Shown here in pieces: positions 1 to 64,000 of a DNA stretch of 64,000 nucleotides (positions within the stretch are counted from its first letter, which is position 1; each line of letters starts with the position of its first letter). A program made the translations under genes and the position numbers. Source of the stretch: PVC group bacterium (GTDB lineage Bacteria > Omnitrophota > Gorgyraeia > B26-G9); the NCBI GenBank assembly GCA_024231215.1, contig JAAEQR010000195.1, forward strand, positions 433,349 to 497,348, written 5' to 3'. The notes beneath the pieces are model-generated. The model was not told the origin of the DNA. It saw only the letters and a program-made list of their open reading frames with translations, and ran no database searches.

Positions 1-1
1 T

Positions 2-619
2 GGCGGAGGCTGTTTAGGAGTAAACAATGAGGCTTTAATCGAGAATATGCAGCAAATGCCGGAACAGAATACTTGTATTGTTGGTGAGATCAAGGCTATG
101 GTTAAGCTGACGGCTTTGGCACTGGTAATGCGGCCGCAGATATATACAATGGTTCTTCCTTTAATTAGAGGGTTAAAAGAAAAAGCTCCAGCCTTAAATT
201 TTGAAGTTAAAGGGTATGCCAAGTTTCAGCTAGGTGTTGCCGGTGCTCTGTTTAAAAAAATAGGAGATTTTAGCGAACAGCGATATGCTAATGGAAAAAG
301 ATTAATAGCAGAGTTACAGGAAACCGAAGGTATTTTTGTGCCAAAAATTGCAGAGAATACTCAGCCAGCATTTAATCGTTTACCGGTTTTATTTAAGGAT
401 ATCAAAAAAAGAAATCAGGTGGCTGAAGAATTAGCTAAAGTGGGGATAGAAACTTCGCGGATGTATTTTAAGCCTTTGCACCACCTGTTTGATTTAGGAT
501 ATGAAAAAGAAGAATTTCCAAAGGCTTGTTATCTTGCCGAACACCTATTAACTCTCCCGACTCATCCGCTTTTAACGGATAATGATATTGATAAGATTAT
601 CGCTACAGTAAAAAAATAG
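2..619 (+). CDS. DegT/DnrJ/EryC1/StrS-type PLP aminotransferase, C-terminal part (5'-truncated by window edge)
   Basis: The reading frame of ORF 47..619 stays open back to nt 2 with no in-frame stop, so the gene most likely begins upstream of the window. The C-terminal stretch (…SRMYFKPLHHLFDLGY…LTLPTHPLLTDNDIDKIIATV) resembles the conserved C-terminus of DegT-family sugar aminotransferases. The family call is from memory, not a search. Confidence 0.45.
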   Translation, partial: GGGCLGVNNEALIENMQQMPEQNTCIVGEIKAMVKLTALALVMRPQIYTMVLPLIRGLKEKAPALNFEVKGYAKFQLGVAGALFKKIGDFSEQRYANGKRLIAELQETEGIFVPKIAENTQPAFNRLPVLFKDIKKRNQVAEELAKVGIETSRMYFKPLHHLFDLGYEKEEFPKACYLAEHLLTLPTHPLLTDNDIDKIIATVKK

Positions 620-640
620 TCTAATTTTTGTCGGTTATTA

Positions 641-1447
641 TTAATACTGAATCAAACTTCCTTGTTTGCGGGCTTTTTTTAATGCGTATTGGAAAGAGCC
701 AAAGCTAAGCGGAATAAGAATTATAGAAAATATGAGTAGAGCCCCCCATTCGTTACTTAGCTGTGCTAAGGAATAGTTTTGGTATACGGCCAGCTCCATA
801 GCACGGATAGCATAGGTGATTGGTAGAAGCTTTGCTAACATTTGCAGAAACGGCGGCATTACAGTTATCGGGAAGAATACTCCACCAAGCAGTCCTTCCA
901 GATTATTTATAATCCAGGCAACTGGGTTGCCTCGTTTGAAGACAATAATAAAACTCGCTGATAGTATACCTAAACTACTAAAGCAGATGATTGTGAGCAG
1001 GAGAATAACCCCGGCAGATAGTAGATTAGCATTAGTAAAATCTATATGAAATAGAAATGCTCCCAAACAAATATATATGCAGGCGTTAAAAGTAGCAAAT
1101 ATAAGGTTCCATAGTGCCATGCTTGCTAAAATTATTCCAATCCGGGTGGGGGTTAAAAGCAGAGATTCTAATGTTCCCATTGTTTGTTCATCTCTGATGC
1201 GTTCGGTAAAAGATCCGATGCCTACCCCGATATAACTAAAGAAAGCCATGCTCAAAAGTACATAAGAAAAATAATTTACTCCGAATTCTTTTAAATGTTC
1301 AGTAATTTCACTGTTGAACATTTTGTCGATAAAAAAGTAAACGAGCAAGAAAACAAATACCCCAAAAATATTAAGGATAAATGAGAGTTTGTAGCTTGTC
1401 TCGATCAGAAGATCTTTTTTTAATAAGGCAAATATTTTTCTAAACAT
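641..1447 (-). CDS. ABC-2 type transporter permease
   Basis: Hydrophobic multi-TM protein immediately downstream of an ABC ATPase on the same strand. The likely start is ATG at 1447 (MFRKIFALLKKD…), overlapping the ATPase stop as ATGTTTAG. The ORF-track start at 1570 would overlap the ATPase by 130 nt. Confidence 0.6.
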   Translation of the reverse strand: MFRKIFALLKKDLLIETSYKLSFILNIFGVFVFLLVYFFIDKMFNSEITEHLKEFGVNYFSYVLLSMAFFSYIGVGIGSFTERIRDEQTMGTLESLLLTPTRIGIILASMALWNLIFATFNACIYICLGAFLFHIDFTNANLLSAGVILLLTIICFSSLGILSASFIIVFKRGNPVAWIINNLEGLLGGVFFPITVMPPFLQMLAKLLPITYAIRAMELAVYQNYSLAQLSNEWGALLIFSIILIPLSFGSFQYALKKARKQGSLIQY

Positions 1448-2228
1448 TTTTTGTAACCTTTTGGTAAATATCGGATAATGACGCATCTTGTAAATTGGTT
1501 TTTTCGCGTAACTGTGACAATGTCCCGCATTCTTGTATCTGCCCATTGTCGAGGATGATAAAAATATCACATAAAGTTTCTGCTTCCGGGATATTGTGAG
1601 TAGCCAAAAGAATGGTTTTCCCTGTATTGCTGAGTTCTTTTATGTGTTGTTTAAGCGATTGCACAGACTGGTAATCTAAACTTTTCATAGGTTCATCAAG
1701 CAGAAGTATTTCCGGATTATGCAGTAGTGCACGGATAAGCGCGAATTTTCGTTTCATGCCCGCAGAGTAAGTATCGAATCGTTTGTCCTGGTAATTTATT
1801 TTAAACATAGAAAATAGTTCATCAATCCGTTTTTTTGTTCGTTGTTTATCTAATCCATAAAGTGTGCTGAAAAATTCTAAATTTTGTTTTCCGGTAAGCC
1901 TCCAGTAAAAACTACGTTCTTCATTAGAAGCAAGACCGAGTAGTGATTTTATTTCGCGGTCATGTGTGCCGGCTGAATAGTTTTTTATCTTGATCCTACC
2001 AACATCCGGCAGAATTAAGGTGGAGATTGTTTTAAGCAGGGTGGTTTTGCCGGCACCGTTTGCGCCTAATAATCCGGTGATTTTCCCTGGTTCAAGAGAA
2101 AAGGAGACATCTTTAAGAGCGGTAACCGCGGATTTTTGTTTATGCTTAATAATGTCGCCGAAAGATACGGCTGGGTAGAATAGTTTAGTGATCGTTTCTA
2201 CGGTTAATATTGAATTATTCATATTCAT
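1440..2228 (-). CDS. ABC transporter ATP-binding protein
   Basis: Walker A GANGAGKTT, ABC signature-like YSAGMKRK, Walker B ILLLDEP and H-loop LATHN are all present. Confidence 0.85.
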   Translation of the reverse strand: MNMNNSILTVETITKLFYPAVSFGDIIKHKQKSAVTALKDVSFSLEPGKITGLLGANGAGKTTLLKTISTLILPDVGRIKIKNYSAGTHDREIKSLLGLASNEERSFYWRLTGKQNLEFFSTLYGLDKQRTKKRIDELFSMFKINYQDKRFDTYSAGMKRKFALIRALLHNPEILLLDEPMKSLDYQSVQSLKQHIKELSNTGKTILLATHNIPEAETLCDIFIILDNGQIQECGTLSQLREKTNLQDASLSDIYQKVTKNV

Positions 2229-2565
2229 AAGCCTATCAAATCAAATAGATATAGTCAAGGTTCATCTTAATATTGATGACAAAAATTAGTGCAACATTTC
2301 GTTACACCACTTTTTTATGGCAATTTTACTTAACATTATTAATTTAAAGATGTTAGGATGTTTTTAGTTTAGGAATGTAACGAAATAATGCATATTAATA
2401 TATATAAAGGAAATATAGTAAGGAATTAAATATGAAAGCATAATTAAAATAAGTAATTGTTAAATAAGTAGTTATGTAAATATATTTAAATTTTCTTCTT
2501 TTTATAGAATTGGTACTGAAAATGCTCTTAATGAAGTTGAGAGATTCTATAGAAAGGGAATTGAT

Positions 2566-3282
2566 TTGAGAAAAAAAGTAATTATCATATTATTGTTACT
2601 GTTGCTGGTTAATACTGGTACGGGGTTTGCACAGAGCGCGGGTGAATCTTCTCTTTTTAGCATTGAATTTATTGGGCAATTTGTTGGGGCCACATATACT
2701 TCGGTAATGATTCACGAGGCAGGTCATTATGATGAAGCTAATATAATGGGGGTTACTCCTACGATACATCTTGGATTTATGAAGCAAAAGTCAGGAGATG
2801 GCAGTTCTCATGTATCCTTGGGAGAAACTCGTTATGAAAGATATCCTCAAGATGCTAAAAAGAAAAGCCGGTTAGCTTTAGCCGGGATAGAGTCATCGCA
2901 CAAGATATATGAATCGCTTAATAATCAAATAATAAACGGGCAAGCCAATAGTCGCTTTGATTCGATGGTTGCGTTGTTTTGTAAGACTGATTTTCCCCGC
3001 TATGCATTTATTCATAGCCTTACTGAGAACCCCGGACAGGCTAATGATCTTGAATGTTATATTACAAATTCCGGTGCAGATAAAGAGTTTATTTATACAG
3101 CAGCTTTTTTAGATGTTGTTTTTAATTTGCCGGATATAGAATTTCATATAAAAAATGTTTTAGGCATGAATTCTCAAATGCCAAAATTAAGAGAAATTTG
3201 TGGTTTTAAAACTCAACCGCGTGTATTTGTCGAGAGATATGCGGGTATAGCTATTGGATTTGATTTAAGTAAGAAATGGTGA
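2566..3282 (+). CDS. secreted hypothetical protein with HExxH motif (putative Zn-metallopeptidase-like)
   Basis: TTG start. N-terminal signal peptide MRKKVIIILLLLLLVNTGTGFA|QS. HEAGH (HExxH) motif at residues ~50-54. C-terminal aromatic residue (…GFDLSKKW). No further family assignment possible. Confidence 0.4.
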   Translation: MRKKVIIILLLLLLVNTGTGFAQSAGESSLFSIEFIGQFVGATYTSVMIHEAGHYDEANIMGVTPTIHLGFMKQKSGDGSSHVSLGETRYERYPQDAKKKSRLALAGIESSHKIYESLNNQIINGQANSRFDSMVALFCKTDFPRYAFIHSLTENPGQANDLECYITNSGADKEFIYTAAFLDVVFNLPDIEFHIKNVLGMNSQMPKLREICGFKTQPRVFVERYAGIAIGFDLSKKW

Positions 3283-3585
3283 TCTGCACATTTTGCAACA
3301 GCGCATGTAAATCCTACCTTATTTTTTCCTTGTCAGTCTTTTTATACTTGTGATACACTTTATAGGTACAGCGAGGTGAAATTGCCGCACTAAAATTGAA
3401 GATGATACGAATACTACTTTGGTAACTCTTCAGGAATTTAAAGCAATGAGTATTGGCCGGGAAACGAGAATGATTGAACTAAAAAGAGAAGTCAATGAAT
3501 TGGCCAAGGAATTGGGGCATCTGGAACCGTATGATATATCTTTCGCGGAGTAACTTTAATTTTAAAACAGGAGGTATAAAGTAAT

Positions 3586-4986
3586 ATGAAGAAGAACAAG
3601 AAACAGTTTTTTATGTTTATTAGTAGTATTATTATTTTAAGCTTTATTATTATTGCCTCGTTTTGTGTTGCTCAACCTATAGTCGGGGAACAGTCGGAAG
3701 TGGCCGGAGAGTTTTTTGAAATGCCTGTTTCAGCCAGCAATTATTACTTTGCTAAGAGAGTGATCCAGACTTTTGGCGCTAAGTGGAGAGGTAATCCTAA
3801 AATTCCGGAAGAGCTGGAAGATCTGGTGTGGCAGGAATTATTATTTTCTTATGAGGCATTTAAAAGAGGAATTGAGGTAACCGAAGAAGAAATAGATGAA
3901 GAAATCGAAAAAACAATCAAGGCGCAAAAAGTTGAATTTAACTGGAGGACTGATAAAGATGAGTTTCAAAAATGGGTTGAAGAAACATTAAAAGTTCCGG
4001 TTGAGATGTTCAGGCATCAAATGGAACATTTAATAAAAATAGAAATACTACGCACAGAAATAATTGATAGTATAGAGCCGGAGGTTACAGAGGAAGAAAG
4101 CTATCAGAAATTTCTTAATGAATATAATACTTTGTTAGTGGAGCTGGTTCAGTTTGACGATATGGAGAAAGCAAAAGATTTTTATGAGCAGTCAGTTAAG
4201 CCTCTTGCAAAAACAGATTGGGAAAAATTAGTTTGGGACGAAAAAGTTCTTTCTTATGAAGCAACTAAACGAGGGATAGAGGTGCTGGATGAAGAAGTTG
4301 AAGCAGCTATTGAGAAAATAATGGTCTGGGATGAAAAACGTGTTCAGTGGAAAACAGATTCGGAAGCTTTTAAAACATGGATAATGGAAAGAACTGGAGA
4401 GACGGAAGATGATTTTCGAAAACATATCAAGTTGTTTGTTAAGATAGAAAAATTATTGAGAGCAATTAAAGCCGAAGAAGAACCGGCAATTAGTGATAAT
4501 GAGTATAAAGCAATGATTGATAAACATGGAACTATTAAAGAAGCTTATGCAAAATTCATTGCAGAGTATGAAATACCGCTAGGGGATGTACTTCATTTTG
4601 GTTCTTTAGAGCAGGCGATAGCTTATTATGAGAAACTGGGGAGAACTCCAGGTTTTTGGGAAGATAAAAAGAGAGAAGATCCTAAGTCGTTTAAGCGTCC
4701 TGGATTTGTAGCTTTAGATTTTCTGGTTAATATGTGGGGATTTCAGGTAGAAGATGCTTATAAAATGCTCGAGTGGGAATTAAATGCTTTTTATCCTCCG
4801 GCGCCTATTTATAAGGGATTTGGAGTGTTTAAAATTTTAAGAGTTCGCAGGGCAGACCCAGCGCAATATAAAGATAGAGAGGAATATTATCTTGATAGAG
4901 TTTCGAGAATTAAAAAACATGAAGGATTCAAGGACTGGGTGAAAACATTTACAGAAAGTGCTAAAATAAAGCGTTTTATCCCATAA
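3586..4986 (+). CDS. secreted protein with internally duplicated SurA-N/PpiC-chaperone-like segments
   Basis: Strong RBS (caggaggt) 8 nt upstream. Signal peptide/TM (FMFISSIIILSFIIIASFCVA). Two paralogous segments (VWQELLFSYEAFKRGIEVTEEEIDEEIEK…NWRTDKDEFQKW and VWDEKVLSYEATKRGIEVLDEEVEAAIEK…QWKTDSEAFKTW). No parvulin PPIase motif seen. The functional call is tentative. Confidence 0.4.
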   Translation: MKKNKKQFFMFISSIIILSFIIIASFCVAQPIVGEQSEVAGEFFEMPVSASNYYFAKRVIQTFGAKWRGNPKIPEELEDLVWQELLFSYEAFKRGIEVTEEEIDEEIEKTIKAQKVEFNWRTDKDEFQKWVEETLKVPVEMFRHQMEHLIKIEILRTEIIDSIEPEVTEEESYQKFLNEYNTLLVELVQFDDMEKAKDFYEQSVKPLAKTDWEKLVWDEKVLSYEATKRGIEVLDEEVEAAIEKIMVWDEKRVQWKTDSEAFKTWIMERTGETEDDFRKHIKLFVKIEKLLRAIKAEEEPAISDNEYKAMIDKHGTIKEAYAKFIAEYEIPLGDVLHFGSLEQAIAYYEKLGRTPGFWEDKKREDPKSFKRPGFVALDFLVNMWGFQVEDAYKMLEWELNAFYPPAPIYKGFGVFKILRVRRADPAQYKDREEYYLDRVSRIKKHEGFKDWVKTFTESAKIKRFIP

Positions 4987-4989
4987 AAT

Positions 4990-5490
4990 ATGGACAATGT
5001 TATTCTTAAGACAAAGATTGATGTTTACCAGGATCAATTAAAGAAAAATAAGAAGGTGCGTATTAAAGTTACCGGTAATTCAATGCTGCCTTTTTTAAAG
5101 AACGGGGAAGTGATTGTTGTTGAGCCTGTAACCGTAAAGAATCTTTTCCCCGGGGATGTTGCTCTGACTTATATCCAGGGGAGCGTGTTTTGTCATCGTG
5201 TTTTTAAAAATAACGGCAGAGTATTTCAGACCAAAGGTGATGCCTTAACCTTGCTTGATCCTCCGGCGACAGAAGAGAATTTAATCGGGAAAGCTACAGC
5301 ACGTGTAGTAGGGCTTAGGAATATGAAGCTTGCCAGGATCACAGGATTTTTGATCTCACGTATGAGTATAATTGCGGCATATGTATATATCCCTTTGCGA
5401 TTCATCAAAAGAATCTTTAAAAAAGTAATTATTGGGGAAGTAATACGGGATGAAAATACGCACCCAAAGCAGGGGCAGCGAGATAAATAA
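4990..5490 (+). CDS. S24/S26-family (LexA/signal-peptidase-like) serine peptidase
   Basis: GNSMLP motif (the Ser nucleophile motif of S24/S26 peptidases) with no N-terminal HTH. Starts 4 nt after the upstream gene's stop. Confidence 0.55.
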   Translation: MDNVILKTKIDVYQDQLKKNKKVRIKVTGNSMLPFLKNGEVIVVEPVTVKNLFPGDVALTYIQGSVFCHRVFKNNGRVFQTKGDALTLLDPPATEENLIGKATARVVGLRNMKLARITGFLISRMSIIAAYVYIPLRFIKRIFKKVIIGEVIRDENTHPKQGQRDK

Positions 5491-6700
5491 TTTTATTAGA
5501 GCACTTATTATAAAACCTTCCGAGTTTTCGTCTGGTTGTGAACATGATTTTTTAAATAATATTGATACTTCGACGTCGCTCAGTATTAACCCTGAGCAGA
5601 CTCCGGACGATAATCTGGGGAAAGTCGAATGGGTTGATTGGCAACTGTTTTTGGAGAGAGTTTTTACTGAAGGGGTAGCAGGGCTAATTTTTTTCAATTC
5701 TGTGCAGTTTAAGTTTTCGCAAATATTTCCTGAGAATGTTTATGAGAAGTTAAGGCATGATTATGAGAATACCACTGGTCGGAATATGGTTATTCTTAAT
5801 TGTCTTGAAGAAGTAATAGCGCGTTTTAAAGAAGAGTCTATTGCATTGCTTTTAATTCGCGGGATTGATTTTCTGAAAAATTTGTATGAAACTGCCGGAA
5901 TACGGGCAATGATTGATGTGGATATAGTGATTCATCGGGAAGATTTAACTCGGGTTGCTGATGTTTTTTCAGGGCTGGGGTATGAGCATCCGGAAGGATA
6001 TCCATATATTTTTTGTCAGGATGGTATTTTCTTCGATTTACATATTGATCGGGCTGGATTTTGGAGGATTGATTCCTGGCCGCAAGCGATAGGCATTAGT
6101 GAGCCGGATATTTGGAATCAGGCTTGTCCATTAGAAGATGAAGCCCCAAATATTAGGACTTTATCTGTTTACGATTCAATCCTGGTTTCCTGCGCGCATT
6201 TACAGGATCATTCCTATAGCCGGTTGATTTGGTTTGTGGATATTTGGTGTCTGATTAAAAAAGAAGCAAATGAGTTCGACTGGCAATATCTATTACAACG
6301 TGCGAAGCAATATAATTTGGAAAAACCGCTTTGTTTTACATTGAGATATCTATCTAAGTACGAATTTATAGATTTGCCGGATAATGTGAATTCTTTTTTA
6401 GATAAGTTGCCTTTGAATTTTATTGAATCAAGGTCGTTGCGTATGCTTTTAGCAGATAATCGACAGGCGGTTTCAGGGGATCTATTGTATTTATTTTCAT
6501 TTAAAACTCTTGCTGAGCGGTTGCGTTTTATCCGGCAGACAATATTTATTGAAAAAGATAATTTTCCTTTATTTGAACAAAAAATAACAGTTTGGGATTA
6601 CTTGCGTAGATTTTTTCGAATAGTGATGTATAGCGTTCGTAAGATGTTTGCGATACTTAACCCGGGAAATACGACCGAGCGTAACGACACAGATGTGTGA
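5450..6700 (+). CDS. nucleotidyltransferase-family protein (PF14907-like), RiPP-cassette member
   Basis: Pol-beta-like NTase core resemblance (…LLLIRGIDFLKNLYETAGIRAMIDVDIVIHREDL…). Sits directly upstream of an HprK-related kinase and a PqqD protein, the context in which this NTase family is typically found. Overlaps the upstream ORF by 41 nt; the true start may be internal. Confidence 0.45.
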   Translation: MKIRTQSRGSEINNFIRALIIKPSEFSSGCEHDFLNNIDTSTSLSINPEQTPDDNLGKVEWVDWQLFLERVFTEGVAGLIFFNSVQFKFSQIFPENVYEKLRHDYENTTGRNMVILNCLEEVIARFKEESIALLLIRGIDFLKNLYETAGIRAMIDVDIVIHREDLTRVADVFSGLGYEHPEGYPYIFCQDGIFFDLHIDRAGFWRIDSWPQAIGISEPDIWNQACPLEDEAPNIRTLSVYDSILVSCAHLQDHSYSRLIWFVDIWCLIKKEANEFDWQYLLQRAKQYNLEKPLCFTLRYLSKYEFIDLPDNVNSFLDKLPLNFIESRSLRMLLADNRQAVSGDLLYLFSFKTLAERLRFIRQTIFIEKDNFPLFEQKITVWDYLRRFFRIVMYSVRKMFAILNPGNTTERNDTDV

Positions 6701-6732
6701 TAATTTGTGCCCGCAGTAGATAATGGTATGAA

Positions 6733-7533
6733 ATGTTCGGGTGGAGACTTAAAATGAATGATATTTATTTGGATATATGTGGACATAAACTGTCTGTTTG
6801 CAGTGAAGATGAAGGTTTTATTGCAGAATTAAAAGACAAATATCGCAATTTTATAAGTAAACTCGAAGGTGATATAAATATTCTTGTAGCTCATAAACCA
6901 TTTAAAGATGAAGACAGCGATATTGTTGTGCAGAAAGAAGCCAAAGGGTATGTTATTACCGGTAATGAGATCGAGGCAAGGGTGGATGATTCCCTGGGGA
7001 AAATTAAACTCAAGATTCCCGCTAATGCAGGCACATTTGATTGTTTTTTGCGTATATTTTATTCTTTACTTTTGTTGGAAGATGATGCGTTTTTGATTCA
7101 TGCTGCGGGTTTGGCAAAAGCAGGCAGGGGAGTACTTTTTACCGGGCCTTCAGAAAGCGGAAAAACAACTACTGTTTCCAGAGCGGAAGGGCTTGATATT
7201 TTAAGTGATGAGCTTGTAGCAATAAAAGAAGATGACGGACAATTCTATCTTTTTTCAACGCCGTTTCATGGAGAATACAGAGGTGATGTTGCCTGTAAAT
7301 GTGTTCCTTTACAGAAAATATATTTTTTAACTAAAAAAGTAGTGGAGCAGAAACCTTTGAAGATATTGGAAGTATTTGTTGGCTTATTGGAAAATACATT
7401 TTTCTTTTATCGGAATAAGCAAGCTGATAAGAAAATTCTGGAGTTATGCCATAAGCTTTCAAAAAAAGTAGATGCATATCACATGAATATTTTAGCAGAG
7501 AGAAGTGTAGGGAGGTTGTTTAATGAAGTTTGA
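6733..7533 (+). CDS. HprK-related kinase (HPr kinase/phosphorylase C-terminal-domain-like)
   Basis: P-loop region LIHAAGLAKAGRGVLFTGPSESGKTTT followed by …DELVAI…, similar to the HPr kinase C-domain. Gene context with PqqD and rSAM/SPASM matches the HprK-related kinase families. Confidence 0.6.
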   Translation: MFGWRLKMNDIYLDICGHKLSVCSEDEGFIAELKDKYRNFISKLEGDINILVAHKPFKDEDSDIVVQKEAKGYVITGNEIEARVDDSLGKIKLKIPANAGTFDCFLRIFYSLLLLEDDAFLIHAAGLAKAGRGVLFTGPSESGKTTTVSRAEGLDILSDELVAIKEDDGQFYLFSTPFHGEYRGDVACKCVPLQKIYFLTKKVVEQKPLKILEVFVGLLENTFFFYRNKQADKKILELCHKLSKKVDAYHMNILAERSVGRLFNEV

Positions 7534-7804
7534 AAATATGTTGATTGGGCGCAGTGATCAGGCGGCTTGGCAGGAAGTTGAAGAGAATGTAGTTGTGGTT
7601 AATTCTAATACACGCAAAGTTCATATTCTTTCCGGTATTGGCGGGAGGATTTGGCAGATTTTAGAACATCCTAGGCAGCAAACAGATATTGTAAATGTAA
7701 TTATGCAAGAGTATGATGTTGCACGTGAGCAGGCGGAAAATGATGTGGATTCTTTTTTGCAGGAACTTGCTCAAAAGGAGATAATAAAGATAAAAGATGA
7801 ATGA
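7523..7804 (+). CDS. PqqD-family peptide chaperone (RiPP recognition element)
   Basis: 93 aa with a PqqD-like pattern (…VVVVNSNTRKVHILSGIGGRIWQILEH…IVNVIMQEYDV…DVDSFLQELAQKEII). Overlaps both neighbouring genes, which suggests translational coupling. Confidence 0.7.
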   Translation: MKFENMLIGRSDQAAWQEVEENVVVVNSNTRKVHILSGIGGRIWQILEHPRQQTDIVNVIMQEYDVAREQAENDVDSFLQELAQKEIIKIKDE

Positions 7805-8798
7805 TATCTGGAAACATGTGCGCAATACAATAGAAAATAAATATATTCCAATCTCAATGATACTGGAACTTACACGGCGGTGTAATTTGAATTGCTGTCA
7901 TTGTTATAATATTAAAAGCAACTCAGAGCTAAGTTTTCCTCAGATAAAAGAGATTAGCCGGCAGTTAAGAGATGCCGGATGTTTATTTTTGTTTCTCACC
8001 GGCGGGGAAGTTTTTTGTATGCCCGATTTTCTGGAGATCATTACTTATTTGCGGCGCGCTGGTTTTGATTTAAAGATTTTCACAAACGGAACATTGATAA
8101 CATCGGATCTTGTTTATAAGCTAGGGGATTTAGGTATTAGCGAAATAGGTATAAGTATTCAGGGAGCCGAACCAAAAACACATGATCGTATTTCCGGAGT
8201 TCCCGGAGCTTTTGAAAAATCAATAACTGCAATTAAAATGTTGAAGGAACGCGGGGTGCCGGTAAATATAAAATGCACCTTAATGAAAGAGAACTTTGCT
8301 GAATACAAGGACATTATAAAATTGGCAGAAAATTTAGGAGTTACTTATGTAATAGACCCGGTAGTTTCACCTCGTGATGATGGGTCCAGGGATGTGTTAT
8401 CCTGTCGTTTGGATGAAACTCAATTAAAGCAATTTTATAGCGAACAATTCTCTCGATTAGAAGTAACTAAAGTCGAGGAAAATTCTATTTGTGAAGCAGG
8501 GCGTACTTTTGGGAGCATATCTGCAGTCGGAGACGTATATCCATGTATTCAGATTCCCTTAAAAGTCGGTAATGTTTTTGAAAGAGAGTTTCTGGATATT
8601 TGGAGTGATGCCCAAATGCTTAAGAAGATGCGCAGCTTTAAATCATCTGAAATTAAGGCTTGTGTGGATTGTGATATGGTATCTTCCTGTTCAATATGTC
8701 CTGGGCTTGCTTACTTGGAAGACGGGGATCTTTTTGGGCCGGCTTCTATAGCTTGTTTAAATGCGCGTATTCAAAAAGAGGTGGAGAATGAAAAATAA
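7797..8798 (+). CDS. radical SAM enzyme with C-terminal SPASM/twitch domain
   Basis: CxxxCxxC near the N-terminus (RRCNLNCCHCYN). Additional Cys cluster at the C-terminus (C…CIQIP…CVDCDMVSSCSICPG). Confidence 0.8.
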   Translation: MNDIWKHVRNTIENKYIPISMILELTRRCNLNCCHCYNIKSNSELSFPQIKEISRQLRDAGCLFLFLTGGEVFCMPDFLEIITYLRRAGFDLKIFTNGTLITSDLVYKLGDLGISEIGISIQGAEPKTHDRISGVPGAFEKSITAIKMLKERGVPVNIKCTLMKENFAEYKDIIKLAENLGVTYVIDPVVSPRDDGSRDVLSCRLDETQLKQFYSEQFSRLEVTKVEENSICEAGRTFGSISAVGDVYPCIQIPLKVGNVFEREFLDIWSDAQMLKKMRSFKSSEIKACVDCDMVSSCSICPGLAYLEDGDLFGPASIACLNARIQKEVENEK

Positions 8799-10731
8799 AC
8801 TGGCAAATAAACTCCTGATACAGATGATTATTGTTGTAATGATCATTTCGGCAGTATTTTATTTTATTATCACTATGCAGGCTAAAGAATCGGAAAAACG
8901 GATATTTGATAAAGCTAAGCTTTTTTCAGCAATTCTGGGAGTTCATATGGACAGGATTGTTGGCGATAATTTGCTTGTTTATCAGAGTTTGCAGACTGTG
9001 GTTTCCGGATTGGCCAAGGCCGATGAGAAAATAGAGAAGATCAGAATTATTGCACCGGAGTCTATTGTATTGGCAGACAGTAATGAGGAGAGAATCTGGC
9101 AGACTGTGGTTTCCGGATATCGGGATGTAATAGAAACGGTGATAGAAACTGGGCAGGCAAAATCTCTTGTTAAAAAAGTATTGGGAAGAGAATTGGTGGT
9201 TCGTTTTATGCCTCTTTTTTCTGAAAAGGAAAAAGAGAATTTGATTGGGGTGATGCAGCTTAATGTGAAATTTTCTTCGCAGCAAGCTCAGGGCATGGCT
9301 TATTTAAGGAGTAATAAAGCGGCTTATTTTAAAGAGAATGCCGCAAGGTTGTCAAAAGAAGTGTCTGAAAATCTGCAAAATGTGCTTGACGATGTGGAAA
9401 GGAATTTTCATTACCTTGATGATTTGGTGGCTCGTATGATCAAGGATGAAGAAATCCAGGATATTAGATTTTTTTCTAAAGATCTGCGATTGCTGGGCTC
9501 GGGTAGTTCCGGAAGGCGTGCGTTACTTTATAGTGATAATGATACGGAATTTTATGAAAGAGTAATAAAAAACGGGAGTATTTTAAAAAGAAATATAGCA
9601 AAATCAGGGGTTGAAGTAGTAAGTCCTCTTTATGTACCGGGTGATACAGAAAAACAGGTGGGCGGAGCCGTGGGTATTACTCTTTCGCTGAAGCGTATTA
9701 ATGAATTAGTATTTTCCCGGATAAAGAATATTTTAATAATGAGTTTGCTTATTATTTGTGCGTTTTGTTTGCTGATCGGGGTGTTTTTCAAGCGGACAGT
9801 AATTGCTCCTTTAAATGGTCTTATGCAGATGGCGCAGCGTGTGGGTAAAGGAGATTTCTCTAAGAAAATACAGGTGGTGTCAAATGATGAGATTGGAAGT
9901 TTGGCCGAAGCTTTTAATCAAATGTCGGATGAATTAAAAAAATCAAAAGAACAGATAGAAGATTTTAATCTAGGTTTGCAGGAAAAAGTAGATAAGGCAA
10001 CCAAAGAATTAGAAGAAAAACAAGCTCAGCTTATTGAATCAGAACGCATGGCTTCGTTAGGAGTTCTTTCCAGCGGGATTGCACATGAGATAAACAACCC
10101 TTTGGGTGTAATTTTAGGGCATGCGCAGATGCTTTTAAAGGAATTAAAGACAAGGGGTGATTTAGAAGATGCGCAGGAAGCGGAAAAGTTGCTTAATACT
10201 ATAGAAGAATATGCAAGAAGATGTACTCATATAGTTAGAAGCCTGTTACAGTTTGCAAAAAAAAGAGAGATGCAGTTTAGTGAAACAGATGTAAGTTCAA
10301 CGGTGAGTAACGCCTTAATGTTTGCTGAAGGCCGCTTGAATAAAAAAGAAATCAAAGTGGGAAAACATTTAGCTTCGGATTTGCCTCCTGTTTTAGCTGA
10401 CGCGATACATCTTGAACAGGTTTTTATTAATATTATTTTTAATGCTGAGCAGAGTATGAATCAGGGTAGCAAGTTGGATGTATCTATTGAGCTTGAAAAA
10501 GGAGAAGAGATTGTAGTTGCTTTTCAGGATGAGGGAGAGGGGGTCTCGGAAGAAAATATTAAAAAGATATTCGATCCATTTTTCTCTACGCGAGAGCCGG
10601 GAGAAGGTGTGGGGTTAGGGTTATCGATTTCTTATGGGATAATTAAAGCGCATGGCGGAGATATTAATATCGAGAGTGAAGTTGGTAAAGGAACCAGGGT
10701 AAGTGTGAGATTGCCGGTTAAAAAGGGGTAA
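8788..10731 (+). CDS. sensor histidine kinase (2 TM, extracytoplasmic sensor, HAMP, HisKA, HATPase_c)
   Basis: H-box HEINNPLGVILGHAQML. HATPase G-boxes (DEGEGV…, GVGLGLSISYGIIKAHGG). TM helices at ~residues 15-40 and ~310-335 flank a ~270-aa sensor region. Likely start is ATG 8788 overlapping the upstream stop; the ORF track gives 8761. Confidence 0.85.
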   Translation: MKNKLANKLLIQMIIVVMIISAVFYFIITMQAKESEKRIFDKAKLFSAILGVHMDRIVGDNLLVYQSLQTVVSGLAKADEKIEKIRIIAPESIVLADSNEERIWQTVVSGYRDVIETVIETGQAKSLVKKVLGRELVVRFMPLFSEKEKENLIGVMQLNVKFSSQQAQGMAYLRSNKAAYFKENAARLSKEVSENLQNVLDDVERNFHYLDDLVARMIKDEEIQDIRFFSKDLRLLGSGSSGRRALLYSDNDTEFYERVIKNGSILKRNIAKSGVEVVSPLYVPGDTEKQVGGAVGITLSLKRINELVFSRIKNILIMSLLIICAFCLLIGVFFKRTVIAPLNGLMQMAQRVGKGDFSKKIQVVSNDEIGSLAEAFNQMSDELKKSKEQIEDFNLGLQEKVDKATKELEEKQAQLIESERMASLGVLSSGIAHEINNPLGVILGHAQMLLKELKTRGDLEDAQEAEKLLNTIEEYARRCTHIVRSLLQFAKKREMQFSETDVSSTVSNALMFAEGRLNKKEIKVGKHLASDLPPVLADAIHLEQVFINIIFNAEQSMNQGSKLDVSIELEKGEEIVVAFQDEGEGVSEENIKKIFDPFFSTREPGEGVGLGLSISYGIIKAHGGDINIESEVGKGTRVSVRLPVKKG

Positions 10732-10734
10732 AAG

Positions 10735-12129
10735 GTGAATAAAGAGTATATTCTAGTAGTAGATGATGAGCGTGGGATGCGTGAATACCTCAAAAAACTT
10801 TTAACAGATAACGGATATGCTGTAGTTGTAGCCAATAACGGGATGGAAGCTTTGACGCAGATAGAAAAAAAGATTCCAGTTTTAGCCATAATAGATTTCA
10901 AGATGCCCGGTATGGACGGATTGGAACTTTTGGCTAAAATAAAAGAGGTGCATCAACAGATAACCGTGATTATGATGACAGCTTACGGCACAATGGAAAA
11001 TGCGATAAAGGCGATGAAGCTGGGAGCCTATGATTATTTAAATAAACCATTTGAGCTTGATGAGATATCACTTGTTATTGATAAGGCTTTTGAAAAGAAA
11101 CGCTTGGAAGAGGAGAACATAGAGCTTCGCAGAGAGCTTAAAAAAGCTTATACATTTGAGGATATTGTTTCCAGTAATGACCAGATGCGTAATATTTTTG
11201 ATACGGTTCAAAAAATAGCGGATACTAAAAGTACTATTTTGATCCAAGGAGAAACAGGTACAGGTAAAGAGCTTATTGCCCGGGCTATACATAATCTGAG
11301 CCAGCGTAAAAACAATTCATTTATTCCGGTAGATTGCAGTGCGCTTACCACAAGTCTTTTGGAAAGTGAGCTTTTTGGTCATGTTAAAGGTGCGTTTACC
11401 GGAGCGAGTACGGATAAAAAAGGTCTTTTTGAGGCGGCGCATGGCGGAACTATATTTCTAGATGAAATAGGACATATTTCTTTGGAGATACAGTCAAAGC
11501 TGCTGCGTGTTTTGCAGGACGGAGAGATAAAAAGGGTGGGAGAGGCTTTAGCACGCAAGGTGGATATTCGTCTTATTGCTGCAAGTAATGAAAATTTAGA
11601 ACGCGCGGTAAAAGAAGGAAGGTTTCGCCAGGATCTTTATTATCGTTTAAATGTGGTGCCGTTGTCTTTGCCGGCTTTACGGGAAAGGACAGAAGATATT
11701 CCGATTTTAATCGAGCATTTTATTAAAAAATATAATCATATAGAAAGTAAAAAATTAGAGAATGTATCCCCGGAAGTTTTAAAGATATTGATGGACTATC
11801 AATGGCCGGGCAATGTGCGGGAGTTGGAAAATCTAATACACCGGGCAGTAGTTATGGAGGTGGGGCCGGTGATTTTACCTAGTGATTTGCCGGCAGGAAT
11901 AAGAGAGCCGCTGATTACTGCGGAGAGGCGAGATATCCTTTCCCGGACGAATAATTTTAGGAAAGCTAAGCGCCAGGCAATGGAAGCTTTTGAGCGGCGT
12001 TTCCTGGCTGAGTGTTTAATTCGAAATAAAGGAAACGTAAGTAAAACTGCAAAAGAGATGGGATTGGACCGGAGAAATTTACAGAGAAAATGTAAGTATT
12101 ATAAGATTAATCCGGGAGAATTTAAATAA
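10735..12129 (+). CDS. sigma-54-dependent response regulator (NtrC-family enhancer-binding protein)
   Basis: Receiver domain (…IIDFKMPGMDG…). AAA+ sigma-54 activator domain (GETGTGKE Walker A, ESELFGH, GAFTGA motif, FLDEIG Walker B). C-terminal Fis-type HTH. Confidence 0.9.
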   Translation: MNKEYILVVDDERGMREYLKKLLTDNGYAVVVANNGMEALTQIEKKIPVLAIIDFKMPGMDGLELLAKIKEVHQQITVIMMTAYGTMENAIKAMKLGAYDYLNKPFELDEISLVIDKAFEKKRLEEENIELRRELKKAYTFEDIVSSNDQMRNIFDTVQKIADTKSTILIQGETGTGKELIARAIHNLSQRKNNSFIPVDCSALTTSLLESELFGHVKGAFTGASTDKKGLFEAAHGGTIFLDEIGHISLEIQSKLLRVLQDGEIKRVGEALARKVDIRLIAASNENLERAVKEGRFRQDLYYRLNVVPLSLPALRERTEDIPILIEHFIKKYNHIESKKLENVSPEVLKILMDYQWPGNVRELENLIHRAVVMEVGPVILPSDLPAGIREPLITAERRDILSRTNNFRKAKRQAMEAFERRFLAECLIRNKGNVSKTAKEMGLDRRNLQRKCKYYKINPGEFK

Positions 12130-12151
12130 AAATCGTGACCTAACCCGATTC

Positions 12152-12201
12152 CACCTGCGCAAAAATTGTCGCGATGCGGCGAAAAATACGCATATTTTGC
12201 G
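12152..12201 (+). repeat. 50-bp direct repeat, copy 1 (cacctgcgcaaaaattgtcgcgatgcggcgaaaaatacgcatattttgcg)
   Basis: Identical to 17221..17270. Contains the inverted repeat TGCGCAAAA-N30-TTTTGCGCA. Begins 22 nt after the stop of the NtrC-family gene. Confidence 0.9.
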
Positions 12202-12231
12202 CAAAATTATCCTTACCTATAAATCCCCCAC

Positions 12232-12260
12232 TTGTAATTTTAAAAGACATAATGTATACT
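12232..12260 (+). promoter_or_regulatory. candidate sigma-70-like promoter (TTGTAA-N17-TATACT) upstream of the SecA-like gene
   Basis: -35/-10-like hexamers with a 17-nt spacer, ~95 nt upstream of the TTG start at 12355. Sequence match only. Confidence 0.3.
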
Positions 12261-12354
12261 TAAAACTTCTGCGGAACTCGTCCGAAAGATGATAAAATCG
12301 GAAGCTGCGCAGAGGCCTTAAGTATAAACTATCAGGTCTATTGTAATTTCTGGG

Positions 12355-15300
12355 TTGCAGTTAGAAGGTTGGCGAAAATTGAAGAGTATTAAACATCTGA
12401 TCATATTTTTTCTTATAAACACGATTATTTTATCAAACATCCCGCCAGTATTTGCTGAAAAAGCTTATAGCGTTTGTCTTTCCCCCGTTGTAACAATTAA
12501 CACTCCTGCGTTGAAATACAATTTTTCTCAGCTTGAGCTTGGCCGCTTACTAGAAACAACACAGTTAAATATTGAAGTAAATGGATTTATCAGAGATTTG
12601 TTTGGTAAAAATAGTAAGAATTTTGTGAATGCTACATTCAAAGGATTTAAAGTTGATTTGATCTCAGGGAGGGGATATCCTGTCGCAGATGAAATTGTTC
12701 CATTTAGATTGGATGATCATGGATATGTTCATCTGACCGAAAGCATGGCTCAACTGATTCAGGATCATCCGGATAGAGAAGAAATTTTATTTGAAATCGG
12801 AGTGCATTATACTCTTAAACTTAATTATAAAGTACTTGCGCAACATCATCCAAATAGCAAACATTATACACAACACAAGTTCAACCTTTTGTTAATTAGA
12901 GCTTTGCCAGATAATAGCGAAAGGGCGATTATTGGTAACTACCTTCCCATTATTTCTAATGGAGCTATTCAGCCAATTGATAGTTTGTTAGGTATTAGGG
13001 ATTATGTCGGTAATGATGACGTAGTATCCCATCATCTTGCATTATTATTCGAACGATATGCTCGCAGGAGACGTATTGGTTATCGAAAACCTGGAAGTTA
13101 TGAAGTGGTAAAAGGCAAAGAAACTTATATGGATTACTTTTATAATACTAAGCATGGTTTAAGTTTTCTGAGTGTTCCCGGGAAACTATCCGCGTTTTTA
13201 ATGTCTTTACAGATTAACGAAAATAATGTATCTGTCGGCCGCTATGATATATCAATAAATGATGTTAATAAAAATTTAAGATCTAATCTAGCCGGTGAAA
13301 ACATGCTTTTTGCTGCGGGGTCACTTTGCATGCACAATAATATGGAACGTTATAGAATAGAAGCGACGGTTCCCTTACTTACGAATGCGTTAGGCGATTT
13401 TAGAAATGATCCTCTGGTTGCCGGATTTTTAGCCTCAGTTACCGGAGATTTTGATATGTATTTTGTTAGGGATTTAATCGAAAAATTTAAAGGAGCCGAC
13501 CTTATTCAAATTGTCTATCAACTTCAAAGGCTTAGAAGAAAGGTAAGAAATGATTCTGATAAAGATTGGGATTTAAGTGAAAGTAAGCAATTTCATAGAA
13601 CTGTTGAACATGTTATGCGGACTTATTCGAAAAAAAATGTTTCCATGATTTTAGATAGTTTTGAAAAACTGGGAGATATATACAACTTGGTGAATGAATC
13701 ATATCGTCCGATGCATAAAGTAATGCCGATTCTCATCTTTATGACAGAGCTGATTTCACGAAGTGAAGATCCTTTAAGAGAAGTTATTGATCCATTACAT
13801 AGTTTTATTTCTACAGTCTCTCCGGCGCAGATTCTTGCTTGTTTGCCTCTTGTTGAAGGCACAGGAACCTTTGGTCTGGCACGTTTGCAAAGCTTAATAC
13901 AGAGATTCGGAAAATTTAATATTAATATCGCGGCTTTAGATATTGTCCCATGGATGAAATTAGCATATGTCGAGTATATTCTGAATCATAGCTCGGATCC
14001 AGAGCATGACTTAAAGCATCTAAATGTTTATCTAAGACATCAAATAGTTCAGAGGGATAGAGAAAACCTTATTCTTGATAATATGAAAAAACTCTATGAA
14101 ATTTATGACTTGCGGCGCGCTCATCATGCTTTATTTAATAATTTGGATCTCCAGTTTACGCCGGGCGAGATTATTGCTGTGGCAAATAAAAAACTAACTG
14201 CGGGGATGGAAAGAGACGGTTCTTATGTGCCATCCATACGGAATATTCGTCATGACCTAGATCAGAGAGGGAATTATAATTGGAATTCTGAGCGGGGAGA
14301 TGATATTGAATTATTGATCTATGGGCTTAACCATTTAAATGCTTCTGACGGGACGCTTATTGCTTTTCAAAAATACGAAAAGATTTTAATTCAATCTTTA
14401 ATTGCTCTAAAATTTGTTGTTGCTCAGGAAGAGTTATTGTTAAAACTTAGAGATCAATTGTTCCAAGTTATGGTTCGTTTTCTTTGCTTGAATAACGAAA
14501 CGGTAGATCCGCTTATCTTGCTCGGATATTTAAATACGATAAGCGAGCATATGAATTACGCTACCGCGGAATCTTTAATTAAGTTTTTAGATAAAATAGT
14601 TTCAAATGGGGATGTTGCTGGTCTGGATAGATTGTTGGAAGAATTAGCTTACTCTGCCGACTGTATGCCTGCCAGAGAAGCAAAGGCAATTATTCGTCAG
14701 TATATTAGTGAGGTTGAGGAGGGTGGAGTGCAGCAAACACTTACCAGATTGATTGCATTACGTGTTGAGTATGAACAGAAGAGATTCCCTGAGGAGGAGC
14801 AATCAATATCAAACATGGTGGCTCAGATTAAAGGCTTGCCTGCTACAGACCAGAAAAGACTAGAGGATGAAATACAAACAGTACTAGGTCACGAAAAAAC
14901 AATAATAAAGATGAGCGATTCTGAGATTAAAAAAAGAGTCAAAGCACTTAAGATTCAAGTGCAAAGAAAAGAGGTGCTTTTTGAGGATGTTAAGCTTTTA
15001 TATTTGGCCTATATCAGAGAGATTGCTAAAAGAAAATACGGGATGAGAGCTTACAATATCCAATTAGCCGCGGTCCTTCTTTTCTTTTATGAGGGAGATT
15101 TTAATAAAAGGGGGTTGGTTCAAGAAATTAAGACAGGTGAGGGCAAATCGCTAATTTTTGCCTTAACAAATAGTTTAGCTGCTTTGACGGGCAAACCAGT
15201 GGATGTTTTTACGGTAAATACATATCTTGCCGCTCGTGATGCCGAACAATTTAAAGTTTTGTATAATTTTTTAGGATTAACTGTTGCCTATTTAAAAGAC

Positions 15301-17193
15301 AATCAAGATGAGGGGCTAGTCGCAGTTAATGAACAATCTTTTGCCGCGGATATTGTCTATGGAACGAATTCCAATTTTGAGTATATATACCTCCTGGAAT
15401 GTATTAGTCAACAACCTATACGTGCGAAAGATGTCGCTGGCAAAACAAAACGGCGGGAATTTGCCATGGCTGTTGTTGATGAGGTCGATATGTTGTTTTT
15501 GGATGAAGCGCTTAATACACATACGATAGCCCGGCCTGATAATATTTTTCCGACTTGGCCGTTCAAGCCGATCTGGAAATTCTTCAATGAATTGGTTCTC
15601 AATATTGATTATAAGGCTGAAGGCCTAACTAATAGAGGAAAAATAAAATATTCTGAGTTCATAGGGCAGTTATACAAGAAAGAAGGAAAAGGGAAGGAGC
15701 TATTATCCGAGAGTCAATTAAAAAGATTCGCTCAATCCGCCCTAATTGCACTGCGTTTAAGAAAAAATCAGGATTATGTTGTAAAAGAAGCAATCAAGAG
15801 GCGTCCTGAAAGAACGATTTGGAGCGGGAAACGTAAGGCTCAAGATGAAGTGATTATTGTTGTGCAAGAAACAGGTCGAAAACACTTCGGCTCATTGTGG
15901 TATGACGGGATTCATCAGTTTGTCGAGTTAAAAGAAGGGATGAAACCAAGTCTAATGAATCGATCGATAGCCTCAATTACACGTCCTTTTTATTTTAGTA
16001 AGTATGAGAAACTATTTGCGCTTACTGGGACGATTGGATCCGAGACAGATGCCTGGGAATTGCAAAAGATATATGGAGTAAATTCGCTTTGTCTTCCTCC
16101 ACATAAGCATTCAAAGCGTGAAGACAGAGAAGATTTAATCCTGGATACATTAGAGCAAAAATGGACAGAAGTTATCCAAAGCATTCAAGCCGAACATAAT
16201 AAAGGACGACCTGTGTTAGTAGGAGTGAGAACGATAGAGCAGTCTGTTAAACTTCACCGGAAACTTGAAGAGGAAACAAGGATTGATGCCCAGCTTTTAA
16301 ATGGAGAGCAAGGCACTCCGGAAGCGCAGATTATAAAGCAGGCAGGTTTAAGCGGAACGGTAACGATTGCCACCAATTTGGCGGGACGAGGAACAGATAT
16401 ACTTCTCGGTAAAGGTGTCGAAGCGCGGGCTGGTTTGCATGTTATTGGAACGGAGCGTTTTAGATCCAGGCGAATTGATGACCAGTTAAAAGGAAGAGCG
16501 GGTAGGCAGGGGCAGCCGGGAAGTTCTCAATTCATTATCTCTCTTGAGGACGAGGCATATCGCAGCTATTTAGATCAGGAGAAGTTAAGGAAACAGCAAG
16601 ATCATGCTAAGAGAAAACAGGCTGTACAGGATGTTCAAGAAAAATTAGATGTTGCTTCTTTTGAAAGGCGGGTTAGGGTTTTCCGCATTTGCTCTATTCA
16701 GGATAGGCAAATGACGGATTTTTTCAATGAGATAGAGCGTCTTTTTAATATGAAGAGAATAGATAAAATTTTCCCGGAAATTATTCCGGAGTATAATCGA
16801 CCATCTCTGCTTGGAACTGATGAAAGAGCTTCTATATTTACAATAGTAGAGGCAGGGGATGTGTGTTTTGAGGGCTGGATAGCTCATTTGCAGTTATTGG
16901 AAGAGTTGAGGAAAGCACTTGAATTTGAATCATCTGAAACCTTTGAGTCTGGTCTAGAAATATATCAGGAACAGGCGGAAAAAAGTTTTAAGAATGTTAT
17001 GAATGAATTACGGGAAAAGGTATATCTATTATATGCGGAGTTATCGGGGTTGGATCAAGTTGAAGTTGTCAAAAGGGGCAATGATTTTGAACAAACTGGC
17101 GTTACTCCGACACAAAAGCCTTTAATTGATGGAATGGAACTATTCCAAGTAGAAAATCAAATAATTGCGGCTATGCTTGAGCAAGCAGTTTAA
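12355..17193 (+). CDS. N-terminally extended SecA paralog (SecA2-like preprotein translocase ATPase fused to an ~880-aa unknown N-terminal region)
   Basis: From residue ~890 the SecA motor is collinear with E. coli SecA. NBD1: GMRAYNIQL and Walker A KTGEGKSL, VNTYLAARDAEQF…FLGLTV, DIVYGTN, VVDEVDMLFLDEA. PPXD: DYVVKE…VIIVVQETGRKHFGSLWYDGIHQFVELKEG…SITRPFYFSKYEKLFALTGT. NBD2: RPVLVG…TIATNLAGRGTDILLG, LHVIGTERFRSRRIDDQLKGRAGRQGQPGSS. A shortened helical scaffold follows, with no Zn-finger tail. TTG start; an alternative TTG at 12379 gives MKSIKHLIIFFLINTIILSNIPPVFA|EK, a signal/anchor-like segment. Confidence 0.8.
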   Translation: MQLEGWRKLKSIKHLIIFFLINTIILSNIPPVFAEKAYSVCLSPVVTINTPALKYNFSQLELGRLLETTQLNIEVNGFIRDLFGKNSKNFVNATFKGFKVDLISGRGYPVADEIVPFRLDDHGYVHLTESMAQLIQDHPDREEILFEIGVHYTLKLNYKVLAQHHPNSKHYTQHKFNLLLIRALPDNSERAIIGNYLPIISNGAIQPIDSLLGIRDYVGNDDVVSHHLALLFERYARRRRIGYRKPGSYEVVKGKETYMDYFYNTKHGLSFLSVPGKLSAFLMSLQINENNVSVGRYDISINDVNKNLRSNLAGENMLFAAGSLCMHNNMERYRIEATVPLLTNALGDFRNDPLVAGFLASVTGDFDMYFVRDLIEKFKGADLIQIVYQLQRLRRKVRNDSDKDWDLSESKQFHRTVEHVMRTYSKKNVSMILDSFEKLGDIYNLVNESYRPMHKVMPILIFMTELISRSEDPLREVIDPLHSFISTVSPAQILACLPLVEGTGTFGLARLQSLIQRFGKFNINIAALDIVPWMKLAYVEYILNHSSDPEHDLKHLNVYLRHQIVQRDRENLILDNMKKLYEIYDLRRAHHALFNNLDLQFTPGEIIAVANKKLTAGMERDGSYVPSIRNIRHDLDQRGNYNWNSERGDDIELLIYGLNHLNASDGTLIAFQKYEKILIQSLIALKFVVAQEELLLKLRDQLFQVMVRFLCLNNETVDPLILLGYLNTISEHMNYATAESLIKFLDKIVSNGDVAGLDRLLEELAYSADCMPAREAKAIIRQYISEVEEGGVQQTLTRLIALRVEYEQKRFPEEEQSISNMVAQIKGLPATDQKRLEDEIQTVLGHEKTIIKMSDSEIKKRVKALKIQVQRKEVLFEDVKLLYLAYIREIAKRKYGMRAYNIQLAAVLLFFYEGDFNKRGLVQEIKTGEGKSLIFALTNSLAALTGKPVDVFTVNTYLAARDAEQFKVLYNFLGLTVAYLKDNQDEGLVAVNEQSFAADIVYGTNSNFEYIYLLECISQQPIRAKDVAGKTKRREFAMAVVDEVDMLFLDEALNTHTIARPDNIFPTWPFKPIWKFFNELVLNIDYKAEGLTNRGKIKYSEFIGQLYKKEGKGKELLSESQLKRFAQSALIALRLRKNQDYVVKEAIKRRPERTIWSGKRKAQDEVIIVVQETGRKHFGSLWYDGIHQFVELKEGMKPSLMNRSIASITRPFYFSKYEKLFALTGTIGSETDAWELQKIYGVNSLCLPPHKHSKREDREDLILDTLEQKWTEVIQSIQAEHNKGRPVLVGVRTIEQSVKLHRKLEEETRIDAQLLNGEQGTPEAQIIKQAGLSGTVTIATNLAGRGTDILLGKGVEARAGLHVIGTERFRSRRIDDQLKGRAGRQGQPGSSQFIISLEDEAYRSYLDQEKLRKQQDHAKRKQAVQDVQEKLDVASFERRVRVFRICSIQDRQMTDFFNEIERLFNMKRIDKIFPEIIPEYNRPSLLGTDERASIFTIVEAGDVCFEGWIAHLQLLEELRKALEFESSETFESGLEIYQEQAEKSFKNVMNELREKVYLLYAELSGLDQVEVVKRGNDFEQTGVTPTQKPLIDGMELFQVENQIIAAMLEQAV

Positions 17194-17220
17194 ATATCCT
17201 ATAATCATTCCGAAGTGGCG

Positions 17221-17270
17221 CACCTGCGCAAAAATTGTCGCGATGCGGCGAAAAATACGCATATTTTGCG
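17221..17270 (+). repeat. 50-bp direct repeat, copy 2 (candidate enhancer/UAS or REP-like element)
   Basis: Perfect copy of 12152..12201. Lies 27 nt after the SecA-like stop and ~100-150 nt upstream of the sigma-54 promoter at 17370. Confidence 0.9.
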
Positions 17271-17369
17271 TATTTTTATTCTCGTCAATAAAACCCTCCA
17301 AAACTCAAAACATAACAGCTTTGTTTTTAAGTAGTTATGATTTATGTTTTATTTATAAAATCATATTTC

Positions 17370-17385
17370 TGGCATGATATTTGCT
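17370..17385 (+). promoter_or_regulatory. sigma-54 (RpoN) -24/-12 promoter of the giant gene
   Basis: TGGCATGATATTTGCT matches the consensus TGGCACG-N4-TTGCW with correct GG/GC spacing. An RBS (aaggagt) and the ATG at 17430 follow ~45 nt downstream. Confidence 0.65.
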
Positions 17386-17429
17386 TTTATAAAATAGACT
17401 GAATATAACTATCACAAAGGAGTAAGATC

Positions 17430-20400
17430 ATGAAGAGACTAATAACGATTGGATTGATTCTGAGTATCTGGTGTTTTAGCGCAATTTTGGTGTATGCCGG
17501 AGATGGGGATTTTGCTATATACCGGGAAGCTACAGGTGGGGAAGCTTCAACCGCAACCGCTGCTGATGTTACTTGGGATACTACGGTAAGTGCTGATGCT
17601 ACTTTTTCAATTAGTGCTAACACTTCTGTGGATCTTTCTGAGGGAGGTCATTATTTTGTTATGTACAATATTGGCTGGTTGGGGTCTGGTGGAAACAGGC
17701 GTTCTGAGCAACAGATGTGGCTTAATTTAGCTGGAAGTGAAATTGTCTGGGGGCGCTCAACGGGATATATACGTCGGTCAAATGCAATGGAGGCCTGGCA
17801 ATTTGGTGCAGCGATTATTAATGCGAATGCTGGTGATGATCTAAAAATAGTTGAACAGCGTACTGATACTTATCCAACTATGGTAACAAATAGAATTGCG
17901 AATTCCAGCAGTTTAATGGTTTTAAAATTAAATGATAATTGGGATTATGCTCGGATTAGTGAAGCTGGCGGGGGGCAAGCTTTTAGTAGTACTACTGCTA
18001 CTGCTGTTACTTGGGATACCAATGATGAATTAGATACCGGCTCATTTACTCATACCGGAGATACTGATCAGATTACATTAAAAACAGCAGGACATTATCT
18101 AGTTACAGCAAATATTGAAATGCTAACTTCGGGGACATCCAGAACTGCTGGTAGTATGTATTTGTCTTTAGATGGGACTGAAATTGATGGCACAAGGACA
18201 ACAAGTTATATTAGAGGAACAGATGGTACAAATAATAACACTGCTGTTTTTTCTGGAATAATTGAGACTTCATCTGCAGACCAAGTTTTACGAGTAATGA
18301 TGTATGAGAAAACTGGATCTAATCCGACAATTGTTGCTAATAAAGCCGGTATTACTATTGTAAAATTACCAGACACTGCTGATTATGTCCGTTTAGTTAA
18401 AACTACTACTCAGGCAGTTGACGGTACCGATGACCCGATTACTTGGGATTCCCAGGTTGAGCTGGATACTGGTAGCTTTGGTAATTCTTCAAATCTAGTT
18501 ACTTTTACTCAGGATTCTGATTATCTTTTCCTGGCTACTTTTTGGGCTGATGGCACAACGAATAATAGTCGTAATTATCCTCATTGGGAGTGGCGAAAAA
18601 GCGGTACAAAAATCCAATATGGTTCGGGTGGTAAATATAGCCGTGGTACTGGCAGTGCTGAGGCCGGAAATAGTTTAGGCTTAATTGCGCATGGTATTAC
18701 TACCAGTAATAATATTGATATTGTTAACACCGATGAAACTAACAAAGATGATGCCGAAAGACTTTTTCAGGCCAATAGAATGGCTTTGCAGGCAATTAAT
18801 ATGAAAGCTTTTTTACCTCCGGTAATTACCGATGCTGCTGATGAGGTTTTTTATAATACTGAAACTTCGGTTACAATTACCGGGGACAGATTCCGGACGA
18901 CTAAGGGAACTGGAAAATTAGAACTCTGTGATTCTGCAACCTATGCTACAGCTAATAAGATCGAGCAAACTACTACAGCTTGGGGAAATACTTCGATTGA
19001 TTTCACAGTAAATCGTTCTACTTTAGCCGAAGGGACTTTGTATCTATTTATTACTAATGATGATGGTCAGATTACCGGAGGCTATTCTGTCGAAGTATAT
19101 GATTTGCCGGCTATTACAAATGTCAGCCCATCAACATTTGTGGACACTGATACGGGGATTGATATTACCGGTTCAAATTTTAATGCTGCTCAAGGATCAG
19201 GAATTGTTGAATTAGGGAATGCTGCTACATATGCAGGATCTACGACAAAAGTCAGTCAAACTGTTACTGGTTGGGCAGAAGGCTCAATTACTTTTACTGC
19301 TGTTCAAGGAGCTCTTGGTGGTGGTGATGTTTACGTTTATGTTACTGATGATTATGGACATGTTTCGAGTGGGTATCAGGTTAAGTTAGCGGCAAATCCT
19401 TTAATTACAGATATTGATGATGAAGTTTTTTATGATGGGGAAACTTCAGTTACCATAATCGGAGATGCTTTTTATGCAGCAAAAGGAACCGGTAAAGTTG
19501 AATTAGCTGACTCGGCGACTTATGCAACTGCTAACAAAGTCGAGCAAACTACTACTAGCTGGGGCAATAGTTCAATTGATTTTACAGTTAACCGCAGTAC
19601 TCTTTCTGAAGGCTCTTTATATGTTTTTGTTACTAATGATGACGCTTTGACTTCAGCCGGATATGCTGTTTATGTATATGATTTACCAAGTATATCAGGT
19701 GTTGATCCTACATCATTCATGGATAGTGATACAGGGATTGATATTAGTGGAGCTGATTTTGGCGCCTCTCAAGGTACCGGAATTTTAGAAATAGGAGATG
19801 CCGCAACTTATGCTGCATGTGTAACAAAAGTCAGTCAAACAGTTACTAGCTGGGCAGATGATACGATTACTTTTACTGCGGTGCAGGGAGCTTTAACTCC
19901 GGGTACAGTATATTTGTATGTTACGGATGATAATGGCCATGTTTCAGCTGCTCAATCAGCTACTTTAACTGTGCCGCCGCCGCCGTCTATTACTTTAGTT
20001 GACCCGGCGGGATTTACAAATAATGATCCTGGTATTGAAATCACGGGAAGTTATTTTGACGCATCTCAAGGTACGGGAAAAGTCGAATTAGGAGATGCTT
20101 CCACATATGGATCTTGTACTATTTTAGAAGAACAGACAATAACTTCCTGGGCTTCGGATACGATTACTTTTACTGCAGTAAGAGGAGCGCTTACTCCGGG
20201 CGGTGTTTATCTTTATGTTACTAATGATGATTCAGATACCTCTACCGGAACTTCAGTTAATATCGCGGCAGAACCAATTCCTGAGGGGACAAAACTGGGA
20301 GCTTATCAGGCTGCTGGAAGTGCTAGTGGTACGACTTCACGTAGTAGATATATGGCAATGACTTCTCCGGATATTGATAATATTCGAATTATTAAATTTG

Positions 20401-23400
20401 GGCATAAAAGCAATGTTGCTGGTTCAATGCGCATGGGGTTATATGTGGGTGGAGCAATTGGGAATCCGGATAATGCAACATTGGCAGCTGATTCCGGTCA
20501 AGTTACTCATGATGGGGGCGGGAGTTGGCAGGAATTTGACCTTACAACTCCTTACGATTTAGCGAAAAATACACAATACGGGGTGGCTTGGAAAACTGAC
20601 GGAGCATCTTATTATTTTGATAATACTTCATTAGGAAATTTAGAGGATTGCGATCAATACTGGGAGAATCTTACTAATGAGCCGGCTAATTCAACAAATG
20701 CTTTTCAAGGTACACTAAATGTAGCTTCTACCTATGACTATACATATTTACATTATATTGTTTATGTGCGTTATCCTACGCTTAGTTCTGTTTCCGAGAC
20801 TTATATTGATGATGGAGATCTGGCGATCCAGGTCAATGGGGTGGGTTTTGAGGATGATAATGAGTTTGGTAATAGTGCAAATAAGATTTATTTAGGTGAT
20901 GCGGCTACTTATGCGGCATGTTCGACTTTAGTTGAGCAGACATTCACAGCCTGGGCAGATGCTCAGATCACTTTTAATGTATCAAAAGGTGATTTGAGTG
21001 ATGGTACAGTTTATGTCTATGTAATAAATGATAATAGCCAGGTCAGTGATAATGGACAATCAGTTATTTTAGATGTTAATACTCCGACTAATCCGACAGC
21101 TCCGGCTTCGGGATGGGATGTTAGCGGTAAGACAAATGCTTTAACTAATAATACCTGGGGAGGTCATGCTTCGGCTTATTTTGAATGGACCGGGGCTGAT
21201 GATAGTGGAGGTAGTGGGGTTAGCGGATATTCAGTTTATTGGGGCACGGATTCCGGCGGAGAACCTGGAGTAACGCAAGATCAGGCGGGGAGCTCCTATG
21301 ATGCCGGAGCAATTTTATTCGATGGTATTTATTATTTAAGGGTAAGAACTTTTGATAATATTGGGAAATTTAGTGAGCCGATAACATTATTTACTTATAA
21401 ATATGATAAGACTGATCCAGTTAATCCAACATCTCCATCCGGGGCTTGGTATACATCTTCAAAAATAGATTCCTTAATAGATGATACTTGGCAAAATGAT
21501 GATGAAACTCCGTATTTTGAATGGTCCGGGGCAACTGATGCAACCAGCGGAGTTAGTGGATATTCAGTTTATTGGGGAACTGCAATAGATGGGGAACCTG
21601 GATTAATACAAGAACAGGTAGTTACAACTTTGGGAGAAGTTTCGGCTACTGGCGATAATACGTATTATTTAAGGATAAGAACATTTGATTTTGCGGGAAA
21701 TTATTCGGATATAGTAAACTTATTTACGTGTAAATTTGATAATACTGTTCCAGCAAATCCGACAGCTCCGGCTTTGGCTTGGGATTCCTCAGGTAAATCA
21801 ACTGGTCTTACTGATAATACTGTCCAAAACATTGATGATACTCCATATTTTGAATGGTCTGGGGCAACTGATGCAACTAGCGGAGTTAGTGGATATTCAG
21901 TTTATTGGGGCATAGCTATAGATGGCGAGCCGGAAATTACTCAGGAGCAAACTGCTATTAGTTATGATATTAGTACTCCTACCGGGGATGCTACTTATTA
22001 TTTAAGAGTGAGGACTTTTGATAATGCAACAAATTATAGTGATGCGATAACTGTCTTTACCTTTATATATGATAGCCAAAAGCCTACAGTGCTTATTGAA
22101 GTCAGTCCAGATCCAACCGGATCAATTCCTTCTGGCAGCTTAGAATTTAAATTAACTTTTTCAGAAACCATGGATATCGGAACAACTCCAACAATAACAT
22201 ATGATCCTAGCGGTGCTACCGGAGTGCAATCTGTTTCCACCGGCGGCAGTTGGTCAACTACTACTTATTCTAATGATACATATACTGTTTATAATGATAA
22301 TGCAATTACTTCTACAACTGGTGATGGAGTAGCGACAATTAGTGTTACTCAAGCCAAAGATCCAGCAGATAATACTATGGATGCAGATACTGACGATTCT
22401 TTTGATATTGATAGTGCTATGCATCATTTTAGAGTTGAGCATGATGGCTCAGGATTGATCAATGTTGCTGAACTCCTAACGATCACTGCAGTAACCCAGG
22501 GGGGGAATACTGCGATTGATTATACTGGAACAATTACTGTTAGTACTCAAGGTGAAACTGCGCAAATTAGCTGGGATGTAAATACCGGAACAAACGCTAT
22601 TAATGATGGCGGGGCGGGAAATGATTCAGCAACCTATTTATTTGATGCAGCAGATAATGGAGTAGTTGTTTTGGAGATGATCTCTACTGCTCCGGATACC
22701 TTAGATATTGAAGTAGATGATACTACTTATACCGATGATGATACCGAAGGTAATATTGTAATTTCAAGTTATGCTTTAGATCATTTTGTTATATCTCATG
22801 ATAATTCAGGAGAAGCTGGGGTTGGGGAGAATGTTACGGTTACTGCGATCAATACCGAAAGTCAAACTAAAACAGATTATGTTGGAACAATAACTTTGGA
22901 TACAACGGGAACATCCACTGCAATTGGCTGGTCATTATCATCAGGCAACGGAATATTTAATGATGGTGGTGGAGCAAGTGATACTGCAACTTATAATTTT
23001 AATATTAATGATAATGGGGTGGCGACATTTATTTTTACCGGGACAAAAGTAGAAACCTTGGATATTGATGTTGCTGATGGGGCAGAAACTGATGATGAAT
23101 CAGAGGGAACAATGGCTATAAGTCCTTCAGCGATTGATCATTTTGATATTACTCATGATAATAGTGCAGTAGCTGGGGGCGCAGAGAATGTTACGATCAC
23201 AGCAAAAGATGCTTATGAAAATATTAAAACTAATTTTACCGGGACAGTGACTTTGGATACTGATGGAGATGTTAATGCTGTTTCCTGGGCTGAGGATGCG
23301 GGTAATCAGGGGACTTTTAATGATGGTGGTTCTGGGGTTGCTTCAGCGACATATACTTTTGCCTTAGCTGATAACGGTACAGCTGATTTTACTATCACTG

Positions 23401-26400
23401 ATACAAAAACTGAAAGTATTGATATTGATGTTAGCGGATCAGGGAAATATGATAGCGACGAAGAAGGGCTTTTGCTTGTTACTCCCGGGAGTATTAATTA
23501 TTTTATTATTGTGCATGATAATAGTGCTGCGGCTGGAGTTGCCGAAGGCTTAACAGTTACTTCATATGATCAATACGATAATATTAAAACTGACTATACT
23601 GGCGAGATTACTTTAGATACTGATGGAACTGCAACTTCTATTACTTGGGCTTTAGATACTGGGAATGGAATTTTTGCTGATGGGGGTGGTTTATTAGATA
23701 CAGCAACGTATACTTATGATGCAGCTGATAGTGGTGTTGCAACTTTTACTATTACTGATACGACTCAAGAATCTTTGGATATTGATATCTCAGGCGATGC
23801 TAATGACAATGATTCTGAGGGCAATTTAATTGTTGGACTACCAGTTATTTCTTATTTTGTTGTTTTGCATGATGGAGCGGCTAATGCCGGAGTAACTGAG
23901 AATGTTACTGTAACAGCAAAAGATTCTTTAGGTGCGACAATGACATCATATGTTGGTCAGATACAGCTGGATACAAATGGAACAGCAACAACAATAGTTT
24001 GGGCTTTAGATACTGGTGATGGGACATTTAATGATGGCGGAGCAAGTGTCGATACAGCACTTTATACTTATGATGCAGCTGATAATGGAGTAGCTGTATT
24101 TTCAATAATTGATAATACGCAGGAAACAATTAATATTGCAGTAACCGGAGATGGTAAGACTGATAATAATACTGAAGGCAACTTAATTGTGGGAGTTCCT
24201 TTATTAAGTCATTTTACTATATCTCATGATGGGAATGCTGACGCCGGAGTAGATGAAAATGTTACGGTTACTGCTAAAGATACTGTTGACAGTACTAAAA
24301 CTGATTATACCGGACAAATAACCTTAGATACTAATGGTACTTCTGGAACAATAACTTGGGCTTTAGATACGGGGAATGGAACTTTTAATGATGGTGGGGC
24401 ATTAGTTGATACTGCAACATATAATTATACGGGCAGTGATAATGGGGTTGCTATTTTTACAATCAATGATACAACTGCAGAAAGTTTGGATATTGATGTT
24501 TCAAGCGGCGGTATAGTTGATGATGAGACTGAGGGGAATTTAATTGTTGCTACCGGGGCTTTAGATTACTTTTTGATTGAGCATGATAATGCTGCAGTAA
24601 TAAATATTTCTGAATTAGTTATAGTAACTCCGCGGGATAGCCAGAATAATATAATCACTGATTATACCGGACAAATAACTTTAGATACTAATACTTCCAG
24701 CCCATCCGGCATAACCTGGACATTGCTTTCTGGGAATGGTTCTTTTGTTGATGGAGGAGGTTCTGTTGATACTGCAACATATACATATGCTTTAGCTGAT
24801 TCGGGAACAGCAAGTTTTAGTATTAAGAGTTCAAGCCTTGAAACTATAAATTTAGCAGTAAGCGGGGATGGGGAGAATGATGATAATACTGAAGGAAACT
24901 TAGTTGTTGGTAATGCTGCAGAGCTAACCTGGGGTATGGTTGATGCTGTTCAGGCATATGCGACTACTACTACTAGTGGTCGTATGATCTCGGGATATTC
25001 TCCCAATATCTCTAATATGATAATAACAAAACTTGCTAGCCATCATGGATCAACCGGAAGTACCAGAATTGGATGCTGGACTGGAGGAGTTAGCGGAGAT
25101 CCTACCGGAGCAACTCTTTTAGTTCAAACCGGTAATGAAACAGTATCAAGTACAGGGTGGGCTGAACATGATGTAACAGATACTCCGTGGCCGAAAAATA
25201 CCCGGACTTGGAGCGGATATGCTTTAAGTGGAGCAGCTATTAGTTATGCTAATAATGGAGCGTATAACGAGGATTATGATGAAAGCCATGGCCGTACACA
25301 TCAACCTGCAGGATTGAGTACTAATCCGGCAACTGCACATCAGAATATTACCGGAGATGGAGCAGAAGCGGCTTTTTGGTATTATATGCATGTTATGTAT
25401 ACAATTGAGCCAGGAGTAAACGCGATAAGTAATAGTGTTATCTCTAGCAGTGTTGATGTTGGCAGCAGTGATAAAATAATTTTGGATTTATCTTTAACTA
25501 ATGATTCGGTAACAGCGGATACTATTACAGCGGTTACTATTAATAATGTAGGTACTGCATCAGATTCTGATATCTCATCAGTAAAACTCTATTATGATAG
25601 TAATAATTCCGAAGATTATTCTCCGGGAGCAGATACTCAGGTTGGTTCTGGAGTATTCTCATCCGGTACAAAAACTTTCTCCAATCTAAGTATAAATATT
25701 GATGCTAATCTGGGCACTGAGGAATTATTTGTTGTTGTAGATATTTCCAATAGTGCCACTCCAGGAAATACTATTGATGTAGCTATTCCGGCTAATGGTA
25801 TTACTTTATCTGGAACTGGAACAATAGAGGATGCAGCGCTTAATTCATCAGGAAATAGAAGTATAGTTATGTTACTGGATCATTTTACTATAAGCCATGA
25901 TACTGCTGGGTTAGCTGGTTCTGATGAAAGTATTACAATTATGGCAAAAGATTCTTATGGGAATACAAAAATTGACTATACCGGAACTATAAATATAGAT
26001 ACTACCGGAACAGCAGGCTCTATTGCTTGGGCTCTGTCCTCTGGGTCGGGAGTATTTAATGATGACGGAGCAAGTGTTGATACTTGTGATTATACTTTTA
26101 GCGGGGCGGATAATGGGGTTGTTGTTCTAAGCTTAAATGATACGATATCTGAAACCTTGAATATTTCAGTATCTGGAGACACTAAAACTGATGATAATAC
26201 TGAAGGAGATTTAGTAATTTCTCCAGCGCCAATACATCACTTTGTTATTGGTCATGATAATACGGCTGAGGCGGGGATAGGAGAAAGCATTACTGTTACG
26301 GCTAAAGATGAATTTGAAAATACCTTAGTTGATTATTCTTCTCAGATAACTTTAGATACTAATGGTTCTTTAGATAGTATTAGTTGGACTTTAAGCTCAG

Positions 26401-29400
26401 GATTTGGCAGTTTTGCGGATGGCGGAGGGAGTGTTGATACTGCTACTTATACTTTTGATGAAACCGATGACGGGGTTGCGACATTTACCATGACTGATAC
26501 AATATCTGAAACTATTAATATTTCAGTCAGTGGTGATACTAAAACCGATGATAATACCGAAGGTGATTTAGTTGTTTCTGCCGGAACAATTGATTATTTT
26601 GTTATTAGTCATGATGAGGTAGCTAATGCTGGAATTGCGGAAACAATTACCATAACTGCTAAGGATTCTTTAGGAAATACAAAAGCTGACTATATTGGAA
26701 CTATTACTATAGATACTAATGGAACTGTCAATACCATTACCTGGTCTGATCCAGGTGGGAATAATGGAGTTTTTACTGAAGGCGGAGCAAGCGTAGATAC
26801 TGCAACTTATGAATATGCAGCGGATGATAATGGAGAAGTAACTTTAAATATCACTGATACAAAAACTGAAGGCTTAGATATTTCAGTAACCGGTGACACC
26901 AAAACTGATGATGATACTGAAGGAGATTTGACGATTAATCCGGGAGTTATTGATTATTTTATTGTATCGCATGATGGTACTGCTGTTACTGGAATTTCTG
27001 AGGATCTGATTGTTACTGCATATGATGCTGAAGATAATATAAAAACTGATTATACTGGTACGATTACTTTAGATACTAATGGTACTTCTACGGCAATAAC
27101 CTGGACATTGAAAAACGGCAGTGGAACTTTGGATGATGACGGTTCAAATTATGATACTGCAGATTATACTTTTAATAGTAGTGATTTAGGGACGGCTACT
27201 TTTGGTATTATTGATTTTGCTGCAGAAACGATTAATGTTGATGTAACTGGCGATGCTAAAACGGATGATGATACTGAAGGAAACCTACAGTTTATTTCTT
27301 CGGGCATCGATCACTTCTTAATTGTTCATGATGGGGATGCGATCGCTGGTATTGCTGAAAACATAACAATATATGCAAAAGATGCTAATGAAGATACGAT
27401 CACGACTTATCAAGGGCAGATAACTATTAATACTGATGGTTCAGCAACAGGAATTGGCTGGGCATTAAACACCGGAAGCGGTTCATTTGTTGATGGAGGG
27501 GGAACTGTTGATACTGCTACTTATACATTTGATCCAACAGACAATGGCGTGGTTATTCTGGAATTAACGGATACTGTAGAAGAAACTATTGATATTTCTA
27601 TAGTGGGAGAAGGTAAAAATGATGATGATACTGAAGGAGTCTTAGAAGTTAATCCTGCGGGCATGCATCATTTTAATATAGTGCATGATGGTAATGCTCA
27701 AGCTGGAATTGCTGATTCGATAACTATTCAGGTCCATGATGCTAATCATAATACAGTAACTGATTATACTGGGGAAATCACAGTTTATACAAATGGTACA
27801 GCAACTGCGATTACTTGGGCAAAGCAAACAGGATCGGGTTCTTTTAGTGAGGGCGGACCGACGGTGGATACTGCTACATATACATTTGTATTCCAAGATA
27901 ATGGCGTTTGTGTTTTGACTCTGGCTGATACTAAGGTGGAAACATTGAATATTGGTGTTTCCGGTGGTGGAAAACTTGATGATGATACTGAAGGTGCTTT
28001 AGTAGTGGGACCCGGACTTATTGATCAATTTGTTATTACTCATGATGGCGGAGCAATAGCTGGTATTTCAGATAATGTTACTATCCGGGCAGAAGATGCA
28101 TATGCAAATTTAAAAACTGATTATACGGGAATGATTACAGTTGATACAAACGGAACAGTGGATACTATTGTTTGGGCAAAAGTAGTTGGTAATGGAACTT
28201 TCCTTGATGGCGGAGCCAGTGTAGATACTGCTACTTATACTTTTGATGCTACTGATAGTGGGCAATGTACACTTAGTGTTTCTGACACAATAGCGGAAAG
28301 TCTCAATGTATCTGTTTCTGGGGATGCTAAAGTCGATGATGATACTGAAGGTGATCTTGTTGTTACTGCGACATCATTAGACCATTTTGTGGTTAGTCAT
28401 GATAATACAGCAGAGGCGGCAGTAGCAGAAAGTATTACTATTACTGCTTATGATATCTATGAAAATGTTAAGGAAAACTATACTGGACAAATAACTGTTG
28501 ATACCAGTGGTACAGCTAATGCCATTACTTGGGGATTATCGGTGGGTAATGGAACTTTTCTTGATGGCGGAGCCAGTGTAGATACTGCTACTTATACATA
28601 TGCAGATTCTGATGATGGAGTAGTTATTTTAACTATTTCCGATACAGTTGCCCAAAGTATTGATGTTGATTGTTCCGGGGATGCTAAAACTGATGATGAT
28701 ACCGAAGGAAATTTAGTTGTCGGAGCAACAGTAATTAATTATTTTAAAGTCAATCATGATGAGTTAGCAAGTGCGGGAGTCGCAGAAAATGTAACAATAA
28801 CTGCATATGACACTTATGATAATGCTAAAACAAATTATACAGGGACAATCACAGTAGATACTGATGGTTCCGCAGATGCTATTACCTGGGCAAAAATCAC
28901 CGGAGGCGGTTCATTTGTTGATGGTGGAGGTGCTGTAGATACAGCTACATATACTTATGTGGCTGGTGATTTAGGAGTGGTTGTCTTGAGCATCACAGCT
29001 AATGCTGCGGAAAGTTTAGATATAGATATTACCGGTAGCTCTAAATCCGATGATGATACTGATAATGCTTTGGTTGTAAGTGCTTCAACTCTTGAAGATT
29101 TCCTTATAAGCCATGATGGGCAGGGGGTTGTAAATTCTGGAGAGCCGATAACTATTACTGCTCGTGATGCTTATCAAAATACAAAGTTAGATTATACAGG
29201 AGAAATTTCAGTTTCTGTTAGTGGAGAAACTGGAGAAATAACCTGGGCAGTTGCAAACGGAGCAGGTTCATTTGCCGATGGTGGTCAATATACTGATACT
29301 GCTAATTATACTTTTCATTCTAATGATGAGGGAGTAGTAATCTTAACTCTTACTGATGATGAGGCAGATACGGTTAATATTGCTGTTAGCGGTGGAGGTA

Positions 29401-32400
29401 AGGCTGATGAAAATAGTGAAGGGACTTTAAGTTTTACTTCAAGTTATATTGTTATTGATAATTTAGATTCCGGTTATACGGAAAATGCTACAGATAATGA
29501 CTGGACAACTCAAACAGCTGGAAATGAATACAGTTCAGATTGGCGACGGGATACAACTTTTAATGATGGTGACTGGGCTCGTTGGACTCCAGATATTGAC
29601 TTAAATGGTAACTATGAAGTATTTGCTTATTGGTCAAGTAATGGTGCAGCAAATGCTACGGATGCTCCATATACTATATATTATAATGGCGGCAATGATA
29701 CAGTTGATAAAAACCAGGAAGTTGCGGGAAATATGTGGAATACTTTAGGGACTTATGAATTCATTTCAGGTACTAGCGGCTATGTTCAGTTAGATGATTC
29801 AGCTAATGATGATCTAAGTGCAGATGCAATAAAATTTGAGCTTCGTGGAAGTGCTAATGCTAGTGCCAATAGTGTAACAACTGATGCGGTAGAAGCTGGA
29901 GAATCAGATATTTTGATTTTGGATTTTACAGTTACTAATAATTATACAGAAAACGATACAGTAAATTCTATTACAATGAATAATAATGGCACTGTAAGTG
30001 ACTCAGATATTATTTCTATCAAACTTTTTTATGATAGCAATAATTCATATGATTATAGTCCGGGAGTAGATAGCCAAATAGGTACAGGAACATTTTCGTC
30101 TGGCACAAAAACATTTAGCGGGTTAAATATTACTGTTCCAGGTGCTGGGACTAAGGATTTCTTTGTGGTTTTAGCAATAGATTCTGATGTTGCTCAGGAT
30201 GTAACTTTGGATGTTCAGATTCCAATAGATGGAATTACGTTGGCTAATGCTCCTGAGGTGGAGGATTCGATCATTAACTCTAGTGGAACAAGAACAGTAT
30301 CCTTGGTGCTTGATTATTTTGTAATTGCTCATGATAATGCAGCTAATGCTGGAACTTCAGAGGATATTACGGTTACTGCCAAAGACCAATATGGCAATAC
30401 AGTTACATCTTATGAAGGAACAATAACTTTAGATACCAATGGAACTGTAAATACGATCACCTGGGCTCTTGATACAGGCAATGGTTCTTTTGATGATGGC
30501 GGAGCTTTGGCGGATACTGCGACTTATACTTTTAATAATAGTGATAATGGAATAGCTGTATTTACAATTAATGATACAAAAACTGAAACAATTAATATTG
30601 CTGTTTCTGGAAGCGGAAAGAGTGATGAGAATAATGAAGGGGATTTGGTTGTATCAGCTGGAACTTTAGCTCATTTTGATGTGGATATTGACAATAGTGC
30701 TATTGTCGGTTTGGCTGACTTAGTTACAGTTACTGCTCATGATGTAAATCACAATATAATTGAAAATTATACAGGAACAATAACCCTAGATACTAATGGT
30801 ACAGAAGATACGATTACCTGGGGGCTTAATTCTGGGTTTGGAAATTTTACTGATAATGGAGTTTTAGTAGATACTGCGACTTATGAATTTGATTCTTCAG
30901 ATAATTCCACAGTTGTATTTTTAATAACTGATACTATGGCTGAAACAATTAATATTGCAGTCAGTGGAGATGGACAACAGGATTATGATGATGAAGGGAA
31001 TTTAGTTTTTCAAACAGGAAGCATTGACCATTTTCTCATTGCTCATGATGGAAGTGCCCAGGCTGGGGTAGTAGATAATATTACGATCACAGCTAAAGAT
31101 GCATATGAAAATACTTTGGTTAACTATACCGGACAAATAACAGTGGATACAGATGGTACTGCAGCGACAATCGAATGGGCAAAAGTTACCGGAAACGGCA
31201 CTTTTAATGACGGCGGGTTAAGTGTAGATACTGCTACATATACTTATAATTCTTCAGATAATGGGGTGGTTGTATTATCAATAAAAGATACAACATTAGA
31301 AAGTTTGAATATTGCTGTTTCTGGGGATGGTAAGAGTGATGATGATACTGAAGGACTGATTAGTATAGGAACTGGAGTGATTGATCATTTTGCTATAAGC
31401 CATGATGGTTTCGCGATGCAGAACCAGACTGAGGATATTACAATTAAAGCCTATGATGCTTATAATAATATAAAAACAGATTATACCGGAGAGATAACCG
31501 TAGATACTGATGGTTCGGGTGATATTACCTGGGCATTGGATACCGGTGGGGGAGTTTTTAATGACGGGGGCGGGGGAGATGATACTGCGACTTATACTTA
31601 TGTCGGGGGTGATAGTGGAGAAGTAGTTTTATCAATTACTGATTTGTCAGCGGAAATTATAAATATTTCTGTAAGCGGGGATACAAAGACAGATGATGAT
31701 AATGAAGGGGTTTTAGAAGTTGTTGCAGCTGGATTTCATCATTTCAAGATTACGCATGATGGTAATGCTGTGACTGGAGTAGCGGAACAGATTACAATTA
31801 CCGCCAAAGATGTGAGTGATGATACGGTAACAAATTATGCTGGTACAATGACCGTAGATACAAATGGAACTGCTACAGCTATAGCCTGGGGTTTAGATAC
31901 TGGTAATGGTACATTTAATGATGACGGGGCGGGAGTGGATACAGCAGATTATACGTTTAATGCATCAGATAATGGTGTAGTAATCCTGACGCTTACTGAT
32001 ACAAATCAGGAAACAATAAATATTTCTGCTTCCGGAAGCGGTAAGACGGACGATAATACAGAGGGTAGTTTAGTTATTAATCTGGCTGGTATTGATCATT
32101 TTATAATATCTCATGACGGAGCTGCATTTGCTGGTATGGCAGATGATGTTAATATTACCGCAAAAGATGCGAATAGTGCGACGGTTACTAGTTATACAGG
32201 TACGATTACTATAGACACAAGCGGGACTTCGGGAACAATCACTTGGGCACTGGTAACCGGTGATGGTTCTTTTAATGATGGAGGAGCAGCTGTAGATACG
32301 GCGGATTATACATTTGTTTCCGGAGATAATGGTGTTGTTACGCTGAGTATAAATGATACGACCGCGGAAACTCTAAATATTTCTGTGAGCGGTGATGGGA

Positions 32401-35400
32401 AAACAGATGACAATACTGAGGGAAATATGATTATAAGTCATTCTGTGATTGATTATTTTGCTGTTTTGCATGATGGAGAAGCTGAGGCCGGAGTGGCAGA
32501 AGAAATCACAATAGAAGCAAAGGATGAATATGGTAATACATTAGTTGATTATACGAGTCAAATCACGGTTGATACTAATGGAACTCCGGGTACTATTACT
32601 TGGGGGAAGACTACCGGAGACGGGGTTTTTAATAACGGTGGAGCAGGTGTTGATACAGCAACTTATACCTTTGCTGCATCTGATGACGGAGTGGTGGTAT
32701 TGAATATTACAGATACTACAGTAGAAACTTTAAATATTTCTGTAAGTGGTGACAGTAAAACAGATAATGATACTGAAGGCGATTTGAACGTAGGTTCCGG
32801 AGCTTTAGAAGAATTTATAATTTCGCATGATGGTACAGCAGTTGCCGGGACCCAGGAAGCAATTACAGTTACTGCATATGATACTTATAGCAATATCAAA
32901 ACGAATTATACCGGACAGATAACTTTAGATACTAATGGTACCCAAGCTGCAATAAGCTGGGCTTTAAGCTCCGGGGTAGGAACGTTTAATGACGGTGGAG
33001 CAAGTGTGGATACAGCTACATATACTTTTGTCTCGGCTGATAATGGTACAGCTACGTTTATGATCACTGATACAAAAGCAGAAACCATTGATGTGAATGT
33101 AAGCGGTAGCGGAAAATTTGATGATGATTCAGAAGGGACCTTAGTTGTTTCTCCGGCAGTACTCAATGATTTTAAAATATCTCATGATGCTCAGGCAATA
33201 GCGGGTACATCGGAAAATATTACTATTTATGCTAAAGATTCCTATGGGAATACAAAGACTGATTATACCGGACAAATAATCGTGGATACAAACGGTACAG
33301 AAACTACGATTACCTGGGCATTAGTTACCGGTAACGGTACTTTCAATGATGATGGAGCAAGTGTAGATACAGCTGATTATACATTTGACGCAAATGATAA
33401 TGGGGAAGTAATATTGTCCATAAATGATACAACAGCGGAAGTAATAAATATATCGGTAAGTGGTAATAGTAAATTTGATGATGATACCGAAGGTAACTTA
33501 ACTGTAAATTCTGCGGTGATTGATTGCTTTGTAATCGTGCATGACGGTTCTGCGGTGCAATCTGTAGGAGAACTAATAACTGTTACAGCTAAAGATCAAT
33601 ATGCGAATAGTAAGGCTGATTATACCGGGACTATAACTTTAGATACTAATGGTGATGCGAATAATATCGCATGGGCATTGAACACAGGATCCGGGGTTTT
33701 TAATGATGGTGGTGCATCAGTGGATACTGCTACTTATGCTTATGTATCCGGGGATAGCGGGGTGGCTTTATTTGAAATTACGGATAATACAGCCCAGACA
33801 ATTAATATTTCCGTAAGCGGGGACGGTCAAACAGATGATGATACAGAAGGAAACCTGGTAGTACAGGCTTCTTCGACTACGGTTAGCGGGAGTGCAAATA
33901 CACTTACTTCTTATTATGTTCCTTCTGCGGTCAGCGGCAAATTAGTGCTTGATGTTACTTTGACCAATAATGATGTCCTTAGTACTGATACTTTAGAGAG
34001 TATTACGATAAATAATGTCGGAACGATTATGGACAGCCAGGTTAATTTGGTTAAATTATATTATGATAGTAATAATTCTAGTAGCTATACTCCGGGGGTG
34101 GATAATGAAATTGGGTCCGGAACTTTTTCAGGAGGAAGTATTACGTTTAATAATGTGAATGTTCAATTATCTGAGGCTGGAACAGAAGAGATATTTGTGA
34201 CTATTGATTTAAAAGCTGGCGTTAGTAACGGAGTAACTGTTGATGCTAGTATTCCTGTGGATGGTATGAATTTTGCCAATGCACCTGATTCTGAAAGTAT
34301 AATTCTTAATTCTTCCGGAAACTTGACTGTAGATTCCGCAACTCCGGGGGAAGTAACCAATTTGGCTACATCAAGCCATAACAATGCTACCAGTGCCTGG
34401 GATGATCCTCAGTCAAGAGATGATACGGTTTATGTGAGCTGGACCCCGGCTTTAGACAGTGGTAGTGGTATTGACGGTTATTCAATTCTTTGGGATACAA
34501 GTCCAACTACTTTACCGGATACAACCCAGGAGATAGAAGAAAGTATTACGGCTCAGACCAGTGCTGAATTGGCTGTGGGGAATGCCCACTATTTTCACAT
34601 TAGGAGTATAGACAAGGTAGGGAATTGGGATGATCAAGCAGCGCATATAGGACCTTTTTATATTGATACGACTTCTCCTGTTTCCACATCTATTTATCAG
34701 ATTACAGAATACGCTGGAGGAGATTATCTTTATGTGAGTGGTAATACAGTTTATTATTCCGGAGTTGGGTATTCTGCGTTTCGTGTTTTTGTGGAAGCAG
34801 CAGATGGTATATCTGCTCTTAAAGAAGCTGTATTTCCAACTACTACAAGTGCCGGAGGCACCGATGCAACAGAAGAAAGCGGTGCTTACGAATATATATA
34901 TACATATGAAGTAACCGCTGCCGGGAACAGCTATAATGATGTAAATGTTGCAGTATCTGATGTTGCGGGAAATACGACTAATGTTTCGTTTAGTGTGGTA
35001 TTGGATGAAACATCTCCGGCGACAGTAGCTTCTTTGAGTTCAAGTACACATACTCCAAGTGTTACTTCGGCTGATAATGATGTTACTTTGAACTGGACAG
35101 ATGCGAGTGATGCTGCAGCAGGTTTAGCCGGATATAGTATAGTTATAGATACAGCCTCAGACACATTGCCTCCACAATATAAAAATGTTAACAACGGGGT
35201 GGAGACATATATAGAAAGCGATCTTGATAACGGAACCTATTATGCTCATATCCGTCCGGTGGATAATGTGGGTAATTGGACGGCAAGCGCGACTCATGCC
35301 GGACCCTATATTGTTGGTCGCGGTTCTCTTGATGCATCTATTGCTGCTTCTCAGGCTGTGGTTAGTACGGATCAACAGTTTATGGTAACTATGACTGTTG

Positions 35401-37853
35401 ATAATACGGGTGATGCTAGTATTAGTGACGTTGATATTTCTAGCCTTACGGTTACAGGTACAAGCGGAGCTTCTGCAACGACCGGTTCTAACCCCGCTTC
35501 TCAGGATATTTCTTCTTCAGATCAGAAGCAATTTCAGTGGACTTATACGGCCGGATCTTCCAGCGGTACGATAAATTTTAAAGGTTCAGCCCAGGGTACG
35601 GACCAGGAAGGTTCAATTATTTCAGATATTGTTATTTCATCTGATATTGTGGTTGAAGAAAAAGCAGCTTTGAGCGTTGCTGCTTCGGCAAGTCCAAGTA
35701 CTGCAAATACAAACGAAACAATAACAATTACAGTTACGGTAACCAATAGCGGAGCAGCGGATGCATTAACCGTAGCACCAAGTTTGACCCCTTCGGGAAC
35801 AGCTAGTCCAGCTATAGATAGCGGTCCTAGCCCGGCTAATGCTACAGTTGGGGGAGGTAAATCTAAAGATTTTACGTTTACTGCGCATGGGACAGCTGCG
35901 GGAACAGCTACATTTACGGCAAACTTAACTTCTGGTACAGATGAAAATTCCGGAGATAATTTGTCAGTTACAGATGATGCTGATTCTGTAACTGTGGAGA
36001 CTCCGATTCCTTTTGAATTAACTTCATTGGTCAGTGCAACTCCTGTTGCCGTAAATACTTCAGAAACGATTACCGTAACTATGAGTGTGCAGAATACAGG
36101 TGCCAATAGTATAGCTAATGTGACACCTTCTTCTTTGGTAGTAGGCGGAACATCTTCGGATGCGGTTTATGCTACTGGGCCGGTTCCGGCTAATGTGGCT
36201 AGTTTAGCATCTGGTGCTAGTCAAAATTTTACCTGGACATATACAGCAGGAACTACGTTAGGAACTGTGAACTTTAGCGGAAACGCAGTAGGGACAGAGG
36301 CTTCTTCGACCTCAAATAGTTCCAGCGATATTACGATTCAGGCTGCTCCTGCAACATTAACCTCAACGATTAGTTCTTCTCCGACTAGCTTGCTGACTAA
36401 TGCTTCGATTACCGTAACTATGACAGTTACTAATACTGCTTCTGCAGGTGGAGCAGCCTCAGACGGAACAGGTCCTTCAAATCTCAGTTTAGATGGGACA
36501 AGCGGAGAAGCTAACTTATTAACCGGGCCGATTCCGGTAAGCGCGGATATTGCTGCCGGAGCTAGTCAGGATTTTGTCTGGACATATCGGGCTGGAACTA
36601 CAGCGGGTACAGTAAATTTTAGCGGGAATGCTTCCGGGACAGATGGAAATTCAGGAGCAGATGTTTCATCAACTTCTAATAGTTCAAACAATGTCACCAT
36701 AAGTACATTATCTCCGGATTGGATGTATCCGACCGGGACTGATGTTACCGGTCCGGTGCGTGGTGTTCCGATTGCTTATTGGGGGATGCGTAATTATATT
36801 TATTTTGGTTCTGATGACAATAATCTTTATGTACTTGACGGTGATACACATGAATTGGTTTTTGCATTTACCAGTTCCGGTATGATCCGGGGATTGCCGT
36901 ATCCATCCAGTGAGACTAAAGGAGCGGGGACCGAAGATGTTGTTTACTTTGGTACTTTGGGTAAGACGATATATTCGTTATGGGCGGATAATTCTTTGAA
37001 TTGGGAACGGGTAATGGGTGAAGAGCTTTCTACGACTATTTTATATGATTATGTTTCCGGTGTGTATTTTGGCACAAAAAGTAATAGAATATATTGTCTT
37101 GATTCTACTGACGGAACTGATGGCTGGGCAGCTCCGGCTGATGTGGGTGGTAGTGTTGAGTCTGATCCGGCAATGATTTATGTTCCTACGCTTGACTATG
37201 ACGAAGTATACTTTGGAGCTAGTGACGGAAAGATATACGCGTTTAAAGCTGCAGACGGAACCGGAGCACGTTCTTTTGATACAGGGTTTGGCGAGACAGG
37301 GGCAATAAAAACAGCTCCGTTTATTTCAAATCAGGAGCCGGGGAATAGTAGTTCGCGTCGTCTTGTATTCTTTGGCACAGCTAACGGCAGATTTTATGCG
37401 GTTAATACCGCTAATTTAAGTGCAAGTACGGCTGAGACCGGATGGGATACAAACCCGGTAGTTGTCGGAGACGCTGTATATTCTTCACCGTGGGTGGATG
37501 CAGATACCGATTGTGTATATTTCGGTTCACAGGACGGTAAGATTTATGCTTTAAATCTTGCGGATGGAACTTCTAAGGCTAATTTCCCGGTAGATATTGG
37601 TTCACCGATTGATTCTGCGCCGTTGGTGGAAAATGGAGTTATTTATTGTGGAGCAGATAACGGTAAGTTTTATGCTGTAGATATAGCTACTGGGACTCTT
37701 GTTCCGGGGTGGCCTTATGATACCGGAGATGCAATAAAAGGCGGTGCGGCATTACACTTGATTTATGATACGGAGACTTGGGATGTAATAGATACCTATG
37801 TTCTTGTTGGGTCTGATTCAGGTAAAATATATTCTTTTCAAGCGGTACAATAA
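17430..37853 (+). CDS. giant secreted multi-repeat surface protein (6,807 aa): IPT/TIG, FN3-like, Big_5-like and ~35 tandem Ig-like repeats, CARDB-like repeats, CBM-like module, C-terminal PQQ beta-propeller
   Basis: Single uninterrupted ORF with signal peptide MKRLITIGLILSIWCFSAILVYA|GDG. 3x ~155-aa N-terminal repeats (…VTWDT…). 7 IPT/TIG-like units (…ITGxxFxxxxGTGKVELxDxATYA…). 3 FN3-like units (…GVSGYSVYWGT…YYLRVRTFD…). Big_5-like (…LEFKLTFSETMD…). ~35 units of …HFxIxHDxxAxAGxxExxTxTAKDxYxNxKTDYTGxITxDTNGTxxxITWAxxTGNGTFNDGGASVDTATYTFxxxDNGVxxxxIxDTxxExxNISVSGDxKTDDDTEGxLxV…. 5 CARDB/DUF11-like units (…TVTNTGxxxxxxVxPS…WTYTAGT…GTVNFSGNAxGT). C-terminal PQQ-type propeller repeats (…VYFGSxDGKIYAxxxxDGT…). 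Domain names are from sequence pattern memory, not HMM. Confidence 0.85.
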   Translation: MKRLITIGLILSIWCFSAILVYAGDGDFAIYREATGGEASTATAADVTWDTTVSADATFSISANTSVDLSEGGHYFVMYNIGWLGSGGNRRSEQQMWLNLAGSEIVWGRSTGYIRRSNAMEAWQFGAAIINANAGDDLKIVEQRTDTYPTMVTNRIANSSSLMVLKLNDNWDYARISEAGGGQAFSSTTATAVTWDTNDELDTGSFTHTGDTDQITLKTAGHYLVTANIEMLTSGTSRTAGSMYLSLDGTEIDGTRTTSYIRGTDGTNNNTAVFSGIIETSSADQVLRVMMYEKTGSNPTIVANKAGITIVKLPDTADYVRLVKTTTQAVDGTDDPITWDSQVELDTGSFGNSSNLVTFTQDSDYLFLATFWADGTTNNSRNYPHWEWRKSGTKIQYGSGGKYSRGTGSAEAGNSLGLIAHGITTSNNIDIVNTDETNKDDAERLFQANRMALQAINMKAFLPPVITDAADEVFYNTETSVTITGDRFRTTKGTGKLELCDSATYATANKIEQTTTAWGNTSIDFTVNRSTLAEGTLYLFITNDDGQITGGYSVEVYDLPAITNVSPSTFVDTDTGIDITGSNFNAAQGSGIVELGNAATYAGSTTKVSQTVTGWAEGSITFTAVQGALGGGDVYVYVTDDYGHVSSGYQVKLAANPLITDIDDEVFYDGETSVTIIGDAFYAAKGTGKVELADSATYATANKVEQTTTSWGNSSIDFTVNRSTLSEGSLYVFVTNDDALTSAGYAVYVYDLPSISGVDPTSFMDSDTGIDISGADFGASQGTGILEIGDAATYAACVTKVSQTVTSWADDTITFTAVQGALTPGTVYLYVTDDNGHVSAAQSATLTVPPPPSITLVDPAGFTNNDPGIEITGSYFDASQGTGKVELGDASTYGSCTILEEQTITSWASDTITFTAVRGALTPGGVYLYVTNDDSDTSTGTSVNIAAEPIPEGTKLGAYQAAGSASGTTSRSRYMAMTSPDIDNIRIIKFGHKSNVAGSMRMGLYVGGAIGNPDNATLAADSGQVTHDGGGSWQEFDLTTPYDLAKNTQYGVAWKTDGASYYFDNTSLGNLEDCDQYWENLTNEPANSTNAFQGTLNVASTYDYTYLHYIVYVRYPTLSSVSETYIDDGDLAIQVNGVGFEDDNEFGNSANKIYLGDAATYAACSTLVEQTFTAWADAQITFNVSKGDLSDGTVYVYVINDNSQVSDNGQSVILDVNTPTNPTAPASGWDVSGKTNALTNNTWGGHASAYFEWTGADDSGGSGVSGYSVYWGTDSGGEPGVTQDQAGSSYDAGAILFDGIYYLRVRTFDNIGKFSEPITLFTYKYDKTDPVNPTSPSGAWYTSSKIDSLIDDTWQNDDETPYFEWSGATDATSGVSGYSVYWGTAIDGEPGLIQEQVVTTLGEVSATGDNTYYLRIRTFDFAGNYSDIVNLFTCKFDNTVPANPTAPALAWDSSGKSTGLTDNTVQNIDDTPYFEWSGATDATSGVSGYSVYWGIAIDGEPEITQEQTAISYDISTPTGDATYYLRVRTFDNATNYSDAITVFTFIYDSQKPTVLIEVSPDPTGSIPSGSLEFKLTFSETMDIGTTPTITYDPSGATGVQSVSTGGSWSTTTYSNDTYTVYNDNAITSTTGDGVATISVTQAKDPADNTMDADTDDSFDIDSAMHHFRVEHDGSGLINVAELLTITAVTQGGNTAIDYTGTITVSTQGETAQISWDVNTGTNAINDGGAGNDSATYLFDAADNGVVVLEMISTAPDTLDIEVDDTTYTDDDTEGNIVISSYALDHFVISHDNSGEAGVGENVTVTAINTESQTKTDYVGTITLDTTGTSTAIGWSLSSGNGIFNDGGGASDTATYNFNINDNGVATFIFTGTKVETLDIDVADGAETDDESEGTMAISPSAIDHFDITHDNSAVAGGAENVTITAKDAYENIKTNFTGTVTLDTDGDVNAVSWAEDAGNQGTFNDGGSGVASATYTFALADNGTADFTITDTKTESIDIDVSGSGKYDSDEEGLLLVTPGSINYFIIVHDNSAAAGVAEGLTVTSYDQYDNIKTDYTGEITLDTDGTATSITWALDTGNGIFADGGGLLDTATYTYDAADSGVATFTITDTTQESLDIDISGDANDNDSEGNLIVGLPVISYFVVLHDGAANAGVTENVTVTAKDSLGATMTSYVGQIQLDTNGTATTIVWALDTGDGTFNDGGASVDTALYTYDAADNGVAVFSIIDNTQETINIAVTGDGKTDNNTEGNLIVGVPLLSHFTISHDGNADAGVDENVTVTAKDTVDSTKTDYTGQITLDTNGTSGTITWALDTGNGTFNDGGALVDTATYNYTGSDNGVAIFTINDTTAESLDIDVSSGGIVDDETEGNLIVATGALDYFLIEHDNAAVINISELVIVTPRDSQNNIITDYTGQITLDTNTSSPSGITWTLLSGNGSFVDGGGSVDTATYTYALADSGTASFSIKSSSLETINLAVSGDGENDDNTEGNLVVGNAAELTWGMVDAVQAYATTTTSGRMISGYSPNISNMIITKLASHHGSTGSTRIGCWTGGVSGDPTGATLLVQTGNETVSSTGWAEHDVTDTPWPKNTRTWSGYALSGAAISYANNGAYNEDYDESHGRTHQPAGLSTNPATAHQNITGDGAEAAFWYYMHVMYTIEPGVNAISNSVISSSVDVGSSDKIILDLSLTNDSVTADTITAVTINNVGTASDSDISSVKLYYDSNNSEDYSPGADTQVGSGVFSSGTKTFSNLSINIDANLGTEELFVVVDISNSATPGNTIDVAIPANGITLSGTGTIEDAALNSSGNRSIVMLLDHFTISHDTAGLAGSDESITIMAKDSYGNTKIDYTGTINIDTTGTAGSIAWALSSGSGVFNDDGASVDTCDYTFSGADNGVVVLSLNDTISETLNISVSGDTKTDDNTEGDLVISPAPIHHFVIGHDNTAEAGIGESITVTAKDEFENTLVDYSSQITLDTNGSLDSISWTLSSGFGSFADGGGSVDTATYTFDETDDGVATFTMTDTISETINISVSGDTKTDDNTEGDLVVSAGTIDYFVISHDEVANAGIAETITITAKDSLGNTKADYIGTITIDTNGTVNTITWSDPGGNNGVFTEGGASVDTATYEYAADDNGEVTLNITDTKTEGLDISVTGDTKTDDDTEGDLTINPGVIDYFIVSHDGTAVTGISEDLIVTAYDAEDNIKTDYTGTITLDTNGTSTAITWTLKNGSGTLDDDGSNYDTADYTFNSSDLGTATFGIIDFAAETINVDVTGDAKTDDDTEGNLQFISSGIDHFLIVHDGDAIAGIAENITIYAKDANEDTITTYQGQITINTDGSATGIGWALNTGSGSFVDGGGTVDTATYTFDPTDNGVVILELTDTVEETIDISIVGEGKNDDDTEGVLEVNPAGMHHFNIVHDGNAQAGIADSITIQVHDANHNTVTDYTGEITVYTNGTATAITWAKQTGSGSFSEGGPTVDTATYTFVFQDNGVCVLTLADTKVETLNIGVSGGGKLDDDTEGALVVGPGLIDQFVITHDGGAIAGISDNVTIRAEDAYANLKTDYTGMITVDTNGTVDTIVWAKVVGNGTFLDGGASVDTATYTFDATDSGQCTLSVSDTIAESLNVSVSGDAKVDDDTEGDLVVTATSLDHFVVSHDNTAEAAVAESITITAYDIYENVKENYTGQITVDTSGTANAITWGLSVGNGTFLDGGASVDTATYTYADSDDGVVILTISDTVAQSIDVDCSGDAKTDDDTEGNLVVGATVINYFKVNHDELASAGVAENVTITAYDTYDNAKTNYTGTITVDTDGSADAITWAKITGGGSFVDGGGAVDTATYTYVAGDLGVVVLSITANAAESLDIDITGSSKSDDDTDNALVVSASTLEDFLISHDGQGVVNSGEPITITARDAYQNTKLDYTGEISVSVSGETGEITWAVANGAGSFADGGQYTDTANYTFHSNDEGVVILTLTDDEADTVNIAVSGGGKADENSEGTLSFTSSYIVIDNLDSGYTENATDNDWTTQTAGNEYSSDWRRDTTFNDGDWARWTPDIDLNGNYEVFAYWSSNGAANATDAPYTIYYNGGNDTVDKNQEVAGNMWNTLGTYEFISGTSGYVQLDDSANDDLSADAIKFELRGSANASANSVTTDAVEAGESDILILDFTVTNNYTENDTVNSITMNNNGTVSDSDIISIKLFYDSNNSYDYSPGVDSQIGTGTFSSGTKTFSGLNITVPGAGTKDFFVVLAIDSDVAQDVTLDVQIPIDGITLANAPEVEDSIINSSGTRTVSLVLDYFVIAHDNAANAGTSEDITVTAKDQYGNTVTSYEGTITLDTNGTVNTITWALDTGNGSFDDGGALADTATYTFNNSDNGIAVFTINDTKTETINIAVSGSGKSDENNEGDLVVSAGTLAHFDVDIDNSAIVGLADLVTVTAHDVNHNIIENYTGTITLDTNGTEDTITWGLNSGFGNFTDNGVLVDTATYEFDSSDNSTVVFLITDTMAETINIAVSGDGQQDYDDEGNLVFQTGSIDHFLIAHDGSAQAGVVDNITITAKDAYENTLVNYTGQITVDTDGTAATIEWAKVTGNGTFNDGGLSVDTATYTYNSSDNGVVVLSIKDTTLESLNIAVSGDGKSDDDTEGLISIGTGVIDHFAISHDGFAMQNQTEDITIKAYDAYNNIKTDYTGEITVDTDGSGDITWALDTGGGVFNDGGGGDDTATYTYVGGDSGEVVLSITDLSAEIINISVSGDTKTDDDNEGVLEVVAAGFHHFKITHDGNAVTGVAEQITITAKDVSDDTVTNYAGTMTVDTNGTATAIAWGLDTGNGTFNDDGAGVDTADYTFNASDNGVVILTLTDTNQETINISASGSGKTDDNTEGSLVINLAGIDHFIISHDGAAFAGMADDVNITAKDANSATVTSYTGTITIDTSGTSGTITWALVTGDGSFNDGGAAVDTADYTFVSGDNGVVTLSINDTTAETLNISVSGDGKTDDNTEGNMIISHSVIDYFAVLHDGEAEAGVAEEITIEAKDEYGNTLVDYTSQITVDTNGTPGTITWGKTTGDGVFNNGGAGVDTATYTFAASDDGVVVLNITDTTVETLNISVSGDSKTDNDTEGDLNVGSGALEEFIISHDGTAVAGTQEAITVTAYDTYSNIKTNYTGQITLDTNGTQAAISWALSSGVGTFNDGGASVDTATYTFVSADNGTATFMITDTKAETIDVNVSGSGKFDDDSEGTLVVSPAVLNDFKISHDAQAIAGTSENITIYAKDSYGNTKTDYTGQIIVDTNGTETTITWALVTGNGTFNDDGASVDTADYTFDANDNGEVILSINDTTAEVINISVSGNSKFDDDTEGNLTVNSAVIDCFVIVHDGSAVQSVGELITVTAKDQYANSKADYTGTITLDTNGDANNIAWALNTGSGVFNDGGASVDTATYAYVSGDSGVALFEITDNTAQTINISVSGDGQTDDDTEGNLVVQASSTTVSGSANTLTSYYVPSAVSGKLVLDVTLTNNDVLSTDTLESITINNVGTIMDSQVNLVKLYYDSNNSSSYTPGVDNEIGSGTFSGGSITFNNVNVQLSEAGTEEIFVTIDLKAGVSNGVTVDASIPVDGMNFANAPDSESIILNSSGNLTVDSATPGEVTNLATSSHNNATSAWDDPQSRDDTVYVSWTPALDSGSGIDGYSILWDTSPTTLPDTTQEIEESITAQTSAELAVGNAHYFHIRSIDKVGNWDDQAAHIGPFYIDTTSPVSTSIYQITEYAGGDYLYVSGNTVYYSGVGYSAFRVFVEAADGISALKEAVFPTTTSAGGTDATEESGAYEYIYTYEVTAAGNSYNDVNVAVSDVAGNTTNVSFSVVLDETSPATVASLSSSTHTPSVTSADNDVTLNWTDASDAAAGLAGYSIVIDTASDTLPPQYKNVNNGVETYIESDLDNGTYYAHIRPVDNVGNWTASATHAGPYIVGRGSLDASIAASQAVVSTDQQFMVTMTVDNTGDASISDVDISSLTVTGTSGASATTGSNPASQDISSSDQKQFQWTYTAGSSSGTINFKGSAQGTDQEGSIISDIVISSDIVVEEKAALSVAASASPSTANTNETITITVTVTNSGAADALTVAPSLTPSGTASPAIDSGPSPANATVGGGKSKDFTFTAHGTAAGTATFTANLTSGTDENSGDNLSVTDDADSVTVETPIPFELTSLVSATPVAVNTSETITVTMSVQNTGANSIANVTPSSLVVGGTSSDAVYATGPVPANVASLASGASQNFTWTYTAGTTLGTVNFSGNAVGTEASSTSNSSSDITIQAAPATLTSTISSSPTSLLTNASITVTMTVTNTASAGGAASDGTGPSNLSLDGTSGEANLLTGPIPVSADIAAGASQDFVWTYRAGTTAGTVNFSGNASGTDGNSGADVSSTSNSSNNVTISTLSPDWMYPTGTDVTGPVRGVPIAYWGMRNYIYFGSDDNNLYVLDGDTHELVFAFTSSGMIRGLPYPSSETKGAGTEDVVYFGTLGKTIYSLWADNSLNWERVMGEELSTTILYDYVSGVYFGTKSNRIYCLDSTDGTDGWAAPADVGGSVESDPAMIYVPTLDYDEVYFGASDGKIYAFKAADGTGARSFDTGFGETGAIKTAPFISNQEPGNSSSRRLVFFGTANGRFYAVNTANLSASTAETGWDTNPVVVGDAVYSSPWVDADTDCVYFGSQDGKIYALNLADGTSKANFPVDIGSPIDSAPLVENGVIYCGADNGKFYAVDIATGTLVPGWPYDTGDAIKGGAALHLIYDTETWDVIDTYVLVGSDSGKIYSFQAVQ
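22420..33870 (+). repeat. coding tandem-repeat array (~315-360 bp units) inside the giant gene
   Basis: About 35 near-periodic units. Some stretches are identical at DNA level between units (e.g. ttccttgatggcggagccagtgtagatactgctacttatac at ~28200 and ~28557). Confidence 0.8.
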
Positions 37854-37974
37854 CTCATTCGACAGGCTTAGGGTTAATGCTGAGCTGGTCGAAGTATGAA
37901 AAAATCAAAAGGACAAAAAAATGGTTGTAAATTAAGGAGGTTCCGGGTGTATAATAAAAACATGGGGGTGTAAT

Positions 37975-39108
37975 ATGAAACGATTATTTGCATTGACCTT
38001 GGTGTGTCTATTTTTATTGTCCAGCATATGTTTTGCCGCTGATTGGCCGATGTTTCGAAAAGATGTAGAGCGCTCAGGTAATAGCGGTGAATATTTACAG
38101 TCGCCGCTTTCTGTAAAATGGGAATTTAAAGCTAGTGGTAAAATAGTTTCTTCTCCTACTGTGTTTGACGGAAAAGTTTATGTTGGCTCAAGAGATGGTA
38201 ATGTATATGCGCTAAACGCTCAGACCGGTAAGAGTATTTGGAGTTTTGAAGCCGGAGATTGGGTGGACTCTTCTTGTACGGTAACTAATGACGGAGTGTA
38301 TTTTAGCTGCCGGAACGGGCTTTTTTATTGTCTGGATTCCGAGACAGGAGAAGTTAAATGGCAATATGAGACCATGGGGACGGATTCATCTTCCCCGCTG
38401 GTTGTGGACGGTAAGGTTTTTTGCGGGTCTGGGTTTGAAAATAAATTTATTTATGCTTTGGATGCCAAACTGGGTATATTGCTTTGGCAGACAGATACTC
38501 AGCAGATGGTTTATTCTTCGCCTGCATATTCCCAGGGCAAGGTTTATGTTGGATCTAATGATGGGTATGTTTATTGTCTGGATGAAAATTCCGGGACAGT
38601 GAAGTGGAAATATAATACAGGATCTGAACTATATTATTCTACTCCGGCAATTGGCAATGATAAGTTATATATTGCGCCGGGAAAATTTAATTGGAAAGTC
38701 TATGCGTTAAATGTTAATTCCGGAAGCGTTGCTTGGGAGTATGAAGTGGAAGATAAAAAAGAAACCCCAACTTATGTATCCAGTGTGGCGGTGGCGCAAA
38801 ATTCCATATTCTTTGTTTCAGGATATGAGAAGCAATATATATATTGTATTGATGTTAATACCGGAACGCTTAAATGGAAAGGACTCTTAGGCGCGGCATT
38901 ACGTTATGGTTTTGCGTCGTCACCTTGTATTACCGAAGATATGATTTATGTGTGTTCATCAAAAGGCACGCTTAAGGCGTTTGATCCAGATAGTGGAGAG
39001 TTGCAATGGGAAGAGATGATAGCCAAAGGAGTGCTTTCTTCTCCGGCAATAGTGAATCAAGTATTGTACATTTCTGCTTTTGACGGTACTGTGTATGCTT
39101 TAGAATAG
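37975..39108 (+). CDS. secreted PQQ-repeat beta-propeller protein (BamB/PQQ-enzyme-repeat-like)
   Basis: Signal peptide MKRLFALTLVCLFLLSSICFA|AD. Repeated …GKVYVGSxDGxVYALxxxTGxxxWxxx… blades (about 7-8). Confidence 0.8.
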   Translation: MKRLFALTLVCLFLLSSICFAADWPMFRKDVERSGNSGEYLQSPLSVKWEFKASGKIVSSPTVFDGKVYVGSRDGNVYALNAQTGKSIWSFEAGDWVDSSCTVTNDGVYFSCRNGLFYCLDSETGEVKWQYETMGTDSSSPLVVDGKVFCGSGFENKFIYALDAKLGILLWQTDTQQMVYSSPAYSQGKVYVGSNDGYVYCLDENSGTVKWKYNTGSELYYSTPAIGNDKLYIAPGKFNWKVYALNVNSGSVAWEYEVEDKKETPTYVSSVAVAQNSIFFVSGYEKQYIYCIDVNTGTLKWKGLLGAALRYGFASSPCITEDMIYVCSSKGTLKAFDPDSGELQWEEMIAKGVLSSPAIVNQVLYISAFDGTVYALE

Positions 39109-39380
39109 GCCGCTAAGATTACGTTTGGAGTTTACCGTGGCGAGTTTTTTCAGGAGAATTTCTTATTTCCCCTTATACACGCTGAACTAAGAGATATATT
39201 ATTGGCATTAGCGCATTTTGCGCAGGCTAAAGCATTAACCTCATAAACATCCCGGGATTCTATGCGGGGCGGATCATATCGTTTTTTTTGATTTCTTTTC
39301 TTGTTTTCCATTTTTCACCTCCTAATTTTTAGTAACGGACAGATACAGAGGTCTGTCCCTACATAATTAAAAAAATATTT

Positions 39381-41147
39381 TTAGCGTCTTTTTTTCTTTT
39401 CGTTTTTTGTTTGTACTTTTTTCTGCTTGGTGTCATATCCTACGATTTTTCGTACGGCCTGTTTAAGCTGCCCACGGTTTTTTGTATTTTTAATTGCGAG
39501 CAGCTTATCTTTATCAGGCTGGGTCATATCTTCTAAGTCTTTAAGGCTTCTTAGGATATGCGGGGTTAGAAAAACTAAAAGTTCTGTTTTTAAAAGTGAT
39601 TTTTCTGTTTTCTTAAACAAATGCCCGATAAAGGGAATATCTCCGAGTAAGGGGATTTTATGCTCGATAATACTGTCGTTATCCCGCATTAATCCGCCTA
39701 AGACAACGGTATGACCATCTGGGATAATAACCGTGGCATTGGCTTCGCGTTTATTGATAATGCTTGCGTCAAATAAAGTTTGTGCGCTTAAATCCTTTAA
39801 CTCAGCATGGACTTTTAAATTCACAAAACCGTCCTGGCTGATACGGGGCAGGACTTTTAATTGTAAGCCTACATCTTCATATTTAAAATTCACAGTGCTG
39901 ACATTATTCACCAGATCAGTTACCGAAGATTCGATGATCGGTATTTCCTGTCCCACGGTAATAGATGATTCCTGGTTATTGGAAGCCAGAATTCTCGGGG
40001 TAGAGATTACTTTACTGTTTTCCTGTGAATCAAGGATAAAACCCAGCAGGTTTGAAGTTTCTTTTTGCGTGAGGATGCGATAAGTGAATCCTTGGGTAGA
40101 AGCATTGGTAGATAACCCAAGCATAGAATGGAAAATGCTTTCTTTATCTCCGGCAGCTGAGCCAAGGTCAACTTTTACTCCTTCTGTGGTTACAGTCGGG
40201 CTTGTTGCACTTGAATATTCAACTCCCATTACAAAGTCGTCGTCAAGTGTAACGTCCATAAGAATGACTTCAATCATTGCCTGAGGAGGGAAGACATCAA
40301 GTTTTTGGATCAATCGTTCTATGGCTGGGAAATTTACCGGGAAAGTAGCGACAACTACAGAGTTGGTTTCTTCTTCGGCAAATGCCTGTATTTCTCCGAA
40401 TATTTCCAGTGGGATATTATCAGGGCTGAGTTCTTTAACCATGGGGTATTGAATATCTTTATCTTTTTTTGATAATTCGTTGAGAATTTCTGCAATTTTT
40501 TTCGAATCTCCGTAGTTGATTATGAAAGGTTTTACCTGCATTTTAGCCGGCATGGAACGGTCTAGTTCGCTTATGATTGTGGCCAGTCTTTTTATGTTTG
40601 ATGATACGTCGGTTAGGATTATCGTGTTAGTACGATCATGTGCCAGGATATTTCCGTGCTTGCCGACTAATGATTGAATATCATTTTTTACTTTTGCTGC
40701 AGACGCATATTTAAGGGGCATAACCTGAGTGGTGACTACGTCTTTTTCTTCGATTAGTTCGGGAAAACTGCCGATATTTACAGCTACATTTGTTTGTTTT
40801 GTTTCGGAGATTGGAACGACTTTAAGTGCGTTTTGGGATTTTACCAGAGTGAATCCTCGGATCATCAGTGCACTTTCTAATATGTTGGCTACGGTTTCCG
40901 GAGCGACTTTGTCCAGGCTTATAATGTTTATTTTGCCTTTTAATTGGGTGTGGGGAATGATCACTGTTTCAGTGATATCTCCGAGGACATTAAGCACTTG
41001 ATTAATGTCCGCATTTTGAAAGCTTAAAGAAATCAAATTATCTTCATTTTCCATCGTTGTTTCTAAGTCGATATCCTGAGAGAATACCGGTGGTATTAGC
41101 ACTAAAATAGATGCTAACAGCAAAATAAGTATATTTAGTTTTTTCAT
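39381..41147 (-). CDS. secretin (PilQ/GspD family outer-membrane channel)
   Basis: Conserved secretin C-terminal domain (…VVLGGLMRDNDSIIEHKIPLLGDIPFIGHLFKKTEKSLLKTELLVFLTPHIL…). N-terminal signal peptide. Last gene of the minus-strand pilus-like operon. Confidence 0.85.
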   Translation of the reverse strand: MKKLNILILLLASILVLIPPVFSQDIDLETTMENEDNLISLSFQNADINQVLNVLGDITETVIIPHTQLKGKINIISLDKVAPETVANILESALMIRGFTLVKSQNALKVVPISETKQTNVAVNIGSFPELIEEKDVVTTQVMPLKYASAAKVKNDIQSLVGKHGNILAHDRTNTIILTDVSSNIKRLATIISELDRSMPAKMQVKPFIINYGDSKKIAEILNELSKKDKDIQYPMVKELSPDNIPLEIFGEIQAFAEEETNSVVVATFPVNFPAIERLIQKLDVFPPQAMIEVILMDVTLDDDFVMGVEYSSATSPTVTTEGVKVDLGSAAGDKESIFHSMLGLSTNASTQGFTYRILTQKETSNLLGFILDSQENSKVISTPRILASNNQESSITVGQEIPIIESSVTDLVNNVSTVNFKYEDVGLQLKVLPRISQDGFVNLKVHAELKDLSAQTLFDASIINKREANATVIIPDGHTVVLGGLMRDNDSIIEHKIPLLGDIPFIGHLFKKTEKSLLKTELLVFLTPHILRSLKDLEDMTQPDKDKLLAIKNTKNRGQLKQAVRKIVGYDTKQKKVQTKNEKKKRR

Positions 41148-41710
41148 TTTGTCCTCCTGACTCCCCTTCTTAATTTTTGCATAGTATTTAACGGATAATC
41201 GTCCTTGTTTTCGCCGGTATAGGCTGGGCTTATTGAAATAGTTTTCGGCTCATTATTATTAGCTGGCAATGGAGTACTGCTGAGACCGGCTTGTTTGAGT
41301 TTTAAATCAAATAGCTGGTTGTTGCGTTCCAATATAATTTTATTTTTCTGAATATCTTTAACTATATAGTTTTCGATGCTATCGTTTATCCCGACATAAA
41401 ATCCTTTATCCTGATTTTTCTTTTCGACGATGGCTTTGTACCCGTTTTTCAGATTTACTACTCCGGTCAGGATAAGATCTCTGGCTTTGGCAGATCCATC
41501 GTTACCCGGGAAGGCGCTTTGTATACCTGAACTCTGAACTTCGGCATTCAAATCTTTTGTGGGACGAAAAAAATTTCTTTTTTCAATAATTTCATAATAA
41601 GATAGAGGAGGGATGTTTTCTTGCGCGGTACAGTTTTGTAGTCCCCAGCACATAGCCCATAGACAAAAAATTGTTAATATAATAAAGATTTTTGATTCTT
41701 GTGTTTTCAT
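41144..41710 (-). CDS. PilP/GspC-like secretin-associated periplasmic protein (tentative)
   Basis: Small protein with N-terminal signal/lipoprotein-like segment (MKTQESKIFIILTIFCLWAMCWGLQNC), encoded between the PilO-like gene and the secretin. Likely start at 41710 overlapping the upstream stop as ATGA. Assigned by position only. Confidence 0.35.
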   Translation of the reverse strand: MKTQESKIFIILTIFCLWAMCWGLQNCTAQENIPPLSYYEIIEKRNFFRPTKDLNAEVQSSGIQSAFPGNDGSAKARDLILTGVVNLKNGYKAIVEKKNQDKGFYVGINDSIENYIVKDIQKNKIILERNNQLFDLKLKQAGLSSTPLPANNNEPKTISISPAYTGENKDDYPLNTMQKLRRGVRRTK

Positions 41711-42240
41711 CTCTGCTCCTTTAACAATATTGTAGAAATTACGAGATGACATTTTAATAAGGCTGATCGTTCTGATTTTGGTTCAAGTCGGAGTTTTTTA
41801 GCAACTAAAACCACAGATGACTTTCTCATTTGATAAAGAAATCGAACCAGGTTGCCTAAATTAGCCTGCATGTTTATTTCTACGGAGACTTCGTTGAATG
41901 CTCCCAAGTCGCGTAAAGGCAGAGGGTTCATTGTTTCAACATGGACATTGGTATATTCAGCTACAGAGCCGATAGCATTAAGAAACGTGTTTTCACCGCG
42001 TTCTAAGCTTAGCTTTGCCTGAACTTTTCGACTTAGATCAGAAAATCTCTTGGTTAATTCTTCTTTTTGTCCGATAATTTCACGACTTTTTTCTAATAGA
42101 ATTTTTTTCTTTTTAATTTCACTAGTTTGGCGCGTCCAATTTCTAGAGAAAGGAGAAATGATCTTACTGGAGATAAGAACAATAATTACGCCGCATGCTG
42201 CTGCCATAAGTATCTTTTTTCTATGTTTTAGAAAATTCAC
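41707..42240 (-). CDS. PilO/GspM-like inner-membrane pilus assembly protein (tentative)
   Basis: Single N-terminal TM (ILMAAACGVIIVLISSKII) followed by a coiled-coil/periplasmic region. Positioned between the PilM-N fusion and the PilP-like gene. Confidence 0.45.
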   Translation of the reverse strand: MNFLKHRKKILMAAACGVIIVLISSKIISPFSRNWTRQTSEIKKKKILLEKSREIIGQKEELTKRFSDLSRKVQAKLSLERGENTFLNAIGSVAEYTNVHVETMNPLPLRDLGAFNEVSVEINMQANLGNLVRFLYQMRKSSVVLVAKKLRLEPKSERSALLKCHLVISTILLKEQR

Positions 42241-42241
42241 G

Positions 42242-44074
42242 TTATTTTGCCTCCAGTTTGTTTAATTCGCAGATTATTTCAAAATCAACTATTTCTTTGC
42301 CTGGGATGTCTTTTTTCTTGGTATAGATGATTTTAGCATTTTCAAAGAAAGACGACTCATTTAGCCTCTGTGAAAATTTTACTACGGATGAATGAGCCTG
42401 GGCTATTCCGGTGCAGACACTAGAATTATTCCTTTCAAAGGCAAAGCTGTCCAGAGTTATATCATAGGGGACGAGTATGCTTATTTCCCGAACAACCTCC
42501 ATGCAGGAATTTTTCACGGAAATATAACCTTCAATGCTTTGGATTTTATCACGAAGTTTTTGTGCTGAATCAAGAGCTGGTTTTAATTCTGCGATTTTGA
42601 CGTCCAGATTTTTTATGATGCTTTCACGATATCCGACAAACATTGTCGGTACAAGTAAAGATATCGCAGTGATACCCGTGATTATCCCGGCAAGAACAGA
42701 TATTTGCGTTTTTCTCTTTTTATGTGTTAGTTCCTGTTTTATTTTTCTTGGCAGAAGATTTAGTTTTAATGGATTAAAGTTTTCTGATTCGGGGATAATA
42801 ATTCCTAATGAAGTTGCAAATTCAGGAAAACATTGTTCATGTTTAGCTATTTGGGGCAGGGCCTGGATTTCTACAGGCATTTTCTGATTAGTTATTTTTG
42901 TTTTCAGGGAGTCACGTAAATAGTCATTAAGATTAATGATGCGTGATCCGCCGCCGCTTAAGATTATTTGGTCAAGCGTGGTTATGCCATGCTCTAATTG
43001 CATTGATTCAGTGGTGCGTTTTATCTCATTGAGGAGTTTGTCTGCCCATGCTTTGGTAATGTCTGAAATTGTTTTTTTTGTTTTTGTATTTTGTTTTTTT
43101 GTCAGGACAATTCCATTATCTTTTTTTATTTTTTCTGCATTTTCAAATTCTATATTGAATTTTCTGCTTAAATCAAGCGTGAGGTTTTCGGATCCCCAAT
43201 GGATGCCGCGGCTTAAAATTAATTGTTTATCTTTAATAATATTCATGTCGCAGTATTCAGCGCCAATATTCAGCTGCATGTGAACACCTTCAAAAGGCAG
43301 TGAATTGACTATGGAGTTGTAGAGAGATAGAGCGCTTACAGCAATCGAGTGTGGGTGTAAATTCACGGTTTTTAACAATCTAAGGTGTTTTGCAATATCT
43401 TCTTTTTTAATTGCAGCGACGATGACCTGTGTTCGGGATTCTTTTTTGGCAAGAATTTGATAATCAATCTCTATGTCTGAGAGGGGAAACGGTAAATGAC
43501 GCTCTGCTTCAAATTCAATCATTTTATCTATTTCATTATCGTTTTGGGTTGGTAAGTCGATTAGTTTTATTACTACCTTACTTCGCGGAATGAGTGTAGT
43601 TAAATGCGCTTTTTCTAAAATGTCCGAAGAGATGTTTTGGTGGATACTTTCATGGATAAATGCGAACATTTTTTCTTCGGTTGTATTGCTGACAAGATAG
43701 GGAATGGATATACAGACTACGTTTGTTAATATAAAGTTTTCTTTTTCTTTCTTTATTTCTAGTATTTTTAAATTTCGAGATCCAAAATCAATGATTAAAT
43801 TGTAAGGGGCTTCTTGACTAATTGCTTGGCAGCAATATCCGTATAGAGAAGATGGCAGAGTTTTTATTTGATTTAATGATAACCCTTTTTTTAGGTGTCC
43901 GGCCAGGGTTTTTCCTTCTGAGAAAAGAAAATCAGGGGTTGTGACCGGAGGATGATTTTCATCCTTTTTACTCTTATCAACCTGATGGAATAGAGCGTCC
44001 AGTCCCAAGCCTTTTATTCTTGAGCGTACGACTTTATCCAAATGTTCTTGGTTTGTTTTATTTTTATCGCTCAT
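42242..44074 (-). CDS. PilM-PilN fusion protein (actin-like ATPase-fold PilM/GspL cytoplasmic domain + PilN-like TM/periplasmic part)
   Basis: PilM-like N-terminal part (…NLIIDFGSRNLKILEI…, …QLNIGAEYCDMNII…, …ILSGGGSRI…). A TM segment (VLAGIITGITAISLLVPTMFVGY) precedes a C-terminal PilN-like region. Confidence 0.6.
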   Translation of the reverse strand: MSDKNKTNQEHLDKVVRSRIKGLGLDALFHQVDKSKKDENHPPVTTPDFLFSEGKTLAGHLKKGLSLNQIKTLPSSLYGYCCQAISQEAPYNLIIDFGSRNLKILEIKKEKENFILTNVVCISIPYLVSNTTEEKMFAFIHESIHQNISSDILEKAHLTTLIPRSKVVIKLIDLPTQNDNEIDKMIEFEAERHLPFPLSDIEIDYQILAKKESRTQVIVAAIKKEDIAKHLRLLKTVNLHPHSIAVSALSLYNSIVNSLPFEGVHMQLNIGAEYCDMNIIKDKQLILSRGIHWGSENLTLDLSRKFNIEFENAEKIKKDNGIVLTKKQNTKTKKTISDITKAWADKLLNEIKRTTESMQLEHGITTLDQIILSGGGSRIINLNDYLRDSLKTKITNQKMPVEIQALPQIAKHEQCFPEFATSLGIIIPESENFNPLKLNLLPRKIKQELTHKKRKTQISVLAGIITGITAISLLVPTMFVGYRESIIKNLDVKIAELKPALDSAQKLRDKIQSIEGYISVKNSCMEVVREISILVPYDITLDSFAFERNNSSVCTGIAQAHSSVVKFSQRLNESSFFENAKIIYTKKKDIPGKEIVDFEIICELNKLEAK

Positions 44075-44831
44075 TGTTTTTTTCTACGACTTCCTTTGCT
44101 AAGTCCATAAAGTGTCGGGCTGCTTCATCCTGTGGTGCATATGCATGGATATGCTGTCCATGCATTTCAGCTTCCGGAATTTTCCTGCTGCGGTGAATGA
44201 TCGTATCGAATACTTTCCGAGAAGTGAAATATTCGGTGATTGTTTTAGTTACCGAAGAATGAAGTGTTATCGACGGATCGAACATATTTACCGCTACTCC
44301 GAGAAAAGATGTGTAGTGCTCTAAGTCTTCTTTTATTTTTAATATTGTGCTCATTAACATACTCATGCCTTTGAGAGCATAACTGTTTGGTTCAATTGGG
44401 ACAAGTAAAGCATTGCTTGCGACAATAGCATTGACTGTTAATATCCCTAAAGAGGGAGGGGAGTCAATGAGTACAAAGTCATATTTTTCCGCTTCTGAAC
44501 GTAATGCCTTTCTTAGTTTAAATGGACGGGTAATATCTGAAGCAAGTTCTGTTTCTGCGCCGGAAAGACTGATATTTGCCGGGGCAATGGCCCAGTTATC
44601 AAGCTGATGCGGAAGGATGATATCGCTTAGAGGAACATCATTGACCAGGGTGTCATAGATAGTATCATCCAAAGTATTGGTTTCAATGCCCATGCCGTCG
44701 GAAGAATTGCCCTGAGGATCCATATCAATGGTAAGAACCCGATACCCCAGTATGGCTAGTGCAGCGGAAAGATTAATCGTAATTGTGGTTTTCCCCACCC
44801 CACCTTTTTGATTAGTTACCGCAATAATCAT
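44064..44831 (-). CDS. ParA/MinD-family P-loop ATPase
   Basis: Deviant Walker A KGGVGKTT at the N-terminus (MIIAVTNQKGGVGKTTITINLS). Walker B …VLIDSPP…. Confidence 0.85.
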   Translation of the reverse strand: MIIAVTNQKGGVGKTTITINLSAALAILGYRVLTIDMDPQGNSSDGMGIETNTLDDTIYDTLVNDVPLSDIILPHQLDNWAIAPANISLSGAETELASDITRPFKLRKALRSEAEKYDFVLIDSPPSLGILTVNAIVASNALLVPIEPNSYALKGMSMLMSTILKIKEDLEHYTSFLGVAVNMFDPSITLHSSVTKTITEYFTSRKVFDTIIHRSRKIPEAEMHGQHIHAYAPQDEAARHFMDLAKEVVEKNNER

Positions 44832-45032
44832 TTACCCTTTCTTAATTTCATCCCCAAAGAGGGCTTTTATCTTGATTAGGTCTTCGTAAGTGTAGTATCT
44901 CCAGTGCTTACTGTCTCTTTTTGCTTTGGGCAATATGCCCTTGTCTTCATAATTTTTTATAGTTTGGATAGAAACACTTAATTCTTTGGCCAGTTGGTTG
45001 ATTTTGATCTTTTTTTCTTTCATGGTTGGCAT
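44832..45032 (-). CDS. MerR/excisionase-type HTH DNA-binding protein
   Basis: 66 aa with an HTH region (KINQLAKELSVSIQTIKNYEDKGIL). First gene of the minus-strand operon. Confidence 0.55.
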   Translation of the reverse strand: MPTMKEKKIKINQLAKELSVSIQTIKNYEDKGILPKAKRDSKHWRYYTYEDLIKIKALFGDEIKKG

Positions 45033-45070
45033 TTTTCCCCTTATCGACTTTTGCCCCTAAACTCAACAAA

Positions 45071-45099
45071 ATTATAATACTTTTCGCTAGTTTTGTCAA
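45071..45099 (-). promoter_or_regulatory. consensus sigma-70 promoter (TTGACA-N17-TATAAT) on the minus strand driving merR-parA-pilMN-pilO-pilP-secretin
   Basis: The reverse complement of 45071..45100 reads attgacaaaactagcgaaaagtattataat. The -35 maps to 45094..45099 and the -10 to 45071..45076. The ATG of the HTH gene is at 45032. Confidence 0.55.
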
Positions 45100-45110
45100 T
45101 GTTTCTTTAC

Positions 45111-45139
45111 TTGACCCTTAAAAATAATTTTGCTATAAT
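45111..45139 (+). promoter_or_regulatory. near-consensus sigma-70 promoter (TTGACC-N17-TATAAT) for the pilB/gspE operon, arranged back-to-back with the minus promoter
   Basis: ttgacc (45111-45116), a 17-nt spacer, then tataat (45134-45139). About 150-nt leader before ATG 45288. Confidence 0.55.
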
Positions 45140-45287
45140 ACAAAATGATGTAGTATACTATATACTAGTAAAGACATATTATAATAATGTGTCAGCCCGC
45201 CAAAAGGATTGGCGAGGCTTAATTTGCGTAGATTACTTAGCTTCACGTTGTTTGCTAAGTAATACGCTTATTAAGGAAGAATCAAGG

Positions 45288-47006
45288 ATGACCGTAAATT
45301 CCAGAGTCCAATTTATTGGAAATCTGCTGGTTGAAAAAGGATTTTTGACCAAAGCAGCCGGGGAGAAAATTTCTCAAAAAATTACTCCCAAAGACATTCC
45401 TCAATCCCAGGAGGAGTTAGAGGCTCTATTTCTTGAACCGGGGATTGTTTCCGAAGAAGATTTGCTTACCGCATATAGCCAGCATCTTAATATTCCTTAC
45501 CTGGATTTAAGTACTCAGAAAATAGATTCCAAAACAGTGGCATTTATCCCGGCAAAATTTGCTAATAAGAATAAAGTGATTGTAATCAAAAAAGAGGATG
45601 ACAAGCTTTTTGTGGCTATGCGTAATCCTTTTGCGATTGATGTGCTGGATGAACTTAAAATATTAACAAAGCTTTATATCCAGCCGGTATTGAGTAGATC
45701 GGAAGATATTTTAAATGCAATAGGTATTTATTACGGGGTAGGAGCAGAAACAGTAGAAACCTTAGTGCAGGATAAAAAAACAGAATCGTCTCAGGAATTA
45801 GGAGGGGGGATACAAGAGGCAGAAGATGAAGATAAGGGGACAAATGATGCTTCAATTATTCAATATGTAAATCAGATATTGCTCGAAGCTTATCGTAAAC
45901 GCGCTACAGATATTCATATTGAGCCGTTTGAACAGACATTACGTATCCGTTATCGTATCGACGGAATATTGTCTGAGGCGAAAACTCCGACAGAACTTAA
46001 AAGATTACATGTTTCTATAATCTCCCGTTTAAAAATTATGGCTAACCTGAACATTGCTGAGAAACGCAGACCTCAGGACGGCCGTTGTAAAATGAAATTG
46101 CAGTCAGAAGAGATAGATCTGAGATTGTCCACTTTTCCAACGCTTTATGGGGAAGGGGTTAGTATTCGGCTTTTAACCAAAAGCATGATTCTTTTAGGGG
46201 TTGATCAATTAGGATTATCAAAAGATATGGTTGATCAATTAAAGGGTATTTTGCAAAAAACAAATGGCATGGTGCTGGTTACCGGACCTACCGGATGCGG
46301 GAAAACAACTACGCTTTATTCTTGTTTGAATTATCTAAACACTTCTCAGGTGAATATTATTACTTTGGAAGACCCGGTTGAATATCAATTAGAAGGAGTA
46401 AATCAGATACAGATTAATCCGCAGGCTGATTTGGTGTTTTCCAGCGGATTGCGTTCAATATTACGTCAGGATCCGGATATTATCATGGTCGGGGAAGTAC
46501 GTGATTTAGAAACTGCGCAAATTGCAGTGCGCGCGGCACTTACCGGACATCTTCTTTTTAGTACTTTACATACCAATAATGCTTTAGCAACAATTACACG
46601 GTTGCTGGATCTGGGTATTGAGCCGTTCCTGGTGAGCGGTACGGTCAGAGGTGTAATTGCTCAACGGTTAGTGAGGAAGATTTGTGAGAGCTGTAAAAAG
46701 AAATATAAGCCGGATAGAAAACTCCTGAAAATGGTTGGGATGGAAAAACAGAAAATAAATTTTGTTAGAGGTAAAGGTTGTGAAAAATGTAATAATACAG
46801 GATACAAAGGGCGTATCGGTATTTATGAATTGCTTTTGATAGACGAACATTTGGGTGCGCTTATATCTTCCGGAGCATCGGTGATTGAGCTAAAAAAGCA
46901 GGCTCAGAAAAATGGAATGAAAAGTTTAAAAGAAGATGGATTTGACAAGGTGCGTCAAGGTCAAACAACTATAGAAGAAGTGATCAGGGTTACCGAACAG
47001 GAATAA
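45288..47006 (+). CDS. type II secretion / type IV pilus assembly ATPase (GspE/PilB family)
   Basis: Walker A GPTGCGKTTT. Conserved GspE segments (RIRYRIDGIL, …MVGEVRD…, HLLFSTLHTNNA). Tetra-Cys Zn motif (CESCKK…CEKCNNTG). Start set at ATG 45288 (MTVNSRVQF…) with RBS aaggaag. ORF-track residues 1-65 cover the promoter region. Confidence 0.9.
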   Translation: MTVNSRVQFIGNLLVEKGFLTKAAGEKISQKITPKDIPQSQEELEALFLEPGIVSEEDLLTAYSQHLNIPYLDLSTQKIDSKTVAFIPAKFANKNKVIVIKKEDDKLFVAMRNPFAIDVLDELKILTKLYIQPVLSRSEDILNAIGIYYGVGAETVETLVQDKKTESSQELGGGIQEAEDEDKGTNDASIIQYVNQILLEAYRKRATDIHIEPFEQTLRIRYRIDGILSEAKTPTELKRLHVSIISRLKIMANLNIAEKRRPQDGRCKMKLQSEEIDLRLSTFPTLYGEGVSIRLLTKSMILLGVDQLGLSKDMVDQLKGILQKTNGMVLVTGPTGCGKTTTLYSCLNYLNTSQVNIITLEDPVEYQLEGVNQIQINPQADLVFSSGLRSILRQDPDIIMVGEVRDLETAQIAVRAALTGHLLFSTLHTNNALATITRLLDLGIEPFLVSGTVRGVIAQRLVRKICESCKKKYKPDRKLLKMVGMEKQKINFVRGKGCEKCNNTGYKGRIGIYELLLIDEHLGALISSGASVIELKKQAQKNGMKSLKEDGFDKVRQGQTTIEEVIRVTEQE

Positions 47007-47013
47007 TAAAGTA

Positions 47014-48216
47014 ATGGTATTTAAATATCAGGCACGGGATAAAAAAGGTAAATTGATCGAAGGTAAAGAAGAAGCTGGGAATCGCGGGGCGATAATAGAT
47101 GAATTGAGGGGAAGAGGTTATTTTCCGATAAGTGTCGAAGAGGCTGGCCGTGAAACAAAGCGTTTTAAATTTTCTGCCTTCAAAGTAAATGATTATGAGC
47201 TGGTATTTTTTACACGCCAGCTTTTTAATCTTTTAGATTCCGGAGTGGCTTTGGTAAAGTCATTAAATATCTTGTCAGGACAGACTAAAGGGCAGGAGTT
47301 TAAAAAGATTGTTTCAAAATTGCATATTATGGTTTCCGAAGGCAGTTATTTCTACGAAGCACTTACCCAATATCCGGAGATTTTTTCCGGGGTTTACCGG
47401 GGGATGGTTGAAGCCGGAGAAAAAGGTGGTAATTTAGAAAGAGTTTTGGGTAATCTGGCTGATTTCATGGAACAGAAAAAAGATATTAAAGATGTAATGT
47501 TTTCGATGCTTATTTATCCGGTAATTATAATGCTCGTGGGTGCGGGTACGGTATTGTTTTTAATGATGTTTGTGGTGCCAAAGATGTTTTTTATATTCTC
47601 CGAGATGCGTGAAACGCTGCCTTTAGCAACAAAAATATTGATTAACAGTAGTTCATTTTTGTCTAAATACTGGGCAATTCTTCTTTTCTTATTTTCCATT
47701 ATAGGATTAATTTTACACAAAATGTGTTTGCAGGAGCAAAGGCGTTTGATTATGGATAAGTTTTTATATGAACTGCCGATAATCGGAGAGTCTTTGCAAA
47801 AGATGATATTTTCCAGGTTTAGTTATGTTCTTAGTATGCTGCTTTCTAATGGCATGCCGATATTAGAAAGCATGGAGATTGGACAGCAGATGATTCAGAA
47901 TAGAGTCATCAGGGAACGATTAAAAGAGGTGCATTTAAAAGTGTCGCAGGGAAGTTCTTTATCGGTTAGTTTAACGGAAAGTCGGTTATTCCCCTCCGTA
48001 ATGGTGGACATGATATATGTGGGAGAGGAGACGGGTAAACTAGATCAGACACTTTTAAAAATTGCGCATATTTATGAAAAAGAATCTCGACAGGAGTTGA
48101 AACGTTTCTTAAGCTTATTAGAGCCGGGATTGATTTTATTTGTGGCTTTGGTTGTAGGGTTTTTGGTTATGGCGATGCTGTTGCCGTTATTGCAGTTTAA
48201 TTTGGAGATAGTATGA
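47014..48216 (+). CDS. GspF/PilC-family inner-membrane platform protein
   Basis: 400 aa with the typical duplicated T2SSF-like architecture and 3 TM regions. Immediately follows the GspE/PilB ATPase. Confidence 0.85.
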   Translation: MVFKYQARDKKGKLIEGKEEAGNRGAIIDELRGRGYFPISVEEAGRETKRFKFSAFKVNDYELVFFTRQLFNLLDSGVALVKSLNILSGQTKGQEFKKIVSKLHIMVSEGSYFYEALTQYPEIFSGVYRGMVEAGEKGGNLERVLGNLADFMEQKKDIKDVMFSMLIYPVIIMLVGAGTVLFLMMFVVPKMFFIFSEMRETLPLATKILINSSSFLSKYWAILLFLFSIIGLILHKMCLQEQRRLIMDKFLYELPIIGESLQKMIFSRFSYVLSMLLSNGMPILESMEIGQQMIQNRVIRERLKEVHLKVSQGSSLSVSLTESRLFPSVMVDMIYVGEETGKLDQTLLKIAHIYEKESRQELKRFLSLLEPGLILFVALVVGFLVMAMLLPLLQFNLEIV

Positions 48217-48569
48217 AAAGATCAGGTTTTACTTTACTTGAATTAATGCTGGCATTATCCATTGTTAGTATTTCTTTAGTTGTAGTTATAAATTCTTTTT
48301 CAATTATTGTCAGGGCAAAAACAAGTGTAGCTAATCATACTAAGGCAATGTTTCTTGCCGAACAAAAACTTTTTGATCTTAAGATAGAAAAAAAAGAAGA
48401 AAGAAAGACTGAGGGTATTTTTGATGCACCGTTAGATAATTTTCACTGGTTGGTAGAAACTGAAAGCGCTTTGTTTGAGGGGTTGGAGAAAATATCTCTT
48501 TCTGTGTCATGGAAAGAGCATAATCATAATAAAAAAATACGCACAACTACTTATTTAAAAAGAGGCTGA
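48213..48569 (+). CDS. minor pseudopilin / type IV pilin-like protein (prepilin N-methylation motif)
   Basis: N-terminus MKRSGFTLLELMLALSIVSISLVV matches the prepilin peptidase cleavage/methylation motif G|FTLLE. Confidence 0.7.
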   Translation: MKRSGFTLLELMLALSIVSISLVVVINSFSIIVRAKTSVANHTKAMFLAEQKLFDLKIEKKEERKTEGIFDAPLDNFHWLVETESALFEGLEKISLSVSWKEHNHNKKIRTTTYLKRG

Positions 48570-48571
48570 TC

Positions 48572-49135
48572 ATGAAGAAATATTTAGGTTTTACTTTGGT
48601 GGAGTTACTTTTATCTGTGGTAATTATGAGTGTTGTTTTTTTAACTGTTTACAGTACTTTTTCTTTAGGTGTTGAAGCTTGGAAAAAATCAGGCAGTAGA
48701 AATGTCTATGAAGCCAGAACGATCTTGAGTCAGATATCCGAAGATTTGCGCTCGGCATGTATTCCGGTAAGTAAAGAGCAGAGATTTTCTTTTAACGGCA
48801 ATGCTGCTTCGTTGAGTTTTGTTACTGCGGCTTCATCTCATACCGGTATGAATAAGGTTAGATATTATGTGACTCCCGGTAAATTCAATGATACGCGTTC
48901 ACTGGTCTACCGGGTGGATGATATTTTAAATACTGATATCAATGCTTTAGGAAAAGTACAGGAACTGACTGGTACTCTCAATGTTTTATCTTTTTCTTAT
49001 TATGATGGAGAACAATGGCTGCGTGCCTGGAATTCGGCGGAGACAATGCCGCAGGCAGTACAAATATCTCTGGCTTTGCAGGATGATTCCGGCAGAGAAG
49101 AGTTTTCTGCGGTTGTAGAGGTTTCTTGCAATTGA
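48572..49135 (+). CDS. minor pseudopilin (GspJ/PilW-like), prepilin N-methylation motif
   Basis: N-terminus MKKYLGFTLVELLLSVVIMSVVFL, with the G|FTLVE motif. Confidence 0.65.
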   Translation: MKKYLGFTLVELLLSVVIMSVVFLTVYSTFSLGVEAWKKSGSRNVYEARTILSQISEDLRSACIPVSKEQRFSFNGNAASLSFVTAASSHTGMNKVRYYVTPGKFNDTRSLVYRVDDILNTDINALGKVQELTGTLNVLSFSYYDGEQWLRAWNSAETMPQAVQISLALQDDSGREEFSAVVEVSCN

Positions 49136-49200
49136 GCAAGCCCAAAGGGCGGGTCGAATGGATTAGATATGAAACCGGATGAAGTTTTAGGGAGACTGCT

Positions 49201-50118
49201 TTGAAGATGAGGCAAAGAGACAGAGGTTCGGTACTAGTAATGGCATTGTTTGTCGTTTTTTTTCTGGCGGCAATAGCTTTGAAACTTTCGCATGTTATGC
49301 ACTTGGAAATAGAATTGACACAACGACATATTAAGAGACTGCAGTCTTTTTGTTTAGCGCGCAGTGGTTTTGTGCTGGCGATAGAGGATTTGAAAAAAGA
49401 TATGGTGTTAAATGATGTTGATTCATTTAATGACAGTTGGCGTACAACATTTCAGGGGCGGCACCGACCGCGAGTTCATAAACTTTATGATACTGAAGGA
49501 GAATTGGCCGGAACTTACTCCATCAGTATTAATGACGAGAGAAGTAAAATGAATTTAAATTCTGCATCGTCGTATTCATTGGAAAAATTATTGGGCGCGT
49601 TAAGAATAAGGAATAGTCGGATTATTGCTAAAGCTGTTATATCTTACAAGCAAAGCCGCGGCTACGATAAAAAATTTTTAAGTATAGATGAGTTGCTGCG
49701 GATAGAAGAAATTGATGAAGAAATGTTTTTTGGGGATGATTCTGCGGGTGAAGGCGATATAACTGCTTATGGGTTAAAAGATTGTTTGACTGTTTATGCG
49801 GATGGGAAGGTAAATGTAAATACTGCACCGCTGCCTGTATTGATGAGTATGCCGGGTATGAATAGAGAACTTGCCGATATATTGATCAAAGCCCGCGAAG
49901 AAGCAGTGTTTGCAAAGGTTGATGATTTAAATAGACTTGCATTTGTAAATAATGGGATGCATCAGGAAATATTTAGCTGGGCAGCTGTGGAGTCTAATAT
50001 ATTTAATATCAAAGCATCTGGACAGGTGGAAAAGGCAAATACAGCTAGACAGATTACGGCTATTATAGATCGGGCTCAGGAACCGGTGAAAACGTTAAGC
50101 TGGCAAGAAGGTGAATAG
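49201..50118 (+). CDS. GspK-like minor pseudopilin
   Basis: N-terminus RGSVLVMALFVVFFLAAIAL resembles GspK. C-terminal helix-hairpin-helix-like motif (VNVNTAPLPVLMSMPGMNRELADILIKAREE) is typical of GspK. Confidence 0.6.
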   Translation: MKMRQRDRGSVLVMALFVVFFLAAIALKLSHVMHLEIELTQRHIKRLQSFCLARSGFVLAIEDLKKDMVLNDVDSFNDSWRTTFQGRHRPRVHKLYDTEGELAGTYSISINDERSKMNLNSASSYSLEKLLGALRIRNSRIIAKAVISYKQSRGYDKKFLSIDELLRIEEIDEEMFFGDDSAGEGDITAYGLKDCLTVYADGKVNVNTAPLPVLMSMPGMNRELADILIKAREEAVFAKVDDLNRLAFVNNGMHQEIFSWAAVESNIFNIKASGQVEKANTARQITAIIDRAQEPVKTLSWQEGE

Positions 50119-50196
50119 TGAATAGAACACTCTATAGATGAAATTTTTTACGATTCACGAAATACTAGATGCGAGATACGAGACAAGGAGTATTAT

Positions 50197-51354
50197 ATGA
50201 TGATTCCCTGGAGAAACTTTAGACGGTTTGGCCAGAAAGTGCTTAAACAGCCGGGGTATGCCTTTGCCGTAGCGGCAAAAAGGATCAAAGCTTATTTGGC
50301 TTATGCGCGTTCTGACGGTCGCAGCAGTATGCCGGAGGCGATAACCTTGTTTTTAACCCATCGTTGTAATCTTCGTTGTAAAATGTGTGGGCAATGGGGT
50401 GAAAGTGGAGTTACTAAAACAATGGCCGATGCTTTGGTTAAAGAAGAGCTGGCTTTTGATGAACTAAAAAAAATGATTGATGATGTGAGCGTTTTCAAAC
50501 CAAGCCTTACGCTTTTTGGCGGAGAGCCGTTGTTGTATTCGCAATGCATTCCATTAATTGAATATATTAAAAAAAATAAAATGCATTGTTTGATGATCAG
50601 TAATGGTTCAATGTTGAAAAACTTTGCAGAGAAGTTGGTTGATGCCGGGCTGGATGAATTAAACCTTTCTTTAGACGGAGATCAACAGCTGCATGATCAG
50701 ATTCGGGGTATGCCGGAACTTTTTGAAAAAATTACGTCTGGGTTAAAATTGATGAATCAATATAAAAAGCAAAAGGGTAAAAACAAGCCTCTTATAAACC
50801 TGCAATGTACAATCACAAAATATAATTATCATCATTTAGAGAAGCTGACTGAGGTGGCGAAAGAAGTAGGAGCTAATTCGCTAACCTATCATAATCTAAT
50901 TTTCGTGGGTGATGATTTACTTAAAAAACAAGAAGCATATGATCAAATGCTTAAGTGTTCATCGAAGGAATGGGAGGGGTTTGTTATTGAGCCGGAAATA
51001 GACCCGGAACAGCTTTATAAAAAGATCCAGTATGTTTTAAGTAAGAAGTATGATTTTAATGTTGATTTTTATCCGAATCTATCTTTACAGGGATTAAAGG
51101 AGTATTATCAAAATCCTTCTTATTTGCCTTCTGAGTATCCGGGGCGATGTCTGAGTCCCTGGGTTGTATCCTATGTTTTTCCTGACGGGGAAGTAAGACC
51201 ATGTCTTAACTGCAGTTATTCTTTTGGTAATGTGAAAAATAGTTCGTTTTCTCGAATTTGGAACAACGAGGATGCCAGGCTTTATCGAACTACGCTGAAG
51301 AAAAACAAAATTTTCCCCGTATGTATAAGGTGTACGGAATTATACAGGTATTAA
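50197..51354 (+). CDS. radical SAM enzyme with C-terminal Cys-rich (SPASM/twitch-like) region
   Basis: CxxxCxxC (THRCNLRCKMCGQW). C-terminal cysteines (CLSPW…PCLNCSYSF…PVCIRC). Last gene of the pilB operon. Confidence 0.75.
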   Translation: MMIPWRNFRRFGQKVLKQPGYAFAVAAKRIKAYLAYARSDGRSSMPEAITLFLTHRCNLRCKMCGQWGESGVTKTMADALVKEELAFDELKKMIDDVSVFKPSLTLFGGEPLLYSQCIPLIEYIKKNKMHCLMISNGSMLKNFAEKLVDAGLDELNLSLDGDQQLHDQIRGMPELFEKITSGLKLMNQYKKQKGKNKPLINLQCTITKYNYHHLEKLTEVAKEVGANSLTYHNLIFVGDDLLKKQEAYDQMLKCSSKEWEGFVIEPEIDPEQLYKKIQYVLSKKYDFNVDFYPNLSLQGLKEYYQNPSYLPSEYPGRCLSPWVVSYVFPDGEVRPCLNCSYSFGNVKNSSFSRIWNNEDARLYRTTLKKNKIFPVCIRCTELYRY

Positions 51355-51519
51355 AAATAAATCAAAATTTAAAAGTAAAAATAATTATATTGTTCAAAAG
51401 AGATGTTTGCAATAACAATGATACAAGGTGCAATGATAGTTCGAAAGACTTGCCATTCTGAGCTCAGTCGAAGGATAAATAAAGAAATCATAGTCTTAAC
51501 ATAGATTTAATTACATGAG

Positions 51520-53598
51520 ATGAGCCTTAATTTGCATATGAAAAAACATATAACTCTCTTCATGCTTCTAGCCCTAATTTTTACCGGATGTGTAATCTAT
51601 GCCGGGGCAATAAATGGTCAATTTATCTGGGATGATCATTTATTGATCAAGGATAATGTTTATATTAAAAGCTGGAATCATTTGCAGGAGATTTTTACGC
51701 AGGATTACGGGGCTGGGGTGGGACGGGAATATCATTTGTATCGGCCGCTTCAGATATTAAGTTATGTGGTAGAACATTCTCTTTGGAAACTTGATGTCCG
51801 AGGCTATCACATTGTTAATATTGGATTACATATACTAAACAGCTTGTTTGTTTTCTTTTTATGTATGCTTTTATTCAAAGATAGAACGCTGGCTTTTATA
51901 ACTGCGCTTTTATTCCTAAGCCATCCGGTGCATACGGAGACAGTTATTTATTTATCGAATCGGGGCGATCTTCTCGCTACCTTTTTTATCTTGCTATGTT
52001 GTATTTTATATATGGGATTTCATGAACGAAAGAGTGTTGTTTTATATATTTTTATTCCCATAAGTTGTCTTGCGGCAGTATTTTCTAAGGAGCAGGGGCT
52101 GATTTTGCCATTTTTGCTTTTGATATATCATTATGCATTTGGTATTAAAATAAAAAAAGGACGATTTGTTTCAATATCTGTTTTGTTGTTTGTCTATGTT
52201 ATTTTAAGGATAACTCTTTTAAAATCATTTCTACCCGGAGCCTCGGCGGCAATAGGGATGCCTCAGCGGATACCGGGATTTTTTGCCGCAATCACAAATT
52301 ATCTAAGGCTTTTGATCTTACCGGTTGGTTTGCATATGGATTATGGTAATAATATGTATGCGGTATTTCACCCGTTGGTATTAATCGGTATAGGGATAAC
52401 CGGATTGGCGATAAAAGCAGCTGTAACTTTCAGAAAACAAAATCCGCTTTTTACTTTTTCTATACTGTGGTTTTTTGCAGCATTATTACCGTTTTCAAAT
52501 ATCTATCCGCTACCGTTTTATATGTCAGAACACTATGTTTATATCCCTTCTATTGGTTTTTTGCTTATTGTTGCTTATGGGGTTCGACGTTTTTTAAAAA
52601 CCCCGGGGATGCTTTGTCGCATAACAATTTTAGGATTAGGTATCGTGGTTGGAATATTTGGGATATTGACTATAAGGCAAGCTGCTTATTGGAAAGACCC
52701 GATTAGTTTTTATGAACGCACACTACAGTATGCTCCGGATAGTGCGCGGATTAATCACAATCTTGGTGATATATATAACATAAAAGAGGAGTTTGATTTA
52801 TCAATAGGGTATTATGAAAAAGCAATAAAGCTTGATCCCAATCAGCCGGATACATATAACAGTTTAGGAGTTGTTTATCAGAAACAGGTGAAGTTGCAAG
52901 AAGCAGAAGCTTTATTTAGGCAAGCTTTAAAAATTAATCCTAAATTTATTGATGCTCGTAATAATCTAGGCGTAATATATCATAAACAAGGGGAGTTGGA
53001 TAAAGCACTTAGGGAATTCAAACATGCTTTAGCGATTAATCCTAATTACACAAAAGCTTATCTTAATTCCGCTAGAATTTATTATGCGTTAGGACAAAAA
53101 GAAAAGGCAGTAGATTGCTATAAAAAAGCATTAGAAACTGATCCGTCTGATAGTGGAATATACTATACGCTTGGAATTTTGTATCATGAGATGGGACAGG
53201 CAGATGAAGCGATCGGGATGTTTAAAAATTCCTTGAGAGGCAATACTCAGAATGTAGATGCATATTATAATCTTGGGGTTGTTTATGCGAAACAGGAGCA
53301 ATTTCAAGAGGCCATAGCGATGCTTAAGAAGGCAAAGTCTATGGATGAATCAGCGGCGGATATATGCTATGCATTAGGTTCGGCGTACTCCAAGATGGAA
53401 GAAATTGCTCAGGCTATTGCTGAATATGAAAAAGCATTGAAAATTAATCCAAATTATGCTCAGGCACATAATAATATTGCCTTGTTGTATTTTCATAATC
53501 AGGAGTATACTCGTGCTTTAGAACATTGTGAAAAAGCTTTATCTTTAGGAGGTATTGTGAATCTAGAGCTATTGGAAGCTTTAGAGCCGTATCGTTAG
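51520..53598 (+). CDS. polytopic membrane protein with C-terminal TPR array (TMTC/PMT-like GT-C + TPR architecture)
   Basis: About 10 TM helices in the N-terminal ~400 aa (…WDDHLLIKDN… loop near TM1). About 9 TPR repeats in the C-terminal half (…AYYNLGVVYAKQ…, …AHNNIALLYF…). Confidence 0.65.
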   Translation: MSLNLHMKKHITLFMLLALIFTGCVIYAGAINGQFIWDDHLLIKDNVYIKSWNHLQEIFTQDYGAGVGREYHLYRPLQILSYVVEHSLWKLDVRGYHIVNIGLHILNSLFVFFLCMLLFKDRTLAFITALLFLSHPVHTETVIYLSNRGDLLATFFILLCCILYMGFHERKSVVLYIFIPISCLAAVFSKEQGLILPFLLLIYHYAFGIKIKKGRFVSISVLLFVYVILRITLLKSFLPGASAAIGMPQRIPGFFAAITNYLRLLILPVGLHMDYGNNMYAVFHPLVLIGIGITGLAIKAAVTFRKQNPLFTFSILWFFAALLPFSNIYPLPFYMSEHYVYIPSIGFLLIVAYGVRRFLKTPGMLCRITILGLGIVVGIFGILTIRQAAYWKDPISFYERTLQYAPDSARINHNLGDIYNIKEEFDLSIGYYEKAIKLDPNQPDTYNSLGVVYQKQVKLQEAEALFRQALKINPKFIDARNNLGVIYHKQGELDKALREFKHALAINPNYTKAYLNSARIYYALGQKEKAVDCYKKALETDPSDSGIYYTLGILYHEMGQADEAIGMFKNSLRGNTQNVDAYYNLGVVYAKQEQFQEAIAMLKKAKSMDESAADICYALGSAYSKMEEIAQAIAEYEKALKINPNYAQAHNNIALLYFHNQEYTRALEHCEKALSLGGIVNLELLEALEPYR

Positions 53599-54281
53599 CG
53601 GATATGAAAGAGGCTTTTGATTATTAACCAGGTTAATTTGAACAGACTTTTCCAGGCTACCATTTTAGAAGCTCCTGCTTTTCTCGCAGCATAAGGTATT
53701 GCTATCTCCATTATTTTCATTTTATTCCGCTTAGCTTGTACTAAAAGCTCAAAATCAGGCCAACTGTCCTCTTGTAACTTATCAATAAGCTGGGGAATGC
53801 GAAAAGCTTTCATGCCGCAGAGAGTATCGGTTAGAGGTTGTTTAAGGGCCAGGGAGAATATGCGGGCAGTAAGTTTGTTTCCTAATATTTTGGGAACAGA
53901 AAAAGCTCCTTTTTCAAAGGGGTATATAAAACGGCTGCCATTTACAAAATCAGCTTTTTTATTGATTATAGGAGCAATGAATTTAGGGATTTCCAGTGGT
54001 GGAGAAGTGTAGTCTGCATCTAGTATAATGCCAATATCTCCGGTAGCATGTTGTAATCCGGTGCGAATTGCAAATCCTTTGCCACGGTTTTTTTTGTATT
54101 CAATAACATTAATTTCGGATGGAGTTATTGTTTTAGCTACTTGAGCTGTCTTATCGGATGATCCATCATCAATGACAATTATTTCTGTTTCATGGTTCAG
54201 AGGCGGAATTTTTTGAATACAATTTATTATATTTTCAGCTTCATTATAGCAGGGGATAAGGATTGATATTTTTTCGGTCAT
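53595..54281 (-). CDS. GT2 glycosyltransferase, polyprenyl-phosphate sugar synthase-like (DPM1/ArnC-like)
   Basis: ISILIPCYNEAENI…VIDDGSSDKT and DADYTSPP (DxD) motifs. At 228 aa it is a short soluble GT-A. Confidence 0.75.
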   Translation of the reverse strand: MTEKISILIPCYNEAENIINCIQKIPPLNHETEIIVIDDGSSDKTAQVAKTITPSEINVIEYKKNRGKGFAIRTGLQHATGDIGIILDADYTSPPLEIPKFIAPIINKKADFVNGSRFIYPFEKGAFSVPKILGNKLTARIFSLALKQPLTDTLCGMKAFRIPQLIDKLQEDSWPDFELLVQAKRNKMKIMEIAIPYAARKAGASKMVAWKSLFKLTWLIIKSLFHIR

Positions 54282-55873
54282 AATTTATAGATGCCCATAA
54301 TTTTTAAATTACCGACTTTAATTGTGTGATATTCTTCTAGTAAAATACGTTTTTGCCAGCGGTAATTGGTTATAAGATAATCTGCTGTATGCTCGTTATC
54401 TACATAAGTTATTTTCTTTCTTTGTGATATAGGAAGTATTTTAGCTGTATCTTTTCCCGGGAGATTTGCCGCATAAATTTTAATATTAGGTCGTTGGTCA
54501 TTATTTAAGATGAATTCCAGGGCTTGTCGATACGATAGCCCCCAATAGTCTAATTCAAAATTACCTTTTGCTGCATTCATGTTGTGTCCCATTAATCCAT
54601 TGAAATATACATTTTGATGTGGATGGTTCTGGCGCATAAAATTCATAATAATAGCCATGTTTATAATACAGATGAAAATAAGAGCTGCTCGGGCAATAAT
54701 TAGATGTTTTTTCGAGATCACATGTGCAAGCTTTAAATAGAGGTAAGACAATCCATATAAACTGATTAAGAGTAAGGCCGGGTATATAAAGAATAAATGT
54801 CGCCATGCATCATAAGAGCCGGGTTTTATGATTATGATTCCAATTAAGGGGACGCACAACCAGGTTATAATAAGAAGTTCTGGTTTTTTGTTTTTAAGAA
54901 ACTCACGGGGAGTTTTTATTAAGAGAAAGAATAGTCGGGTAAAACCAACCAAGAAAAAAGCAATGTAGAGCAAAGGAGTTGATATTAATATCCAGACAAA
55001 GCTGTAATGCCAGGGTAATTGCGTGGCTTTTATTTGTTTGCCAAGGTAGAGAACCGGCCATTCCCACTGATAACTGCGTGTATGCGTGAATGCCTGGGTG
55101 AGTGAGAGAAAAGGTGTTTTCCATAGAAGCGGCCAGAAGAAAATTATCAATGCGATTAATGTGGTACTGTACACAAGGAAGCTTTTAATTGGTTGCTTTA
55201 TTATTTTTTGATTTTTTCTATCGGGGAATATATTTGCAATATATATAACGCTGGTATATATAGGTATGAGAATCCCGGTTGTTCGTATGTCTATTAGGAT
55301 AGCGCAGGTAAATGCATGCAAGATAGCGTATGGAATTGTTTTCTTTTCTAAAAATAAAAAGAGTGTATACATGCTTATGATATAGAAAGATAGGAAAGGT
55401 ATATCCATTGAATTGTAGAACGCATGAGCGAATATGCGTGGGCTTAAGACCAGGAATATTACCCCGAGTATGCTTAGCCAGGGGTTTTTAAAACAGTATG
55501 TACCCAAAAGGTAAAAGAAAATAAGTCCGATAAAGAAGAGAATGAACGTACATAAGTGCCTAAATAATATGGTATTATGCGAATCTGAAAGATCGATTAT
55601 TTTATCGTGCAGGAAAAATAAGAAAACTTCAAATGCCGGCCCGTGGACCAGGTCATGATGTTTGAACGTCAGGTCAGTTATATCAGGATGTGAGAGGTCT
55701 CCTTTCTCGAAAACTTGGATAACATAATTTCCCCAGCGTTTTCCGAATTCTTGATTCTGAATTTCATCCCAGTGCAGTCCATAGTCTTTATAGATGTTCA
55801 GTCCAATAATAAAAATGATAAATAGAACTAGGCAAAGGAAATATTTGGGTGTTTTATGGTTTAGTTTTAGCAT
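54278..55873 (-). CDS. GT-C fold membrane glycosyltransferase (ArnT/PMT family 39/83-like)
   Basis: Polytopic membrane protein with an early HWDE (DE) loop motif typical of GT-C/PMT/ArnT enzymes. Translationally coupled to the GT2. Confidence 0.55.
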   Translation of the reverse strand: MLKLNHKTPKYFLCLVLFIIFIIGLNIYKDYGLHWDEIQNQEFGKRWGNYVIQVFEKGDLSHPDITDLTFKHHDLVHGPAFEVFLFFLHDKIIDLSDSHNTILFRHLCTFILFFIGLIFFYLLGTYCFKNPWLSILGVIFLVLSPRIFAHAFYNSMDIPFLSFYIISMYTLFLFLEKKTIPYAILHAFTCAILIDIRTTGILIPIYTSVIYIANIFPDRKNQKIIKQPIKSFLVYSTTLIALIIFFWPLLWKTPFLSLTQAFTHTRSYQWEWPVLYLGKQIKATQLPWHYSFVWILISTPLLYIAFFLVGFTRLFFLLIKTPREFLKNKKPELLIITWLCVPLIGIIIIKPGSYDAWRHLFFIYPALLLISLYGLSYLYLKLAHVISKKHLIIARAALIFICIINMAIIMNFMRQNHPHQNVYFNGLMGHNMNAAKGNFELDYWGLSYRQALEFILNNDQRPNIKIYAANLPGKDTAKILPISQRKKITYVDNEHTADYLITNYRWQKRILLEEYHTIKVGNLKIMGIYKL

Positions 55874-55883
55874 GAAATATTAT

Positions 55884-56579
55884 TCATCCTTCTTGTTTTG
55901 ATAGTTCTTGTCGTAAAATTATGCGGCTGTCATAGACAAGTAAGCAAAAACGAATTAGATTAGTAGCTAAAAGTATATTTGCTCCGGAGTAAAGGATGAT
56001 TTTTAAATATGATAGTGTTATTTCTGTTCCGGAGAGAGATTGTAAGGATATGACTATTCCACCTAAGAAAAAGATAGCTATTTTAAGGATTAAGTATGCT
56101 ATGCGGGAAAATTTGGAAGCGACTAATGCTTTTCCGAGTTTAGACTGGTGCATGGAGAAAGTGGAAATCCCCTGTCTTACCCAGAGAAATCTTATGAAAT
56201 CAGAAATTAATGAGCGGGCGATGAAAATAAGTGGCACATATATAGGGATTAGTCGAACAAAGGCAAAAAAGATAAGCAGTAGGTTTTCGGTTATTCTATC
56301 GCCTAAAGTGTCTAACATGCCTCCGACTAATGATGATGTATTATTTTTTCTGGCTAAATAGCCGTCTACTCCGTCAAGTATCGCGGCAACACCTAATAGT
56401 ATTACCCCTATGATGTTGTGCGTGAATGAAGGCATAGAAAAGAGTACGAGTACAATAAAAACCAGAATGATTCTGATAAATACTATTGTGTGAGCAATGT
56501 TATTAGTGAGCCACTTGAGCATATTTATGGGCCTCGGTAAAAGATTTGTATAGAGAACCGGCAATAGCACTATAAGCAT
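55884..56579 (-). CDS. CDP-alcohol phosphatidyltransferase family protein
   Basis: Signature D-G-x2-A-R-x8-G-x3-D-x3-D is present (DGVDGYLARKNNTSSLVGGMLDTLGDR). The start may be the internal Met MLKWL… to reduce overlap with the upstream gene. Confidence 0.65.
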   Translation of the reverse strand: MLIVLLPVLYTNLLPRPINMLKWLTNNIAHTIVFIRIILVFIVLVLFSMPSFTHNIIGVILLGVAAILDGVDGYLARKNNTSSLVGGMLDTLGDRITENLLLIFFAFVRLIPIYVPLIFIARSLISDFIRFLWVRQGISTFSMHQSKLGKALVASKFSRIAYLILKIAIFFLGGIVISLQSLSGTEITLSYLKIILYSGANILLATNLIRFCLLVYDSRIILRQELSKQEG

Positions 56580-57579
56580 CGCAGGGGCTCCAGCAAGAAG
56601 GACATATATTATTAGAGCATTCGTAACTTAGCTGTTTTGCGTGGGGACTGTCCCAGAGTTTAGATAATTCTTCATGATTGGTTTTTATATTACAAAGTTT
56701 TTTATTGAATATAGCACAGGGGTAAATATCTCCGTATGGATCCAGGAAACATGTAGACGATAGTGCTTTGCAAGGTAATGGGCATTTTTGGGTTTTGAGA
56801 TATTTTGTGTATAGTTTTAAATATGTTCGGCGGATATAACTGTTAATTGATAATTTTTCTTTATCCATATTGAGTATATTTTTAATTGTTTTAATGAGTT
56901 GAGTGTTATCGAGTAGAGGTGTATCCAGATTGTCATAGTAAAATCCGGATTTTTGAAAAATATTGATTGTTAAATCATCAAAGCTTAAAGCCGGAAAATT
57001 GTCTTTGATTGCCTGCCAGGTCTGAGGAAAACTGTTCATGTTTTGATGAGAAATCGTAAATCCGATACGGGGTGTAACCGGGCCGGGGAGACTTTTAAGA
57101 TAAATGAAGGTTTCTATGGCTTTTTCCCAGACATCGTCTCGACCTCTAATCTTATTGTGCAGATCAGGTGGGCCATCCAGGCTGACTGTAAAAGCAATGG
57201 CGAGGGAAGGTTTTTTATTTTTAATATGTGCGACTATTTCCTTGATTCTTGGCAGGCAAGTACCGTTTGTGGCAAAATGAATATGGGAAAGCCGGGAACA
57301 ATGTTTTAATACAATATCAATGGTGTCTTTAAGGTTTTCTTTTAAAAAAGGTTCTCCACCGGTAATGCCTAGCCAGGAAAAAGCATTGGAACTAAAGAAG
57401 AAGCGTTCAAGTTCTTCCAGAGATAGTTCATTTTCCACGGGGGGTTTTTCCCAAATATTACACATTTCACAGCGAAGATTGCATTTATAAGTAACTGCAT
57501 AGGAAAGTTTTAAAGGAAATGCTAATCGTTTAAAATTTGAGGTGACAATTGAGTTTAAAATGTGAAGTTTATTTGTCAT
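56503..57579 (-). CDS. radical SAM enzyme with C-terminal Cys-rich region
   Basis: CxxxCxxC (TYKCNLRCEMCNIW). C-terminal cysteines (CPLPCK…CFLDPYGDIYPC…CSNNICPSCWSPC). Start set at ATG 57579 (MTNKLHIL…) because the ORF-track extension to 57687 would run through two terminator-like hairpins. Confidence 0.7.
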   Translation of the reverse strand: MTNKLHILNSIVTSNFKRLAFPLKLSYAVTYKCNLRCEMCNIWEKPPVENELSLEELERFFFSSNAFSWLGITGGEPFLKENLKDTIDIVLKHCSRLSHIHFATNGTCLPRIKEIVAHIKNKKPSLAIAFTVSLDGPPDLHNKIRGRDDVWEKAIETFIYLKSLPGPVTPRIGFTISHQNMNSFPQTWQAIKDNFPALSFDDLTINIFQKSGFYYDNLDTPLLDNTQLIKTIKNILNMDKEKLSINSYIRRTYLKLYTKYLKTQKCPLPCKALSSTCFLDPYGDIYPCAIFNKKLCNIKTNHEELSKLWDSPHAKQLSYECSNNICPSCWSPCDAYSAIAGSLYKSFTEAHKYAQVAH

Positions 57580-57595
57580 ATATAAGTAATGGTAG

Positions 57596-57628
57596 GGGCG
57601 GATTCTTGTATCCGCCCGATATTTTTTT
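57596..57628 (+). terminator. intrinsic-terminator-like hairpin 1 (gggcggat-tcttgt-atccgccc followed by T7)
   Basis: 8-bp GC-rich perfect stem, 6-nt loop and TTTTTTT on the + strand, but no + strand gene ends just upstream. Confidence 0.4.
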
Positions 57629-57647
57629 AGTATATAACAATCAGGAA

Positions 57648-57679
57648 CAGATTTCAAGGAGATTGAAATCTGCTTTTTT
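57648..57679 (+). terminator. intrinsic-terminator-like hairpin 2 (cagatttcaa-ggaga-ttgaaatctg followed by CTTTTTTG)
   Basis: 10-bp perfect stem, 5-nt loop and a T6 run on the + strand, ~110 nt upstream of the 57790 gene. Confidence 0.4.
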
Positions 57680-57789
57680 GTTTGCAAAGTATATCATATT
57701 AATTTATTATAATATATACGGAAGGACTGATGCAAAACTCACATGCAAATTTTGCAACAGCCCAATAGATGTAAAGGTATGGAGGCCGG

Positions 57790-60420
57790 GTGAAAGATTT
57801 AGTGAAAAATGTTCAAAAAGTACTATCTTCTAAACGAGATATTATTTTATTGATATTGATTGTCCTTGTGTCATTGACTGTAAGAGGTGTTTATCTGCAC
57901 CAATTACAGTCCACTCCTTTATTTGGATTCTTTTCGGCTGATTCCTATCTGTACAATATACTTGCTCGCCAAATACAGCAGGGAAATTTTACTTCTCTTG
58001 ATTCAACCTGCATGAATCCATTATATCCTGTTTTTTTGGCTGTTTTATACTATATTCTGGGACAGACTTTTATTGTTGTTGCAATCTTTCAAATAGCGCT
58101 GGATCTTATTACTTGTCTAATGCTTTATTTTATAGCAATAAGGGTATTTAAGAGAAAGAGTGTAGGGTTGATTGCAGCATTTATTTATAGTTGTTATGGT
58201 ATTGCGATTTTCTTTACTGGATTTTTGCTGGGAACTACTTTAGTTACATTTCTCTATGTATTACTGATGTTTATGGTTTTATCAGCTTACGATCGGGATA
58301 GCCGGGTGCTTTGGTTATGCTCTGGGATTATAGCCGGACTAAGCTTACTTTTACGGGCAAATCTATTAATTTTCCTGCCGTTTTTAATCTTCTGGTATTG
58401 GAATAGTACAGGCCATACTTTAAAGCGGAAAGTTGTTGCTATGCTTTTGCTTATATTCGGCATATGTATAGCTCTTTTACCCTTTGCCATTCGTAATTAT
58501 AAGATTGAAAATCGCATATCTCCGTTTTCGGTGCATGGAGGCCTTAATTTCTATATCGGTAATAATCCGCAAGCCAGCGGTACTTATATGACATTACCGG
58601 GAATTTCCGGGTCGCCTTTGGAACAGGCGGATAGCTCAATGGCTATTGCGCGTAGAGAGACAGCAAAAGAGTTGTCTGCGGTAGAAGTATCGCAATATTG
58701 GGTTTCCAAGGCATGGTCTTTTATTCTCGGCAAACCAGGACACTCTATACGCTTGTTGCTAAGAAAGGCTGTTTTGTTCTGGAGCGCAGAAGAACTTCAG
58801 GGGAATTTAAATTATTATTTTTGCCGTAAATTCATTCCAATATTAAGATTGCCGCTTTTGCCGTTTGTCTTGATTGGTCCTTTGGGGCTATTGGGAATGA
58901 TATTTGCTCTTAGGGATAAGAAAAAAGAACCGGTATTGTTGATTTTTTTCATTATTGCTTATCTCGTATCACTTGTGCTTTATTTTGTAACATCACGTCA
59001 TCGCTTTCCCTGTATACCGTTTATCATTATTTTCGCTGCATATGCCGTAGATAGTTTCACTGCATTGCTTTTTAATAAGAAGAAAAAAGAAACGGGCATA
59101 GCTGTAATTTTATTATTGATATTTATTGTTTTTTCTTTGGCTCCCGGGCGGAGTGCAGAAGCCGAGAAGAATTTTTTTGTTGCTTATACAAATTTAGGAA
59201 TGGCGTATTATCGGCAGGGTAAGATAGATAAAGCGGTTAAAGAATATGAACATGCAATCAGACTTAATCCTCGATATGCAGAAGCTCAGTATAAGCTGGG
59301 CATCATATATTTGGAAAAAAATGAACATGATAAAGCCATAGAGACATTTCGAAAAGTCGTAAAGTTAAATCCTTATGATACGGATGCGTATAATAATTTG
59401 GGTGTTGTCTTCACAAAACAAGGGTTATGGGAAGAGGCGATACGTGAATTTAAATTTGCGCTTTCGGTTAATTCACGATCAGCTGATACGTATAATAATC
59501 TTGGCATAGTTTACAGTGAGATGGGGATGCTTCAAGATGCTGTAAAATATTATCAAAAAGCAATTGATTTGGATCCTCAATATACAGAGGCTTATTACAA
59601 TCTCGGGACGGGTTATCAGAAGCAGGGGATGATGCAGAAGGCGATTGAAACATATAAGAAAACTATAGATGTAAATCCCTCCTTCATAAGTACTTATAAT
59701 AATCTCGCTTTTATTTATGAGAAAAAAGGAATGCTTAGTGAGGCGATGAAGGTGCATGAAAAAGCAGCATCTTTAAATCCTAAATCCGCAATTATTTATT
59801 ATAATCTAGGTAATATTTATTACAAAAGGAGAAAGTTTTCTGAGGCGCAGCAGGCTTATCAAATGGCTTTAAAAATTAATCCTGATTTTGCTTCGGCACA
59901 TTATAATCTAGGCTTGGTTTTTTACAAATTAGGAAAGAAAGACAAAGCAAAGATAGAATATGATAAATCTGCGCAATTAAAAAAATCATTTGCAGATATT
60001 CCCTACGCGCCAAAAATAAATACTAATAAACCGGATAATTCTAATCTTGAAAGAAATCTGGAGACAGAAGGTGATTATGGTATGGGCAATATATTCCTGG
60101 CGGAAAGTCAGTTTGATGATGCAATAGATCAATATAAAAAAGTTTTAGAAGCTGATCCTGGTCATGCTGATGCTCGCTATAATCTGGGGGTAGCTTATCA
60201 GGGTAAGGGAGATATGATTCAGGCGGTGGTTGAATATCAAAAAACGATTCAAATTAATCCGGCTCATGCTGAGGCTTATAATAATCTAGCTGTATATAAT
60301 TACTATGAAAATAATTTTGAACGCGCTATCGATTATGCGGATAAAGCATTGGATCTTGGTTATAAGGTTGATTCTCGTTTCTTGGAAATGATAAAAATAC
60401 ATAGAAAAGAAGAAAAATAA
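57790..60420 (+). CDS. polytopic membrane glycosyltransferase-like protein (GT-C/ArnT-PMT-like N-domain) with C-terminal TPR array (TMTC-like)
   Basis: About 11 TM helices in the first ~450 aa. About 12 TPR repeats in the C-terminal half (…AYNNLGVVFTKQG…, …TYNNLGIVYSEMG…). Confidence 0.6.
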   Translation: MKDLVKNVQKVLSSKRDIILLILIVLVSLTVRGVYLHQLQSTPLFGFFSADSYLYNILARQIQQGNFTSLDSTCMNPLYPVFLAVLYYILGQTFIVVAIFQIALDLITCLMLYFIAIRVFKRKSVGLIAAFIYSCYGIAIFFTGFLLGTTLVTFLYVLLMFMVLSAYDRDSRVLWLCSGIIAGLSLLLRANLLIFLPFLIFWYWNSTGHTLKRKVVAMLLLIFGICIALLPFAIRNYKIENRISPFSVHGGLNFYIGNNPQASGTYMTLPGISGSPLEQADSSMAIARRETAKELSAVEVSQYWVSKAWSFILGKPGHSIRLLLRKAVLFWSAEELQGNLNYYFCRKFIPILRLPLLPFVLIGPLGLLGMIFALRDKKKEPVLLIFFIIAYLVSLVLYFVTSRHRFPCIPFIIIFAAYAVDSFTALLFNKKKKETGIAVILLLIFIVFSLAPGRSAEAEKNFFVAYTNLGMAYYRQGKIDKAVKEYEHAIRLNPRYAEAQYKLGIIYLEKNEHDKAIETFRKVVKLNPYDTDAYNNLGVVFTKQGLWEEAIREFKFALSVNSRSADTYNNLGIVYSEMGMLQDAVKYYQKAIDLDPQYTEAYYNLGTGYQKQGMMQKAIETYKKTIDVNPSFISTYNNLAFIYEKKGMLSEAMKVHEKAASLNPKSAIIYYNLGNIYYKRRKFSEAQQAYQMALKINPDFASAHYNLGLVFYKLGKKDKAKIEYDKSAQLKKSFADIPYAPKINTNKPDNSNLERNLETEGDYGMGNIFLAESQFDDAIDQYKKVLEADPGHADARYNLGVAYQGKGDMIQAVVEYQKTIQINPAHAEAYNNLAVYNYYENNFERAIDYADKALDLGYKVDSRFLEMIKIHRKEEK

Positions 60421-60435
60421 TACAAAGGGTGTGTT

Positions 60436-61599
60436 ATGGCAAAAATCAAGATAGCGCATATTGTTACTCGTATGGATTGGGGAGGGTCTCCGGATATTGT
60501 GCGCATCCTATGTGAATATGCGGATAAAGAAAAATACGAGGTAAAACTTGTTTTTGGTCAGACAAAACATCCCTCGGAAAAGACAAATCGTTTTTTTCGG
60601 AAATTTCCAATGCAACTTTTGAATGTGCCTCATTTGCGTCGGGATATAAATATCTGGTTTGATTTTTTAGCTCTGGTAAGGCTATATGTACTTATAAAAA
60701 AAGAGAATTTTGATGTTGTGCATACACATACAGCCAAAGCCGGCATGCTGGGTAGAATAGCCGCAAAATTAGCTGGCGTGAAAGTAATTGTCCACACTTC
60801 TCATGGGCATAATTTTTATGGTTATTTTGGCTTGGTAATGAGTAAATTAATTGTGGTGTTGGAGCGCTGGGCTGTAGGTTTTACGAATAGACTTGTTGTT
60901 CTTACAGATTTAGAAAAACGAGATTTGATCGCTTACCAAGTTGCGGATGAATCTAAAATATCAAAAATTCATACTGCGGTTGAGTTTGAGGAATTAGGTG
61001 GCTTAAGCGATGTTGACCGGGAATTTAAAAAAACACAGATGCGGATTCATCCGGGTGAGTTAGTTGTCGGTATGGTGGGGAGGCTGGAGCCGATTAAAGG
61101 TGTTGAATATTGTGTAGAAGCGGCGATTCAGTTGTGTAATAAACATAAAAATATCCGGTTTATGCTTGTTGGTTCAGGAAGTTTGCTTGCTCTTTTGCGT
61201 GATAAGGTGCAAGCTGTTGGTCTTAATGAGAGGATAAGTTTTACGGGGTGGCGTGATGATGTACGGCAAATAATGCCGATATTTGATGTGCTTGTATTGC
61301 CATCTTTAAATGAGGCGGTAGGGCTTGTTTTGATTGAAGCACAGGCTCTGGGGATCCCTGTGCTTGCAACGGCAGTGGGAGGGATTCCGGAAGTTGTTGA
61401 AAACGGGAAAAGTGGTATTTTGGTGCAGCCTAAAGATGTTTCTGGATTTGCTCAGGCGATTGAAAGCTTGATCCTGGATAAAGCAAAAAGAGAGGCAATG
61501 GGTGAGTTTGCTAAAGGGTATGTGAAAGATAAATATGATCCATTGGATTTGGTCGAAAAAATAGAGAGTATTTATGAACAAATATTGGCTAGTAAGTGA
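60436..61599 (+). CDS. GT4-family glycosyltransferase
   Basis: GT-B/GT4 C-terminal motif (…EAQALGIPVLATAVGGIPEVVENGKSGILV…). Confidence 0.8.
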   Translation: MAKIKIAHIVTRMDWGGSPDIVRILCEYADKEKYEVKLVFGQTKHPSEKTNRFFRKFPMQLLNVPHLRRDINIWFDFLALVRLYVLIKKENFDVVHTHTAKAGMLGRIAAKLAGVKVIVHTSHGHNFYGYFGLVMSKLIVVLERWAVGFTNRLVVLTDLEKRDLIAYQVADESKISKIHTAVEFEELGGLSDVDREFKKTQMRIHPGELVVGMVGRLEPIKGVEYCVEAAIQLCNKHKNIRFMLVGSGSLLALLRDKVQAVGLNERISFTGWRDDVRQIMPIFDVLVLPSLNEAVGLVLIEAQALGIPVLATAVGGIPEVVENGKSGILVQPKDVSGFAQAIESLILDKAKREAMGEFAKGYVKDKYDPLDLVEKIESIYEQILASK

Positions 61600-63022
61600 T
61601 ATTAGAAAGATTCATATTTTTTTATTTATATGTATTTTGCTTATATCTGGGATAAAGTCTTATGCTTTTGAAGAAGAACAAATCCCGGCGTTAATTCATA
61701 TAAGTTCTACGGTTAGTGACGGCAGGTATGAACTCTCGGATATAGTGGATGAGGCAGAGAAAGCTGGATTTAAAGCCGTTGTTTTTACGGATCGTTTACT
61801 TATGCGTTGGGAATATGGGCTGTGGCCGTTGCGGAAAATAATAAAGAGTACGGTTGAAAATAATTCTATATTTAGATTCGGAATCGAAAAATATCTACAA
61901 CAGATTGAAATATTGAGTCGGAATAATCCGGAAATGGTTCTTATCGGCGGTGTGGATACGACGCCTTTTTATTATTGGGAAGGAGATATGTTTAAACAGG
62001 GGTTAACACTTAACGATTCCCATAAACACATGCTTGTGGTTGGACTGGATAACCCCCAAGATTTAAGTCAAATGCCGGTTATGGGAAATAGCGCTGCATT
62101 ATATTCAGGCTTTAAATTTGTGGATTTTTGGCCGTTTTTAATAATCATAGCGGGGATTATATGCTTAGTTAGGGTAAATAAATATCGAATAGTGAGTATA
62201 TTGTTATTGATAATCGGAGGGGTTTTTCTGGTTAATAACTTTCCATTTAGGACGACAGTATTTGATCAGTATCAGGGAGATAAGGGAATTCTGCCTTATC
62301 AAAATCTTATTAATCATGTTGAGGCAAAAGGTGGTATGACGTTTTGGACTCATCCGGAAGCTGAAAATATTCAAAAAACATCAAAAGCAGATATTGTTAC
62401 TAAAAAACATCCGGAAGATTTATTGAAGAGTAAAGATTATACCGGCTTTACTGTATTTTATGAGGGATATCAAGAAGTTGGTCGTCCCGGTGGTGTTTGG
62501 GATGAGGTGCTTTTGCAATACATAAGCGGTAAACGCCAAAAGCCGGTTTGGGCAATCGGGGGGATGGCCTTTGATTACTCAGGCAGTCTTGAGGATCGGT
62601 GTTTGAGTCTTAGGAACATATTGCTAATAAAAGACTTGGATAAAATGTCAGCACTTGAGTCTTTTCGAAAAGGCCGGTTGTATGTGTTGGCTGGTAAACA
62701 GGCATCTGGATTTATGCTTGATGACTTTGTTGTTTTAGATAAGTCTCAGGGGGCAAAAAGCGGGATGGGACAGACATTGTTGTTGCAAGGTGCTGTGCCT
62801 CATTTAAAAATAAACGGCCATTTTTTAAATAGCAGTGCTCAGGAGCTTAAAATAAAACTAATAAAAAATAAAGAAGTAGTGAAAACATTTGTTGTCCATG
62901 CACCGCTTAATATAGAATATAGCGATGGATCATTTAACTCGGATGCTTATTATCGGGTGGAAATTCAGGGAAAAGGGTTGCATGTAATTACAAACCCCAT
63001 TTTTGTAAGAAAGGAATTATGA
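61574..63022 (+). CDS. PHP-domain-like membrane protein (tentative)
   Basis: N-terminal signal/TM followed by IHISSTVSDGRYELSDIVDEAEKAGFKAVVFTDR, resembling the start of PHP (polymerase/histidinol-phosphatase) domains. Two central TM helices. Confidence 0.35.
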   Translation: MNKYWLVSDIRKIHIFLFICILLISGIKSYAFEEEQIPALIHISSTVSDGRYELSDIVDEAEKAGFKAVVFTDRLLMRWEYGLWPLRKIIKSTVENNSIFRFGIEKYLQQIEILSRNNPEMVLIGGVDTTPFYYWEGDMFKQGLTLNDSHKHMLVVGLDNPQDLSQMPVMGNSAALYSGFKFVDFWPFLIIIAGIICLVRVNKYRIVSILLLIIGGVFLVNNFPFRTTVFDQYQGDKGILPYQNLINHVEAKGGMTFWTHPEAENIQKTSKADIVTKKHPEDLLKSKDYTGFTVFYEGYQEVGRPGGVWDEVLLQYISGKRQKPVWAIGGMAFDYSGSLEDRCLSLRNILLIKDLDKMSALESFRKGRLYVLAGKQASGFMLDDFVVLDKSQGAKSGMGQTLLLQGAVPHLKINGHFLNSSAQELKIKLIKNKEVVKTFVVHAPLNIEYSDGSFNSDAYYRVEIQGKGLHVITNPIFVRKEL

Positions 63023-63723
63023 TTATTTCGGTGCATCAACCGCAGTATTTACCCTGGCTGGGATACTTTGACAAGATAGATAAAAGTGATTGCTTTGTTT
63101 TTCTGGATACGGTACAATATAAGATGAGGGAATTTCAAAACCGTAATAAAATCCGAACCAAGGACGGTTGGATATGGTTGACTGTCCCGGTAAAAACAAA
63201 GGGGCATTTTCACCAAGATATTAGCGCCGTCCTAATTGACGATGAGTCAGACTGGGCCGTTGAACACAAAAAGAGTTTAATGGCTTGGTATGGGAAGGCG
63301 CCTTTTTTTCGGCAATATTTTCCTTTTTTTGAGGATGTTTTTGCCAGGAGATGGGATCGTCTTGTTGATTTAAATATTTATATAATAAAATACTTACTGC
63401 AGGAATTGCAGATAGATACGCCTTTATATTTTGAATCTGAAGTAGGTACGACGCAAAAAAGTACTGCCCGGATAGTGGAAATTTGTCAAAAGCTTAAAGC
63501 AGATACCTATTTATCCGGTACTGGCGGGAAAGATTACATGGATGAAGGGTTGTTTGTGCAGACAGGGATTGGTTTGCAATATCAGCATTTTAATCACCCC
63601 TGTTACAACCAGCAGTTTATTTCTGCCCAACATCCATTTACTCCATATATGTCGGTTCTTGATTTATTGTTTAACGAAGGACCAAGAAGCATAGATATTA
63701 TAAAAGAAACTAATCACTTGTAA
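63019..63723 (+). CDS. WbqC-family protein
   Basis: N-terminus MIISVHQPQYLPWLGYFDKIDKSDCFVFLDTVQY matches the conserved start of WbqC-like proteins from LPS/O-antigen clusters. Confidence 0.7.
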   Translation: MIISVHQPQYLPWLGYFDKIDKSDCFVFLDTVQYKMREFQNRNKIRTKDGWIWLTVPVKTKGHFHQDISAVLIDDESDWAVEHKKSLMAWYGKAPFFRQYFPFFEDVFARRWDRLVDLNIYIIKYLLQELQIDTPLYFESEVGTTQKSTARIVEICQKLKADTYLSGTGGKDYMDEGLFVQTGIGLQYQHFNHPCYNQQFISAQHPFTPYMSVLDLLFNEGPRSIDIIKETNHL

Positions 63724-63758
63724 CTCGTAATTTGTAACTACCGAGCGGAGCGAGGTTT

Positions 63759-64000
63759 ATGTACGAACAATATTGGGGGCTTACCGAGAAACCATTTGAG
63801 AATATGCCAAATCCGGATTTTCTCTATAATTCACAGCAGCATGAAGAAGGATTGTCCCGGCTTTTATATATAGTTAGTGAAGGCAAAGGTGCTGGGTTGC
63901 TGACTGGTGTTTTTGGCTGTGGAAAAACTCTTCTAGGACGGACATTATTTAAAGAACTTGACCGTGATATTTACAAAACCGCATTTATTTCTAATCCGTA
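63759..64000 (+). CDS. ExeA/GspA-like AAA ATPase (T2SS-associated), 3'-truncated by window edge
   Basis: N-terminus MYEQYWGLTEKPFENMPNPDFLYNSQQHEEGLSRLLY…GAGLLTGVFGCGKTLL matches the ExeA family start (…FgL.e.PF…Pd.rf.y.s..h.eal..L.y.i…G…ltGevGtGKT). Confidence 0.55.
   Translation, partial: MYEQYWGLTEKPFENMPNPDFLYNSQQHEEGLSRLLYIVSEGKGAGLLTGVFGCGKTLLGRTLFKELDRDIYKTAFISNP

What the first reader, a model, noticed from the sequence alone, without database searches (positions are those of the whole stretch)
17430..37853. 20.4-kb single-ORF giant secreted protein with mosaic adhesin-like architecture
One uninterrupted 6,807-codon ORF carries a Sec signal peptide. It combines a triplicated ~155-aa N-terminal domain of unknown type, ~7 IPT/TIG units, 3+2 FN3-like units, a Big_5-like unit and ~35 tandem ~105-aa Ig-like (cadherin/Big-like) repeats. 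These are punctuated by three copies of a CARDB-like ~150-aa module, two copies of another ~160-aa module and a CBM-like module, and followed by five CARDB/DUF11-like repeats and a C-terminal PQQ-type beta-propeller. The protein is Thr/Ser/Asp/Gly/Asn-rich and Cys-poor. This architecture suggests a cell-surface fibre or adhesin, possibly for attachment to a host or partner cell or to polysaccharide. A sigma-54 promoter drives the gene. Giant ORFs of this size are rare and largely uncharacterised.
Basis: partly seen in the sequence, partly recalled or inferred. Interest (0 to 1): 0.85.

Follow-up and report, generated by a model that had tools for sequence, protein, structure and literature searches.

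The report
Giant surface fibre with C1q-like head
A real 6,807-residue secreted protein from an Omnitrophota bacterium looks like a very long surface fibre: about 50 Ig-like domains tipped by three fused C1q/TNF-like domains forming a single-chain "trimer", switched on by a sigma-54 two-component system, and most likely used to grip another cell.

Summary
The ORF is real: 17430-37853 (+), 6,807 codons, no internal stop. NCBI holds it as MCP4650974.1 from a "PVC group bacterium" MAG. GspE relatives place the MAG in Omnitrophota.

- The main repeat is 27 x 119 aa in blocks of 7+10+10, not ~35 x 105.
- There are 6 TIG units and 4 CARDB-like units.
- The thrice-repeated ~150-aa module is not CARDB-like.

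New findings:
- This triple unit is a large uncharacterised family: 551 cluster representatives at E<=1e-30.
- Omnitrophota relatives overlapping different parts of the gene share the stalk, the C-terminal propeller, the downstream propeller gene and the type II secretion cluster. One of them carries a different N-terminal head.
- The sigma-54 promoter recurs upstream of the gene in the two relatives whose upstream DNA was seen.
- The adjacent SecA-like gene is an unconserved insertion.

Best reading: an inducible fibrillar adhesin with a swappable distal head and a conserved C-terminal end that I infer lies near the cell. Binding, anchoring and export route are inferred, not shown.

The parts
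8761..10731 (+). Sensor histidine kinase (weak dCache, then HAMP, HisKA, HATPase_c); upstream partner of the sigma-54 activator
   Evidence: Pfam. A 49 % identical homologue lies in the same position in L026.
10735..12129 (+). NtrC-type response regulator and sigma-54 enhancer-binding protein (Response_reg, Sigma54_activat, HTH_8)
   Evidence: Pfam Sigma54_activat 2.7e-71. 69 % identical in L026; the C-terminal 81 aa are 67 % identical in L003.
12152..12227 (+). Left copy of a 76-nt direct repeat bracketing the SecA-like gene
   Evidence: Only two copies exist in the window.
12355..17193 (+). 1,612-aa SecA-like protein. It has one N-terminal hydrophobic segment, ~830 aa with no family hit, then SecA_DEAD, PP_bind and P-loop_SecA, with no scaffold/wing domain. 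It is a lineage-specific insertion, not a conserved partner.
   Evidence: Absent between the regulator and the giant gene in L003 and L026. No relatives found in the GTDB or JGI scans.
17221..17296 (+). Right copy of the 76-nt direct repeat (87 % identical, first 50 nt identical)
17370..17385 (+). Sigma-54 -24/-12 promoter element TGGCATGATATTTGCT
   Evidence: Unique match in the window. Equivalent motifs lie upstream of the related genes in L003 (TGGCCTGATAATTGCA) and L026 (TGGCATAGCTATTGCT).
17417..17422 (+). Shine-Dalgarno AAGGAG, 7 nt before the ATG
   Evidence: Read from the sequence.
17430..17498 (+). Sec-type signal peptide (aa 1-23)
   Evidence: Family members start with a hydrophobic leader just before the conserved GDxAIYRE.
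17499..18809 (+). Head (aa 24-460): three tandem C1q/TNF/BclA-C-like jelly rolls predicted to pack as a single-chain pseudo-trimer
18819..20270 (+). Five IPT/TIG domains (aa 464-947)
   Evidence: Pfam TIG 47 bits against a cut-off of 20.9; self-HMM.
20271..20774 (+). modA copy 1 (aa 948-1115); type unresolved, with a weak DUF4082 hit
20775..21074 (+). Sixth TIG domain (aa 1116-1215)
21084..22085 (+). Three FN3 domains (aa 1219-1552)
   Evidence: Profile against the PDB: neogenin FN3 8.6e-5, chitinase A1 FN3 2.6e-3. 67 % identical in L003 and 55 % in L026.
22086..22421 (+).
   Evidence: No Pfam hit. Conserved at 73 % in L003 and 61 % in L026.
22422..24920 (+). Stalk block 1: 7 x 119-aa Ig-like repeats (R119)
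24921..25397 (+). modA copy 2
25398..25877 (+). modB copy 1 (~150 aa; weakly like the N-terminal domain of BNR sialidases)
25878..29447 (+). Stalk block 2: 10 x R119
29448..29840 (+). Golvesin_C domain (aa 4007-4137)
   Evidence: Pfam 4.2e-23, 82 bits against a cut-off of 31.6.
29841..30311 (+). modB copy 2
30312..33866 (+). Stalk block 3: 10 x R119
33867..34334 (+). modB copy 3
34335..35318 (+). FN3 unit 4, an unassigned ~110-aa domain, then FN3 unit 5
   Evidence: fn3 4e-5, 24.1 bits against a cut-off of 25.
35319..36719 (+). Four CARDB/DUF11-like repeats (aa 5964-6430)
   Evidence: Pfam CARDB 20.5 bits, below the 22.7 cut-off. The 66 %-identical repeats in L021 reach 23.1 bits.
36720..37850 (+). 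C-terminal PQQ-like (BamB-type) beta-propeller. It is the part most similar to L021 among those that could be compared.
   Evidence: PQQ_2 53 bits. PDB: 3hxj 5e-28, BamB 4e-12. 75 % identical in L021.
37975..39108 (+). 377-aa secreted PQQ-like propeller protein, conserved downstream neighbour
   Evidence: 64 % identical in L021 and 54 % in L023/L024. 25 % identical to the giant's own propeller.
39381..44831 (-). Type II secretion / type IV pilus-like genes: secretin GspD, a 202-aa unknown, T2SSM-like, a PilM-PilN fusion and a ParA-like ATPase
   Evidence: Syntenic in L021 and L023/L024 at 43-85 % identity.
45093..50118 (+). GspE (with MshEN domain), GspF and pseudopilins (T2SSJ-like, T2SSK-like)

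Best explanation
The gene encodes a ~707-kDa, very acidic (pI ~4) fibrillar surface protein of an Omnitrophota bacterium.

Shown here:
- It is one intact ORF with a Sec-type leader.
- It is built from about 54 beta-rich modules.
- Omnitrophota loci overlapping different parts of it share the stalk block pattern, or the C-terminal propeller with its downstream genes.
- A sigma-54 promoter lies directly upstream, next to a histidine kinase and an NtrC-type activator.

Inferred mechanism:
1. The kinase senses an external cue. It phosphorylates the activator, which opens the sigma-54 promoter, so the fibre is made on demand.
2. The Sec system exports the protein.
3. The N-terminal head is three fused C1q/TNF-like jelly rolls that mimic a homotrimer within one chain. 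It forms the far tip and recognises a ligand on a partner or prey cell. That ligand is probably a surface glycan, by analogy with TNF-like tips of Bdellovibrio and phage fibres.
4. The TIG, FN3 and 27 Ig-like repeats form a stalk that I estimate at roughly 150-200 nm. Acidic inter-domain motifs may stiffen it by binding Ca2+. Lectin-like inserts (Golvesin_C, modB) may add lateral glycan contacts.
5. The conserved C-terminal PQQ-like propeller is the cell-proximal end. It docks the fibre to the envelope, possibly through the conserved neighbouring propeller protein and the adjacent type II secretion-like machinery, which may carry the fibre across the outer membrane.
For: ORF integrity and authenticity:
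- establish the intact ORF.
- Repeats are only 60-74 % identical at DNA level and Tandem Repeats Finder sees no array, so repeat collapse during assembly is unlikely.
- L021 has a 6,242-aa protein whose CARDB-like repeats are 66 % and whose propeller is 75 % identical.
- L026 has FN3 x3, then R119 x7, modB, R119 x10, modB, then at least 5 more R119.

Head:
- AF2 pLDDT 92.7 and pTM 0.94.
- The Bdellovibrio TNF-like tip binds GlcNAc between protomers (PMC10769870).

Orientation:
- The head follows the signal peptide directly in the window protein and in many family members.
- Two members end in PEP-CTERM anchors.
- The head is replaced by an unrelated ~240-aa domain in L026, while the propeller is the part most similar to L021.

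Stalk: R119 is an Ig-like sandwich with pLDDT 92.6. Its matches are GH2 Ig domains, cohesin, invasin, intimin and filamin.

Regulation: a unique sigma-54 motif, the adjacent kinase and activator, and recurrence of the motif in L003 and of motif plus regulators in L026.

Secretion context: the downstream propeller gene and type II secretion cluster are syntenic in three loci representing two other genomes. The same association is reported for Omnitrophota giants.
Against: - No recognised anchor is present: no LPXTG, PEP-CTERM, T9SS C-terminal domain, autotransporter barrel or RTX hit, and no transmembrane segment after the leader. Attachment through the propeller is conjecture.
- No binding site, ligand or expression can be tested here.
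- The head fails the Pfam BclA_C cut-off (28.3 against 38 bits), so the assignment rests on a predicted structure.
- In other family members the triple head is internal or C-terminal, so 'head = N-terminal tip' is not universal.
- Genes on both sides are also syntenic between these genomes. Adjacency to the secretion genes may therefore reflect shared ancestry rather than function.
- Stalk length and Ca2+ stiffening are estimates from domain counts and motifs only.
- No single related locus was seen end to end. L021 shows only the last ~700 residues, and ~6 kb of the L026/L023 gene is unseen.
Confidence: 0.55

Rival explanations
1. It is a released or loosely attached scaffold rather than an adhesin. 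On this reading the 27 repeats act like cohesins that recruit other proteins, and the lectin-like inserts tether the assembly to polysaccharide, as in a cellulosomal scaffoldin.
For: - Repeat blocks are punctuated by CBM-like modules.
- Dockerin-bearing giant proteins exist in Omnitrophota.
- No anchor motif was found.
Against: - No Pfam Cohesin or Dockerin hit in the protein or in any window ORF scanned.
- At 119 aa the repeat is shorter than typical cohesins (about 140-150 aa, from my own knowledge).
- The top match is a generic GH2 Ig-like domain. Invasin, intimin and filamin score similarly.
Confidence: 0.12
2. It is a structural envelope, matrix or self-aggregation protein (S-layer-like or biofilm fibre) with no specific partner-cell recognition.
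For: - Acidic, Thr/Ser-rich, Cys-poor repeat proteins are typical of matrix and surface-layer proteins.
- Glycosyltransferase and PMT_2-type genes lie nearby.
Against: - A tightly regulated sigma-54 promoter argues against a constitutive structural layer.
- A swappable terminal head on a conserved stalk is the pattern seen in recognition fibres.
- The C1q/TNF fold is typically a ligand-recognition head.
Confidence: 0.15
3. The orientation is reversed. The N-terminal head stays at the cell and the C-terminal propeller is the distal binding module, as in type I-secreted RTX adhesins whose ligand-binding domains are C-terminal.
For: - Beta-propellers can be ligand-binding modules.
- In some family members the triple head is internal or C-terminal.
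- The protein has no known C-terminal anchor.
Against: - There are no RTX repeats and no type I secretion genes. A Sec leader is present.
- The variable end is the N-terminus, and the propeller is the part most similar to L021. Adhesin tips normally vary while anchors are conserved.
- Relatives with N-terminal heads end in PEP-CTERM anchors.
Confidence: 0.1
4. It is an assembly artefact or pseudogene: a chimeric or collapsed repeat region that happens to stay open.
For: The source is a short-read-era MAG. Repeat-rich genes are prone to misassembly.
Against: - The chance of an open frame this long is ~1e-224.
- Repeats are old and diverged, so they are resolvable by short reads.
- The 7+10 block order recurs in L026, and the C-terminal region of a 6,242-aa protein in L021 matches.
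- The contig is 506 kb.
Confidence: 0.03

Closest known systems
Omnitrophota giant proteins and their loci (West-Roberts et al. 2023, bioRxiv 10.1101/2023.11.21.568195; Nielsen & Lui 2026, bioRxiv 10.64898/2026.06.07.730766)
   Same: - Same phylum: GspE best named hits are all Omnitrophota at 53-69 % identity.
- Very long secreted protein beside a type II secretion / type IV pilus-like cluster.
- A divergent SecA_DEAD module lacking the scaffold/wing domain lies in the locus.
- A role in binding another cell is proposed.
   Different: - Much shorter: 6.8 kaa, against the >=10 or >=30 kaa proteins catalogued.
- No transmembrane helices beyond the leader, no dockerin or TSP3 repeats, and no enzyme domains.
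- The SecA-like module is a separate gene that is not conserved in related loci.
- Neither paper mentions C1q, TNF or BclA heads, or sigma-54 control. PQQ was absent from both, and only the 2023 paper was searched for 'propeller', which it uses solely for RCC1 and other propeller repeats in non-Omnitrophota proteins.
Fibrillar adhesins (Monzon & Bateman: PMC8286594, PMC9210967)
   Same: Great length, a stalk of tandem beta-sandwich domains (TIG, FN3, Ig-like), and a distinct terminal domain placed far from the presumed anchor.
   Different: - No known anchor.
- Neither 'BclA' nor 'TNF' appears in the main text of the 2022 paper, and 'C1q' has no occurrence in either survey.
- The organism is a diderm with a Sec leader and a neighbouring type II secretion system, rather than sortase or type I / type V routes.
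Trimeric fibres with C1q/TNF-like tips: Bacillus BclA, Bdellovibrio MAT fibres Bd2439/Bd2734 (PMC10769870), phage tail-fibre tips
   Same: - The head sits at the end of a long fibre, and in Bdellovibrio on a predator's surface. Bd2439 binds GlcNAc between protomers.
   Different: Those fibres are homotrimers of three chains with the head at the C-terminus of collagen-like or beta-helical shafts. Here one chain supplies all three jelly rolls at its N-terminus and carries a monomeric Ig-domain stalk.
Single-chain C1q/TNF trimers: engineered (PDB 4zch, 5hzf, 5kca, 4dou) and natural tandem forms (mussel HcC1qDC6 with three C1q domains, PMC5519582; predicted viral proteins A0A1X9VNK7, A0A6J5LW36)
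   Same: Three jelly rolls in one chain superpose on the head over 360-378 residues at 2.4-3.1 A. Viral models give TM-scores of 0.81-0.88.
   Different: - Sequence identity is only 9-19 %.
- The PDB examples are man-made fusions.
- The natural examples found are an animal immune protein known from sequence and viral models that are predictions only.
- I found no description of such a head on a bacterial Ig-stalk fibre.
Accessory SecA2 systems that export large surface proteins in Gram-positive bacteria
   Same: The neighbouring 1,612-aa protein matches SecA2 and SecA motor domains (E 1e-82) and sits beside a giant surface protein.
   Different: - It matches SecA2 and SecA equally well, so it cannot be assigned to the SecA2 group.
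- It carries an ~830-aa unknown N-terminal extension.
- It is flanked by a 76-nt direct repeat and is missing from the same position in L003 and L026.
- It is therefore not required for this protein family.

Membership tests
Fibrillar adhesin | Very long extracellular protein with an export signal | tested here: met
   6,807 aa with a Sec-type leader.
Fibrillar adhesin | Stalk of tandem repeated beta-sandwich domains | tested here: met
   27 R119 units, 6 TIG, 5 FN3 and 4 CARDB-like units. R119 is Ig-like.
Fibrillar adhesin | Recognised adhesive domain at the end away from the anchor | tested here: inconclusive
   A C1q/TNF-like head and lectin-like inserts are present. Binding is untested, and the terms BclA, TNF and C1q do not appear in the adhesin surveys checked.
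Fibrillar adhesin | Known cell-surface anchor | tested here: not met
   No anchor family in Pfam and no C-terminal hydrophobic segment.
Omnitrophota Archaeovorin / Dockerin-type giant proteins | Length above 30,000 aa with numerous transmembrane helices | tested here: not met
   6,807 aa. Only the leader is strongly hydrophobic.
Omnitrophota Archaeovorin / Dockerin-type giant proteins | SecA_DEAD domain inside the giant protein | tested here: not met
   No such hit in the giant. The domain is in the separate upstream gene.
Omnitrophota Archaeovorin / Dockerin-type giant proteins | Dockerin / TSP3 repeats or enzyme domains | tested here: not met
   None found in Pfam.
Omnitrophota Archaeovorin / Dockerin-type giant proteins | Type II secretion-like locus adjacent | tested here: met
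   Syntenic in L021 and L023/L024.
C1q/TNF superfamily (head) | Jelly-roll fold of each subdomain | tested here: met
   [not shown]
C1q/TNF superfamily (head) | Three-fold assembly | tested here: met
   [not shown]
C1q/TNF superfamily (head) | Sequence-family threshold (Pfam BclA_C, C1q or TNF) | tested here: not met
   BclA_C scores 28.3 bits against a cut-off of 38. No C1q or TNF hit.
IPT/TIG | Pfam gathering score | tested here: met
   47.1 bits against a cut-off of 20.9. Six homologous units.
FN3 | Pfam gathering score or profile match to solved FN3 domains | tested here: inconclusive
   fn3 scores 24.1 bits against a cut-off of 25. The PDB profile search gives neogenin FN3 at 8.6e-5 and chitinase A1 FN3 at 2.6e-3.
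CARDB | Pfam gathering score | tested here: inconclusive
   Window repeats score 20.0-20.5 bits against a cut-off of 22.7. The related repeats in L021 score 23.1.
CARDB (for the thrice-repeated modB) | Homology to CARDB or to the CARDB-like repeats | tested here: not met
   hhalign probability 0.5 %. No CARDB hit.
Cadherin / Big families (for the 119-aa repeat) | Sequence-family match | tested here: not met
   No Pfam hit at E<=5 and no PDB sequence hit. Only the Ig-like fold is shared.
PQQ_2 / BamB-type beta-propeller | Pfam gathering score | tested here: met
   53.1 bits against a cut-off of 27.6. PDB 3hxj 5e-28 and BamB 4e-12.
PQQ-dependent dehydrogenase | Match to the catalytic propeller family PF01011 | tested here: not met
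   No PF01011 hit in the giant. The NCBI name 'PQQ-binding-like' reflects the repeat type only.
Sigma-54-dependent promoter | GG and GC elements with consensus spacing, near a cognate activator, recurring in related loci | tested here: met
Sigma-54-dependent promoter | Transcription start and dependence on RpoN | not testable with these tools
   Needs RNA or genetic data.
Type II secretion substrate | Export dependent on the adjacent secretin and ATPase | not testable with these tools
   Only conserved adjacency is available.
Cellulosomal scaffoldin | Cohesin modules and dockerin-bearing partners | tested here: not met
   [not shown]

The most novel reading that the evidence does not exclude
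The protein may be a host- or prey-recognition fibre whose specificity is set by an exchangeable N-terminal head, much as phage receptor-binding proteins swap tips. On this reading the single-chain C1q/TNF-like triple head is a widespread, so far undescribed cell-recognition module. It would be shared by Omnitrophota, other ultra-small episymbiont lineages (CPR, DPANN), Verrucomicrobiota and viruses. It would solve the problem of putting a three-fold head on a monomeric stalk by fusing the three subunits into one chain.
Probability: 0.3. Interest if true: 0.75.

Novelty: new variant of a known kind. Interest (0 to 1): 0.55.

Why it matters
Omnitrophota are ultra-small bacteria thought to live on or prey on other microbes. 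How they recognise partners is unknown. The published work on their long proteins that I read concentrates on much larger, membrane-embedded, enzyme-rich giants.

This locus offers a simpler and testable candidate. It has an inducible fibre with a defined, foldable head of 437 residues that could be expressed and screened for ligands. It has a conserved C-terminal propeller and partner protein that could be tested for docking. One relative carries a different head on a similar stalk.

The head also defines a large uncharacterised family. Of 1.84 billion cluster representatives, 551 match at E<=1e-30 and 2,759 at E<=1e-3. It is a natural counterpart of the single-chain TNF/C1q trimers that protein engineers build. 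That is of interest for fibre and adhesin biology and for annotating many 'hypothetical' long proteins.

Tried and rejected
Searches that gave nothing usable:
- Exact look-ups of window proteins in the contig index found nothing. The source was identified instead through protein clusters.
- Scans with the SecA-like protein found no relative in GTDB genomes or JGI metagenomes. Its few distant homologues (L001, L002) have unrelated contexts.
- Alignment A2 was too divergent for a locus scan. The narrower A3 worked.
- The afdb50 fold library was unavailable.
- Sequence-profile searches of the PDB gave nothing useful for R119, modA, modB or the CARDB-like repeats.
- Pfam at E<=5 gave nothing for R119, modA copy 2 or the 'Big_5-like' segment.
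- PHROGs gave only a marginal 'collagen like minor tail' hit for the head, E 0.0018.
- Rfam and tRNA scans of the window were empty.
- L027 and L028 share only FN3 units and were not informative.

Ideas rejected:
- The SecA-like gene as a dedicated, conserved exporter. It is absent from that position in related loci and flanked by a direct repeat.
- modB as CARDB-like.
- The main repeat as a cadherin or Big-family member.
- A PQQ-dependent enzyme function.
- Assembly collapse of the repeats.

modA, modB, the two unassigned ~110-aa domains and the propeller have no model.


Full report

The window has one open reading frame at 17430-37853 (+) of 6,807 codons, with a single terminal stop and no Ns. 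At this base composition about 7.3 % of random codons are stops, so the chance of such a frame is ~1e-224.

The exact protein is in NCBI as MCP4650974.1, 'PQQ-binding-like beta-propeller repeat protein [PVC group bacterium]'. It lies on a 506,687-bp contig and is the only member of its 90 % cluster.

The internal repeats are old. Copies at the 357-nt period are only 60-74 % identical in DNA, and Tandem Repeats Finder reports no array. Collapse or expansion during assembly is therefore unlikely.

The mature protein is ~707 kDa with pI ~4.05.

The N-terminus is MKR, an 18-residue hydrophobic core, then VYA|GD. It is the only strongly hydrophobic terminal segment.

**2. Architecture**

HMMs built from the protein's own repeats give the following order, in aa coordinates:

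| aa | Module |
|---|---|
| 1-23 | signal peptide |
| 27-457 | 3 x ~140-aa head domains |
| 464-943 | 5 TIG |
| 968-1060 | modA |
| 1116-1212 | TIG 6 |
| 1219-1549 | 3 FN3 |
| to 1664 | unassigned ~110-aa domain |
| 1665-2493 | 7 x R119 |
| 2513-2603 | modA, second copy |
| 2657-2797 | modB |
| 2817-4002 | 10 x R119 |
| 4007-4137 | Golvesin_C |
| 4136-4275 | modB |
| 4295-5478 | 10 x R119 |
| 5480-5619 | modB |
| 5636-5960 | FN3, unassigned domain, FN3 |
| 5971-6424 | 4 CARDB-like repeats |
| to 6807 | PQQ-like propeller |

The main repeat is therefore 27 copies of 119 aa at 35-48 % identity to the first copy. It is not ~35 x 105 aa.

Pfam supports these above its cut-offs:
- TIG, 47 bits.
- Golvesin_C, 82 bits.
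- PQQ_2, 53 bits.

fn3 (24.1 against 25) and CARDB (20.5 against 22.7) fall just short. FN3 is backed by profile hits to solved FN3 domains. CARDB is backed by the related repeats in L021, which pass at 23.1 bits.

modB is not CARDB-like (hhalign 0.5 %). It has only a sub-threshold BNR_assoc_N hit. No Pfam or PDB sequence match exists for R119.

**3. The 119-aa repeat**

I used the 27 paralogous copies as the alignment for AlphaFold2. The model is confident (pLDDT 92.6) and shows a ten-strand beta-sandwich.

'Ig-like' is supported. 'Cadherin/Big-like' is supported only at the fold level.

Each repeat starts with a conserved D-x-F-x-x-x-H-D motif and ends with D-D-D-T-E-G. These acidic clusters lie at the domain ends, so Ca2+-mediated stiffening is plausible but untested.

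**4. The N-terminal 'unknown' domain**

A search with aa 1-460 found 21 proteins that share all three domains in the same order.

With that alignment, AlphaFold2 predicts one compact body for aa 24-460 (pLDDT 92.7, pTM 0.94).

The head is thus predicted to be a natural single-chain pseudo-trimer of C1q/TNF-like jelly rolls.

Comparable natural triple heads appear among predicted viral structures. These include a mimivirus protein (TM 0.88) and a 425-aa 'C1q domain-containing protein' from an uncultured tailed phage (TM 0.81/0.83). A mussel protein with three tandem C1q domains is known (PMC5519582).

I found no description of such a head on a bacterial Ig-stalk fibre.

**5. How common is the head?**

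A profile search of 1.84 billion cluster representatives gave 2,759 hits at E<=1e-3, 1,075 at 1e-10 and 551 at 1e-30. Most hits match the whole triple unit in one stretch. The proteins are 279-7,622 aa long, and a few carry up to three matched stretches.

In 18 GTDB loci the head usually follows a leader at the N-terminus of long ORFs. Their stalks are unrelated to this one. One has cadherin-like domains. Two family members end in PEP-CTERM anchors.

That pattern supports reading the head as the distal end and the C-terminus as the cell-proximal end.

**6. Organism and related loci**

All named top hits to the window's GspE are Candidatus Omnitrophota/Omnitrophica, at 53-69 % identity.

Three related loci were informative.

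- **L021** (GCA_043826565.1). It has a 6,242-aa protein, of which only the last ~700 residues are in the locus.
  - Its CARDB-like repeats are 66 % identical and its propeller 75 % identical to the window protein.
  - The same genes follow: a propeller protein (64 %), secretin (75 %), T2SSM (63 %), PilMN (47 %), ParA-like (85 %) and GspE (69 %).
- **L026 plus L023/L024** (one contig of GCA_018817165.1).
  - Upstream it has the same block: NTP_transf_5, an unknown gene, radical SAM, kinase (49 %) and sigma-54 activator (69 %).
  - A giant ORF follows with FN3 x3, the unassigned domain, R119 x7, modB, R119 x10, modB and at least 5 more R119.
  - After ~6 kb that I could not see come the propeller protein (54 %) and the secretion cluster.
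  - Its N-terminus is a different ~240-aa domain, with no C1q head.
- **L003/L025** (a 5.3-kb Guaymas Basin contig).
  - It has the activator's C-terminus, then head (56 %), FN3 x3 (67 %), the unassigned domain (73 %) and R119. It has no TIG block.
  - It is binned as Aenigmatarchaeota. That is probably a mis-binning, because sigma-54 activators are, to my knowledge, bacterial.

So the stalk plan recurs in L026 and the C-terminal end in L021, while the N-terminal modules are exchanged. No single related locus was seen end to end.

**7. Regulation**

TGGCATGATATTTGCT at 17370-17385 is the only match to TGGCAY-N5-TTGCW in 64 kb (0.16 expected; 14 of 100 shuffles had at least one match). It lies 44 nt before the ATG, with an AAGGAG ribosome-binding site in between.

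A HAMP/HisKA kinase with a weak dCache hit and an NtrC-type activator (Sigma54_activat 2.7e-71) lie upstream.

Equivalent -24/-12 motifs precede the related genes in L003 (TGGCCTGATAATTGCA) and L026 (TGGCATAGCTATTGCT). Sigma-54 control by the adjacent two-component system is well supported by sequence, though untested.

**8. The SecA-like neighbour**

The 1,612-aa protein has SecA motor domains. Its PDB matches are E 1e-82 to SecA2 and 2e-81 to SecA. It has no Pfam hit to the scaffold/wing domain and carries an ~830-aa unknown N-terminal region. This resembles the divergent SecA modules reported inside Omnitrophota giants.

Four observations argue that it is a lineage-specific insertion:
- It is bracketed by a 76-nt direct repeat (12152-12227 and 17221-17296).
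- It has almost no relatives.
- It is absent from the same intergenic position in L003 and L026, which carry an IS200-like Y1 transposase gene there.
- Its upstream region has no match to the sigma-54 motif. The only match in the window lies between it and the giant gene.

I therefore treat it as an insertion and not as a required exporter.

**9. Mechanism proposed**

See the best explanation. The steps shown are ORF integrity, module content, predicted folds, partial conservation in related loci and promoter context.

The steps inferred are surface display, head-mediated (probably glycan) recognition, propeller-mediated docking and use of the neighbouring secretion system. A stalk length of 150-200 nm is my estimate from ~50 domains at 3-4 nm each.

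**10. Comparison and novelty**

The protein works like a fibrillar adhesin but lacks a known anchor.

It shares phylum and secretion-locus context with the published Omnitrophota giants. It fails their defining features of size, many transmembrane helices, an internal SecA domain, and dockerins or enzyme domains.

Its head shares a fold with the tips of BclA, Bdellovibrio MAT fibres and phage fibres. It differs in being a single chain, N-terminal, and mounted on a monomeric Ig stalk.

I rate it a new variant of a known kind, with moderate interest (0.55). The giant ORF itself is expected for this phylum. The single-chain C1q/TNF head family, the head exchange between relatives, and the recurring sigma-54 circuit are new and testable.

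Noticed in passing
window 12152-12227 and 17221-17296 (flanking 12355-17193): A 76-nt direct repeat (87 % identical, first 50 nt identical, only two copies in the window) brackets the SecA-like gene. This suggests the gene was inserted into the intergenic region between the regulator and the giant gene. L003 and L026 carry an IS200-like Y1 transposase ORF at that spot, and in L003 it is flanked by its own direct repeat.
   Followed up: yes
L021 20034-21722: The related Omnitrophota contig has a second giant gene (8,939 aa) a few kb downstream of the secretion cluster, preceded by a Y1 transposase gene. Giant genes and IS200-like elements seem to travel together here.
   Followed up: no
window 5450-8798; also 50197-51354 and 56503-57687 (-): An NTP_transf_5 gene, a 266-aa unknown and a radical SAM/SPASM gene sit just upstream of the kinase and activator. 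The block is conserved in L026. Two further radical SAM/SPASM genes lie downstream. This may be a peptide-modification system, and its link to the two-component system is unexplored.
   Followed up: partly
L003 (QMZY01000070.1) 3-242: This contig is deposited as part of a Candidatus Aenigmatarchaeota MAG but encodes the C-terminus of a sigma-54 activator and a close relative of the giant. It is almost certainly a mis-binned Omnitrophota contig.
   Followed up: partly
L003-L020; proteins P0031-P0170: Among the 18 GTDB loci with the triple head, 8 are from CPR or DPANN MAGs (Peribacteria, Gracilibacteria, Saccharibacteria, Woesearchaeota, Aenigmatarchaeota). The sample came from one degenerate search pattern, so it is biased. 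Some proteins match the head profile in up to three stretches (for example P0031, 7,287 aa).
   Followed up: partly
window 53595-60420: A GT2 glycosyltransferase, two PMT_2 (GT-C type) proteins of which one is fused to TPR repeats, and a CDP-alcohol phosphatidyltransferase lie downstream. Because the giant is 23 % Ser+Thr, glycosylation of the fibre is conceivable. This was not examined.
   Followed up: no
window 45093-47006: GspE carries an MshEN N-terminal domain, which to my knowledge binds c-di-GMP in related ATPases. The mechanical ORF starts at a TTG and gives 637 aa, whereas NCBI aa. L021 and L023 have a small MerR gene in the corresponding gap.
   Followed up: no
window 35543-36106 (-): A 187-aa antisense ORF lies inside the giant gene, in its most GC-rich part. 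It is most likely a chance frame.
   Followed up: no
L007 3289-3888 and L017 1018-2154: PQQ-like propeller genes also lie a few kb upstream of head-bearing long proteins in two unrelated MAGs (binned as Anaerolineales and Roseibacillus). This may be coincidence, since such propellers are common.
   Followed up: no
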